From Iphione sp. A-MEVVRFRX5 (lineage: Eukaryota): 64,000 nucleotides of DNA. The stretch is from contig OZ320323.1 of the NCBI GenBank assembly GCA_976226885.1, positions 1,612,001 through 1,676,000 of the forward strand. Reading direction: 5' to 3'. Positions 1 to 64,000 of the stretch are shown here, in pieces. Made by a program: the position numbers and the translations under genes. The notes beneath the pieces were generated by a model. The model searched no databases and was not told where the DNA came from. It worked only from the letters and a program-made list of their open reading frames with translations. Numbering within the stretch: position 1 is the first letter of the stretch; every line of letters begins with the position of its first letter.

Positions 1-699
1 ACTGAGATACCATAACAGGCCATCAACAAGCACACCTACCACGCATGTTTCCCAGTATCCAGCAACACCCACAACCACCCAACATGTCACTCCAAACAAC
101 AGAGTGCAGAAGCGACTAATAAATGATGAACCCTCTGAATATGGGCATACTCAGAGCGTCCCTGAAGCTGGGGGGTTCACCGAGCTGCTCGGTCAGGCCA
201 ACAACATTGTGAATAATGTATACGGCAAACAGTACTATTGAATGGAATCATACCACCAGAACAAGCAAGTTTTTTGATAGGAGTGTTTACAAAGAAATTC
301 TGTAGTAATATTTCTGTGGTACATATAGAGGTGATGTGACTAATTTTCTTTTTTCCAGCCGACAACCTTTAGTACATTCAATTTGGACTCATATTGTTTA
401 CTTGTATTCTAGCCTGTCAATCGGATCAATAAAAATTTCATTCTTGAATGCTACTTTGTCAAACTGCACAATAAATAGGGCATACCAGTGTAAAACAATA
501 GCAACAATGCTTACAAATATGCATCAGTGCCATTATTAACGGTTAAACAAGGAAAACGGATGTTCGGTAATTATTGCACAAAAGGCCCGAATTTACATTT
601 GGAATATCTCAACCAAGTTACAGATAATCGGTTGAACGGATGTTCGGTAAATATTTGGCAAACGCACAAAATTACATTTTGGAATAAAACAACACAGTT

Positions 700-965
700 A
701 TCAAGGTAAGCGGAGAAACGGTTAATCGGTAAAACGGATGTTCAGACGTACGGATAATCAGAGAATAAAAATTTTAAAAAAAATTATTAAAAAAAAAGGA
801 ATACAGACCTGAGAAATATGGCTATTCTCAACACAGTAATCAAGACAAGCGGAGAAACGGTTAATCGGTAAAACGGATGTTCGGATGAACTGATAAATGG
901 AGGAAAAAAAAAAAAAATTAATAACGAAAATGAATACATACCTGAGAAATATGGCTACTCTCTCT
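700..965. repeat. Local imperfect duplications within the Harbinger intron/exon boundary
   Basis: caag..aagcggagaaacggttaatcggtaaaacggatgttc occurs at ~700-745 and ~841-885. cctgagaaatatggcta(t/c)tctc occurs at ~808-830 and 941-962. Confidence 0.75.
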
Positions 966-1291
966 TTAGGGCAAATGATGTGTCTGTTCCGCGGCCTCCT
1001 CTTCAGGTACGGTGTCAATCGGTGAACGACCTTGTTGAACTGGGGAATGGTCAGGCGAAAGTAGCCTCTAAAGGCCTCATTCCAGTGAAGAAAATCTTGA
1101 ATCAAGGTATGGAAAGCCCCCAAGATGTTCCGCTTCTCGATGATGGGGTCTTGCCAGTACTGATGTTTCCTCTTTTCGTTAGCAACTTCTTCCACTGTTT
1201 TCATGACAGTTGGACTGTAAAACAAGGTGTACGCTTGTTCGAAAGCCTGGAATATCACAGACGTAAGGACCAACTCCTGTGGAGTCAACAT
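942..1291 (-). pseudogene. Harbinger transposase N-terminal exon (HARBI1-like helix-turn-helix region)
   Basis: MLTPQ...FRGYFRLTIPQFNKVVHRLTPYLK...ICPKERVAIFLR matches the F..FRM...F..L...L.P.L...P.ERLAI.LR pattern. It ends at an AG|GTATGT splice donor at 942/941. No DDE exons were found downstream. Confidence 0.7.
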
Positions 1292-1719
1292 CGTGACGGA
1301 GATACGGATAATTGGGCCAAAAAACGTCCGAAGAGGGTGAATTCTTCTGTCAAAGTGGTGGTTGGCGCTAAAATTTGGCGGGTTTATAAACATCCATTAC
1401 TAGGGACTGCGTCACTTCCGTGGGAGTCCCCGGGGTTTCCCCAAGTGCAAACGCACTCAAACGCACGGACGCTACCGCATGTAAGGAACACCCCTGTGCG
1501 GCGGTCTGCAGCAGTGTACGGAGAAAAGGTGCAAAAACCAATTAGCACCCCGTCGATGCGTTTACCGCACTGAAACTCACACGCATACCAAAGCATGTCG
1601 CCGCATGTATGGAAACCGGGCCTAAGTGGAGGATTATCCCCCTAACTTAGTTTTCCCTGATCGTCATCTAGAGTAGTTGGATGTCTAGCAACTCACGTAA
1701 GCACCTCTCTCTGCAGAAA

Positions 1720-3290
1720 ACATATCCCCAATTACAAATTTCCACTCAGAGTTCCACCAGATCTTCAGCTTGGACTTTGGGTTTTCCATCAAGGCATTCC
1801 ACGCTCCTAACACTTTGTATCTTAGTGACCCCATGAATTTCGTCTGCTTAGAACGAGGCAATGAATCCTACGTGATGCACCACGCCGGGTGTTAGTAGTC
1901 CTCTTCCAGGGCAGTAGTCTCAGCTTCTGCACCACTGTCAGACCTTTCCTCTCAATGCAGTTGTCCACTTTCTCAATGCCCAAGTGCGAATGCAGTTGCT
2001 TTGTGGACAGAAAAGCGTCCGTCTCAAGCGAGAATCGGGTGCATAAACATCAGTATTCTTGCTGTCAGAGGTAGCACCTTTTTGAGTCTTCCCATCCTCA
2101 GCATCACCGCCCACATTTGCCCAAGCACCTTCCTAGCTACGTCCACACCACTTAACCTGTCTTCAACAGGGTAGCCAAGCAGCTGTAGCATTCTCACATG
2201 TTGCATCGGTTTGTCTTCTATGCTCAAATCTAGGGGGATGCCGCATGCCCCCCCTAGTGTCAGCTACGTGCATTTAGAGGCACTCAATACCAGGCTCTCC
2301 CCGTTACACCAGTTCACAACACCTTTTATTGCACTCATGGCCTTCCTTTGCAGCCCCAGATCATTCAGCATCACTGTCAGGTTGTCTGCGTAAAGGATTG
2401 GTGTTGTCGTGGCTGGTAGTGCCTTCACTTTGCCATTTATTACTAGGTTAAAAGCGCTTGGGCCAAAGGTCAACCCTTGCGGCACACCAAATTTCACCGG
2501 TCGAAGGGGCGAGTCCTCACCTGCACATCTGACAAATTGAGCCCTGTCAGATACATAGCTGTGTACCATTTTCCTTATCTTTGTACTTGTGCCTACGTCC
2601 AGCAGTCTCTCCATTACGCTTGTATGTACATGTTACACCAAATCAAAAGTTTTTATTAGGTCAAACGTGAGGATGCAGATGTATTCCCTCACATTGACTT
2701 GCTGTTGCAGTTTGCATAAAATCGAAGCGATGGCCGTGTCTGTACCTCGGTGTGCCCTAAGACCATGCTGACTCTGGCTCAGATAATCTTTCTGCTCAAC
2801 TATGGAGATAATGCTGTTTACAAACCAGTTCTCACATACTTTGCCCATCAGCGGTAGAATTGAAACTGGCCTGTGGTTTAACACTAGATTGCAGTCCCCT
2901 TATTTGTAGATGGGGACCACCCTGGCTACCTTCCAAGCTTGTGAAAACCCAGCTGACATAGTTGCATAGGTTCAAGAGTACAGGCTTGAGTACTGATGTA
3001 GGTAACCTCTCAATCCCTGACGATTTATTTACATCTATCCTCTCCACCAGTTTCCGTACCTCGATAGGGGTCGGAGGCTTTGTCAAATGTCTCCACATAT
3101 CTTGGTCTGCACGGTGGCAAAGTAACTGTTGGAGATTTCGCAAGCTTTTTAGTTGTTAAAATTGGTTGTGAGATGGCCAGTTCCTCAACAGTTTACCCCA
3201 AATCACCTTTGAATTGTCCACCCATTCTTCACTTGAGGAAATATTTTCTCTTATTTGCCTCACCATAAGTCCAGATCATGTGTTTTTTAT
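1720..3290 (-). pseudogene. CR1/L2-group LINE ORF2 (RT and C-terminus), fragmented
   Basis: ORF pieces 2832-3143, 2633-2884, 2264-2614 and 2024-2227 carry NHRPVSILP, QHGLR, FDLIKTFD, GVPQG, YADN(L). The tail reads LRYKVLGAWNAL. It is closely similar to the RT at 21195-22574. Confidence 0.9.
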
Positions 3291-3329
3291 CTTCCTCAAC
3301 ACATAGTAGAAGCAATGGCAGAAGCAGGA

Positions 3330-3857
3330 TCATATTGACCAACTAAAAGAATCCCTAAACAAACAAAACAGGGAGCTGTCAGTGCTGAAAGACAAAACAA
3401 CCAATCTGAGCATAGCGATGTCGTCTGCTATGGAGGAGATGTCAAAGCAGTGAGGAGGAGTAACCTAGAAAGGAAGCAGGAAATTCTTGACCTGGACATT
3501 AGCACGTTAGAGCTCGAGGATAGAGCAAACAAGTTAATAATTGAGGGCCTGAATGTAAGAAATCTGGAGGATGCTCGAAGCTGCATTGCGGAGATGTTAT
3601 GAGTGGTCCATGGGCGCAACATCTGGGCTATCAGCAAGATTGGGAAGACCTGCACCTTTCGTAAAATGGGGATAGTGCTTAGCTCCAAGCACCTGCGGGA
3701 TTATATCCTTAAAAAGAAAGCCATGCTGGATGGGTATGAAGAGTATAAGAAAATATTTATAAGCGAGGATATACCAGAAAGGGCCCTGGAAATTTGTAAA
3801 CGGCAGCAGAGACTCGCTATGTCCACCAGGAACAAGGGAAAAAGCACGACTGATTGA
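3330..3857 (+). pseudogene. LINE ORF1 fragment (L1-transposase/Tnp22-like RRM-CTD); the only plus-strand element piece recognised
   Basis: LEDRANKLIIEGL...RDYILKKKAML...IFISEDIP matches the CR1/L2 ORF1 pattern (N.II.GL ... I.I.EDL). One internal stop lies near 3600. Confidence 0.65.
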
Positions 3858-4111
3858 ATTGGATTTGTATTTGTACGTCGAAGGAGAAACATATTAATAT
3901 ATAGACATGCTACAAATTGATCTTGATCCGAGGAATTCTTCTACCATCAGAATATACAATGGCCTGATATTTTCTAATGATTCCCCTGGTCTTTCTCTTT
4001 TTGAAGAGTGCATTGTGTCGTTTAATGGTAATACTTACTGGAACATTGGGTTTGAGCTCCACTAGTGCAGGGGCTGGTCATATCGGTGAACAGCTTTGCT
4101 AGTTTTTCCGC

Positions 4112-4413
4112 TCACCCCTGTCGGTCTGGGTGATGGGGCTCAGGAGGAGTTTTCCCCTTGACTGTCCTGATTTTGTCCCAAAGCTCCTTGATGGTGGTCT
4201 TTTCATTGAATGAGGTGCACAATTCCTCCCAGGCTTTGGTCTTTTCCTCTGCGTATACCCGTCTGGCCCACTCCTGTGGTTTCTTGAGGGCTGATAGGGC
4301 AGCCAGGTCCCTGTGGTTGCAGTAATGTCTGGCTAGTCTATTTACTACAGCCATTACATTATGGCATCTGGTGGTGTTATACCACCAGTGGCGATTGTAG
4401 TTCACTTTTGTCC

Positions 4414-4444
<31 letters not shown>

Positions 4445-6600
4445 TTCTCCATAGCTGTTCTGAGGGCATTTGTGAAATGATTTGGGGAGATAGAGTGGCA
4501 GTCTCATATCGAGGCCCCACAAGTTCCTCGTTGATCTGATTGAAATCAGCTCTGTGCATGTTAAGTCTAGTCATGGTCATGTCAATGGAAGAGCCTGATT
4601 GGTGGGTCACTGCACCGCTATTCAGGATAGCAAGTGCTGCAGTGTTAAAGAGTTCCTGGAAGAACTTTGTTCCATTGTAGGAGTCTCTGTTGTTCTGGCC
4701 CCATGTGGAGTGATGTAAGTTGAAGTCACCCATGAGGATGTGCCATTCTTGGCACTCATTCAAGGTCCAGTCCTGAAGCTTGAAGGGGGTACCCACGTGA
4801 TGATAGAAGTTGGATATGGTTATCTCTGTTTGTCGCTTGAGGTGTAAGGTGACTTGGACTTGCTCAGTGGTTGGATTGGGGCTTGTGTGTTGATGTTTGG
4901 TGTGTGAATGGAGTGGAGTTCCTCATGAATGTGGTTAACCCTTGTTTCCCTTCTCCAGCTGTCTCAATGGTTTTGTAGCCTGGTAGTGTAAGTCCTGTGG
5001 ATTGGACTAGGATTTCTTGGACAATGAGAACGTCTTGGGTGTGTCTCACTGCATACTGCAGGATCAGCTCCTTTTGCTTCCTGAAGCCACAGATGTTCCA
5101 GGATACGATCTTGAGTTCTTTGGTTTTGGTTGTGTAGGTCCCATGGTGGGTTTTTAGGATGGGGTGGCCTAGTCTTTGGGGTGGCAGGGGACTGGTTTTT
5201 CTTACCTTCTGTGGGGTCCATGAGAAAATCCTGGCTCATTGTTCCTATAGGTGGGGATACTGCTTAGCTCCCCTAGGAGACCTTGTATCCACTTGGTTGT
5301 GTTGTTGTGATCGGAGTATGTCAATTTATTCAGTGAAGAAGGTCAGGACACGTCTGCTGGAGGCAACCCTGCTCCACATGCAGTTGCAGTCAACTGGGAG
5401 TCAGTGGTTCGCAACCTGTGCATACATCCATGGTGGTGTGTGCCTGCTCTCAGAGGTGTTCCGATGTCATGTCCCTTGATATCTGTTGCCAGGCCTGTGT
5501 TTCTGTTGGCTTGGTATGTGAGCGTCCTGCGGTCCCGGGGCCTGCATCTCTGGCTGGTCTCTGGTTGCAGTCACTGCATCTGCTCTCATCTTTGCTCGAG
5601 TTGGACTCCCTGGGTGGGTTGTATACTGTGTCTGGGGGAGTTTGTGGGGTTGTGGGTTGGAATCCTGACCTCCCTGTGGGTGGAGCCCACTCTGGTGGGG
5701 AAAGGTGTAGGATCTTGCCGTGGTGGGGAGGTGGCCGGTTTGGGGTTGGTGGCTGGTGGACACCATGTAGCAGAGCATCTGGGGTTGTTGGCCTGTTTGT
5801 TGTACCTTGACATTTGTGGAGTGTGGTCCTTTCTTGGCATCTGTTTAATGGCTGGTGGCTGGCTTGCCTGGCGATGAGAGCAGTGTGGTTCCATCGGGGT
5901 GCCATTTGGCCTTCTGCCTACTAAGCAGTTCCATGCTGTACGCCAAGTGGGGCATTTCTTGGAGTTTGCCTGGTGTGGTCCTTGGCATGCCACCCATTTG
6001 TCAGGCAGGGATACTCGGCATTCACGCGTGGGATGTTTGCCTGCGCAACATCCACATCTTGGAGTGGCCTCTTGGCACTTCTCCTGGCAGTGCCCATATT
6101 GCTGGCACTTGTAGCAGCACTGTGGGGTGGCTTTACCCTGCACACGCAATATCCCCCTAGGTCCAGTTTGTCAGTTCCTTGCAGGCTTAGAAGGGTTTCA
6201 ATTTTCATTATCCAGGTGGGCTTGTCTCTGTGATAGACTCGTTCAGCCCTACTGATGGAAGAAGTCTTCTGGCTCGATGTTGGGGTGTACACCCTTGAGC
6301 ATGTACTTGTTTTTCAAGGGTGTGAGCTGGTCCAAGTCTGCCAGGGCCTGAGCAGGCCCCTTAAGTAGGCCCACTCATTCCGTCCATAGAAGACAAAGTA
6401 GTTTCTGTCAGGACAGCATTTGTCTAACACAGGTTGGGGGTAGTCAGGTTCCTCTGTAGCGAAGAAGACTGTGATCACCCTACGGGGCTTCCTTCCCCTC
6501 TTCTTCCTGATGACGGTGGTGAATTCGTTGTCGCTCATCTCCAGGGCAAGGTCTTTTGGTTTCTCTGGTTTCACCCATGGTCCTATTCATTTTCTTATGG
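4112..6600 (-). mobile_element. I/Jockey-group LINE, 5' half only (gag-like ORF1 + APE), frameshifted and 3'-truncated
   Basis: ORF1 has three Cys/His knuckles (CYKCQQYGHCQEKC, CGCCAGKHPTREC, (C)VACQGPHQANSKKC) at 5586-6149. APE motifs: VQE (4864-5049), GDFNLHHSTWG, SSIDMT (4377-4796). No RT follows. Confidence 0.85.
4417..4444. repeat. (GT)14 microsatellite inside the LINE ORF2
   Basis: Perfect GT run read directly from the sequence. Confidence 0.95.
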
Positions 6601-6884
6601 GTCTCTTTATCCTAAACCATTTGCTTTTAAGAGCACATTTGCATGTGTGGCTGATAGTAATTGCTGATGCTTTATATATTCCACTAGTTTTATCTTCAGC
6701 TGTTGTGTATATTCTTTTTTTCACCCACGCATACCTTGCCTATCCTGGTTATCATTCTTTCTACCGGTTTCCTACCCCACGATGTAGTTTTGTTCAACAA
6801 AATGATGCCATAGCTTGTTACTGGCAAAATCAATACCTTTAGGATCATTAGAGTTGTATCAGCTGTCATGTATGCACATGTTCG

Positions 6885-9210
6885 TCAGAGCATATATTTC
6901 TTCTGTTTGAATTTATTGATGAGCCTCATACAATGATTATTGTATGTTAATTTATCATCTATCAATACCCCAAGATAATTATAACACTTATATTGCTCTA
7001 TTTTTTCACCTTTTACTGTGACACCCCCATAATATTCTCCTTCTACCCCTCCTCTTGACGAACACAGCATAAATTTACATTTTCTCACATTTAGTAACAG
7101 CCTGTTAGTCTTACACCAATCGTGCACGGATACCAGTTCACTATTCATTCTCTGCAAGCAGTCCTTCCAGGTTTCTGCTTGGACCACCATGGCTGCATCA
7201 TCTGCATATAGGTACATCTTACTATGGGTACATTGGTTGGGCATATCGTTTATATAATTGAGAAACAATAGTGGTCCAAGCAGACTGCCATGGGGGACGC
7301 CACACACTACTTCTTTAAGACTAGACACTTTAGCGCCTATCTGTACCCTCTGCTTCCTATCTGTGAGATAATGTTTCAGCCATGGTATCCATTTCCCTAG
7401 GCCTAGATTATTTACCTTCATGAGTAGTATATGACGTTGGAGGCTGTCGAACGCTTTGGCAAAACCTAAGTATAATATCCCAACTCTTTTTTGTTTATTT
7501 ATCCCTGTTGCTATTTGCTGTGTCAGGGACATTGTGGCCATCATTGTTGATTTGCCTGATCGAAACCCATATTGGAAGGCAGTGAGTATATTGTTACTCT
7601 CCAAATATCCAATAATTTTACTATATACCAGTCTCTCCAGAACTTTGGATGAACATGGTAGTACACTTACCGGACGATAGTTGCCAGGTGACGATTTTAT
7701 CCCCCCCTTTAAACAATGGCTTAAACCTAGCTATATTCTAGGCCTGTGGAACTATGCCTGTTTCTATCGAGAACCTAACTATATGTGTCAACTGTTTATA
7801 TAGTGTTCTCATGGCTAATTTCTTAACTGCGGTCCTTACATGTTCCATACTGGAGGCCTTATCATCCTTAATTTTGTTAATGGCTTTCAATATCTCAATT
7901 ACAGAAACCTCTGGGAGATCCATGTTCCCCTTTGGTACTATATCCTCTTCAGTCACCATCCCAAGTCTTTCATGAATGTCTTTTCCTATGTTCACAAAGA
8001 ATTCATTTAGCACTTCTACTATGTCTTTGTTAACTGCCGCCTTTCCTTGCCATTCTAGTCTCTGTATATTAACCTCCTCCTTCTTACCCATGATCATATG
8101 CCCTATTGTCCTCCAATACCTCTAGGGGTCACTCATGTTGTCATTTACCAGCTGCTTTAGATAATTTCCCTTATCTTTAATGATAACACCATTTGTGGCC
8201 CTTCTTGTTGCTGTCATTTCTCCCCAATTTCTTTTGCTACCACAGTCAATTGCCTTTTTTAATGTTAGCTGTGATTTTCTCATTGCCCTTCATACATTAT
8301 TATTAATCCACCCCATTAAATCCACCCCATTAATTCCTCTAATTTCCACGTTGTCGAGTACTCTGTACTGGTGCAAGTCTTTCTAGAGCAGATAATATAA
8401 TTCCCTCCCATATTGATACTAAGTCATCTACATTATTCTTTTCATAAAATTGAGACCAGTCTGCTTCTGTCAGGATATTACAGAAACGTTATTTCCTAAC
8501 TTCCGTCTTTAGAGTCACTTCTAATTTCTGCCTCATGAGTTATGGTTCCCTTGATAAGATGGTGATCACTGAGTCCTTTTTTGACTACAGACACGTTTGT
8601 GTCTATTAAGCCCCTTTCAAACCATGGATCTATCAGTGAACCGCTCCCCTGGACCTCTCTGGTATTTCACCTTTACTTGTTGTTTAAGGCCCAATCCGCC
8701 CATAACAGTCATTAGATTTATTGTTACTTTATTCTTTGGGTTGGCCAGCTTTGTTTAGGTCACCTAATACTATTACTTTCTCCTGAATTGCTACCTTCAT
8801 TAGCTCCTCCTCTGTCCATTTAAGCCCTTCTACTATGTCCTCATTTGGGGGGCGATAAATACATAAAAAATGGGTATTATGGGTCCACCTCCATATCATA
8901 GTCTTACATGCAATGCTTCTATGTTGTTGTCATCATGGGTGCACAGTACCTTTATCTCTACCATCTTCTTGTGGTATATGAGAATTCCACCACCTCGCTT
9001 TCTGGTTTTTCTGTCTGCTCAATAACATACATACTCCTCCAAGTTGGTCATTTCTGGTTTGTGTCCCTTTCTTTGTTCCCCTATGTGTCAATATTATCCA
9101 TGTTTTCCCTGCAAATTGTGAAATTTCCACCACCATATACATATGAATAATGATGATATGTTCAGAAATGAATATTAGATTAGCTTTGGTTAGTATAGTT
9201 ACTAACATAT
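6885..9210 (-). pseudogene. CR1/L2-group LINE ORF2 (APE + RT), degraded
   Basis: RT: QYGFR, YLGFAKAFD, GVPHGSLLGP, YADD, YLGV (6885-7604); NYRPVS near 7680; linker 7738-8097; degenerate APE ~8400-9210. Confidence 0.9.
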
Positions 9211-9264
9211 GCAGGAAGATATTTAGGTAGCTGTCCTTTACCTAAACCGGTTACAATATGGGCC

Positions 9265-9503
9265 TCATTGGAGGCCAAACAGCAGATCCTTTGATCTGGA
9301 TGGTTTGCTATGTGAGTGGTCATGGCACTGTATGCATAGTCTTTGCATCATCCTACTAGTGATGTCCCCGCCCGACACATGTTCAATGAATCCCTTAAGG
9401 ACTTTTACCATGTGTATCCGCCCTTTAATATTCAGATGGCAGTCATCTTCCAATTCATTGGTCCTCATAGTAACCCTGCCTGCAGACCTTCTGTGATATA
9501 TAT
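9265..9503 (-). pseudogene. SGNH-hydrolase ORF, C-terminal part (split from 14283-14770 by the Ngaro insertion)
   Basis: YHRRSAGRVTMRTNELEDDCHL contains the block-V D-x-x-H motif. It aligns with GYLTHQRASGRTTVRLHDLEDGCHL at 35920-36126. Confidence 0.8.
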
Positions 9504-9560
9504 ATAACTGATTGACACGTTGACACAGGATTGGCGACAGTCCGGAGGCAACTACCTCCC
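9504..9560. repeat. Split direct repeat B2 (copy of 9878-9934)
   Basis: 57 bp, ataactgattgacacg...ctacctccc, present twice. Confidence 0.95.
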
Positions 9561-9655
9561 TTTATTCTGATTACATGGACAATCAATGGCGATACAGGTG
9601 AACACTGAACAAACATTGGTATGAACACAACAACACAACCAAGGAAAAAAAAAAA

Positions 9656-9880
9656 AGAAAAGAAATCAACTCACTTGGGACACAGTCCCACTACCCAGAC
9701 CTTAGTCTGCCTTCACTCTGTGCTCTCTGAACTGCTACTGACTGGGAGACCTGGGTCCCCTCCCCTGGTGTAGCACTTCCCCACCAGGTGGCCTCACATG
9801 CATAGGGGAGGTGCTGCCTCCCTTGGCTGGCTGCTCAGTTATACTCACCTAAGGGAGTTACCTCCCTTAGCTGCCACATA
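9656..9880. repeat. Split direct repeat A2 (copy of 14072-14296)
   Basis: 225 bp; appears identical to A1 by eye. Confidence 0.95.
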
Positions 9881-9925
9881 ACTGATTGACACGTTGACAC
9901 AGGATTGGCGACAGTCCGGAGGCAA

Positions 9926-10897
9926 CTACCTCCCAAACCCCCCCACGAGGAGATTGGGGAGGGAACTTGCTAGGGCTAACTCCTGGGAGATCCTGGACTC
10001 CATGGGCTTGGCCAGATATAACAGAACTGCGGTTGAGGACCAGTCCCCCCTCGCCATTATATCCTCAAGGGGAACCCCGCAACCATGGAGGAAAGCTGCC
10101 CCCGACCTCCTGAGGGAGTGGGCCCCTAGCCCTGGTAATGGCAACCCGACGGCGGTCCCTAGGGACTTGATGAAACCTAGGAGGTCCCTGTAAAAAAGCG
10201 GTCTGTCCCTGCCATCCCCCCTCCAACTAAACAGTGGAGCCTCTGGGTTGGGACACCCAACCTCCCCTAACATCCTTTCCACCAGCCTTGCTGCACACAA
10301 ACAATAGGGAGCTGTCCTGGCTAGGGGTATCATGAACACCCTTTCCCTAAATTGGATAGTCTTAGAGGACTTAACACTGAGCATCACCCCCCATGGGTAA
10401 AAACACACATCTTTCCTCCGGAGGAAGTGGCCACCGCCCCTGCCTTCCCCCTCTGGGACCAGGTTAGATTTCCTGAGCAACGATCTGAAACCCACCACCA
10501 AACAACACCATAGGCATCTCTCCCTGGGGCTGGAGAGGTCTACCTTTTTGAACATTCTTAATAGGTCTCCCACTGAGAACGTAACCCTAGAGACTTCTGG
10601 GTCCCCCAACTCACGCCGGACCCCCTGTAGGGTAAATTCCACCAGGAATTCCTCCCTAAGGGCACATGGGTACCCGAGGGACTTATGCAGGGATACCACA
10701 CCGGACACATAGTTATTCACTGTCGAGAACTTCTTCCCCTGATTTGCCAGAAAAGCTATGAACCTGCACATATTCCTTGTGGAGCATGGTACTGGCTCCA
10801 CCCCTATCGTGGTGCAGAACTGAAAATACAAACGCCACTGGCTGCTCCTAGTCTTCCACATATTGGGGGCGAATGCTGTCACTCTGTACCTGTCCAC
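9926..10897 (-). CDS. Tyrosine recombinase (Ngaro element 1)
   Basis: Open 323-aa ORF with FRSLLRKSNL, SKT, HSLRRSGA and GDWSSTAVLLY, i.e. the R-K-HxxR-W-Y catalytic set. Confidence 0.93.
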   Translation of the reverse strand: MDRYRVTAFAPNMWKTRSSQWRLYFQFCTTIGVEPVPCSTRNMCRFIAFLANQGKKFSTVNNYVSGVVSLHKSLGYPCALREEFLVEFTLQGVRRELGDPEVSRVTFSVGDLLRMFKKVDLSSPRERCLWCCLVVGFRSLLRKSNLVPEGEGRGGGHFLRRKDVCFYPWGVMLSVKSSKTIQFRERVFMIPLARTAPYCLCAARLVERMLGEVGCPNPEAPLFSWRGDGRDRPLFYRDLLGFIKSLGTAVGLPLPGLGAHSLRRSGAAFLHGCGVPLEDIMARGDWSSTAVLLYLAKPMESRISQELALASSLPNLLVGGFGR

Positions 10898-12542
10898 TTG
10901 CCTGTCCAGCTCCTGCGCTGCCCGCTCTGCTGCATCGCACTGGACCCCTGCAACATAGATAAGGGGGGATCTCCTTACCAGTGTACCCCAGTCTGGACAC
11001 CAAGTCTGCCGTGTAGTTCAATTTGGAAGGAATATATCTCACCACTAGTCTACAGTCGGCTTGGAGGCATAACCAGAAGAGTTCCCTCAGCATGCCCATT
11101 GACACGACATTGTTGCTCTTACCTTTGTTGACCCCCACAACAATTTGGCTGTTGTCACACATGAGGAGTACCTTCTTTCCCCCCCAGGCTGCGCCCCACC
11201 TACCAACTGCCACCAAAATCGGCCACAATTCCAAGTTACTGATGTGGGCCTCACCCGGGGTCTGTACTGCCCCCATACAATGCCCGTGAGGGTCGGCTGT
11301 TTGGCCCATCCCTACCCAACCCTTCCCCCAAGGGACGCAAAACCAGTCCCCCTCCCAATGCCCCCCTCCCCCCCAAAGTGAGGCATCTGTGTACACCGGG
11401 GCCTCCACCCAGCACTCACTGCCTGGGATCCTGGTCGTCCCATTGAACCATACACTTAATCTATCCCACCATTCTAGGTCTGCTGCCATCTCTCTGCCCA
11501 CTGTCACCTGCTTCTTGCCTTGTGGGAAGTCTTTCAATACCTTAAAACACCTTTGGCTGAAGACCCTCCCCCCATGAACCAGAGGGATGCAGTGGGCCAA
11601 CAGGCCACAAAGCCTTTGTAGTTGCTTCTTTGTTGTACGCTTCCTGTTCCTGAAGAAGGCCATCTCTTCCCTGAGCCTCACTAACTTATCCTGCGGTAGA
11701 CGGACCTCCATCTTCTCGGAGTCCACAAGCAACCCTAGGTATCTCATGACCCTGGAGGGGGATCTTACTTTTTTGAAAGAGATTTGGAAACCCAGGGCTC
11801 TCAGAACCCGGTGGAGGGCCAGCTGTGCCTCCCTGCAGGCTTCCTCTGTCCTCCCATGTACCAAGAAGTTGTCTAAGTAATTTACCACATTCCGGTAACC
11901 CATGTTACCCATTACCCTGACCACTGCGTTGGATAGCCTAGTGAATATGCTTGGGGCTGCCTTGGTCCCAAAGCACAGGAAGTTGTCCACCATATATGTG
12001 ACTTCATCCCCTTCAAAGGCCCAGGCCATTCCCATATTCCCCCTGTTTGTGGGATGGACGGGGACTACCCTGTAGGCGTTCGCCAGGTCTGTCACTGCCA
12101 TGTAGTCCCCCTGCTGTATAAACCCCATCACTGTTTCAACCGAGTTGTACTTAAAGGGGGTTGAGGTCTCTGACATATGATTGTTTACCGCTATCCCCAC
12201 TGGCCTACTGCAATCCGTAGTGATCCTGTATGAGTCCCCCTCTTTTGGTACCACCCCTAGAGCATGAACATTGTGCGGGCACCTGCCCACCACGGAGACT
12301 CTCCCTAATTCAATGTCCCTCCTCAGGGTAGTGGATACAAATTCCCTAGCTCTGCTATCCCTTGTAGCTGAATTGTAATTCCTGCACTCATACCCAGGTA
12401 TCTCTGCCCCTTCATCTATTACCTTGAAGCCCTGCGACACCCCCTCCAGGAGGAAGTCTGCATCCTCATCCATGGCACCCCCTTGGCATAGCATAGCCTC
12501 CCAGGCCCGCAGGTTCAGGGGGGAGGGGACCCCCCCCACCAT
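10848..12542 (-). CDS. RT-RNase H (DIRS1-type), with YLDD changed to YLDN
   Basis: DLANAYR, LCFG, YLDNF, YLGL; RNase H motifs YTDAS, ISNLEL, CDN, N..AD.VSR. It overlaps the YR ORF. Confidence 0.93.
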   Translation of the reverse strand: MVGGVPSPLNLRAWEAMLCQGGAMDEDADFLLEGVSQGFKVIDEGAEIPGYECRNYNSATRDSRAREFVSTTLRRDIELGRVSVVGRCPHNVHALGVVPKEGDSYRITTDCSRPVGIAVNNHMSETSTPFKYNSVETVMGFIQQGDYMAVTDLANAYRVVPVHPTNRGNMGMAWAFEGDEVTYMVDNFLCFGTKAAPSIFTRLSNAVVRVMGNMGYRNVVNYLDNFLVHGRTEEACREAQLALHRVLRALGFQISFKKVRSPSRVMRYLGLLVDSEKMEVRLPQDKLVRLREEMAFFRNRKRTTKKQLQRLCGLLAHCIPLVHGGRVFSQRCFKVLKDFPQGKKQVTVGREMAADLEWWDRLSVWFNGTTRIPGSECWVEAPVYTDASLWGGGGHWEGDWFCVPWGKGWVGMGQTADPHGHCMGAVQTPGEAHISNLELWPILVAVGRWGAAWGGKKVLLMCDNSQIVVGVNKGKSNNVVSMGMLRELFWLCLQADCRLVVRYIPSKLNYTADLVSRLGYTGKEIPPYLCCRGPVRCSRAGSAGAGQASGQVQSDSIRPQYVED

Positions 12543-12596
12543 GTGTTGGGACCATCCTACACAAGTTATCCCCTGTGTTGTCCCCTTAGCTGATTG

Positions 12597-14063
12597 CTAT
12601 TCCCTGGCCGAACTCTGGTCCTCCTTCTTCGTACCCCGGTCCTTGCACCATCTGCCCTTGTGGGTACCCTTACATACCGCACAAATATGCCTCCTGCTGC
12701 ACTGCCCTTGACACTCCGAGAAGTTCCACTTGCCACACACATCTTGAGGGACATCGACCCAGTTCCCCTTCTGCTGTTTCTGGGGGCCCTTCCCTTTTTT
12801 GAGGAGGTTCCTCACTCCGGTGGTGTGTTCCCCCCCCAGGTACGTATAGTCCCCCTCCTTATCTGCAGCTACATGCCTGGGCAAGATACCATACATGACC
12901 TTAGAAGTTACAAAGTGCTCATATTTGGCCAGTTGTTCTGAGGGGAATTCGTTTCCCATAGCCTTAAGGGCAATGTACTTGACATGCTCCAAGTAGGGCC
13001 CAACGTCTTTCCTCGCCCTTACCAGGGTGTCTGCCACAGACAGGCAGCCATACATCAATTCCCTATATGTAAGCTCTTCATGAGACTTACCCCCAATGTA
13101 TCTCTCTGGCCTCATCCAGTGAGGGGCCTTCTTTTTGTCCTTGTCCTCCTGGCGTGGTATACACACCGCGATCGGGACGGGATCCGTCTCCTCCACTGCT
13201 AGGGTACCAGGCTGTGGCCCCTTACCTGCAGCCTGGAGGGCTCCTAATGTGGCCTGCAGGACATGGTTGTATTGGCCATCCTGACTTCCCAGGGATAATC
13301 CAGCCAGTCCCTGAAGAAGACACTGGATCGCAGCCGCATGTTGTGGTCCCGAGGTCCCGAGCTGGTTCCCGGCGGTCCCACTAGCACCGCTAGCCGCTGG
13401 TAGGGTCCCCGGCGTCACTCCAAGCTGGTTCCCGGCCGTTGCCTCAATGGTACTGCCCTGTAGGATGGTCCCCGTCGTCGCCCCGAGCTGGTTCCCGGCG
13501 ATCAGGCCGAGGTTGTTGAGGGAACCCATGGTCCCGAGGTGGTTCCCGGCGGTCACAGTGGTGCCGCCGGCTGCTAGCAAGGTGCCCGTAGTCCCACCGT
13601 GGTGGTTCACGACGGTCGCGCTGGTGCCGCTGGCAGGTGGATTGGTCCCTGCTGTCCCGTCACGCTGGGTCCCAGTGGTCCCACTTGTGTCGCCGACCGG
13701 TCGCGAGGTCCCCTCTGTCCCGCTGGTTGCCAGGGACGCTTCACTCGTTGCCGGGGACGCGGTAGTTCCCGCGCTCCACCAGACCGTCTCCTCTCTCTCC
13801 TTCTTCTTCTTCTGAATCCATCTCTCCAGGGCTTCGATCTCCCCTTGCTCTTGCCTGTCTAGCTCTTCTGCCTCTTTTCTCAATTGTTGGAGGTAGTCCC
13901 CCTTGGCGCCCTTCGGATCTTTTGCGTCCTTTGGCCCCTTCTGTTTCCTCCTGGTAGTGACACCGGTAGTCTCCTCCTGAATTTCCTCCTCCATTCTGCC
14001 AGCTTGGCAGCCACTGTCTAGAGGCGGTAGGTGTTTCTTGAGGCAGCTGCTGCAGTTCTCCAT
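12597..14063 (-). CDS. Gag-like ORF1 of Ngaro element 1
   Basis: Open 488-aa ORF: coiled-coil N-terminus, Gly/Thr-rich repeats (TAGNQLG), and a C-terminal CGKWN..C...C..RHICAVCKGTH zinc finger typical of DIRS/Ngaro gag. Confidence 0.85.
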   Translation of the reverse strand: MENCSSCLKKHLPPLDSGCQAGRMEEEIQEETTGVTTRRKQKGPKDAKDPKGAKGDYLQQLRKEAEELDRQEQGEIEALERWIQKKKKEREETVWWSAGTTASPATSEASLATSGTEGTSRPVGDTSGTTGTQRDGTAGTNPPASGTSATVVNHHGGTTGTLLAAGGTTVTAGNHLGTMGSLNNLGLIAGNQLGATTGTILQGSTIEATAGNQLGVTPGTLPAASGASGTAGNQLGTSGPQHAAAIQCLLQGLAGLSLGSQDGQYNHVLQATLGALQAAGKGPQPGTLAVEETDPVPIAVCIPRQEDKDKKKAPHWMRPERYIGGKSHEELTYRELMYGCLSVADTLVRARKDVGPYLEHVKYIALKAMGNEFPSEQLAKYEHFVTSKVMYGILPRHVAADKEGDYTYLGGEHTTGVRNLLKKGKGPQKQQKGNWVDVPQDVCGKWNFSECQGQCSRRHICAVCKGTHKGRWCKDRGTKKEDQSSARE

Positions 14064-14296
14064 AAAGAGTGAGAAAAGAAATCAACTCACTTGGGACACA
14101 GTCCCACTACCCAGACCTTAGTCTGCCTTCACTCTGTGCTCTCTGAACTGCTACTGACTGGGAGACCTGGGTCCCCTCCCCTGGTGTAGCACTTCCCCAC
14201 CAGGTGGCCTCACATGCATAGGGGAGGTGCTGCCTCCCTTGGCTGGCTGCTCAGTTATACTCACCTAAGGGAGTTACCTCCCTTAGCTGCCACATA

Positions 14297-14770
14297 TATA
14301 TATATATATATAGCCCACTCTTGGGGTATTGTGGCCATTTAGGTAATTGATTTCATTAATTCTCTGGTTTATTCTGGTTATAGAAGGATTTAATACAAAT
14401 TGGTTTTTACTGCATCCATTCAGAAATACTCCTCTATTTAGTCGCAGGTTATACTTGAATAAGTTCACAATAAATATTGTGGCTATGTAGAATGGGATTT
14501 GGCCCAATTTCATGTGCAATCGTAGGTTACAATCATCCAACTGGCTGTGTACATACTCCACTGGGTCGTCTTCATTACCCTTACACAGTGTTATATGGGC
14601 AGAATTTTTTTTTTATTTTTCATCTCTGTAATTGTCATACGATCAATCAATCGTTTTAGTGACAAACAGGGTCTGTTTAATTTTACCTCCATCAAGACTT
14701 TTACACAGACATAGTTTGCTTAGTCATAGATGAACTCCAGCTGAGTCTTGAACTACTTAACATGGTGACT
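14297..14770 (-). pseudogene. SGNH-hydrolase ORF, N-terminal/middle part
   Basis: IPFYIATIFIVNLFKYNLRLNRG...NEINYLNGHNTPRVGY matches the other SGNH copies. It joins 9503 once the Ngaro is removed. Confidence 0.75.
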
Positions 14771-15018
14771 TAATACACGAGTTTATGCTTCATGAATGTG
14801 ATAATATCGTAAATATGTACAGCCATACATAAGTATATTCCTATCCTCTCTTATAGGATACTGATGAAAATGAAATCATTGATGTAATGGTGTGATAATG
14901 ATAATGTTGGCATAGGTCATCAACTAGAAAAACCATTTGTTTTATCTTTCTTGTTTTTCAAGGTACATGGTAGTTCCCCTTTTCATATTTACTCCACATT
15001 TCGATATGTATTTTCTTT

Positions 15019-16500
15019 TTAAAAATTTTCTAATTCCTCACAGTTCTTGATATTTGCTGGCAGAGAATTCCAGTTTTTACTTCGTACATAACTCCATCCA
15101 TCTCTATACAATGTTTTCTTAACCTTTCGTAGCATTATCTGCCTTCCTCTTCTCCCTCTCTTCTTTACATTTAGCCATTCATCTTTTGCGCAGACTAGCT
15201 TATGTACTTGCACTGTAGCATATTTTACTCTTGAGATCCCTATAGGCAATAATTTCATTTTCTTCTTATATTCTGAGACGCCTCTAGAGTTTGTTTGTAA
15301 TGCTATTTTATACAATTTATTTATTTTCTTTTCAATTTCACTCACTCCATTGAGCCCTAATACAGCATCCCCATATGCAAGTACTGGTTCTATCATAACC
15401 CTTATTACCCTAAGTAGGGTCTCTGGGGACATTGCTTTTTTCATTCTCTTCAACATGTACTCTTTATGGATCTTTTTTAGGGATAGTTCTTATGGTTCTG
15501 GAACGTTAACCTTTCATCAATAACCACCCCTGAGTAATTGTAGTTTGCTACTTGTTGGATTGATTCCCCTTCAACACTCAGACCCCCATAATCAGTGCCA
15601 CGTCCTAATCTTTTGAGAGAACACATCATATAATTTAGTTTTACCTATATTTAGCATTAATCTATCATTTTTGCACCAGCTATAAACCCTTTCTAATACG
15701 TGTTTAGATTTTGTCATAGTGGCATCCCAATCATTTCCCACCACCGCAATAGCAGCGTCATCTGCATATAAAAATATATCCGCGTCCTCTGCAGCCTGCA
15801 CGATATCATTTATGTATATAAGAAACAGGATCGGCCCCATCAAACTACCCTGTGGTACGCCACAGTTTATAGCCTTTGTACGTGATAGGTGCCCATTCAC
15901 TCGTACTCTCTGATGTCTCCTTTCTAGGTATTCCTTGATTACGGCTCCTAAAGGCAACCCACATACTTCCCTTACCTTTTTTATCAATATGTTGTGATCC
16001 AGCGAATCAAAAGCTTTTGAAAAGTCTAAGTATAAATGTATTACTTTTTTTCCCTCGTTTAAATTCTCGAGTGTACTTCTTACTAAATGTCCTATGGCAT
16101 CTATCGTTGAGTAACACCTGCGAAATCCATACTGGTTTTCACTTATAATATTCCTACTCTCCAGTATCCTTGTTACTGCTTCATATATGATTCTTTCCCA
16201 TATTTTCGATCCCATGGGCAAAACACTTATTGGACGATAGTTGCCTACCTGCAATTTATCACCGCCTTTCCATATTGGAGTCACAATTGCTTCTTTCCAG
16301 CTCTGTGGCATCTTCCTCTGCTTTACTATCTCCCTCATAATAAACATTTGTTGATGAAAAGTATACATTATCCCCTTTTTCATAAATCGTCCACTTATTT
16401 CTTCATAACCAGAGGCCTCATTTTCTGTAAGGTTTTTTACAATCTTCCATACCCGCACCTGATCGATGTCCACATCCCAGTCCCAGTCTGTTCCTAAATA
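15019..16500 (-). pseudogene. CR1/L2-group LINE RT and C-terminus (APE missing)
   Basis: NYRPISVLP, QYGFR, YLDFSKAFD, GVPQGSLMGP, YADD; the C-terminus has KNWNSLP and is similar to 39886-40185. Confidence 0.92.
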
Positions 16501-16838
16501 TAGGTAAACTCGTCCTGTTTTCTAAAATAACTTCGTATATTTGTACTCTAAACTTTTATTCCTTTCATTTTTTAATGGTTGTACAATATGCCAACAATGT
16601 GAAAAATAATTCAATCGACTTCAAGACTACCAACTGCGATGCCATGTGCATATGATTATACTTTGCATTTAAATGATGTGACGAACCATATGCCTTGTTT
16701 TGGGTAATATATGTCAGTTGTGACATACTTAACCCTTCGATGGCACTCAGTAATAGGAACTAAGGGTGGTCAGATAGTTCCTTTTTCTTACAACTCATTT
16801 ACAAAATATATACAGTTTAACACGGATTTCATAAGTAC

Positions 16839-17436
16839 TCAACCTCCAATGTGATCCAAGAATTTTTTCAGAATCACTGCAAGTTTCCGTTTATCTTCAT
16901 CGTCTAGGTGACACCCATCCCTTAGATGTTGGTACCTTACCGCATCTGTTCTTTGTACTCGCTGTCCTATGCGACAAGTTGGGTTCCCATTCTTGTAGTT
17001 TAAATGCGTAATGTACTCATTAAGGTGGCAAATGGCTGAATTCAGCAAGAATTGTTTACGGCTCAATCCCGTCAGATGCCACCCCCTGTTAAGTTTGATA
17101 TTATATTTAAATAAGTTTGCACCAAAGACCGTGGCAAAATAAAATTTTACATTTGGGTAGAGATTTTTTAAAACGTCATTAGCCTCGTAGTATCGGTCCA
17201 TAGCATTGTTTACGAGCTCACTTAAATTTGATTTCTGTAAGTCCACCCATGTTCTCCATGATCCCTCCCATGAGTATTATTCCCTCTGCTCTGCTATACA
17301 TGTCATCATTGATCACCACATCATTAAGCTCCTCAATCGTGAATCCTGGGTAAATTCTGATACTCAGATTTAGCCCTGCCTCACGAGTTAGAGCCCTTAG
17401 GCCGTGTGCTCTCGAGTCAGCAACAAGATAATACAT
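16839..17436 (-). pseudogene. Free-standing SGNH/GDSL hydrolase ORF (one frameshift)
   Basis: MYYLVADSR (block I Ser), YPG (block II), IILMGGI (block III) and LRDGCHL (block V). It has its own ATG and stop. Confidence 0.8.
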
Positions 17437-18226
17437 CGCTCAAATGTCATGCAATAGTTCAATGTAGGAGTTAAGTGCTTATCTGTAAGAGTGGACAGTC
17501 CTCCCACGTCTCTGTGTCTCACACTCTTCTTGTTGATTTCGTCTCGTCTCAGCGGCCTATGCAGCTGACAGTTGGGGATCTATTCAACACAATACATAGG
17601 AGATGAATATCATGCTATTGCATGATTGATATCTTTCATATATTACTTGGTTCAGTTATTCATGCTATCGCATGTTTGGCAATCGATTGCATTCTAGCAC
17701 CGACTAGATTCATGTTATATTACCCCACATGCTTTTGCATGCTCTATCAATGATGTCTCTTATAGTTCACACCATTTATATCTAGAACAGCAAGTTAGAG
17801 TAGTATGCATATACCAGTATAGATACAGCACTGTTTATAAATTTCAGTTCAAGTTGGATGACTTAAATATCATACCTGGTCATATCTGCCCAATACATTA
17901 CCGGCATAACACAACAGCTTCCAATATGCCACGATTCGTCTCTAGGTTTCTGAAAAATACAAGGATAGCTACTTACATGAGTACTTGTTGAACAATTTTT
18001 CATCACCCCTCTTTCACCCTTTCGAGTGATTCAAAGACAGTCATATTACAAGTGAGTTATATCATCGGTTGATCTGCTTTCATACATGCTATCACATGTT
18101 TTTATTCTCCTGGAAGCCCCGCTAGGCAACAGCCCCACCCATGGCCCCTTGTACTACCTCCATTGCAGTTGTGCCTTCATTTTCCTCTTTTTCCAACCTC
18201 TCATCGTCCTCCTTTGTACGTATTTC

Positions 18227-19274
18227 TCATCTTAGCTCCATTAGTAACTTGCCTAACACGTTCTTCCCCTTGTTCTGAAGATACCCCAGTCCACTAGCTG
18301 CACCCCAGAACTTCGACTTAGTTGCTGAAACCAGTTCCTTTTTGTTAGTTGACATTAGGTCTTCCCTAGGACCTGGTAAGCTACCAAATTTTGCCTCTAA
18401 AATACTTTTCATCAGTCCTACCCTTTCCGTTTCCACGTTTCTCTGTGTGAACCTGTTTCGCCTCGGCCAGCGACAGCTCGTCTGGTAGGTTACGTAACTC
18501 ATTTGCCCTGTATGGGGTGTCGTCAACATATAAAATGTTGTTGGTAACAGAGGCTTTCATCCCTTTAGTTCTGGCCAATGTAGCAATGGCTCGTAACTCT
18601 GCCTGTCGTTCACGTTGACCTGAGGTTAGGTCATCGCCTATCCAGATGTTAATACCCTTCAGCATTCCTCGTTTTTTCATCACTGTAGCCTTACCTTGGT
18701 TTAAGAGGGATTTGATTTCGACATCCTGATGTCCCTTCACTGATTCCCTCCTTATTTTGTAAAAGGACGCGATGCACCTCTTATCCAGCTCAATTTCCAT
18801 TTTGTGGAATAGTTCTTCTGCTACTGCATATGGATCAGCGAGGGTGCCTCCAAGTCCACATACTACAATGGTGTTTACCCTCATTGCTCTGTCCATCTGC
18901 TCTGTTACCACTCGTTGTTTCTCCAGTTCCTTCCTCAAGATTCTGTTTTCGGCTTCGATCGCCGCTGTTCTCACCTTTTGTTCCTTCTTCTCAATTATCA
19001 TTCTCTCTGTCCTTTGCTTCAGTTCTATCTCCGCACTCAGCATCCTGCCTTGACTTCCAGTCCATATTCCTTTTGCTTCTGCAATGTTATGCTCAACGGC
19101 CTCCATACGTTTGTCATTCTTCTTGAGCCATCTCAGGATATTACCCATACCTGATTTAATTGTTGTCATGACAACTGGGCTACCACTTGTCCTTTTCCGT
19201 TTTTGTCTCCTTTTATTTAGAGGTTGCTCCTCTTCATCCCCCTCATCCTCTCCTTGTGACAACTGATTCAACAT
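18227..19274 (-). pseudogene. LINE ORF1 (coiled coil + RRM-like) fused to NADAR domain; N-terminal half of NADAR deleted
   Basis: Homologous to 50456-51898 (RAMRVNTIVVCGL, NIWIGDDLT, LYVDDTPY). A second frame gives KFGSL...LMSTNKKELVSATKSKFWG...GKNVLGKLLMELR, the NADAR C-terminus. Confidence 0.8.
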
Positions 19275-20498
19275 CAGTCAGACTCTGTAGGATCTCCGTG
19301 ATTGACTGGTCCCCTCTTTCTTCCTCATTGTCTGTTTTCTTTTTGGGGTTTATCCTCTTGTCCGACCCTGTGTTTCTGTAATCATTGCCTTCATTAGTTC
19401 GTGTGTCTGTAAGGTCAGCCAGTTTCTCGATCCAGTTGCCTCACAGGGGTAGGCCTCATCACTGTCACCAAAGGCACTCTGTGGGGTGCTAAGCCACACC
19501 TACAGGTGAAGGGGAAGGACCTACCTGTCTCCCTTCTGATATTACATACGGGTGGGAGAGTCTCCCACCAATAAGCTTCACACAACACTCATTTACAATA
19601 ATGCGAGCTCAGTCCAGGTCTTCTCCATCTCTGGTCAAGGTCTACCCGCTCGGGGGTCTGGCTGGTTCTGTCTCTGGTGTGTCCCGTCAGCGTCAGTTTG
19701 CTCTCTTTTATTTCTGAACAACACATTATTTGCATACATTTACATTCAATTCAATACCTTCCAGACAACGTGATCTTACCACTTCCTGCTTTGTCATACC
19801 AGATAGTGCCTTGTTTGTTTTCCTCCTTCGTCATTTCTCATGTGCGTCATCTGAAGCTTGGCCCTCATGTGAACTCCTAGTCCCTACTTGTACCTCCTGT
19901 TTGATACTTCACTTAACCAATATTGATTTGCTATATTGACCCGCCCTTGACCACAGCTGTGGTCTTACTGCTAAGTGCACTCTGGGTAACTGTGGCTTGC
20001 CATATGTCGTTATTTGTCAAAGGCTCCTTGCATAAATGAACCCTACCTTAAACTCTATGATTAAGTTCTTGCCGTAAACTCCCTACTGCTAGTCCCATAC
20101 TTTACATGTCTGCTAATGACCTGTTCAAGGACCCTGAACAACCGGTCAGCCTTGACCCTTTGTCTTCTTGACTCGATGTCTTATTTCAGTCTATCTCTTG
20201 CTAAATAGTGAGAATAGTTAGCTTGTACCTTCTTAATCATGTGCTGGAGACTCTTATATCATGAGTTCAGATAACATGCAGATTCCAACTTGCTTATGTC
20301 CGTGTAAATCCTCAAAAATTGTCCGGTCTACCGCCAACCCTCACCTAGCCACCTACAGCGCCATCTATCTTCACTTAGTTGGTTATCAATCACTTTTGTC
20401 CCTTTGCACCTAGTCTGCTCACAGAAACACGAATCAATAAGTGAACCACCAGTAATACTAGGATGTGTTATTGTCGCAATTACCTGACACAGTCCATA

Positions 20499-20530
20499 TT
20501 CAATTCAATTCAATTCAATGCTTTATTCAT
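20499..20530 (-). other. LINE 3' end: AATAAA followed by an (ATTGA)4 microsatellite tail
   Basis: The minus strand reads atgaataaagc(attga)4, ~0.7 kb downstream of the ORF2 stop at 21195. Tandem-repeat tails are typical of CR1/L2. Confidence 0.7.
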
Positions 20531-21194
20531 GAGTCTCTGTTGAAGTACAGAGGTTGCCATCACGAACAACTTATATACAAATGTAATGGATAACATCAGT
20601 AGTAGACCATTATTAGTCAATACCATATGCAGTAGGCACCAGTCTGTCAAAAACGCTTCTGATTTTTATACATAAAAGTTATGCTAGTATACGAACTTCT
20701 TCTACCATATCGCAAATCATCCTCAATCACATAGCAGTTTACATGATGAAAATTCCTGTAAACAGTCACTCAAACTACAGCTGTATACGAAAAGTTTTGC
20801 TACATCACGCCACATCAGACCATATCACAGTGACGATTAATATCACATACAACGTGCATACCCTTCATCTTTATCAATTCTCTACCGTTAAAGCATGCGA
20901 CAAGTCACAGTCTTCAATTGACATTAAAAAAACACATGTAATATTAACTAGCAGGTGAAAATGACCCACATCAGTCCTGCATGCCCAAGATGCATAAGTG
21001 TAGTTTGTGAAAATAGTACCACAACGACATATTTGTGTACAACTGTGTGTTCAACCATGCAACACTGATACATGACTCTCATAAATAGCTCACACAATAA
21101 TATGCTTGAACTAACGCCACCCTTACATCACTCAGCACCATTCAAACTCAAGTCATACCAAGTGCTATAGCAGCACCTTGAGTGTCGGCCTTAA

Positions 21195-23742
21195 TCATAC
21201 TACGTGTGCACAGCTTCTTAGCCTCGGTTGCCCTTTGACAGGGTCAGGCAGTGAGTTCCACGCACACAGTCCCTTATAGGCCAGAGATCTGGCAAAGGTG
21301 GATGTCCTCGGTTTATCCACCTTCAGTCTCCTAGAACCGCCTTTTCTGGTTCTTGATTTTGTTACAGACTGCAACAGGCCAAGCTGCTGCAATCTGTGCA
21401 TGACTGACAAGCCCCTATGGTCAATGATGTTTTCAATGCGCTCAATACCGTACTTTCTGTGCAGTACTGCAGCACTCAAGTAGACGCCAGACTGAATGGC
21501 AGTTCTTGCACATTTGTTTAGATGAAGCTGCAACCTCACCTTGTCTGAGGGTGACAGCCCATACCATGAGATGCAATGGTACCGGAAAATCGACATTACC
21601 AGGGACTGGAACAGTTTAACTCGTGCACCTATTGGCAGTTGATGTTTTAACCTGGCAAGGCAGATTGACTTCACCCAGGTGTCCTTCATCACCTTTTTCA
21701 GGCTATCTTTCATCCGGAGACGTCCATCAACTGTGAACCCTAGTAACTTCACAGTCTTCTCCAACCTCAAGGAGTCTCCACCTAGGTTCAAGTCCAGCGG
21801 TATCCCACTGGCTGTCCCCAATGGAATGTATGCGCACTTCATGGGACTAAGTATCAGTCCCACTGAGCAACACCAGTTCCTCACCACATCAATAGTAGAC
21901 TGTGCTTGTGCCCATAGACGCAACAGGTCCCTCGCTTTCACCAGGATCGAGATATCATCGGCATAGAGGATCGGTGTGCAGCTCTCTGGGAGAACTGAGG
22001 GGAGTTGGTCTACAACCAGAGTGAAAGCACTCGGCCCAAAAATTGAGCCTTGTGGGACGCCCTGCTTCACTGCTCTTGGTTCAGATGAGACGCCCAGGCA
22101 CCTCACGAACTGCTCTCTCCCAGAGAGGTAAGAGGATATCATGGACCTGACTTTCCATCCAGCACCCAGTTTACACAGACAACTGAGTATTTCAATGTGG
22201 GGTACTGTGTCAAAAGCTTTTTGAAGGTCAAATGTGAGCAAACAAGAGTACCATTGCCTATTGATTGCCTCCCTGGCCGCTATCATGAGACTCACAATTG
22301 CAGTCTCCGTACTCTTCTTCTTTCTGAACCCGTGCTGTGACGAGCCAAGGGCTCCCTTCCGACCTAGTGCATGCATGATCTCATTTGTAAACCAGCTTTC
22401 ACATATCTTCCCCGGAAGGGGAAGAATGGAAACTGGTCGGTAGTTCCCTAGATCATCAACAGGACCCTTTTTGTACATGGGCGTTACCCGCCCTAATTTC
22501 CAACTCTTAGGATAAACTCCTGTTCGATAGATTTCCGAGAAAATCCATGTCAGAAATTCTGGTGCCATAGCCAATAGGGGCTGGAGTATCCTGGTTGGAA
22601 CTCCATCGATTCCTAATACTTCATGAGTTTTTGACGTAAAACAAGTTTTCTCACCTCACACGGTATGGGCAGAGTCAAAACCAGCACAATCCGTGCTAGG
22701 AGGGGCCCCCTGCACTGGGAAGCTACCTGTAACCAGAGCCTCAACACCTTCCACAAAGTGTCGATTGAAGGCATCAGCCACCTCCAGCCCAGTTTGTTTT
22801 TGGATGCTTGCGGCATCCAGCAGAGTTTCAGCCTCATCAATTTTCCCAAGCGCTTCGTTGAGCACGTGCCAGACCTGCCGGGGATTGTTACCAGCCAATT
22901 CCAGCCAGTCTGACCAGAAGCGACGTCGGGATCGGGTCATCTCATGCTTCACTTGTGTATTAAGGTAGCAGAAAATCCAACGACTGTCCAGGCAGCCAGT
23001 CTCACGCCACTTCTTAAAGAAGTAGGAGCGATCCGCAATTAACTCTTTCAAGTGACCCTCAATGGGGAAAGAGTTCAGGCGCTTTCTAACTGTGCATCTT
23101 CTGGGCGGGCAGCACACTTCGAGCTTATTCCTCAAGCAGCTGACAAAATTGTCCCAAGCTGATTTGTGATCACAATCCATGCGGATTCCATCATTCTGTA
23201 ACTCATCGTAGAGTTTATGCACATCCACATCCCTCCATCTCCTTCTCATTATTGTCACTGGAGGGGCCCTTAGTAATAATTCAATACTTGTCTTTGCCCT
23301 GGTCTTGAAAAGTTACAATTAAAGTCTCCTATAACTACTATACGTTCACACAGTGACACTCTATCCATTAAGCTCGTGAACATCTCCATGAATCAATTCC
23401 AATCTCAAATTGGGGTCCGTATACACAAATGATATTCATCCTACATCTTCGAACCTTAATTTGTAACAGTGTCATCTCCACATCTATCATCGAAATGTCC
23501 TCTGTGTGCTGAATTTCAATACCTCTCTTTACATATATTAAGATCCTGCCTCCCTTTTTACCCGTTTTCCTATCATTTTGCAATATATGATATGTTCCCC
23601 AATTTATATAACCATCAGATATCTCCTTCACTAACCAACTCTCATTGAAGACTATTATCTCATATTGAGCTCTTATAGATTCCCTCAGCTCTGATAATTT
23701 ATGGAATATACTTCTAATATTCTGACAAAGCAGTTTAATCAT
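21195..23742 (-). pseudogene. CR1/L2-group LINE ORF2 (APE, linker, RT), several breaks
   Basis: APE QNIRS/NESW (23368-23742); linker 22656-23258; open 459-aa RT with FDLQKAFD, GVPQG, YADD, AWNSLP. Confidence 0.93.
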
Positions 23743-23899
23743 TAATGTAGTTTATTCAACATATTGCTTAGGACCCCTCCCATTGCTATCCTTTTATTTT
23801 TCAGACCCTCCCTTTTACTTTTACTTGAATGTCTGTTTTGTGGTCTGGTATATATTACCTGTGATCACTCCCCTTACCCTACCGTGAAGTGTCTGATAA

Positions 23900-24450
23900 A
23901 CTTCTCCAGAAGTAATACCAATTTAGTCTTCCCTTCTCTGTTAAAGTGACAACCGTCTTCCCACAATTTGCAGGAGACAGCCCTGTCACCCATCCTCCTT
24001 CGGTAAGTTAGAATACCAACTCTTGGGGTTGGTCTAACATTACAAAAATTATATCTGTTATCACATGATTCACCTCTCTGAGTACCTCATTTACAGCACT
24101 TTGTGTAAATGTACTCCCATTCAAATCCTTCCCTCGATTTAGGTACAGATTGCATTTCACCACATTGATACTAGGTATTGTTCCAATGTAAAAAGGTATC
24201 GGACCTAGCTTGTTGTACAACCTATAGTTTATATCATGCAAGGTATCAATCAAGTTGTCCCTCACAGTGGATACATTCTCACCTCGCAACTCAATTTTGA
24301 CATATGACCCTGATATTGTGTACCATTCAAAACCTTCCTTGTACAATCACATATGCCTCCTAATATGATAACACCATTAATCACATTCATGTAAATAGTT
24401 ACATTCTTAAGCTCCCTAATTAACCGGTCCAATCCCGTCCCGGTATCATC
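23900..24450 (-). pseudogene. SGNH hydrolase ORF upstream of APE-RT
   Basis: GVIILGGICD at ~24350-24390, IPFYIGTIP..N..KCN, and LWEDGCHF at ~23945-23970. Confidence 0.78.
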
Positions 24451-24746
24451 AGTACAATTGCATGTACATCAACATCTGCCAACATACGTTCCAATGTGAC
24501 TCCTTGTAAGTCTGTTACAAATAGAAACATTCTTACATATAAGGTAAGTAGCTATAGTCTCTTATCTTTCTCCCTGATTATGCAGCCCAACTTGTGTCTG
24601 TGACTTCAGCATTGCGCTTCTCACCTTTGGTATACCCTTATCCACCAACATCTGTACCTGTCTATTTACAAAACAAAATCATTTAGGTCAGTATATTGTT
24701 TGTACACATTAAAAACATAATACTTTCAGATATAACAAATATTAAA

Positions 24747-24853
24747 TGTAGAAATAACTAGGGAGAAGCCATGTTGGAAACAGGAAGTAGTTGTCTTTAT
24801 TCTGATAGGTGGGACAAACTGTTTAGTTGTTGTTTACAAACGATCTCACTACA
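24747..24853. repeat. 3' LTR
   Basis: tgtagaaataac...ctcactaca; same as 33040-33146. On the minus strand it is preceded by the PPT GGAAGGGAGA (24854-24863). Confidence 0.96.
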
Positions 24854-25137
24854 TCTCCCTTCCAAGATCTTATAAGATAAAGTCAAACTGGTTGGAAATA
24901 CTTTAAGTTCATCAGCTGTCTCTGATAGTCCTTGAGAATTATTAAACTATCACTAGTTCAGTATTACTTTCGGGTCGGAGAGAAATGTTACTCTGTTACT
25001 ACTATATTTAATGAAATGTCTTCCTGTTGTTGCTGGTATTCTTCCTTAGCAATAGTTAGTGAATATCTGCTGTGTGCTAGAGTTCTTCACTGGCAGACTG
25101 ACCTCTGAACTCTGGGGTTTATTCTGCCCAGTGCACA

Positions 25138-27206
25138 CTACAGATCCAACCGGGATGGTGGTTTTACTGTCCTTCCAACTCTTGTCCTTGATGGCATTTT
25201 CATTTGAGGACCACTGGGTGATGTGGGTGGTCCTACTGTGCTGGACGGGATGGCTGAAGGTGGGTTTGGCCTTAGTAGGGATACTTTGATCGGACTTGGT
25301 GTTACGCACGTATCCTGTCCGTCCTCTTCCACTATCGGAGTGTGTTCCTTCATGCGAACCATCGATTCTCGGTTCCTCCGGACAGTGGTGCCAAGGTCAG
25401 TTTTCACTTGATACGACCTGGGCTCAGTGCACCGCTCAATGATTGATCCATGGCGTTGTTGGTCCTTTATCCATACTGTGTCACCCTTTTCCAGGGGCTG
25501 TAGAGGGATGGTGCGGTGTCGCCTGTTAAAGTTGTCGGCTGATTTTTGCCGGTACTTTTCCTCCTTCTCCCTGACTTTCTCCATGTGCATCGTTTCCACC
25601 GTCTGCTGCAGGTTGTTTGTCGTTGTAGGTAGGGTGGTGCGCAGTTGTCGGCCCATCAGGAGTTGACTTGGAGACAGGCCATTCTGTAATGGAGCAGATC
25701 TGTATGAGAGGAAGCCAAGGTACTGGTCGTCGTTTTTTCGCAAGATGTTTTTCGCAGTTTGGACGGCCCTCTCTGCTTCTCCATTAGCTTGTGGGTGCAA
25801 GGGAGATGAGGTCACATGTGTGAATCCATATTTGGATGCAAAGGATTTGAAGAGATCTGATGAATATTGTGGTCCGTTGTCAGACACCACAATATCAGGG
25901 ATGCCATGGGTGGCGAAGATACTCTTTAGTGCCCGTATGGTTGTCTGTGATGTTGTAGTCTCCAGGTAGCGGACTTCGATCCATCTGGAAAAATAGTCCA
26001 CGACTATGACATAGTTGCTCTTGTCAAATTCAAATAGGTCTGTTCCAACCCTCTCCCATGGACGGCTAGGGAATGAAGAAGGCATCAGTGGTTCCTTCTT
26101 CTCTGGACGGAGTTTGGAACAGACACCACACTTGGTAACCATTTCCTCTATGGTTTTGCTTAGGAAAGGCCACCAAACAGTTCCTTGGGCTCTTGCCCGA
26201 CATTTGCTTATACCCAGATGACCCTGGTGCAGCTGATTGAGCACCTCAAGTTGAAGAGCTCTGGGTATAACAATGCGGCTGCCGTACATTAGCAGATTGT
26301 TGACGATAGCCAGGTGTTGTCGGTTTTCCCAGTAAGGGCGTAGTAGGGGCTGCTCCGGCATATGTATCGGCCATCCTGATGTGCAGAACCTTTTCACTTC
26401 GGAGCATTCCGCATCGGCATCTTGTGCGGTCTTGATTTCTCTAAGACGGGCTTCTGTTGCTGGTAAGACAGCCACCGCCTTAGCTGCGAACTCCTCTACT
26501 TCTTCGATCAACGAAGTGTCCGCCTGACTTGGTCCACTGACTGGTGCACGCGATAGTGCATCAGCTGTCACTTGGTGTTTTCCCTGAACATGGATGACCT
26601 TTGGATTGAAGCGCATCATCCTCAGTCTAAATCTCAATATTCTGGGAGGCATCTTGGACAGATCAGTGGTTGACAGGAGTGGGACTAGAGGCTTGTGGTC
26701 CGTTTCAAGCAAGAAGTGTAGTCCCGTAATGTACTCAGCGAATTTCTCGCATGCCCATGTTGCAGCCAAAGCCTCCTTCTCAATAACAGCGTACCTTGAC
26801 TCTGTGTCGCTGAGCGACCTTGATGCATATGAGACTGGTCTTCGGCTACCATCTTCATCTACCTGTAGTAGCACTGCTCCCAGTCCATCTTTGCTTGCAT
26901 CTGCCGCGATAATGGTTTGGCGATTCGGGTCGTAGTGGGTGAGTGTTTCAGCAGAGGACAATTTCTCCTTGATTTCCTTGAAGGACTGTTCCTGTGGCTT
27001 GCCCCAGATCCATTCACAGTCCTTCCTAAGAAGCTGACGCAGTGGTTCATTAGTACTTGCCAGACCTGGGAGGAACTTGGCGAGCTGGTTCACCATTCCG
27101 TTAAACCTCTGCAACTCGGTGACATTCGTAGGTGGGGGAAACTCTCGTATTGCCTTCGTCTTGGCCGGGTCGGCTTCGATTCCTCCCGCTGAGATGATGT
27201 GGCCTA
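25138..27206 (-). CDS. Gypsy pol 3' part (RT end, RNase H, integrase)
   Basis: ADASKDG, EKEALA, TDHKPL, H...GHLG...C..C zinc finger, DYFSRW, SDNG, NGEAER. The frame continues GHIISAGG up to the LINE junction. Confidence 0.95.
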
Positions 27207-30200
27207 TTTTTGTATTTAATTCTTTATTTCAACTGGCGATTTCATACATCATTAGAGTATTTGCAGCCAGAAAACAATTCTTCTGATATTAATATCTATA
27301 TACATTTAACAGTGTTAGTAAATCATTCTTACACATTTGATAATTTGTTGTTCTTTTAGAGTTCCACTTCAGGTTGGTTTTAAATTCAACTGTTAGGTTC
27401 ACAATGTTTAACATGTACAGAGTAATTCGCAAGTGTCATGGTGTCGGACTTTACCTTCTTACATTGATATTATATTATATTCTTACTATTATATTATATT
27501 CTTAGGATTACATCCTTCCCTCGGGTACCACTCTTAGAAACTAATCTCATTAGGACCATGTCCTATCACTATAAGTAAAATAGAGGTAATAGGACTATGT
27601 CCTTGCCCAAACGACAGATCAATATCATCTACTAGACAATATCATATTGAGGACTAAGTCCTGTCTCACTATGCAATAGGACTAAGTCCTTTCCAAATTT
27701 ATTTCTCAGGGGACAAAGAAATTTGCAGAGACACGTCTTATCCTTTTCCATAATGACCTCATTCTAACTATATCATAGTGAGTTTCCTCTACCTTTAAAG
27801 ATAACCAAATTTGTTGAAATTTATAAACTACTGTATTTTTTATGTATTCCCTTGATGGCCTAAGTAATTTAATTGGTTTACGGGCACTATTCCGAGTTCT
27901 GGTATTGCTGGTTATTGCATGCCCAGTAACTTCCTTATATAACTCATTATGGAAATAGCCTACTCTTAACAGTACTGATTTTTTAATTGCCATCATTTCC
28001 CATTCTACCTCCTCTCTTGTTGGGGGGGGGTTTGGATAGAAACACTTTCTATATATTCGACGCCGTAAACTAATCAATTTTTTGTATGGACCTGATTTCT
28101 CATTATTAATTAAAAACATTCCATATTCTAATATAGGTAGTATCATAGTCCTAACAATTTGTAAAGATAACCTATCCGACATGAAATGCCTGATTATTGT
28201 AAAATGCTTTAGTTTCGCGTAACCTTTCCTTAAGAGTTCACCAATAAATACATCCCACTTGAGAGTTGAGCATATCATGACCCCTAAGTATTTATACATT
28301 CTTACTTCATCCAGTATTTGACCATTAACATACACCAAAATTCGAGATTTTGGTGGCCTCTGACCAAAGGGCATAACCTTGGTTTTACTAACATTTATTA
28401 ATATCCTGTTCATGTTGGCCCATCTTAATAAAGCGTTAATATCATCTTGAAGGTAGCTAACTGCAAGTTGATATGTATCAGCTTCAACTATCAGGGCAAC
28501 ATCATCAGCATATAGAAAACATTTTGACCTTTGAAAAGAAATGGGAAGATCATTAATAAAAATTAAAAATAATATCGGACCAAGAATGGATCCCTGGGGA
28601 ACACCACATGACAGTTTACATTTCGATGAAAAAACATCGTTTATTTTTGTTTCCTGCCATCTATTCCCCAAGTATGATCTCATTAATGGAACGATTGAAT
28701 TCGCACCTATCTGATACAGTTTTTCAATGATGACTTCATGACTCACAGAGTCGAAGGCCTTTGCAAAATCTATGAAACAACCTACGACCTTCATAGAATT
28801 ATTTAAACCAGATACAACACAACTCATTAAAGAATATAATGCCGTATCCGTCCCCCTGCCTGGTCTAAATCCGTGTTGAGAGTTAGTAATAATACAATTA
28901 TTTTCTAAGTAGACTATCAATCTATTGTAAATTAGTTTCTCAATAATTTTTGCTGGGAGTGATAGTTGACTTATTGGTCTATAATTTGTCAATTTCATTC
29001 TATCACCTGATTTATACAGTGGAGTCACTTGAGCCGTAGTCCAATCATTCGGAAAAGTATTAGTTAATAGAATATGATTACAAAGATGTTGAAGCTCACC
29101 TATTTGATGTGTCATAACTTCCTTGCAAATTCCGCTTGGTATATCTCTTAGAAGACTCGATTTAGAAGTTTTTAACTTCGTAACAATTTCATATAGCTCA
29201 TTTACTGAGAAGGGGGGCCATGATAGGCGTATCCCTAGTGGCTCCTTAGATACATATTCAACATTAATTAGCTGATCAGCTACCTGCTGTCCTATATTAC
29301 CAAAATGCTCATTGAAACTTTCAGCCATTTCTTGGTTTGAGAGATACTCTCCTCTATTATTTTTCAGTCTAATTTCTACTTTCTGCTTACCATATCCAAA
29401 TTCTTCCTTAATTTTTTTCCAAAAACCTTTCGGGTTATCAGTATGTTTCTTCAGACTGTGTAAAATATATTCTCTCTTCAGCCTATTCGACTCCCTCCTT
29501 ACTTTATACCGCAATATATTCATATGTAATTTATCTTCTGGACTCATTGTACTAAGGTATTTCTTTCTTGCATGGTGTTTTTGCCTAATTAGATCTAAAA
29601 GCATACCATTTATCCATGCGGGGATATCTGTTGATACAGTAACCTTTCGTACTTTTACTAGCTTATTCACAGCTGTAATTATCATGTTATACATCATAGC
29701 CCATTTGTCATTTGTATCATTAGTTTCATAGAAATCATCCCAATCAGATGTTATTATATTTCTGGTAAGCGAATCTATGTCCACGTTCCTATAATCCCTG
29801 TAAGTCTTAATCACCTTTTTATTGCATCCTACCGTACGCAACATGTAGGTTATTTCTAATATAAAGTGGTCACTAATATCATATTCTAGAACTTTAAGGT
29901 ATAAATTACTTCGTATGTTACTTATACATAAATCAATTATAGTACTTGAGTTACATGTTTTCCTTGTGGCAATTGTAACTAATTGATCCAAGTCGAACTC
30001 ATAACAAAAATCACGAAGCTTGGCCTTTGATGGAGACAATTTAAGCCAATCTATATTAAAATCACCTAGTAGGATCAAATCAAAATTACGATTGTTAACT
30101 TTAAGTACTTCAATATGATTCGTCAATAAATCAAGAAATTTTCCTACTAAACCTTTTGGTGGTCTATATAAGCAGCAGAAAAATAATTTTCTCCTACCAG

Positions 30201-30642
30201 GTACTAAAAACTCAAACCACATTATTTCTAAATCTGATGTGCTATTCCCCATCTCAGGCAAGGGAGTAATAAGTTTCGTTAATTCATTCTTAATTAATAG
30301 CATTAAACCACCCCCTTTCTGAAATGTACGATCAAGACGAAACAGTCTATAACCAGGGAAAGTAACCAATCCATCCGGAATTGCCGGACAAAGCCAGGTT
30401 TCACTCAGTAGAAAAATATCTGGTTGTAGTTGATGTAATAATATTTCAAATTGGCTCAACTTACCCTGGATACTTCTGATATTGAGATGATAAAATACAA
30501 TGCCAACACCAGTCTCTTTAGTTACCGCCATAGCATCTTGCTACACATGGTCTCATAACACCTAGCCAACCTGTAATAGGAACTCAAACATAATACGGTT
30601 AGTAATAATATAACAACAATAATCATGAAATTTAATATAGTT
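27207..30642 (-). mobile_element. CR1/L2-group LINE, 5'-truncated just upstream of ORF2, inserted in the Gypsy RT
   Basis: 3-bp CTA overlap at both junctions (27204-27206, 30643-30645). Removing it restores ..IRFL-GHII... The 3' end reads AATAAA...AAAAA. Confidence 0.93.
27706..30531 (-). CDS. Intact LINE ORF2 (APE endonuclease + RT), 941 aa
   Basis: APE motifs NIRS, SETW, YRPP, GDFN, IDL, SDH; RT motifs NYRPIS, FAKAFD, GVPQGS, YADD, YLGV; no RNase H. Confidence 0.96.
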   Translation of the reverse strand: MAVTKETGVGIVFYHLNIRSIQGKLSQFEILLHQLQPDIFLLSETWLCPAIPDGLVTFPGYRLFRLDRTFQKGGGLMLLIKNELTKLITPLPEMGNSTSDLEIMWFEFLVPGRRKLFFCCLYRPPKGLVGKFLDLLTNHIEVLKVNNRNFDLILLGDFNIDWLKLSPSKAKLRDFCYEFDLDQLVTIATRKTCNSSTIIDLCISNIRSNLYLKVLEYDISDHFILEITYMLRTVGCNKKVIKTYRDYRNVDIDSLTRNIITSDWDDFYETNDTNDKWAMMYNMIITAVNKLVKVRKVTVSTDIPAWINGMLLDLIRQKHHARKKYLSTMSPEDKLHMNILRYKVRRESNRLKREYILHSLKKHTDNPKGFWKKIKEEFGYGKQKVEIRLKNNRGEYLSNQEMAESFNEHFGNIGQQVADQLINVEYVSKEPLGIRLSWPPFSVNELYEIVTKLKTSKSSLLRDIPSGICKEVMTHQIGELQHLCNHILLTNTFPNDWTTAQVTPLYKSGDRMKLTNYRPISQLSLPAKIIEKLIYNRLIVYLENNCIITNSQHGFRPGRGTDTALYSLMSCVVSGLNNSMKVVGCFIDFAKAFDSVSHEVIIEKLYQIGANSIVPLMRSYLGNRWQETKINDVFSSKCKLSCGVPQGSILGPILFLIFINDLPISFQRSKCFLYADDVALIVEADTYQLAVSYLQDDINALLRWANMNRILINVSKTKVMPFGQRPPKSRILVYVNGQILDEVRMYKYLGVMICSTLKWDVFIGELLRKGYAKLKHFTIIRHFMSDRLSLQIVRTMILPILEYGMFLINNEKSGPYKKLISLRRRIYRKCFYPNPPPTREEVEWEMMAIKKSVLLRVGYFHNELYKEVTGHAITSNTRTRNSARKPIKLLRPSREYIKNTVVYKFQQIWLSLKVEETHYDIVRMRSLWKRIRRVSANFFVP

Positions 30643-32611
30643 CTAGGAATCTAATCTTCCTTTTCGAGAACTCACACTTGCTGTTGAGGGTGATCCCTGC
30701 TTTCTGGAGTCGTTGAAGGACTTTTCTCACTCTCTCATTGTGCTCTGTCTCGTTCTGTCCGTGGATTAGCACATCGTCCATGTGACAAATGACACCCTTG
30801 CCTTCTAGGTCCTGTAGAATAGTCGACATGGTTCGCTGAAAGATTTCTGGAGCAGAGCTTATTCCAAAGGGTAGACGGTTGAAACAATACCTCCCGAAGG
30901 GTGTGATGAAGGTCGTCAGGAGCCTTGAATCGCCATCGAGTGGAATCTGCCAGAACCCAGAGTTGGCATCGAGTTTTGAATAGATCATGCTTCCTCGCAG
31001 CTGTGCCAGGTTTTCATCCATCGACTTCATGGGATGAATCTCTCTTCGAACGGCCATGTTCAGTGATGTCAGGTCCACACAAATACGCACCTTGCCGTTC
31101 GGTTTTGGAACCGGGACCATTCCTGAACACCACTGTGTTGGTTCTGTCACCGGTGAAATGACCCCTTGTTCCAGCATCGTTTTTAGCTCTGCCTCGACTT
31201 GGGGAAGTAAGGGATGTGGCACCTTCCTGGCTGTGTAGAGGCATACTGGCTCTGCGTCTTGTCGTAGAGATATACGATGTGCGTCGTGGAGCTTCCCAAG
31301 CCCCTTGAAAAGCTGAGGGTATTCATCTCTGAAGTTTGGAGTTCCCTCATTGACCTCGTACACCATCTCAGATACTGTTATAAGCCCGAGTGCTTCACAC
31401 GCTTTCTTGCTGAGTAGCGACGTCCCCTGGTTCTTCAAGACGTAGATCATCTCCTGGTGCTCCTTGTCTTGAACACGCAGAGTACTGTCAAGTGCGCCAA
31501 GGATCTGCAGTTTCGTTCCGCCAGGCCCCCCTAGCTGCTGCTTTGTCGGTAGGAGCTTGCGGCCTGTCAGCGATGTATCCTTATCGCTGAGAACTGTCAC
31601 TTCTGCACCCGTATCCAGCTTGAATTCGGTAGCGCGTCCATCAACTGAAACGACTGCGGACCAGAATTTCTTGTTTCCTTTCACCTCACCGAGGAAGGGT
31701 ACTTCACCGTCATATCCGTGCTCGTGCTCCACTTCGTGTACTTTCTTGGCCTTAGACTTGCACACAGCCTGAAAATGACCTTTTTTGCCGCAGGAGTTGC
31801 ATGACGCATCTTTGGCTTTGCACAGATGTCGTGGATGTGGTGGACGACCACACCAACCGCACTTCCCACTGGATGTCTTCTGTCCGTCCGCTGATGCCCT
31901 CTGCGCGTCCTGAGGTCTTTGCATCTTACGGGGCCCATGCTGTTTCTTGTTTCTCTGTCCCCGCACATAATCGACATCACCTGAACTGTGTGACTCCTTG
32001 GTGCCATCGATCTGTTGCTTGTGTGTTCGGGACAGTTCACAGGCCCGCATAGTCTCAATGCATCTATTGAGATCGGGAACGGGACGCTCACGGAGAAGGC
32101 GGTCACGAGCGACGGTGTCTGTTGTACCGATCACGAGACGGTCGCGTATAAGACTGTCTTTCAGTCCTTCAAATTCGCACGAGGTTGCAAGCTGTCATAG
32201 CCTAACCACATACTCGTCAATGGTCTCATTGCCCTGTTGGTTCGCTGAATTAAACTTGTAACGCTCGAAAAGGACATGACGTTGAGGGATAAAATGCTCT
32301 CGGAGGCGTTCGATAATTATCTCTGGCTTCTTCTTATCCTCATCAGACGCAGTCGGAAGGGATTTCATTATTTTAAGGCATTCAATACCCATCACGGAAC
32401 AGAGTGTTGCTGCTGCCTGAATTTCACCACGCTCATTCACAGTATTGTCATCATTTTTCATCTTCTCTCCTAGCCCTGTTGCTATCAAATAATATTGCCA
32501 TGCGCTTTCGAAATCCCTCCAATTCTCAGCAACGTCCCCCTTTAGGTTCATAGGAGCTGGGGCAGGGATTTGATATGCGGCCATGATGACAATATACACG
32601 GACTTGTTCAC
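30643..32611 (-). CDS. Gypsy gag-protease-RT 5' part (one frameshift near 32150-32200)
   Basis: Mag-type gag start (NLKGDVAENWRDF), CGWCG..H and CNSCGKKGH knuckles, protease LDTGA, RT LDANSGFWQ / LPFG / HMDD. Confidence 0.92.
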
Positions 32612-33026
32612 TCCTGAACACTACGTGGATAGCAGGGCCTACTCTTTGACTGGCACACACAGTATGACTGACACTATACTGTGTGGTATGACTGACACTA
32701 TACTGTGTGGCACTAGATACTCTGGTATTAAACAGTCATTTGGCACATTCAAATTTACAGGCCTAAGTCACATAATCAATCAATCAAGAATACAGTAGTT
32801 ATGTTGACTTAGCTGCTCTAGTGGTGGTGATTTCTTTCAGTGATGGTGACTTCTTTGAGCTGCTCATGTGCTCCTCACATCAGCTCACAGGATCCGCTCC
32901 CATCCGTGTTCCTAGTGCTGCCCGGTGTCCTAAACATCTTTCACTGGAGAGGATAAACCCTACTTTCTCATTTATCATCAATTTTGAGAAAGGAAAGCTT
33001 AGTAGAAGGCTAGATTAGGCCCTAGC

Positions 33027-33039
33027 ACCGCTGCCACCA
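33027..33039 (-). promoter_or_regulatory. Primer-binding site, probably tRNA-Leu
   Basis: TGGTGGCAGCGGT directly follows the 5' LTR and is complementary to the ...ACCGCUGCCACCA 3' end of eukaryotic tRNA-Leu (from memory). Confidence 0.75.
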
Positions 33040-33146
33040 TGTAGAAATAACTAGGGAGAAGCCATGTTGGAAACAGGAAGTAGTTGTCTTTATTCTGATA
33101 GGTGGGACAAACTGTTTAGTTGTTGTTTACAAACGATCTCACTACA
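33040..33146. repeat. 5' LTR
   Basis: Identical to 24747-24853. Confidence 0.96.
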
Positions 33147-33680
33147 TTAAAGCTCAACATTTAATAACTCATTGTTAGCATTCTGGTTGTTAACTAACTT
33201 CTCTTCGACTGGTTCCGCAGTGCCATCGCCCAGCCCACTATTTTCTTCTGAGCCACTCATAGCATTTGCCACCACCTGTCCATCATCATCTGATGTGTGT
33301 ACCATATCTCCGCTGTCACCTCCAGTAGTATCCCCCATCCGAGGTCGAGTTAGATTATCATCCAGGTTGTCTTTGTCCAATCGGGTGGTGGACACAGTGT
33401 TTTGCACCTTATTGTGCTGCTCAGCGGTATCCGGGCTTATAACACTTCGCATAGCCCCTTCAATTTCGCTCGCTGTCAGCCTTCTGACAGTGACCGTTGG
33501 GAGGAGGCTTGCCGACAGAGTCTCTGTGTTATCGCCCACCATCCTCAGCGCTGCCACTTCCTTCAGAAAAATTCCCTTTCTCTGATTAAGCCACTCATCA
33601 ATACTCCTGTAGCGCGTTCTCAGGGGTCTACCCCCTTTTTGTGTGTTGGTTTTTAGCAGTTTTTTGCCCATGGCCGCCAA
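33147..33680 (-). CDS. Unknown 177-aa ORF, possibly the upstream ORF of the LINE split by the Gypsy insertion
   Basis: Open frame with a basic N-terminus and low-complexity acidic C-terminus. Its stop coincides with the TTAAA TSD and survives removal of the Gypsy. No recognisable domain. Confidence 0.35.
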   Translation of the reverse strand: MAAMGKKLLKTNTQKGGRPLRTRYRSIDEWLNQRKGIFLKEVAALRMVGDNTETLSASLLPTVTVRRLTASEIEGAMRSVISPDTAEQHNKVQNTVSTTRLDKDNLDDNLTRPRMGDTTGGDSGDMVHTSDDDGQVVANAMSGSEENSGLGDGTAEPVEEKLVNNQNANNELLNVEL

Positions 33681-33699
33681 TAGGACTAGCTCATCTCTG

Positions 33700-36600
33700 G
33701 GAGAGCACTGGAGACATGTCTACTCACAAGCCATGCTGTTGTGGTCTACCTCTTTCTTCGTCAAGTAACAGATACACCCAATAATTATGACCCTTTCCAC
33801 CTGATGTGCTATTGCAGTACATTCAATTGTGCTCACAAGCCTTTGTAGATCATATCCAGGGAATATGTTTAACTGTGTAAATGGTTGAAAAGTAGTGTGG
33901 AATGTGTTGCAATTTTTGTTGTAGTCTGAAGGTACATTCGTCCAGTACATTGAAAAAGTCATTAACAAGTTCATCCTCACCTTCCCTCCTTAGTGTTACA
34001 ACCTCTTTCTTTGTCAAGTTACAGATACCCCCAATAATTATGACCCCTTCCACCTGATGTGCTATTGCAGTACATTCAGTTGTGCTCACAAGCCTTTGTA
34101 GATCATATCCAGGGAATATGTTTACCAATATGTTTATTCCCTCTTGCAGATGTCTTCCATGCAGGACTGTCCTTTTGGGCTTACTGGAAATACACTCTCC
34201 ACACTGGATGACTAAAAAGTACACAAAAATTCACATTCTTGTTTAGTTGAAATTTCTCATTCTTGTTTAGTTGAAATTTCTCTACAGGTACATTCTATGA
34301 TATATGGTCTCATTTGAGATCGTTAATTGCATTTATTCCAGTTATTTGGTCCGACTCAGGGCCACTATCCCCTTGCTCACTGACAAAATGAAGGTTTTGG
34401 AATTGGTAATTGTTGTTTTATATATCATCTTTAGCTGCAGGGTGAAATACAGCAGATACTTTGTAATGTTGTATTTCAAACATTCCATACCCTCTTTTCA
34501 TAATATCCCATATTAGCTCTCTTTTCCACAAGAAACTTCATATATTCAGGTGACCTAAAAGCAGTCTAGTTTGAGACATTTATTTTGTTTTTTTCCTTCT
34601 TCATACCGGTTTCCCTTTCCTTATGTTCCAGTTCATACTATCCTACAGTATATTACATATAACATATATCTGGAACAATACACATGAGTAATGGTGTGAT
34701 AGAATATTAATTATGACAATAAATTTTATTGTGCCTTAGTGGTACATTTCTACCCATAAAATCATATGATATTATTCATTGGGTAGACATTTTTGGGTAT
34801 GGCACCTGAGCTACTCTGGACATCTTCAAGCTCGTTCTCGTCTATTGAATAGCCTCACCATGACCTGATCTTGCTATTTCTCTGTACTTCCACCCTCCTT
34901 CCCATTTTTAGATCTTCCTTCCATACTCATGATAAACAGTCAAAGAATGTCTTAAATATTCTCACCAATATTCTCAGGTCTTTTTGGGTTGGGTGACATC
35001 CATCATCTAGATCATACATTTGTATTGACACCCCCCCCCCCGATGACCTGCGATGAGTAAAGTATTCCACCCTTGGAGTTGGTCTTCCATTGAATAAATG
35101 TATCTTATGTATTTTACTCTTGCTATGATACGATTTGGGTTGTACTGATTTTGGCCACTGTCATTTATTGCAGCACCTTCGTTTAGGCTCATATTATATT
35201 TGAACATGTTTACGGAGTATATGGTACAGAAATAATAGGGAATGTCCCAGTTTTTAATACAGGCGAAAATTGCAGTCATTCAGGGTGTTCATGAACTCCT
35301 CCATCAAGTCCTCCTCTCTTTCTTTACATGAGGTAACATGTGCGTAATAGTCTCACTTGGCATGAGGTGTTATCTTATTTTTTACTGGCACACACAAGGG
35401 TAGAAATAACCATTTGGGTTCTTACTCATGGAACATCACTGACCCACTCTCAAGACTACCCACTTCAACCAGGAGTAAATCAGTAGTTATATATAAGCAC
35501 CAGACGGAGTGTGCCAAAATATAGTAAGCACCAAGTATTATGGATCTCCTGGACTAAGTATCTCATGGCCTTGAGTAAACATTACTGTGTGCGTTCAGGC
35601 AGAACCAGTTCAGCTAGCCATCTGTGAGGTGATCACGTCTTTGGGACTAAAATCTTGATTGGGTTTCTTGCTGATGGATTGGCCAATTTCAATACTAGTG
35701 CTTTGAGCTGCTCAGGCTTGTGGACCCGTTCATTGGAATGCTGTAGTCCTGGATTGGAGTTCCAGGAAAAATATCTGTACTCAAATGATGGCACATTGCC
35801 CCTACCTTTCCATCATCACATGGATCAAACGAACCTAATAGTAATCTTTGTTATACACCCTCTTGAATTTAATGATTCAGTTTAATCTAAGTAGTACTAT
35901 TGTAACTTGTATAAAGTTCCTAATGGGCTCCTAGATGCTCAAAGAATGTTTTTAATACCTTCACCAGAATCCTCAGCTCTCTCACAGTTAGGTGACAGCC
36001 ATCCTCTAAGTCATGCAGTCTTACTGTTGTCCTACCAGAGGCTCGTTGGTGTGTCAGATAACCTATCCTAGGTGTGGTTCTACCATTGTAGTGACCCCCA
36101 TTCAACCGCATGTTGTATTTAAACATATTAACTGTGTAAATGATTGAAAACTAGTTTGGTATGTGTTGCAATTTTTGTTGTAGTCTGAAGATACATTCGT
36201 CCAGTACATTGAAAAGGTTGTGTGCTGCATTTATGACAGGTTGTGTAGGCTCTGTTTGTTCTTCCTCTGTCTCATCTTGTTCAGATCTTGGTGAGATTTT
36301 AGCGATCTTGTACAAATTTAGCCACTCCTGGTCGCTCAGTTGGTGCTTTTTGAGGAAGTATGTTCTTTCCCTCAGGTCTCTCACCAGAGTGGCCTTGCTG
36401 TTGCTAATCAGGGACGAAGTTGTCTCAATAGCATCTTTCAGGAGGGTAGGTTTATCAGCCGTTAGTATGTTTCTCTTGGCTGAGGATTTACATTCCTCAA
36501 CTAAGTTGTGGATGATGTCTTGGCATAAGTCGGAATAGGGGCCAGGCCATAGGCCCATGGAGGATAGATGTCCTCGTTGATGAGGTGGCAGAGCCAGTCG

Positions 36601-38420
36601 GCCCTAACATTCTTGTGTATTAAATACCCTCGCCATGCCCTGATCTTGCTATTTCTCTGTACTTCCATCCTCCTTCTCATTTTTAGATCTTCCTTCCATA
36701 CTCATGATAAACAGTCAAAGAATGTCTTAAATATTCGCACCAATATTCTCAGGCTTTTTTGGGTCAGGTGACATCCATCATCAAGATCATACATTCATAT
36801 TGACACGTCCACCCACACACACACACCGCCTCCCCCCAATGACCTGGGATGAGTAAGGTATTCCACCCTTGGAGTTGGTCTTCCATAAGAAAATGTATCT
36901 TAAGTATTTTACTCTTGCTATGAATCAATCTAGTTTGTACTGATTCTGGCCACTGCCATTTATTGCAGCACCTTCGTTTAGGCTCAATTTATATTTGAAC
37001 ACGTTTATGGAGTATATGGTACAGAAATAATAGGGAATGTCCCAGTTTTTAATACAGGCAAAAATTGCAGTCATTCAGGGTGTTCATGAACTCCTCCATC
37101 AAGTCCTCCTCTCTTTCTTTATGTGAGGTAACATGTGTGCAATAGTCTCACTTGGCATGAGGTGTTATTTATCTTATTTTTATACTGGCACACACAAGGG
37201 TAGAAATAATCTTTTGGATTTTTTACTCATGGAATATCACCAACTCACTCTCAAGACTATTCACTTCAACCAGGAGTAAATCAGTAGTTATATATAAGCA
37301 CCAGATGGAGTGTGCCAAAATATAGTAAGCACCAAGTATTATGGATCTCCTGGACTAAGTATCTCATGGCCTTGAGTAAACATTGCTGTGTGCGTTTAGG
37401 CAGAACCAGTTCAGCTAGCCATCTGTGAGGTGATCACGTCTTTGGGACTAAAATCTTGATTGGGTTTCTTGCTGATGGATTGGCCAATTTCAATACTAGT
37501 GCTTTGAGCTGCTCAGGCTTGTGGACCCGTTCATTGGAATGCTGTAGTCCTGGATTGGAGTTCCAGGAAAAATATCACATGGATCAAACGAACCTAATAG
37601 TAATCCTTATTATACATTGATTTTCCTCTCATACCCTCTTGAATTGAATGATTCAGTTTAATCTAAGTAGTACTATTGTCACTTGTATAAAGTTCCTAAT
37701 GGGCTCCTAGATGCTCAAAGAATGTTTTTAATACCTTTACCAGAATCCTCAGCTCTCTCACAGTTGGGTGACAGCCATCCTCGTCAGTGTGTCAGATAAC
37801 CTATCCTAGGTGTGGTTCTACCATTGTAGTGATTTACGTAATGAATTCAGTAGTTGATCCTAGAAATCAACCGATTAAGCACATCCTGGTTACGTCCACT
37901 ATCATTTATCACAGCCCCCCCATTCAACTGCATGTTGTATTTAAACATATTAACTGTGTAAATGGTTGAAAAGTAGTATGGTATGTGTTGCAATTTTTGT
38001 TGTAGTCTGAAGGTACATTCATCCAGTACATTGAAAAAGTCATTAGCAACTTCCCTTCTTAGTGTTACAACCCCTTTCTTTGTCAAGTTACAGATACCCC
38101 CAATAATTATGACCCCTTCCACCTGATCTGCTATTGCAGTACGTTCAATTGTGCTCACAAGTCTTTGTAGGTAATATCCAGGGAATATGTTTACCAATAT
38201 GTTTACCAATATGTTTATTCCCTCTTGCAGATGTCTCCCATGCAGGACTGTCCTTTTGGGCTTATTTGAAATACACTCTTCATACCGGATGACTAAAAAA
38301 TACTCAAAAATTTACATTCTTGTTTAGTTGAAATTTCTCACATTCTTATTTAGTTGAAATTTTTCCACAGGTGTACATTCTATGATATATGGTCTCATTT
38401 GAGATTATTAATTGCATTTA
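33700..38420 (-). repeat. Cluster of duplicated SGNH-ORF fragments
   Basis: SGNH motifs (IFPG, GVIIIGGICNLT, IPYYFSTIY..NMFKYN, EDGCHL) recur at 33720-34224, 35007-35279, 35920-36250, ~36850-37090 and 37700-38209. DNA blocks ~34860-35990 and ~36640-37780 are near-duplicates, as are ~33860-34390 and ~37930-38460. Confidence 0.85.
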
Positions 38421-39069
38421 TTCCAGTTATTTAGTCTGACTCAGGGCCACTATCCCCTTGCTGACACACATAACACCCCATTGCATTTATTCCAGTTATT
38501 TAGTCTGACTCAGGGCCACTATCCCCTTGCTGACACACATAACGCCCCCCCCCCCGTAATATCATTATGGAGGTGAATCCCTGATTGTCCATTCTCTCAA
38601 TTTCATGGGTCAGTCACTGAAGTCCTCCTCCTGGTATTACTACGACCTGGCATGGGATACCCTGTCTCTGTAGCAGAGCCTGGATACCCCCTTCAGGTGA
38701 TGATGCAACTACAAGCAGCATTATGATAAGATCAAGTTCGAATATCGTCAGTGGCTTATTTGCTGGTCATCAATGCAGATCCTCTTCCTGCTGGCACTGC
38801 AGCAGCCTATCGGGGTGAATCGAGACGGTTACTTCTGCGTCTCTTTCCTGCACCTTTTCTTGACACCGTTTTGACCCTCAGCTGTTTGCTCATTCTCTGT
38901 AACAATAATATTGCAAAGTATATCAATTGTCAATTCATTTCGGCACGTTTCCAGATTTTATAATCTGATTAGCAGAAGGGTGGGTTTGCTGGAAATGACC
39001 AGCTTCTGTTTGTTGAACACATACATTGTCAGCATACTCATTTCATCACTCACTCATGGTACTGTCTGT

Positions 39070-39228
39070 GTCATCTTGTAGATTGTCTCTTGCCTCCATT
39101 AGTATGTGACCAAAGATATTTTTACCATGAAATTCCTCCCTCCCACAAGCCTGGCCATACCCACAGCGGCTCCCCAGTACCTTTTTGTTTGTTGCTAAAA
39201 TTAGCTGATCCTCTCTCGTTGTGACTAG
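39070..39228 (-). pseudogene. Third NADAR C-terminal fragment (not in the ORF track; frameshifted)
   Basis: Manual translation across frameshifts gives LVTTREDQLILATNKK-YWGAAVGMARL...EFHGKNIFGHILMEARDNL, which aligns to the NADAR ends at 18227 and 50456. Confidence 0.7.
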
Positions 39229-39885
39229 TTTAGCCTACAGCTGCAGTGCATATCACCTCTTACTCTCTGTGTCACTTATACTGAGTCAGTACCTTCTTTG
39301 ATAGTACTCGTGTATTGTGCTAACAGCTCAAAAACAAAAAAAAGCCTTGCATGTGGTTTTTTTTTATTTCTGTCATATTGCCATGAGACCAATCAGTCCC
39401 TTTACCAGCAAACAGGTCTATTTACTGTCTCCATGAAGACATCTATCCTGTTCCCATACTTCCATACAGTTTTGTATCATGTCCCGATGTTTTAGTAGAT
39501 TATCATACATTACATTTTAGATTTCATCAATTCTTCGTTTAATATTCTACCATCAATTTACACAATTTCCTATAAAGATAAGATAAAATAAAACTAAAAA
39601 TAGATAAAAGAATGAGATGATTATATTCCTTTATCTGAAAAATTTTTAAATTACTAACAGAAAAATGAACCAAATATCCTAGACATAACCAATGTCATCA
39701 TCCTTTTGACCTCCTTCCATCAACATATAGTATCTTCAGGGTACGTAATAGTTATTTTTCTCATACCTTTTCCACAACATTGAATGTAACTTACACTTAA
39801 AAGTCACCAGTTTCTCCTCAATCCTAACATTGTTTGGTAGTAAATTCCAGGCCATACTACCCTTGTAATTCCAGCTCTTCCTATA

Positions 39886-42184
39886 CTATTCTTTCCTCAC
39901 TGTTCTCATAGTTATCTGTCTCCCCCTCCTTCCCCTATATTTTAGGAGAAACAACTCATTACCTTGTATCATACACTTATGCACCATTGTTACTGCATAC
40001 TTTAGCATTCCCAGCTTGACTGGCAGTATTTTTTTCTTAATCTTATAATCTAATACCCCAGCATTATCTGTTCTTAAGGCTATCTTATATAACCAATTCA
40101 GTTTTGTTTCTATCTGTTTGGTTGCTCTTACTCCTATTACCGCATGCCCATATAGAAATACTGGCTCTACCATTGTACGGACCACTGCTATTGCAGTCTT
40201 TACTGTCAGATATTTACGTAGTCTCTTTGGTATTCTTTATAGCATATCTTCCTTTCCACATAGTTCACATTGTTGGAATGTTAGTTTTTCATCAATTATT
40301 ACTCCCAGGTAGTTATAGCTTGTAACCTGAGACAGTATTTCACCATCTAATGTTAAACTCCCATAAGCACTGCCATCAACCCTATGACGTCCACAGAACA
40401 GTGTATATTTTGTTTTTGATACATTTAGCAGTATTCTATTTACACTACACCATTGTTGAATTCTATTCAATTCTATTCAATATCCTCTGCGACTTATCCA
40501 TACACTCATCCCAGGATACCCCATTTACTATAATGGCAGTGTCATCTGCATATAAGATCACATCTCCCTCTGTCATTGATGTAAATTGTAAACAATACTG
40601 GCCCCTACAGGCTTCCCTGTGGGACCCCAGAATGGACAGGCCTTTCCTGTGAGATTGTTTTATTCACCTTTATGTATTGCTTTCTACCTGTAAGATACTG
40701 CCAGATCAAATGCACCATATTTTCTCCACAGTATCCTTTTACCTTTTGATACAATATGTAGTGGTCAAGTGTAGTGTATATTCCATTCCCTTTTTCATGT
40801 ACTGACTACTAATTCCATCCATACCTGAAGCTTTATCTGTCTTTATTTGCTTTACAGCCTTTTCTACTAAGTCCACCCCCGTATCCATGTCGCAGGCACC
40901 ATCTATATAATTTACTTCACCCTGCTGTATTTTAGTTATCCCTAAATTCCTATAAATTCTCTCTCCTACCCCCATGAAAAATACATTAATGATTTCCCCC
41001 ACTTCTTGTCCGTTTGCATCTCTGGCTCCATCCCTTAGTCTCACCTCACCTCTGCATCGCTGCTTATAGGACAGTATTGTTCTAACCTCCCTCCAGAACT
41101 TTTTAGAATCTTTCCTTTTTTCATCAACCTTATCAATATAGTACTGTCCTCTGCTCTTTTCTGTTTCCTTCTTACAGGCCTTTCGTGCTTGCTTATATTC
41201 CTCCCATTTCTGTTCACTCCTGTCTTTACAGAATATCCTTAGAGCTTGTTCCCTCTTTCTGATTAATCTTCGTACGCTTCCATTTCTCCATGGTGCCCTT
41301 CCATCTACCCTTACCCTGATTTTTCTCAAAGAGGCTATTTCATCTAGCACTGCTATTATATTACCCCCCCATATGGCAGCCAACAGATCAGTATCATTTA
41401 TAGTATAAAACTCAGTCCAATCCTTTTCCACTAGCAAATCCTTAAATTTTTCATCTGAGTAATTTTTACAACTTCGTATATTTTTATATTCCCCTGCCGA
41501 CTGCTCCTTCTCGCATACTAACCTACCTTAAACCGCATAGTGATTACTTATGCATATCTTCCTTACCTGTACCTCACTTTTAGGTCCTCATGTTCTATCC
41601 ATACATCTATTGAGCTGCTCCCCTGCCTATATATATAGGTTTCTTCCTTAACACGATTTATCAGTCCATACCGCAATAACATATTCTATCAATCTTTTCC
41701 CCGGTTTACAGGATCCCATATCAATATTCAAATCCCCTACAATAATCGTCTTATGATTCCCTTTTAAACTAGGTAGTATCTTATTTACCCTTTCAGTAGC
41801 GATCACTACTTCTCCCTGTGGCGGTCGATATATGCATGTAATATTTATATGGCATCGAGTCCCCACACCACATTTTACTACCATGTATTCCAAGTTTTTG
41901 TCACTTCCCTTTTCTCCTAGGGTTAGAATAAACCTTTTCTTAGTATATACCAATATACCCCCTCCCTTTTTCTTTCCTCCTCTATCTTGTCTACATGTGT
42001 CATATCCGTCCCAAGCTATCGCTTGGTTTATTATTTGGTCATATAACCATGTCTCAGTTAAGACAATCATATCATAGAAATCACCAACTAGATCCCGTAC
42101 TTCTTCCCTTTTCCTAAAGTAGCTTCGTACATTCAGACTAAAAATTGATATCCTTTTATCTGTCATTGTATATTCCTTTCCCAT
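39886..42184 (-). pseudogene. CR1/L2-group LINE ORF2 with an internal deletion in the RT
   Basis: APE NVRS/TETW/YRPP/GDLN (41648-42184); linker 40739-41437; YADD and YLGV near 40290-40550; C-terminus similar to 15019-15456. Confidence 0.9.
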
Positions 42185-42399
42185 CTTCCCTCATTACACC
42201 GTGTCTCTATATCTTTGGTCAGCTGCAAGTTCCGCCCATCGGATAGCAATACCACTAACATTATCATTATGTCTGTGAATCTTGTTGTGTACACGATGAT
42301 AGCAATGATGATTTTTTTTACTTAAAATATAGTTAAAATTTAAGTTTAAATTGCTCATCATGTACACCATATGACACCCATGGCAGGTGATGCAGTTGG

Positions 42400-44135
42400 T
42401 TGCCTATCAGCTACATTGTTATGTACATTATTTACATCAATCATGCGACCCAGAAAGATGATGTACAAACTTTTTCAAAAGTTCTACAAGCTTCTTTTTC
42501 CCAGTATGGCCTTGGTGGCATCCATCCCATAGCTCATTGTACCTGACTACATCCTGTCCTCCCATCCTCTTGTGTGTCATTGTCCCAACTCATGGTGTGC
42601 TTCTGCCATTGGTATAGTTCAAATTAGTTATATATTCATTCACATGCCATATTGCATTACTCAGTATGTATTGCTTCCTACTTAGGTCGCCCATATACCA
42701 CCCATTATTCAAGTGAATATTGTATTTGATCAGATTCATCCCGAAGATCATTGCAAAATAGAATTCCTTGTCAGGAATTGCTGAACGCAACAGAGCATTA
42801 CTCTCATAGTAGTATTCAGGACCTGGTTTACAAGGTCAGACATGTTATCCTCCTTGAGGTCTATCCATGTCCTCCATACACCACCTCTCCAGCCTACTTT
42901 CTTCTCAGTGAAGTTGCAGATACCTCTCATTATTATCAAACCCTCAACATTGTCTGGGAATACATCGCCTTGTATCACATCGGCAATATCTTGCACATTG
43001 AAACCAGGGTAGTTCCTTGTTAAAAGTGGGACTCCATACTCTGCTATCAAGCTGTTAAGGTTCCTTCCTCGTGAGTCTGAGATTAGATAATACATATTAA
43101 GGTTTCTCTTAGCTTTCTGCACTGCAACCTGCTTCTCCAGATCTGTTCAGCACGGACCAGATTTGGAATCAGGATCACAGCTGTTTCTTATGCCTCCTCG
43201 GTAGCCTATCGGCTACATTGTTATATACATTATTTACATCAATCATGCGACCCAGAAATATGATGTACAAACTTTTTCAGAAGTTCTACGAGTATGGCCT
43301 TGGTGGCATCCATCCCATAGCTCATTTTACCTGACTCATTGTCCCAACTCATGGTGTGCTTCTGCAATTGGTATAGTTCAAATTAGTTATATATTCGTTC
43401 ACATGCCATATTGCATTACTCAGTATGTACTTCTTCCTACTTAGGTCGCCCATATACCACCCATTATTCAAGTGAATGTTGTATTTGATTAGATTCATTC
43501 AAAAGATCGTTGCAAAATAGAATTCCTTGTCAGGAATTGCTGAACGCAACAGAACATTACTCTCATAGTAGTCATTCAGGACCTGGTTTACAAGGTCAGA
43601 CATGTTATCCTCCTTGAGGTCTATCCATGTCCTCCATACACCACCTCTCCAGCCTACTTTCTTCTCAGTGAAGTTGCAGATACCTCTCATTATTATCAAA
43701 CCCTCAACATTGTCTGGGAATACATCACCTTGTATCACATCGGCAATATCTTGCACATTGAAACCAGGGTAGTTCCTTGTTACAAGTGGGACCCCATACT
43801 CTGCTATCAAGCTGTTAAGGTTCCTTCCTCATGAGTCTGAGATTAGATAATACAATATTAAGGTTTCTCTTAGCTTTCTGCACTGCAACCTGCTTCTCCA
43901 GATGTCTGTTCAGCACAGACCAGATTTGGAATCAGGATCGCAGCTGTTTCTTATGCCTCCTCAGTAGCCTATCGGCTACATTGTTATGTACATTATTTAC
44001 ATCAATCATGCGACCCAGAAATATGATGTACAAACTTTTTCAAAAGTTCTACAAGGTTCCTTTTCCCAGTATAGCCTTGGTGGCATCCATCCCATAGCTC
44101 ATTGTACCTGACTACATCCCGTCCTCCCATCCTCT
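42400..44135 (-). repeat. Tandem ~0.78-kb duplications of an SGNH ORF (2 near-full copies + 1 partial)
   Basis: The marker gcctatc(a/g)gctacattgtta recurs at ~42400, ~43203 and ~43967. Copy 1 reads MYYLISDSRG (ATG 43095)...GICN...WDGCH. Confidence 0.88.
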
Positions 44136-44140
44136 TAGTT

Positions 44141-44508
44141 CTGTCGAGAGGGTTTGAGATTAAGAAGTTTAGGATTGAAATGATAACATATACATTGACA
44201 TCATCTACTTCATTTACTTGTGGTCCTCTTTCAAGGACTATATGTACTCAGCATATATCGACAATCAATTGAAAGCCTACTCTATCGAGAGGATAATCGC
44301 ACTCCCCATACTGGTACATAATATACCAGTAGTATATAGGCACATTTCTTTATCAAGAAAATTTGTTTACTAAACGGTGCGCATTCGTTATAATACGGTC
44401 ACTTACCTTATCCCTTATTCTATTTCTACCTTTTAATAGTACTTTTCTGGTCCTGACAGCATTATAGAGTGACACCCATCTCACAATGCATGTTCTGCAT
44501 CATTTGCC
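44141..44508. repeat. Uninterrupted paralogue of 45629-45793 + 50127-50336 (empty site of Ngaro element 2)
   Basis: Near-identical DNA. It reads gataatcgca-CTC-cccatactgg at 44292-44314, versus ...gca-CTA-[element]-CTA-cccatactgg. Confidence 0.92.
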
Positions 44509-45042
44509 ACCCTACAATGGGTAAGTGTGCCTATCCTACAGGTTATTCTACCATTTTGGTAGTTCAGATGGGTTATATACTCATTGATATGCCATAACGC
44601 ATTGTTTAAAACACATTGTTTTCTGCTCATACCATTCAACCATAACCCCCCCATTATAGTTTATATTTAGTTTGAACAGATTTGCCCCGTATATTGTACA
44701 GAAATAGAACGGCAGGTCCTGTAGAGTCTCACACAACTGAATATTAGCCTGATCATATACGTTCATCACATGGTTTACCAGGTCACTCATGTTGTTGTCC
44801 CTAAGGTCAATGTGTTTGTAACTCTTGCCACACCACCACCTTGTTTCCTTTCTAGTGATGTTACATATACCAGCCATGATCACTATGCCATCCAGATCAT
44901 GCATCAGACTGGAGCATTTGATTTCATGTACTAATTTTCCTATTGTAAAACCTGGAAAGTTCTTGATCAGGACTGGATATCTGTGAAATGGTAGTTCATC
45001 CAGGAGGCCCCGCCCCCTCGAGTCACCAAACACAATATACAT
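44460..45042 (-). pseudogene. SGNH hydrolase ORF (diverged paralogue)
   Basis: MYIVFGDSRGRG (canonical GDS), FPG, IMAGICN. After a frameshift it continues LNNALWHINEYI...DGCH. Confidence 0.82.
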
Positions 45043-46336
45043 TCTTCTCGAATTTTACACATCACCGTTGGTTTTTACGTACGATCACCAGTCAATTATT
45101 TTACTCTCAAGCTGAAAATCTTAACAATTATTAACATAAATGATATGCTTATCTTCCTCCTGGTGTGTTCCTTGTCGACCGTCTGTATGTGTCTATCATA
45201 GCATGTCCGTATTACTGTCGACCGTCTGTATGTGTCTATCATAGCATGTCCGTATTACTATCTTCTACCCTCAGCGTGCCTCGTGTTGTCAGAGCATTAA
45301 CCATAAACCAACTGTTCTCCAACTGCAAAGTCTCCTGTTAATTGAAAAACATATCAATACATATAGATTATAACTACATACCATGCAGTTTCACAACAGT
45401 GTACCATTAGTATATGTTATCACATATTCTAAGGTACCGGGCCATGCTGGATAATGTCACCATTGGGCGTAAAGTGCCCCTCATATACAGACTCTGGGGA
45501 TAGGCTATCACCTATTTTCAAGAGACCGTTCATACCAATTGTTGTGGGTAACCTTTACAGTTTCAGTTTTACAGACCTGCCTGTATTTTAAGTTCTGTGT
45601 TTTAATCTTTCTTCCGTTACATTCCCTCTCTGTCAAGAGGGTTTGAGATTAAGAAGTCTAGGATTGAAATGATAACATATACATTGACATCATCTACTTC
45701 ATTTACTCGTGGTCCTCTTTCAAGGACTATATATACTCAGCATATATCGACAGTCAATTGAAAGCCTACTCTATCGAGAGGATAATCGCACTATCACACC
45801 ACTAGACACAACACTTTGTATTTCTTGGCAAATAAACGTCTTTATTGGAGACTTGATTTCACTCTTGGCCATTTCTAGGCCTTGTTATATACATCATGAA
45901 CTCTTTCTTGTCTTTATTGAAACTAGACCATCAATATAAAGAGCCCTTCTCTGTATTGGTTAACACAGGTCTCATGACTGTGAATAACACTTTGAATAAC
46001 ACTTTACTTGCTATACATCGAGATGCTGGGGCGGGTGGCGGTCAAACGGCTTCGCTGGCAGGGCTACACGCAGTGGTTGGCGGTGACGTGCGTCACCCTT
46101 ATATTACCTGCCAGCTAGTGCCTCCCTCTGGCGTGATAATTTGGAACACTCCAGTTCCCCACCTATCACACCACTAGACAACACTTTGTATTTCTTGGCA
46201 AATAAACGTCTTTATTGGAGACTTGATTTCACTCTTGGCCATTTCTAGGCCTTGTTATATACATCATGAACTCTTTCTTGTCTTTATTGAAACTAGACCA
46301 TCAATATAAAGAGCCAGGCAAAATGAAACAAAGCAG

Positions 46337-47251
46337 TTAACACTGAGCTGCATCCCTAAGGATTTTTGCAGCTTGTCTCGAGTCCTCCTCTTGCTGTGTG
46401 TAGACTAACACTGATGGAGCACTAACCCACGTACCTTGCGCCATAATCTGTGCAGTCGTAGCCCCTGCTTTCTGTAGTGTAACGGCGCCACCCCTCCTAA
46501 AGCTATGGAGGGAGAAATTAGAATGTTCAAAGCCTATCTGTTTATTCAACAGCTCAAAAACATCCTGTATTTGCTTGGTTGTTATGGGGAGCATAGTCAT
46601 AGGATCACAGAACAGCGGTTGCGAATCTGAAATCCGAGGAACTCTTTCCAACATACCTTTTATTGCCCCGTGAGGACAGGTGCGAGTGTCTGTCTTGGGG
46701 AGGAATATAAAACGTGCATTATTCTTATCTATGGTTTTGGACCATTTTACTTTGAGCTTAATACTGTCCCGATTGAGAACAACATCTCCCATTGTTAGGT
46801 GTTTTTCCGGATCAAAAAGCAAAGGGGACCTAGGGGCTATGTTTGACTGTCTTAACAGTGAATAAAACAAACATGCAAAAACTGCTTTCAACACAACTCC
46901 CAAGGGGCCAAAACCGTCTAACCGTTCTACAATCAAGGCAAGGTGGTCCAACAAGACTGGATGTTTCCTGTTAATTCTATGTGAGGATGTTTTTGCGACT
47001 GCTCTAACTGCAACTCTTATTTCCGGAGCATTATATACCTCTTGAGAAACGCCTAATTTTCTGAGGGCCATCTTCACATTCGAAATATACTGGGCAATTA
47101 CAGCTGGTGTGAGGCCTTGATCGACCAAATATTCTATAAAAAGTAATACCTCAGAATTTGTAATGGCATGTATATCTATACCAAAATATGTGCAGAATCC
47201 TATGAAAGTTGAAATGTGTGATATCCTTCGACTGTGAGTCTCTGGGGTCAT
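46337..47251 (-). CDS. Tyrosine recombinase (Ngaro element 2)
   Basis: FYSLLRQSNI, WSKT, HSFRRGGA, GTWVSAPSVLVY. Confidence 0.93.
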   Translation of the reverse strand: MTPETHSRRISHISTFIGFCTYFGIDIHAITNSEVLLFIEYLVDQGLTPAVIAQYISNVKMALRKLGVSQEVYNAPEIRVAVRAVAKTSSHRINRKHPVLLDHLALIVERLDGFGPLGVVLKAVFACLFYSLLRQSNIAPRSPLLFDPEKHLTMGDVVLNRDSIKLKVKWSKTIDKNNARFIFLPKTDTRTCPHGAIKGMLERVPRISDSQPLFCDPMTMLPITTKQIQDVFELLNKQIGFEHSNFSLHSFRRGGAVTLQKAGATTAQIMAQGTWVSAPSVLVYTQQEEDSRQAAKILRDAAQC

Positions 47252-47377
47252 GTCCTGCGTCTGTCTGCGTGCCGCTCTCTCTGCGAGTTGTAACAGCCGG
47301 GGATCTGAAGTAAAGCTTATTTGTTAATTATTTTGCTAAGCATTGCCTGGTCGGGGTACAACCTCTTCAATCTCTTG

Positions 47378-49072
47378 TTAGTAGACATGAAATTCTTTGC
47401 AACCTTGAAGTACTTTGGTGCCGTGTACATCCTGGAAAGCAAATCTGCGTATTCTTTCACCTGGTACATGTGTGAACTTCAACATCACCCCTGACTGCAT
47501 TGATTTGAACCAAGTATACCTGACGATGGCTGCCAAATCGGAGTCCCTTGCTTTCAGATTTGTCATAGCGCAGATGGTCGCCATGTTGTCACATTTAACC
47601 CCTACCTGTGACCCTCTTGGGTAATGATCGATGAACATTTCTACCGCCAGAGCTAAGTTTGATGCCTCCAACTTAGATATGGAGACGTCTTTGAGTGCCT
47701 TATTGTGAATTGCATAGAAGAACTTATCACAGTTGGCTCCCATCCCTGTTGGGCATGCATCTACATATATAGCATCAACTATTTGGTTGTTTACAAATGG
47801 ACTTACTCCGTTCTGTTTTGGCATGTACTCAACGAACCACCTCATGTCCTCTTTTACTTGCTGGGACAATTCAACTCGAGGGGAATTGTTCGCTAGGGCG
47901 CTTCTGTATTCAGCTAGGAGCCACAAAGTTTATGAAACCTACGAACCTCTGAACTGTCTTGGTTGATATGGAGGCTAACCCTATTATCTGAGCTGCTGAC
48001 ACCTTTGCCTTCTCTATTTTCTCCCTTGGGATTTTAAGGTTCTTTTCAGTGACATTAATGAGGATACCTAGCCAGATAGCTGATTTCGCAGGTGGTGTAC
48101 ATTTTTCTTCCGCAACTTTGAGACCTAAATCATAAATGACCGCCTTTATGAGGTGATATGCTTCACATGTTGCTTGCTCGTTCTTACCTACTACTACGTA
48201 ATCATCTAGGTATGCCATTATTACCACATCATCACATTTGTTGAGAACGTACTGTACAATTTTTTCAATTTTTGCAAATAGAACGACGACGTGCGGGTTC
48301 CGAATGGCAATGATATGTCAAAGTAGAAATTATCATCAACTGAGAAGACCAATAGGGGCCAATCTAATGGGTCAATGCGAAAATTCCTGTACGCGCGACC
48401 TATGTCAACAGTAGCTACCATTGCCTCGGGGCCAAATGTTGTGATTGCATTCACTAGCTCAATGGGGGTTGGCAGGGTCATTTCGTACTCAAAATCAAAC
48501 AACAAATGACTTGGGACGCCACTGTTTACATCAGAGGCACTTAAATCAATTACTACCCTTCGTTTTGTCGAACAATTTTTTGGTCTGGTGAGCATAGGGC
48601 TAACAGAACAATGCGAGAAAGGCTTACATGACTCAGGTGCTGATATTGCATAACATGAAAACTCTTCAGCTACATAGTCTAACACACTCTTAACGTGACC
48701 TAGGGCTGATTGGTAGTTTGGAATGTGCACGTCTGGTACATACGTTCGTGAATACCCTAATTGAAAGCCATACATTATACCATTGAGTAGTATGTCGTCG
48801 AGCTTCGAGTTCATTCCAATCAGCTCCCTCCATTTCTGAAAGTTAAGAGAGGATGTTAGTGGAAGACGAGATTCATATGCATTTGGTAACCCTGATGACT
48901 TAACCACATTGTATATCTTAACGAGGTCGGGGTTATTGTTTGCCTGTATTACAGGCCAGTTGTATACCCTGGAAAAAATGAGTGATTCAACTGTAACACA
49001 TGTTTTTACACTTGTCATATCATCTGGGACAGCTAATGGCATAATTTGCTGGTAATCATAATCGTCCAACAC
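47378..49072 (-). pseudogene. RT-RNase H of Ngaro element 2, two frameshifts
   Basis: VDIGRAYR, LPFG, YLDDY, WLGI, YVDAC, ISKLEA, CDN spread over ORFs 48221-49072, 47910-48227 and 47378-47926. Confidence 0.9.
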
Positions 49073-49956
49073 TAATCATTGTTCTGCCTCCAGCTGTCCC
49101 TTTGAGAGTTTTTTGAGTCTTTGTCTGCTTTCATGAGCCGCTTCTTGTGGCAACAATGTTCCATCTTGTGGTCAAGTGATTTATTGAACAGATATAGACA
49201 ACAAGGGCATGCATGTTTGAATATCACTTGACCATCCATATGCTCGTCCTTCTCCTCACACTTTGCCGTATGCCATTTGGGGCATACGACCACAAGTTCT
49301 TTTTCTGGCTTAACCTGCTTTTTCATTGAATATAGGTATGCGTTGATGTGTTTGCTCTTCATCCTATCAATCTTCGTCTCCCCCCAGGTTATCTGGCCTG
49401 CGTTGATCTCGTCCCATACCTCTGTGACCCATGCAGAGATTGGATCCCACTGGAGGGCTGCTGCTTCTTCTACCGCCTCTTTCAGGTGACACAGGATGCT
49501 GTCCTTGTCTTCTTTGGGGTATGCCTTGTCCCTGACTAATGCTACTGTCCCGGCCACGTACTGATGTAACGTTAGTTTCCCCAGTTCTGCTTTCTCCCCT
49601 TTCGGTAGTCGTACATAGCTAGCAGGGGTTAATTTCTTACTGGGCTTACCTGCGGCCGGGACAATGTCAGGGTACATGGTGGCGAGTAGCTGTTGTATCT
49701 GCGCGCTGCCCATGGTTTTCAGCTGTTCTGTTGAGGGTAAGGAGGAATCGGATCCTTCATCATCGTCGTCCTCCTCCTTATCTTGCTCACTTGTGGTTTC
49801 GCCGTCTTGAGCCGCCTTTGTCGCACTTCTTGTCACGATTGTTGACTTCTTCTGCTTCTTTGGTTTTTGCTTTGAGCCGTCTTCAAGCGCCATTATCCGT
49901 TTCATCATTTCTTCAAGGATCTTGGTGTGTTTGTCAACTATGTTGGCCTCCGCCAT
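49072..49956 (-). CDS. Gag-like ORF1 of Ngaro element 2
   Basis: Open 294-aa ORF with a C-terminal CPKW...C...H....KHACPCC...H..C motif. Confidence 0.8.
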   Translation of the reverse strand: MAEANIVDKHTKILEEMMKRIMALEDGSKQKPKKQKKSTIVTRSATKAAQDGETTSEQDKEEDDDDEGSDSSLPSTEQLKTMGSAQIQQLLATMYPDIVPAAGKPSKKLTPASYVRLPKGEKAELGKLTLHQYVAGTVALVRDKAYPKEDKDSILCHLKEAVEEAAALQWDPISAWVTEVWDEINAGQITWGETKIDRMKSKHINAYLYSMKKQVKPEKELVVVCPKWHTAKCEEKDEHMDGQVIFKHACPCCLYLFNKSLDHKMEHCCHKKRLMKADKDSKNSQRDSWRQNND

Positions 49957-50429
49957 GGCGGTGCGTTCAAATTCTCAACCGTCACGGCTTATGTTAGCGT
50001 CTCTCTCAAACGGCTTCACTGGCAGGGCTACACGCAGTGGTTGGCGGTGACGCGCGTCACCCTTATATTACCTGCCAGCTAGTGCCTCCCTCTGGCGTGA
50101 TAATTCGGAACACTCCAGTTCCCCACCTACCCATACTGGTACATAATATACCAGTAGTATATAGGCACATTTCTTTATCAAGAAAATTTGTTTACTAAAT
50201 GGTGCGCATTCGTTATAATACGGTCACTTACCTTATCCCTTATTCTATTTCTACCTTTTTATAGTACCTTTCTGGTCCTGACAGCGTTATAGAGTGACAC
50301 CCATCTCACAATACATGTTCTGCGTCATTTGCCACTTTTCCCTGAAACAAGAACGTATTTACAGTCAGTTCTCTCATATTTCACATATTCATTCTCATCC
50401 CTCCACCATACCATACTGTTCTCCCATAG

Positions 50430-51898
50430 TGTCCTCCTCCACCTTCCCCATTAGTTCATTCTTCAGTTCTGTCAGTAGACGACCTAATACATTCTTGCCC
50501 TTGTACCCAAGAGTCCTTTTTCAGCAGATGTCCCACACCAGCGGCAGCTCCCCAATAGTTTGACTTACTTGCACTTATTAAGTCTCGCTCTCCGGTACTT
50601 AACAGATCGTCCCTTGCTTCAGAAAGATCAGCAAATTTCGACTTCAGTACTTGTTTCATACACTCCTCTCTTTTGTCCTCCCAGTCCTCAGTCGCTATGA
50701 TTCGTTTCCCTAAACTGACCACCTCCAGGGGATCAGTCGCTTGCAATATTTCGTCCCGTGTCTTAAAGTCCTTGGCTTCCTCCGCCTTCTTGGCTTGGTA
50801 TGCATGCTCTGCGCTCAGGTAGACCCTATCCTCGTGCCTGAATGCAGCCGGGTACAAGTTGCTGAGCGAGGCGTGGTGGCCTTGAAACACCCGTTTTGCC
50901 TTCTCTATGGTAAGGTCACTTGGAAGATTATGTAACTCATGCGCTTTATATGGTTGGTCGTCGACATATAAAGTCAAACCTTTCATACTCGCTTTCCGTC
51001 CTTGTGCCTTGGCATGATTCATAATCGTCCTCATTTCTCCATGTGTAGTCCGCTGCTTGGGAGTTAGATCATCCGACAGCCAGATGTTGCTGCCCTTTAG
51101 CTTATTTCTTCTTTTCATCACAGCCGCCTTGTCTTCTTGAGAGTGGAATTTAACAAGTAAATCCCTTTTACCTCGAACAGACTCCTTGTTGATCCGGTAG
51201 CACCCTCCTATCGCATGTTTGTTTACTTTCACATCTACCTTCGTCAGCAAGGTTTGGACATCATCCGCTAGTTGTTGCCCCCTTGTCTCTGCCAGTCCAC
51301 TTACTACAATTGTATTTGATCTCATAGCCTTGTCCATTTGTTTGATCGCTTTCCCCTGCCTCATCAATTCTTTCTTTAGTAATTCGTTTTCCTTCTTTAA
51401 CCTCGATGTTTCACACTTCAAGTTCTCATTCTCTTCTGCAAGTTTTCCCTCCTTCTCATGTACCTTTTTTAAGTCACATTGGATCCTTGCTACCTCTGAT
51501 TTCATACCCGTCCAACCTTCTTGGGCCCCTTTCACGGATTCTTCCATATAAGCCATCCTCTGTTCACTCTTTTGTAGCCATACTAGAATTCTTTCTGTGT
51601 CAGACTTGATAGATTTCATCATTACTGGTGTCCTATGGGACCCTGGATTCCCCTTACCATGATGAACTGGTGATGACACTTTCCTCTTCCTTTTTTTCTT
51701 AGCTCTTTGCTGTTCGTGCTTCTCCGATACCTCCGACTCATAATCACCTTTTTGTTCTTCGTCCAGTTTATCCCCATTATTTCCTATTGTATTCAATATT
51801 TCAGTTATTGTCTCTGCAACTTCAATTCTTCCCTGCGCTTCATTATAACCACTTCCATCTGTATTCTTCTCACTCTCTTGCCCTTTTTGACTCGCCAT
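50430..51898 (-). CDS. LINE ORF1-type protein (coiled coil + RRM-like/CTD) fused to a C-terminal NADAR (YbiA/DUF1768) domain; frameshift just before the last helix
   Basis: ORF1 part: RSNTIVVSGL, LLVKF, NIWLSDDLT. NADAR part: LSNLYPAAF, YLSAEHAYQAKK, ILQATDP...LGK, W....EECMKQVLKSKF, LLSTG, YWG. A shifted frame continues GKNVLGRLLTELK. Confidence 0.85.
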
Positions 51899-52329
51899 AG
51901 TCGTACCGTCTGTAACCCTCGTATTGCGCTATTTTTAGAGTCCCCCTGCTGCACCGCGTATGTTTTCCGTATTTTCACATGTAAAATGCTTTAAAACTCC
52001 CGTACTGACCTTCAATGTACCGTAGTTTACACTACTGTCCCTTTCCAGGTATGTCACTTTACGTATCCTACTCCAAATACAATGCTATCATGTCCTTTGT
52101 ATCCTCCAATTCATATGAAACAATTTTAAAAATACATGCCTCTTCTTTGTGGACAAATTCAGAATGTGGTTCCACTAATGCCAGAAGCCCATCTATTTTG
52201 CTCTGTGGGAAACAAAAATATACTTCAATGTTTGACGTGGCTAGGCCTTTGCTCTGTAGGTGCTACGAGTCAAGTGTATAACCAGCCTTAGGTTCCCCCT
52301 TATAAGCTCATTTTTCTTTTGCTTGTTGT

Positions 52330-52430
52330 CATGGTGCAGTGTCCTTAAGGTCTCACACTGTAGTGTGTTCTTCTTGGTTATATTACTTACTTCTATAACA
52401 CGGTTTCGACTACTGTCTCATCAGGCACCA
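52330..52430 (-). ncRNA. Hammerhead-ribozyme-like core downstream of the Penelope-like ORF
   Basis: UGGUGC-CUGAUGA-GAC(AGUA)GUC-GAAAC, with a complementary GCACCA ~65 nt downstream. No canonical NUH cleavage triplet was found by eye. Confidence 0.45.
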
Positions 52431-52501
52431 ATGTTGATGGATATTTTGATGGTAAATAGAATACCTTTGCTAACAATGTTTGTTATTTTTTTGTGACGAG
52501 G

Positions 52502-53545
52502 CTAAATGGTATTCTGATACTCACCATCCAGTATGTTGAGTCCATAAGGTGATATGGATCTCAATCTGTGTATCCATTTCTGTTCTATTTTATTTCTTAA
52601 TGCTACTGATTTCTCATTCTTTGGTGAAATGTGGATAAAGTCTAGTACTTTTATCTCTAGGTCTTCTAATTGTTTATGGTCATTTTTATTAAAGTATTCT
52701 GTGATTAGGTTTTTCTTCTGATATTTTTTGATGTCATGAAAGTGATTTTTGAATCTGTCTTTAATCCTTAACTTGGTTTGTCCCACATAGTGAACATTGC
52801 ATTTTTTACACGATATCGCGTATATTAAGTTGCTGCTGTTGCAGTTCATTTTACATTTTGTTTCATATTCTCTTTTTGTATAGGTGTTTGTAATCTTCTC
52901 AGTAGTTTTTATTGTTGTGCAATGTATGCAATTCTTTGTTTGACAGTTCTTTGTTTCTGATTTCCTGGTGGGTTTCTCATTATTCTCTTCATAGCTTATT
53001 AGCCTGGCTCTGACTAGATGGTCTCTTAAGTTTTTGGGTCTTCTATATGCTGTCATGAACCCTGCTTCTCCGATATCTTTGGTTGTTTTCGATTTCTCTA
53101 GTAGTTCCCAATTCTGTTTGATGAGTGTCTCCACCTCGTATGAATCTGGTTGGTATTTGGTTATAAAGATTGATTTCCTTGTCTTTTGTTAATCGGTTTG
53201 TGCTGTATGCACTTTTCTCAGGAGTTCTCCCCTCTCCTTTTTAGATGCTTCATGGAGTGCCCTGGCTATAATATTTATAGGGTACCCTCTCTCTAGGAAA
53301 TTTACAGATTTGACTAGGCTGTGCCTTATGAAGTCTGCGTTCTTGCTGCAGATCCTTTTTATTCTCAGGAATTGACCATAGGGTATATTGTCTTTCATTT
53401 TTCTTGGATGAGCTGATCTATAGTGTAGGACACTGTTGAATAGGTCCGTGTTTAGGTGTCCATGTTCTGTTCTTGTTACTGTCGTGTCTAGGAAGTCTAC
53501 TTTAGTGTTTGAGGTGTAAACAGTGAAAGAGATCATATCGTGTTA
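52502..53545 (-). mobile_element. Penelope-like element 3' part (RT thumb + GIY-YIG endonuclease)
   Basis: ISFT...VDFLDTTV, LHYRSAHP, IPYGQFLRIKRICS; then C..KNC.HC, NLIYAISCKKC...YVGQT, RF.NH, EQKWIHRL...P.GLN. Confidence 0.92.
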
Positions 53546-56500
53546 CTCTTGCTCGTCTAAGAATATTAGATCAAGTACGGCCCTACTAGTTTTATGTATG
53601 ATGGTTGGAGACTTGATGAACTGAGTTAGCTTAAACTTTGAACTCATAAGCACTTGGTAATGTAGTACGTAGCCATGTTTCTACTATCCCACACACTCGC
53701 GGTTTGTGATCTCTTAAGAACCAACTTATGTCGTCAATTTTTGGCAATATACTTCTTATGTTCCAGAACACGAATGTCCTCCCCTTCATGATGACAAAGG
53801 TCGTTTAGCACATTAATTTTAGATTGATTAAGAAAGTTTATCAATGATATTAACATATAGTTATCATTTCGAAAGTAAGAGAACTTCCCCTTGATATTGA
53901 CGACAATCCTAAAAAGTGCCTATTTTATGATTCATGTACATATATGACAGAATTAAGCAAACACTCGGTACCTTTTATTATGACAGTTTCCTGATTCACA
54001 GCCTGGTATAGTTTGATCCGAACATACGCCTGATCAAGATGTTATGCCGTAGCAGAGAGAAATCCACTTTTACACATGAGCATCATAGTTCAAAATCATT
54101 GATGATAAACCTTTCTACTTCGGTTTCCCACATTTCTTGTACTAGCGGAACAACTCCCATGTTCTCACAGATTAACTCTGGGCGAAATATAGCATTGTTG
54201 TCATGCCATTCATGAATTGGGTAACATGTGTCAGGAGTGGGCAGACCATTTTGTTCATTCATAGCTGCACATACATTGTTAAATGTACCAATTTGGACAT
54301 TCAATTCATACTACAAGCAAGGAATTAGTTTGCCATATATCGGTAGAAAAAGCACCTTATGTGTACCTGGGACATGAAGATTGTGTGATATTTCATCAAA
54401 GTAATTCCACATGTCATAATCAAGCGCTAAGTATGTTTCATATACCAAGTTGTTGTTATTCCCATCATTTACGACCAGTGAGTGGATCCCTGTGTGAAAT
54501 ATTGTGAGTTCATAGTCAGGACTTGGTACCATAGGCATCATGTTTGTAATGTCTTTTACTGTAATCCCGTAGGTCGATACTATAGTGCACGGACACAGGT
54601 TGTCAAATCTGGCCCTGAGTCCATGTCCAATTGCCAGGCCCCGGTCATCTGTGATGAGCTGTATACGCGGCCACATCCCTATAGGAAATACAGTTTATTT
54701 ACTACTTTGAACACAACTGATGGGTGTTACTCTTGCTCGTCTAAGAATATTAGATCAAGTACGGCCCTACTAGTTTTATGTATGATGGTTGGAGACTTGA
54801 TGATCTGAGTTAGCTTAAACTTTGAACTCATTTTCTGGATAATATCCCGTCTATTGCTCGCTTTGCCCCAATCTACATTGAAGTCACCACCCAGTACAGT
54901 TTCTGTGATCCCTTTCCTTTTGAACTTGCTGAGAGTCGTTTCCAGATATTTCACTAGGGCCTCAATGTCTCCACCTGATGGAAAGTACAGAACACTGAAA
55001 GCTAAAGGTTTTCTAAATTTAGATCTTAGTATCAACCACATTGCCTTGATATTGTCATTTACAATATTGTGATCTGGACATTTCTCAGCTACTACTCCCT
55101 TTTCTGTATATATCAATAGACCCCCCCCCCCTGTCATCTTTTTGAGCCCTGATCTATCTTGCCTGTATATAGAGTATCCATCTTGCTTTAGATAAGCACT
55201 TGGTAATGTAGTACGTAGCCATGTTTCTACTATCCCACACACTCGCGGTTTGTGATCTCTTAAGAACCAACTTATGTTGTCAATTTTTGGCAATATACTT
55301 CTTATGTTCCAGAACACGAATGTCCTCCCCTTCATGATGACAAAGGTCGTTTAGCACATTAACTTTAGATTGATTAAGAAAGTTTATCAATGATATTAAC
55401 ATATAGTTATCATTTCGAAAGTAAGAGAACTTCCCCTTGATATTGACGACAATCCTAAAAAGTGCCTATTTTATGATTCATGTACATATATGACAGAATT
55501 TATCAAACAATCGGTACCTTTTATTATGACAGTTTTCTGATTCACAGCCTGGTATAGTTTGATCCGAACATACGCCTGATCAAGATGTTATGCCGTAGCA
55601 GAGAGAAATCCACTTTTACACATGAGCATCATAGTTCAAAATCATTGATGATAAACCTTTCTACTTCGGTTTCCCACATTTCTTGTACTAGCGGAACAAC
55701 TCCCATGTTCTCACAGATTAACTCTGGGCGAAATATAGCATTGTTGTCATGCCATTCATGAATTGGGTAACATGTGTCAGGAGTGGGCAGACCATTTTGT
55801 TCATTCATCGCTGTGCATACATTGTTAAATGTACCAATTTGGACATTCAATTCATACTGCAAGCGAGGAATTATAGTGTTTAACAGTTTGCCATATATTG
55901 GTAGAAAAAGCACCTTATGTGTACCCGGGACATGAAGATTGTGTGATATTTCGTCAAAGTAATTCCACATGTCATAATGAAGCGCTATGTATGTTTCATA
56001 TACCAATTTGTTGTTATTCCCATCATTTACGACCAGTGAGTGGATCCCTGTGTGAAATATTGTGAGTTCATAGTCAGGACTTGGTACCATAGGCATCATG
56101 TTTGTAATGTCTTTTAATGTAATCCCAGAGAGAAATCCACTTTTACACATGAGCATCATAGTTCAAAATCATTGATGATAAACCTTTCTACTTCGGTTTC
56201 CCACATTTCTTGTACTAGCGGAACAACTCCCATGTTCTCACAGATTAACTCTGGGCGAAATATAGCATTGTTGTCATGCCATTCATGAATTGGGTAACAT
56301 GTGTCAGGAGTGGGCAGACCATTTTGTTCATTCATAGCTGCGCATACATTGTTAAATGTACCAATTTGGACATTCAATTCATACTGAAAGCGAGGAATTA
56401 TAGTGTTTAACAGTTTGCCATATATCGGTAGAAAAAGCACCTTATGTGTACCCGGGACATGAAGATTGTGTGATATTTCGTCAAAGTAATTCCACATGTC

Positions 56501-58365
56501 ATAATCAAGCGCTAAGTATGTTTCATATACCAAGTTGTTGTTATTCCCATCATTTATGACCAGTGAGTGGATCCCTGTGTGAAATATTGTGAGTTCATAG
56601 TCAGGACTTGGTACCATAGGCATCATGTTTGTGATGTCTTCTACTGTAATCCCGTAGGTCAATACTATAGTGCACAGACACAGGTTGTCAAATCTGGCCC
56701 TGAGTCCATGTCCAATTGCCAGGCCCCGGTCATCTGTGATGAGCTGTATACGCGGCCACATCCCTATAGGAAATACAGTTGATTTACTACTTTGAACACA
56801 ACTGATGGGTGTTACTCTTACTCGTCTAAGAATATTAGATCAAGTACGGCCCTACTAGTTTTATGTATGATGGTTGGAGTCTTGATGAACTGAGTTAGCT
56901 TAAACTTTGAACTCATTTTCTGGATAATATCCCGTCTATTGCTCGCTTTACCCCAATCTACATTGAAGTCACCACCCAGTACAGTTTCTGTGATCCCTTT
57001 CCTTTTGAACTTGCTGAGAGTCGTTTCCAGATATTTCACTAGGGCCTCAATGTCTCCACCTGGTGGAAAGTACAGAACACCGAAAGCTAAAGGTTTTCTA
57101 AATTTAGATCTTAGTATCAACCACATTGCCTCGATATTGTCATTTACAATATTGTGATCTGGACATTTCTCAGCTACTACTCCCTTTTCTGTATATATCA
57201 ATAGACCACCTCCCTCTTTCATCTTTTTGAGCCCTGATCTATCTTGCCTGTATATAGAGTATCCATCTTGCTTTAGATAAGCACTTGGTAATGTAGTACG
57301 TAGCCATGTTTCTACTATCCCACACACTCGCGGTTTGTGATCTCTTAAGAACCAACTTATGTTGTCAATTTTTGGCAATATACTTCTTATGTTCCAGAAC
57401 ACGAATGTCCTCCCCTTCATGATGACAAAGGTCGTTTAGCACATTAATTTTAGATTAAGAAAGTTTATCAATGATATTAACATATAGTTATCATTTCGAA
57501 AGTAAGAGAACTTCCCCTTGATATTGAGGACAATCCTAAAAAGTGCCTATTTTATGATTCATGTACATATATGACAGAATTAAGCAAACAATCGGTACCT
57601 TTTATTATGCCAGTTTTCTGATTCACAGCCTGGTATAGTTTGATCCGAACATACGCCTGATCAAGATGTTATGCCGTAGCAGAGAGAAATCCATTTTTAC
57701 ACATGAGCATCATACTTCAAAATCATTGATGATAAACCTTTCTACTTCGGTTTCCCACATTTATTGTACTAGCGGAACAACTCCCATGTTCTCACAGATT
57801 AACTCTGGGCGAAATATAGCATTGTTGTCATGCCATTCATGAATTGGGTAACATGTGTCAGGAGTGGGCAGACCATTTTGTTCATTCATCGCTGTGCATA
57901 CATTGTTAAATGTACCAATTTGGACATTCAATTCATACTGCAAGCGAGGAATTATAGTGTTTAACAGTTTGCCATATATTGGTAGAAAAAGCACCTTATG
58001 TGTACCCGGGACATGAAGATTGTGTGATATTTCGTCAAAGTAATTCCACATGTCATAATCAAGCGCTAAGTATGTTTCATATACCAAGTTGTTGTTATTC
58101 CCATCATTTACGACCAGTGAGTGGATCCCTGTGTGAAATATTGTGAGTCCATAGTCAGGACTTGGTACCATAGGCATCATGTTTGTGATGTCTTCTACTG
58201 TAATCCCATAGGTCGATACTATAGTGCACGGACACAGGTTGTCAAATCTGGCCCTGAGTCCATGTCCAATTGCCAGGCCCCGGTCATCTGTGATGAGCTG
58301 TATACGCAGCCACATCCCTATAGGAAATACAGTTTATTTACTACTTTGAACACAACTGATGGGTG

Positions 58366-58974
58366 TTACTCTTGCTCGTCTAAGAATATTAGATCAAGTA
58401 CGGCCCTACTAGTTTTATGTGTGATGGTTGGAGACTTGATGAACTGAGTTAGCTTAAACTTTGAACTCATTTTCTGGATAATATCCCGTCTATTGCTCAC
58501 TTTACCCCAATCTACATTGAAGTCACCACCCAGTACAGTTTCTGTGATCCCTTTCCTTTTGAACTTGCTGAGAGTCGTTTCCAGATATTTCACTAGGGCC
58601 TCAATGTCTCCACCTGATGGAAAGTACAGAACACTGAAAGCTAAAGGTTTTCTAAATTTAGATCTTAGTATCAACCACATTGCCTCGATATTGTCATTTA
58701 CAATATTGTGATCTGGACATTTCTCAGCTACTACTCCCTTTTCTGTATATATCAATAGACCACCTCCCTCTTTCATCTTTTTGAGCCCTGATCTATCTTG
58801 CCTGTATATAGAGTATCCATCTTGCTTTAGATAAGCACTTGGTAATGTAGTACGTAGCCATGTTTCTACTATCCCACACACTCGCGGTTTGTGATCTCTT
58901 AAGAACCAACTTATGTTGTCAATTTTTGGCAATATACTTCTTATGTTCCAGAACACGAATGTCCTCCCCTTCAT
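58366..58974 (-). CDS. 202-aa APE endonuclease ORF lacking the terminal SDH motif (array ORF; also 54727, 56818, 59920, 63029; frameshifted at 61474-62083)
   Basis: WNIRS, VETW, RQDR...GGG, GDFNVDW, LDLIF, then a stop. Confidence 0.85.
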   Translation of the reverse strand: MKGRTFVFWNIRSILPKIDNISWFLRDHKPRVCGIVETWLRTTLPSAYLKQDGYSIYRQDRSGLKKMKEGGGLLIYTEKGVVAEKCPDHNIVNDNIEAMWLILRSKFRKPLAFSVLYFPSGGDIEALVKYLETTLSKFKRKGITETVLGGDFNVDWGKVSNRRDIIQKMSSKFKLTQFIKSPTITHKTSRAVLDLIFLDEQE

Positions 58975-59263
58975 GATGACAAAGGTCGTTTAGCACATTA
59001 ATTTTAGATTAAGAAAGTTTATCAATGATATTAACATATAGTTATCATTTCAAAAGTAAGAGAACTTCCCCTTGATATTGAGGACAATCCTAAAAAGTGC
59101 CTATTTTATGATTCATGTACATATATGACAGAATTAAGCAAACAATCGGTACCTTTTATTATGCCAGTTTTCTGATTCACAGCCTGGTATAGTTTGATCC
59201 GAACATACGCCTGATCAAGATGTTATGCCATAGCAGAGAGAAATCCATTTTTACACATGAGCA

Positions 59264-59869
59264 TCATAGTTCAAAATCATTGATGATAAACCTTTCTACT
59301 TCAGTTTCCCACATTTCTTGTACTAGCGGAACAACTCCCATGTTCTCACAGATTAACTCTGGGCGAAATATAGCATTGTTGTCATGCCATTCATGAATTG
59401 GGTAACATGTGTCAGGAGTGGGCAGACCATTTTGTTCATTCATCGCTGTGCATACATTGTTAAATGTACCAATTTGGACATTCAATTCATACTGCAAGCG
59501 AGGAATTATAGTGTTTAACAGTTTGCCATATATTGGTAGAAAAAGCACCTTATGTGTACCCGGGACATGAAGATTGTGTGATATTTCGTCAAAGTAATTC
59601 CACATGTCATAATCAAGCGCTAAGTATGTTTCATATACCAAGTTGTTGTTATTCCCATCATTTACGACCAGTGAGTGGATCCCTGTGTGAAATATTGTGA
59701 GTCCATAGTCAGGACTTGGTACCATAGGCATCATGTTTGTGATGTCTTCTACTGTAATCCCATAGGTCGATACTATAGTGCACGGACACAGGTTGTCAAA
59801 TCTGGCCCTGAGTCCATGTCCAATTGCCAGGCCCTGGTCATCTGTGATGAGCTGTATACGCGGCCACAT
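59264..59869 (-). CDS. 201-aa SGNH-fold protein lacking catalytic residues (array ORF; also 56156, 60818, 62373; broken at 54083/54311, 55629, 57761)
   Basis: LITDDRG, YGITVEDI, FHTGIHS, LFLPIYG and NNVCTAMNEQNGLPTP align to LISDSRG, YPGFNVQDI, IMRGICN, FATIFG and NEYITNLNYTNGRSTP of the 42.4-43.1 kb copy. No DxxH motif. Confidence 0.65.
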   Translation of the reverse strand: MWPRIQLITDDQGLAIGHGLRARFDNLCPCTIVSTYGITVEDITNMMPMVPSPDYGLTIFHTGIHSLVVNDGNNNNLVYETYLALDYDMWNYFDEISHNLHVPGTHKVLFLPIYGKLLNTIIPRLQYELNVQIGTFNNVCTAMNEQNGLPTPDTCYPIHEWHDNNAIFRPELICENMGVVPLVQEMWETEVERFIINDFEL

Positions 59870-62800
59870 CCCTATAGGAAATACAGTTTATTTACTACTT
59901 TGAACACAACTGATGGGTGTTACTCTTGCTCGTCTAAGAATATTAGATCAAGTACGGCCCTACTAGTTTTATGTGTGATGGTTGGAGACTTGATGAACTG
60001 AGTTAGCTTAAACTTTGAACTCATTTTCTGGATAATATCCCGTCTATTGCTCACTTTACCCCAATCTACATTGAAGTCACCACCCAGTACAGTTTCTGTG
60101 ATCCCTTTCCTTTTGAACTTGCTGAGAGTCGTTTCCAGATATTTCACTAGGGCCTCAATGTCTCCACCTGATGGAAAGTACAGAACACTGAAAGCTAAAG
60201 GTTTTCTAAATTTAGATCTTAGTATCAACCACATTGCCTCGATATTGTCATTTACAATATTGTGATCTGGACATTTCTCAGCTACTACTCCCTTTTCTGT
60301 ATATATCAATAGACCCCCCCCCCCTTTCATCTTTTTGAGCCCTGATCTATCTTGCCTGTATATAGAGTATCCATCTTGCTTTAGATAAGCACTTGGTAAT
60401 GTAGTACATAGCCATGTTTCTACTATCCCACACACTCGCGGTTTGTGATCTCTTAAGAACCAACTTATGTTGTCAATTTTTGGCAATATACTTCTTATGT
60501 TCCAGAACACGAATGTCCTCCCCTTCATGATGACAAAGGTCGTTTAGCACATTAATTTTAGATTAAGAAAGTTTATCAATGATATTAACATATAGTTATC
60601 ATTTCAAAAGTAAGAGAACTTCCCCTTGATATTGAGGACAATCCTAAAAAGTGCCTATTTTATGATTCATGTACATATATGACAGAATTAAGCAAACAAT
60701 CGGTACCTTTTATTATGCCAGTTTTCTGATTCACAGCCTGGTATAGTTTGATCCGAACATACGCCTGATCAAGATGTTATGCCGTAGCAGAGAGAAATCC
60801 ATTTTTACACATGAGCATCATACTTCAAAATCATTGATGATAAACCTTTCTACTTCGGTTTCCCACATTTCTTGTACTAGCGGAACAACTCCCATGTTCT
60901 CACAGATTAACTCTGGGCGAAATATAGCATTGTTGTCATGCCATTCATGAATTGGGTAACATGTGTCAGGAGTGGGCAGACCATTTTGTTCATTCATCGC
61001 TGTGCATACATTGTTAAATGTACCAATTTGGACATTCAATTCATACTGCAAGCGAGGAATTATAGTGTTTAACAGTTTGCCATATATTGGTAGAAAAAGC
61101 ACCTTATGTGTACCCGGGACATGAAGATTGTGTGATATTTTGTCAAAGTAATTCCACATGTCATAATCAAGCGCTAAGTATGTTTCATATACCAAGTTGT
61201 TGTTATTCCCATCATTTACGACCAGTGAGTGGATCCCTGTGTGAAATATTGTGAGTTCATAGTCAGGACTTGGTACCATAGGCATCATGTTTGTGATGTC
61301 TTCTACTGTAATCCCATAGGTCGATACTATAGTGCACGGACACAGGTTGTCAAATCTGGCCCTGAGTCCATGTCCAATTGCCAGGCCCCGGTCATCTGTG
61401 ATGAGCTGTATACGCGGCCACATCCCTATAGGAAATACAGTTTATTTACTACTTTGAACACAACTGATGGGTGTTACTCTTGTTCGTCTAAGAATATTAG
61501 ATCAAGTACGGCCCTACTAGTTTTATGTGTGATGGTTGGAGACTTGATGAACTGAGTTAGCTTAAACTTTGAACTCATTTTCTGGATAATATCCCGTCTA
61601 TTGCTCACTTTACCCCAATCTACATTGAAGTCACCACCCAGTACAGTTTCTGTGATCCCTTTCCTTTTGAACTTGCTGAGAGTCGTTTCCAGATATTTCA
61701 CTAGGGCCTCAATGTCTCCACCTGATGGAAAGTACAGAACACTGAAAGCTAAAGGTTTTCTAAATTTAGATCTTAGTATCAACCACATTGCCTTGATATT
61801 GTCATTTACAATATTGTGATCTGGACATTTCTCAGCTACTACTCCCTTTTCTGTATATATCAATAGACCCCCCCCCCCCTTTCATCTTTTTGAGCCCTGA
61901 TCTATCTTGCCTGTATATAGAGTATCCATCTTGCTTTAGATAAGCACTTGGTAATGTAGTACGTAGCCATGTTTCTACTATCCCACACACTCGCGGTTTG
62001 TGATCTCTTAAGAACCAACTTATGTTGTCAATTTTTGGCAATATACTTCTTATGTTCCAGAACACGAATGTCCTCCCCTTCATGATGACAAAGGTCGTTT
62101 AGCACATTAATTTTAGATTAAGAAAGTTTATCAATGATATTAACATATAGTTATCATTTCAAAAGTAAGAGAACTTCCCCTTGATATTGAGGACAATCCT
62201 AAAAAGTGCCTATTTTATGATTCATGTACATATATGACAGAATTAAGCAAACAATCGGTACCTTTTATTATGCCAGTTTTCTGATTCACAGCCTGGTATA
62301 ATTTGATCCGAACATACACCTGATCAAGATGTTATGCCGTAGCAGAGAGAAATCCATTTTTACACATGAGCATCATAGTTCAAAATCATTGATGATAAAC
62401 CTTTCTACTTCGGTTTCCCACATTTCTTGTACTAGCGGAACAACTCCCATGTTCTCACAGATTAACTCTGGGCGAAATATAGCATTGTTGTCATGCCATT
62501 CATGAATTGGGTAACATGTGTCAGGAGTGGGCAGACCATTTTGTTCATTCATCGCTGTGCATACATTGTTAAATGTACCAATTTGGACATTCAATTCATA
62601 CTGCAAGCGAGGAATTATAGTGTTTAACAGTTTGCCATATATTGGTAGAAAAAGCACCTTATGTGTACCCGGGACATGAAGATTGTGTGATATTTCGTCA
62701 AAGTAATTCCACATGTCATAATCAAGCGCTAAGTATGTTTCATATACCAAGTTGTTGTTATTCCCATCATTTACGACCAGTGAGTGGATCCCTGTGTGAA

Positions 62801-64000
62801 ATATTGTGAGTTCATAGTCAGGACTTGGTACCATAGGCATCATGTTTGTGATGTCTTCTACTGTAATCCCATAGGTCGATACTATAGTGCACGGACACAG
62901 GTTGTCAAATCTGGCCCTGAGTCCATGTCCAATTGCCAGGCCCCGGTCATCTGTGATGAGCTGTATACGCGGCCACATCCCTATAGGAAATACAGTTTAT
63001 TTACTACTTTGAACACAACTGATGGGTGTTACTCTTGCTCATCTAAGAATATTAGATCAAGTACGGCCCTACTAGTTTTATGTATGATGGTTGGAGACTT
63101 GATGAACTGAGTTAGCTTAAACTTTGAACTCATTTTCTGGATAATATCCCGTCTATTGCTCACTTTACCCCAATCTACATTGAAGTCACCACCCAGTACA
63201 GTTTCTGTGATCCCTTTCCTTTTGAACTTGCTGAGAGTCGTTTCCAGATATTTCACTAGGGCCTCAATGTCTCCACCTGATGGAAAGTACAGAACTCCGA
63301 AAGCTAAAGGTTTTCTAAATTTAGATCTTAGTATCAACCTCATTGCCTCGATATTGTCATTTACAATATTGTGATCTGGACATTTCTCAGCTACTACTCC
63401 CTTTTCTGTATATATCAATAGACCCCCCCCCCCTTTCATCTTTTTGAGCCCTGATCTATCTTGCCTGTATATAGAGTATCCATCTTGCTTTAGATAAGCA
63501 CTTGGTAATGTAGTACATAGCCATGTTTCTACTATCCCACACACTTGCGGTTTGTGATCTCTTAAGAACCAACTTATGTTGTCAATTTTTGGCAATATAC
63601 TTCTTATGTTCCAGAACACGAATGTCCTCCCCTTCATGATGACAAAGGTCGTTTAGCACATTAATTTTAGATTAAGAAAGTTTATCAATGATATTAACAT
63701 ATAGTTATCATTTCAAAAGTAAGAGAACTTCCCCTTGATATTGATGACAATCTTAAAAAGTTCCTATTTTATGATTCATGTACATATATGACAGAATTAA
63801 GCAAACAATCGGTACCTTTTATTATGCCAGTTTTCTGATTCACAGCCTGGTATAGTTTGATCCGAACATACGCCTGATCAAGATGTTATGCCGTAGCAGA
63901 GAGAAATCCACTTTTACACATGAGCATCATAGTTCAAAATCATTGATGATAAACCTTTCTACTTCGGTTTCCCACATTTCTTGTACTAGCGGAACAACTC

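Follow-up and report, generated by a model that had tools for sequence, protein, structure and literature searches.

Of the piRNA source loci described so far, those closest in layout to the locus considered here are flamenco and the flam-like clusters of Drosophila. The flamenco precursor is spliced, belongs to the ovarian soma and starts from an Inr-DPE promoter 1.7 kb proximal to DIP1; 49 of 52 transposon families are present only once in flam, and candidate clusters of this type can be called from transposon strand bias (PMC10643416, PMC4120762). The strand bias of flam-like clusters is put down, in the cited account, to Gypsy alone (PMC10643416). Mammalian pachytene clusters produce uni-strand precursors from bidirectional promoters and are paired back to back, and in the piC-DoG read-through clusters, which lie downstream of a gene on the gene's own strand, host transcription captures antisense transposon fragments; uni-strand clusters are also described in planarian and slug (PMC11615739). 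The clusters of Capitella teleta are small, the largest being under 20 kb, and that study found none of flamenco size (PMC8915122). In polychaetes, 18 transcripts over 8 kb, rich in transposon fragments, were deemed cluster-like (PMC8556966). Finally, LINE and LTR elements inside gene introns are over-represented in the antisense orientation, which has been ascribed to selection against sense copies (PMC3088655).

The window, i.e. the whole 64,000-nt stretch of Iphione DNA analysed here, forms the central third of a ~200-kb transposable element (TE) block with minus-strand polarity (C26:1,520,700-1,722,300, or about -91,300 to +110,300 relative to the window). As in flamenco and the flam-like clusters, we find a TE-rich locus on the scale of hundreds of kb with a strong one-way orientation and families that are mostly present once; a candidate promoter lies near a host gene. 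Unlike in flamenco, LINE, DIRS/Ngaro, Gypsy and Penelope elements share the bias of this candidate piRNA locus, and the promoter proposed for it would be the back side of the one that drives a housekeeping gene. The Gypsy-driven bias of flamenco-like clusters in the narrow sense (PMC10643416) is not what we observe, since 20 of the 30 retroelement units in the block are LINEs and Gypsy is represented by two elements. With the pachytene and piC-DoG clusters the locus would share a bidirectional-promoter origin and the host-gene-driven capture of antisense TEs proposed below, but the C26 block lies upstream of the gene and divergent from it. Its likeness to planarian, slug, Capitella and polychaetes would be that of invertebrate uni-strand piRNA production, for which it is a candidate. 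The intronic bias (in its most pronounced case, L1, about 28% sense; PMC3088655) is weaker than the 10% sense of the C26 block, and, unlike an intron, the block is not flanked by plus-strand host coding exons.

With respect to strand polarity, the preliminary description had counted 14 minus-strand elements against one (p of about 0.001), and our curated recount, for which nested halves and local duplicates were merged first and the Harbinger element was left out, upholds this: 14 retroelement insertions are minus and 1 is plus (two-sided p = 0.00098). Pfam searches with 104 of the 117 ORFs of at least 95 aa (the other 13 being redundant array copies) located TE domains (RT, APE endonuclease, integrase, tyrosine recombinase, GIY-YIG and NADAR) on the minus strand, in 17 of its 60 ORFs, and in 0 of 44 on the plus strand. 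A library-free test gave a similar picture: non-overlapping ORFs of at least 200 aa number 26 on the minus strand and one on the plus strand, the latter overlapping a minus-strand Harbinger exon. For the whole block the independent retroelement units are 27 minus and 3 plus (p = 8e-6), a conservative count in that two nested DIRS were not counted apart from the elements hosting them, and the minus units make up 97% of the unit span; the part outside the window has, by itself, 13 minus and 2 plus (one-sided p = 0.004), in the predicted direction. These counts leave out Harbinger, a Polinton and a 2.06-kb array (-76 to -55 kb), which have genes on two strands or an orientation without tool support. 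The preliminary expectation that a plus-strand transcript would be antisense to every element thus holds for most units but not for all, as 3 of the 30 retroelement units are plus and both Harbinger and Polinton are bidirectional. Non-LINE units taken alone are 8 minus and 2 plus (p = 0.11). Neighbouring units lie on the same strand in 22 of 28 cases in the block, versus 18 of 44 across six 100-kb blocks chosen at random (Fisher p = 0.003).

The bias first described for the window runs on for ~91 kb to its left and ~46 kb to its right, and then ends. The left edge is sharp: the cumulative A-T skew has its maximum at -98 kb and then declines steadily to ~+80 kb. From +110 to +144 kb the region is plus-biased (5:0 for ORFs of at least 200 aa, 3:1 for units). 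TE proteins cover 50% of the block and 63% of the window, both figures being inflated because self ORFs were included, versus 12% and 2% in the flanks and 2-32% in random blocks. The block's families fall into 30 groups after merging at ≥75% identity over ≥120 nt, four of which hold local duplicates; one insertion per family is a weak indicator here, because low-copy families are common in this genome. Stop density along the block is uneven, with no clean age trend, and Rfam gave no matches in the window or in regions L009, L010 and L018.

The window opens with the right part of a multicopy Harbinger (1..1626; copies 86-94% identical genome-wide). The preliminary description had treated it as a clean minus unit; the transposase exon is indeed minus (761-1396), but the end of the MADF gene is plus, and with genes on both strands the element was dropped from the minus count. 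Next come a minus-strand LINE RT fragment (1690..3160; RVT_1) and the one retroelement piece of the window that is plus, a broken LINE ORF1 fragment at ~3310..3900 that matches another ORF1 (tblastn E 5e-14) and whose Atlas neighbours include a cluster with Baculo_FP_2nd on 31% of its members. All further units are minus. A broken LINE at 3900..6400 has an endonuclease (Exo_endo_phos_2 at 4380-4922) and a zinc-knuckle-like ORF1, and from its CCHC pattern we take it, as before, to be of the I group. The LINE at 6440..14700 (RT, EN, esterase-like ORF) is interrupted by a first Ngaro/DIRS-type element (9504..14296), whose split direct repeats (225 and 57 bp) are 100% identical and which does sit in an (AT)n target, with (AT)n at both ends. 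Two LINEs follow, one with RT, an esterase-like ORF and a NADAR-bearing ORF1 (15000..19400), the other with RT, EN and an esterase-like ORF (21100..24745), its 5' part being 87% like a copy at -32.7 kb. The young Gypsy at 24746..33147 has identical 109-bp LTRs, and all 23 candidates scored as other copies are 97-99% identical to it; these run uninterrupted, lacking the LINE with a 944-aa EN-RT ORF that is nested in it here (27208..30643). Both of these recent insertions are also minus. Locally duplicated LINE 5' fragments occupy 33700..38500, followed by a broken LINE with RT, EN and a triplicated esterase-like ORF (39800..45100), a second Ngaro/DIRS-type element (45790..50130; 95% identical to a C10 copy), a LINE ORF1 with a NADAR domain (50430..51930) and a Penelope-like element with GIY-YIG (52230..53545). 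The rest of the window (53546..64000, and on to about +68,330) is an array in which a LINE EN/esterase-like fragment is repeated in tandem with a 1.55-kb unit; it was counted once, and the parent copy lies at -18 to -13.8 kb. Outside the window there is a counter-example, a young plus-strand DIRS at -37.8 kb with identical repeats and open ORFs.

The left neighbour of the block is a minus-strand TOG-domain gene (CKAP5-like) with its ATG at about -93,060, only 1.7 kb from the first element. Between the two is a promoter-like segment (-92,480 to -92,180) with a plus-strand consensus donor, GGTGAGT, at -92,196, a motif expected by chance in 2.3% of 150-nt stretches. The surrounding segment (L010:7000-7822) is single-copy, has a CpG o/e near 1 and contains an E-box, a CCAAT box, an ETS-like site and, on the minus strand, the donor of the host gene's first exon; these promoter motifs were picked out in hindsight, and young TEs of this genome show CpG peaks as well. 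Human bidirectional promoters are enriched in NF-Y and GABP/ETS motifs (PMC10887517). A plus-strand promoter and donor at the left edge of the block are plausible. On the right, the next plus-strand gene is NSFL1C, its ATG at +144,383 being ~34 kb past the block. A donor-like site facing away from the gene is present at its promoter too, which suggests that donors of this kind may be common. A minus-strand protein gene starting from this promoter was considered and rejected, its 56-aa ORF having no relative and its 102-aa ORF no usable Atlas hit; the stretch at 142 kb looks like a decayed coding piece.

In view of these features, the reading that we favour on balance is that the CKAP5 promoter, on its divergent side, gives rise to a long non-coding plus-strand RNA across the block, which would act as a uni-strand piRNA source resembling flamenco. 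RNA polymerase II would fire in both directions from the CKAP5-like promoter, and the plus transcript would be spliced at the left-edge donor and then traverse the block. Sense insertions, whose termination and splice signals would cut the precursor, would be removed, and antisense insertions would be kept as a source of silencing guides once the plus RNA enters PIWI processing to yield transposon-silencing piRNAs. The genome has five PIWI-domain loci, the last exon of one of which matches piwi-like 1 proteins at up to 80%; a PIWI-like-1 gene (PIWI clade) is present elsewhere in the genome. The uni-strand piRNA-cluster interpretation of the preliminary description is partly supported: two of the conditions that it named as refuting were checked, namely random orientation in the flanks and a host intron as judged from coding exons, and neither spoke against it. 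Plus-strand AATAAA is not depleted in the block (77 sites versus 78 for shuffled hexamers, with 19 in the first 40 kb), and plus-strand donor motifs show no enrichment there. In our weighing, the undepleted AATAAA, the unenriched donors, the hindsight in the promoter motifs, the donor-like site at NSFL1C, the 8:2 of the non-LINE units, the plus-strand DIRS, the LINE dominance and a C22 block without a matching promoter were counted against the precursor reading. Counted in its favour, besides the features above, were the mixed strands of TE-rich comparison regions and the existence of a second polarised block on C22. If it is true, the start site, first donor and strand of a 200-kb piRNA source would be predicted, contrasting with the Capitella study, which found no locus above 20 kb (PMC8915122). 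Moreover, divergent housekeeping transcription would be a further route to cluster birth, beside read-through, and the trap layout would be independent of enveloped Gypsy elements. A broader version, which we put forward only tentatively, would make the block a master piRNA locus of flamenco size in an invertebrate other than an insect. It would have arisen from a divergent housekeeping promoter, would trap retroelements of all classes and not just Gypsy, and would have a small convergent counterpart starting from the promoter of NSFL1C as well as a sister block, on C22, with which it exchanged sequence.

The main rival reading needs the same promoter and donor but no piRNAs: the block would be one giant intron, purged of sense insertions, in a plus-strand transcript that is either a lncRNA or an NSFL1C mRNA whose 5' non-coding exon lies 236 kb before the ATG. 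We consider this rather unlikely, although introns do carry an antisense bias of LINEs and LTR elements (PMC3088655) and an AG with a pyrimidine-rich run, read by eye, lies ~40 nt before the NSFL1C ATG. At 27.7% sense, the strongest mammalian figure considered (full-length L1 near exons; PMC3088655), a rate that may differ here, three or fewer sense units of 30 has p = 0.018. Moreover, a CpG-rich region with a CCAAT box belongs to NSFL1C itself (+143.8 to +144.3 kb), the mapped coding exons of this gene are spaced 0.2-2.6 kb apart, and the plus-biased +110 to +144 kb would be sense to such a transcript. As to the host intron raised in the preliminary description, no plus-strand host coding exon was recognised inside the block among candidates inspected by eye; flanking coding exons of one plus-strand gene are absent, the left neighbour being on the minus strand. 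If the block is only an intron, it would be an unusually strong case of orientation selection.

Explanations that need no transcript fare less well. LINEs could cut T-rich strands and insert co-oriented with earlier LINEs, tandem duplication then multiplying the effect; the plus strand is indeed T-rich (31.5% T versus 25.4% A), most units are LINEs, the bias of the others is not significant, and there are two long arrays and several local duplicates. We regard this as improbable: the duplicates had already been merged before the count, TTTT/R sites favour the plus strand only 64:36 (under such a null p is 0.0015 for the LINE 19:1 and 2e-4 for the whole set), the commonest LINE type has relatives dispersed, as a rule singly, across all large contigs, and TE-rich controls are mixed. 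Human L1 integration has a fork-direction bias, and forks from an origin at the CKAP5 promoter, where the skew change coincides with the promoter region, could cross the block one way and bias integration. That effect is modest and specific to L1, however, and the TE strands on the CKAP5 side of the promoter are mixed, making replication polarity very improbable. Chance, as one pick among thousands of windows, might seem to explain the window's p value, which alone fails genome-wide: were TE content equally high everywhere, ~18 of 18,424 windows could show p = 0.001, and one random block is 71% on one strand and a subtelomeric one 77%. The result therefore rests on the 13:2 outside the window and the block total of 27:3. 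With the former lying in the predicted direction, the latter's p value still giving ~0.05 over 5,900 200-kb blocks even if each held 30 elements, and the block edge coinciding with the promoter-like segment, chance has very little left to recommend it.

Such a block is absent from 12 of 13 other regions compared, some of them TE-rich; in the TE-rich ones (27-39% TE-protein cover) the strands are mixed, with a majority of 55-77%. A candidate at C26:2.14-2.40 Mb shares fragments with the block but was rejected as mixed (56% plus). A telomeric retrotransposon array was also rejected: the contig end is 1.5 Mb away, and LINE, DIRS, Gypsy and Penelope elements occur together in the block. The remaining region, on C22, holds a second polarised block (C22:0.49-0.61 Mb; 11:2 after merging). 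Exon and CpG scans over 596-760 kb found no host promoter at its right end, the only C22 CpG peak read (632-635 kb) consisting of repeats. The C22 block shares a nearly private repeat with the C26 block in the same relative orientation, and a ~400-bp piece within 33700..38500 of the window is common mainly to the C22 block.

The retroelements of the window (C26:1,612,001-1,676,000) belong to a block of about 200 kb (C26:1.521-1.722 Mb) in this 1.18-Gb animal genome that runs almost entirely in the minus orientation, and this one-way block is a real and bounded feature. Flanks of 200 kb were taken on each side of the window (positions are relative to the latter), and 45 hand-curated retroelement pieces were reduced to 30 groups by joining the halves left by nested insertions and any pieces with a similarity of 75% or more across 120 nt. 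Twenty-seven groups are minus and 3 plus (p = 8e-6, n = 30 after merging); since two nested DIRS elements were fused with their hosts through border overlap, 29:3 is probably nearer the block ratio. For two small pieces the strand was assigned only by visual inspection; one is an RTE-type endonuclease (-87 kb) that makes up a unit by itself, the other a Penelope-like fragment belonging to a merged group. The one-strand orientation claimed for the window in the preliminary description is borne out (14 minus and 1 plus), and the bias persists in the remainder of the block (13:2). The further proposal that a plus-strand transcript would be antisense to every element holds for 27 of the 30 units and fails for the three plus ones, which are a young DIRS at -37.8 to -33.2 kb and fragments of an ORF1 (3.3-3.9 kb) and of a Penelope (-53 kb). 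An unassigned 209-aa coiled-coil ORF in the flank (L001:6580-7206, plus, about -3.4 kb) may represent one more plus TE unit, which would make four. Harbinger, originally taken as a minus unit, does not qualify, as its transposase is minus but its MADF gene plus; both it and a Polinton were left uncounted in the tally.

The query library was seeded from the region of the block and then extended with ORFs drawn from the first 12 blocks; a plus element whose family is missing from it may therefore have escaped detection. A library-free tally of ORFs of at least 200 aa agrees with the library-based polarity (minus to plus, 26:1 for the window and 61:7 for the block), and Pfam searches of 104 of the 117 listed window ORFs (13 array copies omitted) placed TE domains on 17/60 minus ORFs versus 0/44 plus. 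Non-LINE elements by themselves stand at 8:2 (p = 0.11).

Thirteen comparison regions were analyzed, six random, two picked for RT hits and five for shared sequence. Neighboring pairs in the six random 100-kb blocks are 18 same-strand and 26 opposite-strand, against 22 and 6 in the block (Fisher p = 0.003). The majority strand holds 50-77% of bases in 11 of the 13 regions; another reaches 91%, but on 4 units only. TE density alone does not create polarity, as TE-protein cover attains 27-39% in five mixed-strand regions. A second polarized block, on the plus strand, lies at C22:492,000-605,000 (97% one strand by bases; 11:2 after merging, p = 0.022). It adjoins a 60-kb satellite, and a search for a host promoter at its right end (596-760 kb) found none. 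A nearly private repeat of about 700 bp occurs mainly in these two blocks, and its orientation with respect to the surrounding elements is the same in both.

The left edge is sharp. Minus-strand TOG-domain exons (Pfam XMAP215_CLASP_TOG) of a gene that we take from its N-terminus to be CKAP5/ch-TOG have their start codon near -93,060, and the first element of the block starts at -91,340. Between them is a single-copy, CpG-rich stretch (L010:7000-7822) containing a minus-strand donor (-92,384), CACGTG (-92,282), ATTGG (-92,256), CGGAAAT (-92,250) and a plus-strand GGTGAGT donor (-92,196), motifs that were picked out after the fact. The GGTGAGT has the same form as the donors of NSFL1C, with a chance expectation of 2.3% per 150 nt. 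On the right, minus elements stop near +110 kb, beyond which a LINE, an env-bearing Gypsy and a Gypsy fragment are all plus and one LINE fragment is minus. NSFL1C, identified by named matches, starts on the plus strand at +144,383 and has its own CpG-rich region plus a weaker divergent donor. Judging from the opposite polarity and this donor-like site, +110,500 to +144,300 (L015-L019) is possibly a smaller convergent transcript.

The bias toward minus, its occurrence across TE classes and the abruptness of the left edge would all follow from a plus-strand transcript, and the block is a good candidate for a uni-strand piRNA source, a reading that we consider somewhat more likely than not. It is favored because the block is TE-filled, no coding gene is seen to span it and its bias exceeds the strongest intronic figure noted, 27.7% sense (PMC3088655; p = 0.018). 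The last two points count against a spliced-out intron, an alternative raised in the preliminary description that we regard as the main rival but as less likely; from -92 to +144 kb, the listed candidates (crude splice score, judged by eye) include no host-like plus exon. Feedback through target sites together with duplication seems distinctly improbable, as T-rich LINE sites favor the plus strand by just 64:36 and the polarity remains significant under that skew (p = 2e-4). Replication fork polarity is more doubtful still, and chance is scarcely credible.

Against a piRNA source, neither depletion of plus-strand AATAAA (at the shuffled-hexamer level) nor enrichment of donor motifs was seen on the plus strand of the block; the failure to find a host promoter at the C22 block points the same way. 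The genome does have a piwi-like-1 gene, whose last exon (L087:3039-3257, minus; C1:40.06 Mb) happened to fall in one of the random control regions. The block is not flamenco-like if that term is restricted to Gypsy-driven clusters. By title or abstract opening, in a collection lacking most subscription journals, no flamenco-size TE-antisense cluster was found in an annelid and none divergent from CKAP5. The comparison literature comprises PMC10643416, PMC8915122, PMC11615739, PMC10887517, PMC4120762 and PMC8556966, whose supplementary file 11 may bear on polychaete clusters; passages of PMC6128900 have nothing on cluster orientation.

The two LTRs of the window Gypsy (24746..33147, minus) are identical, and each of 23 candidates scored proved to be a further copy, with 97-99% identity; its nested 3.4-kb minus LINE (27208..30643) is present only in this copy among those compared. 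Ngaro 1 (9504..14296, minus) has identical split repeats and, as initially described, (AT)n flanks. The block thus continues to acquire active families, and most of these insertions point the same way. The LINE type most frequent in the block has relatives dispersed over the whole genome (128 matches out of 150 scored), and the 14 that lie in the block are all minus. The middle LINE ORF, without a Pfam match, is presumably esterase-like (SGNH) from its GDS motif.

Several minor features deserve mention. From L008:3700 to L006:4800 (-76 to -55 kb), some ten copies of a 2.06-kb unit, very poor in CpG, form a tandem array; a minus-strand piece of it, which has no match, is reminiscent of a Crypton N-terminus. 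The Polinton (about +84 to +110 kb, L013-L015) is broken and split by nested DIRS elements, with integrase and polymerase pieces on the minus strand; its remaining genes, which are named tentatively, lie in part on the plus strand. A 389-aa plus ORF in this region begins like a signal peptide and matches no Pfam family. Farther right, a single-copy, stop-riddled, coding-like minus stretch without an Atlas match (L018:8120-8760) is possibly a decayed gene copy. A perfect 669-bp inverted repeat (L016:3864-4532 and L017:411-1079, 6 kb apart with LINE fragments between) is probably a young non-autonomous DNA transposon. Finally, the Harbinger MADF (window 1-1626, L001:7800-10000) seems partly interleaved with the transposase intron, and copies of this element are 86-94% identical genome-wide.
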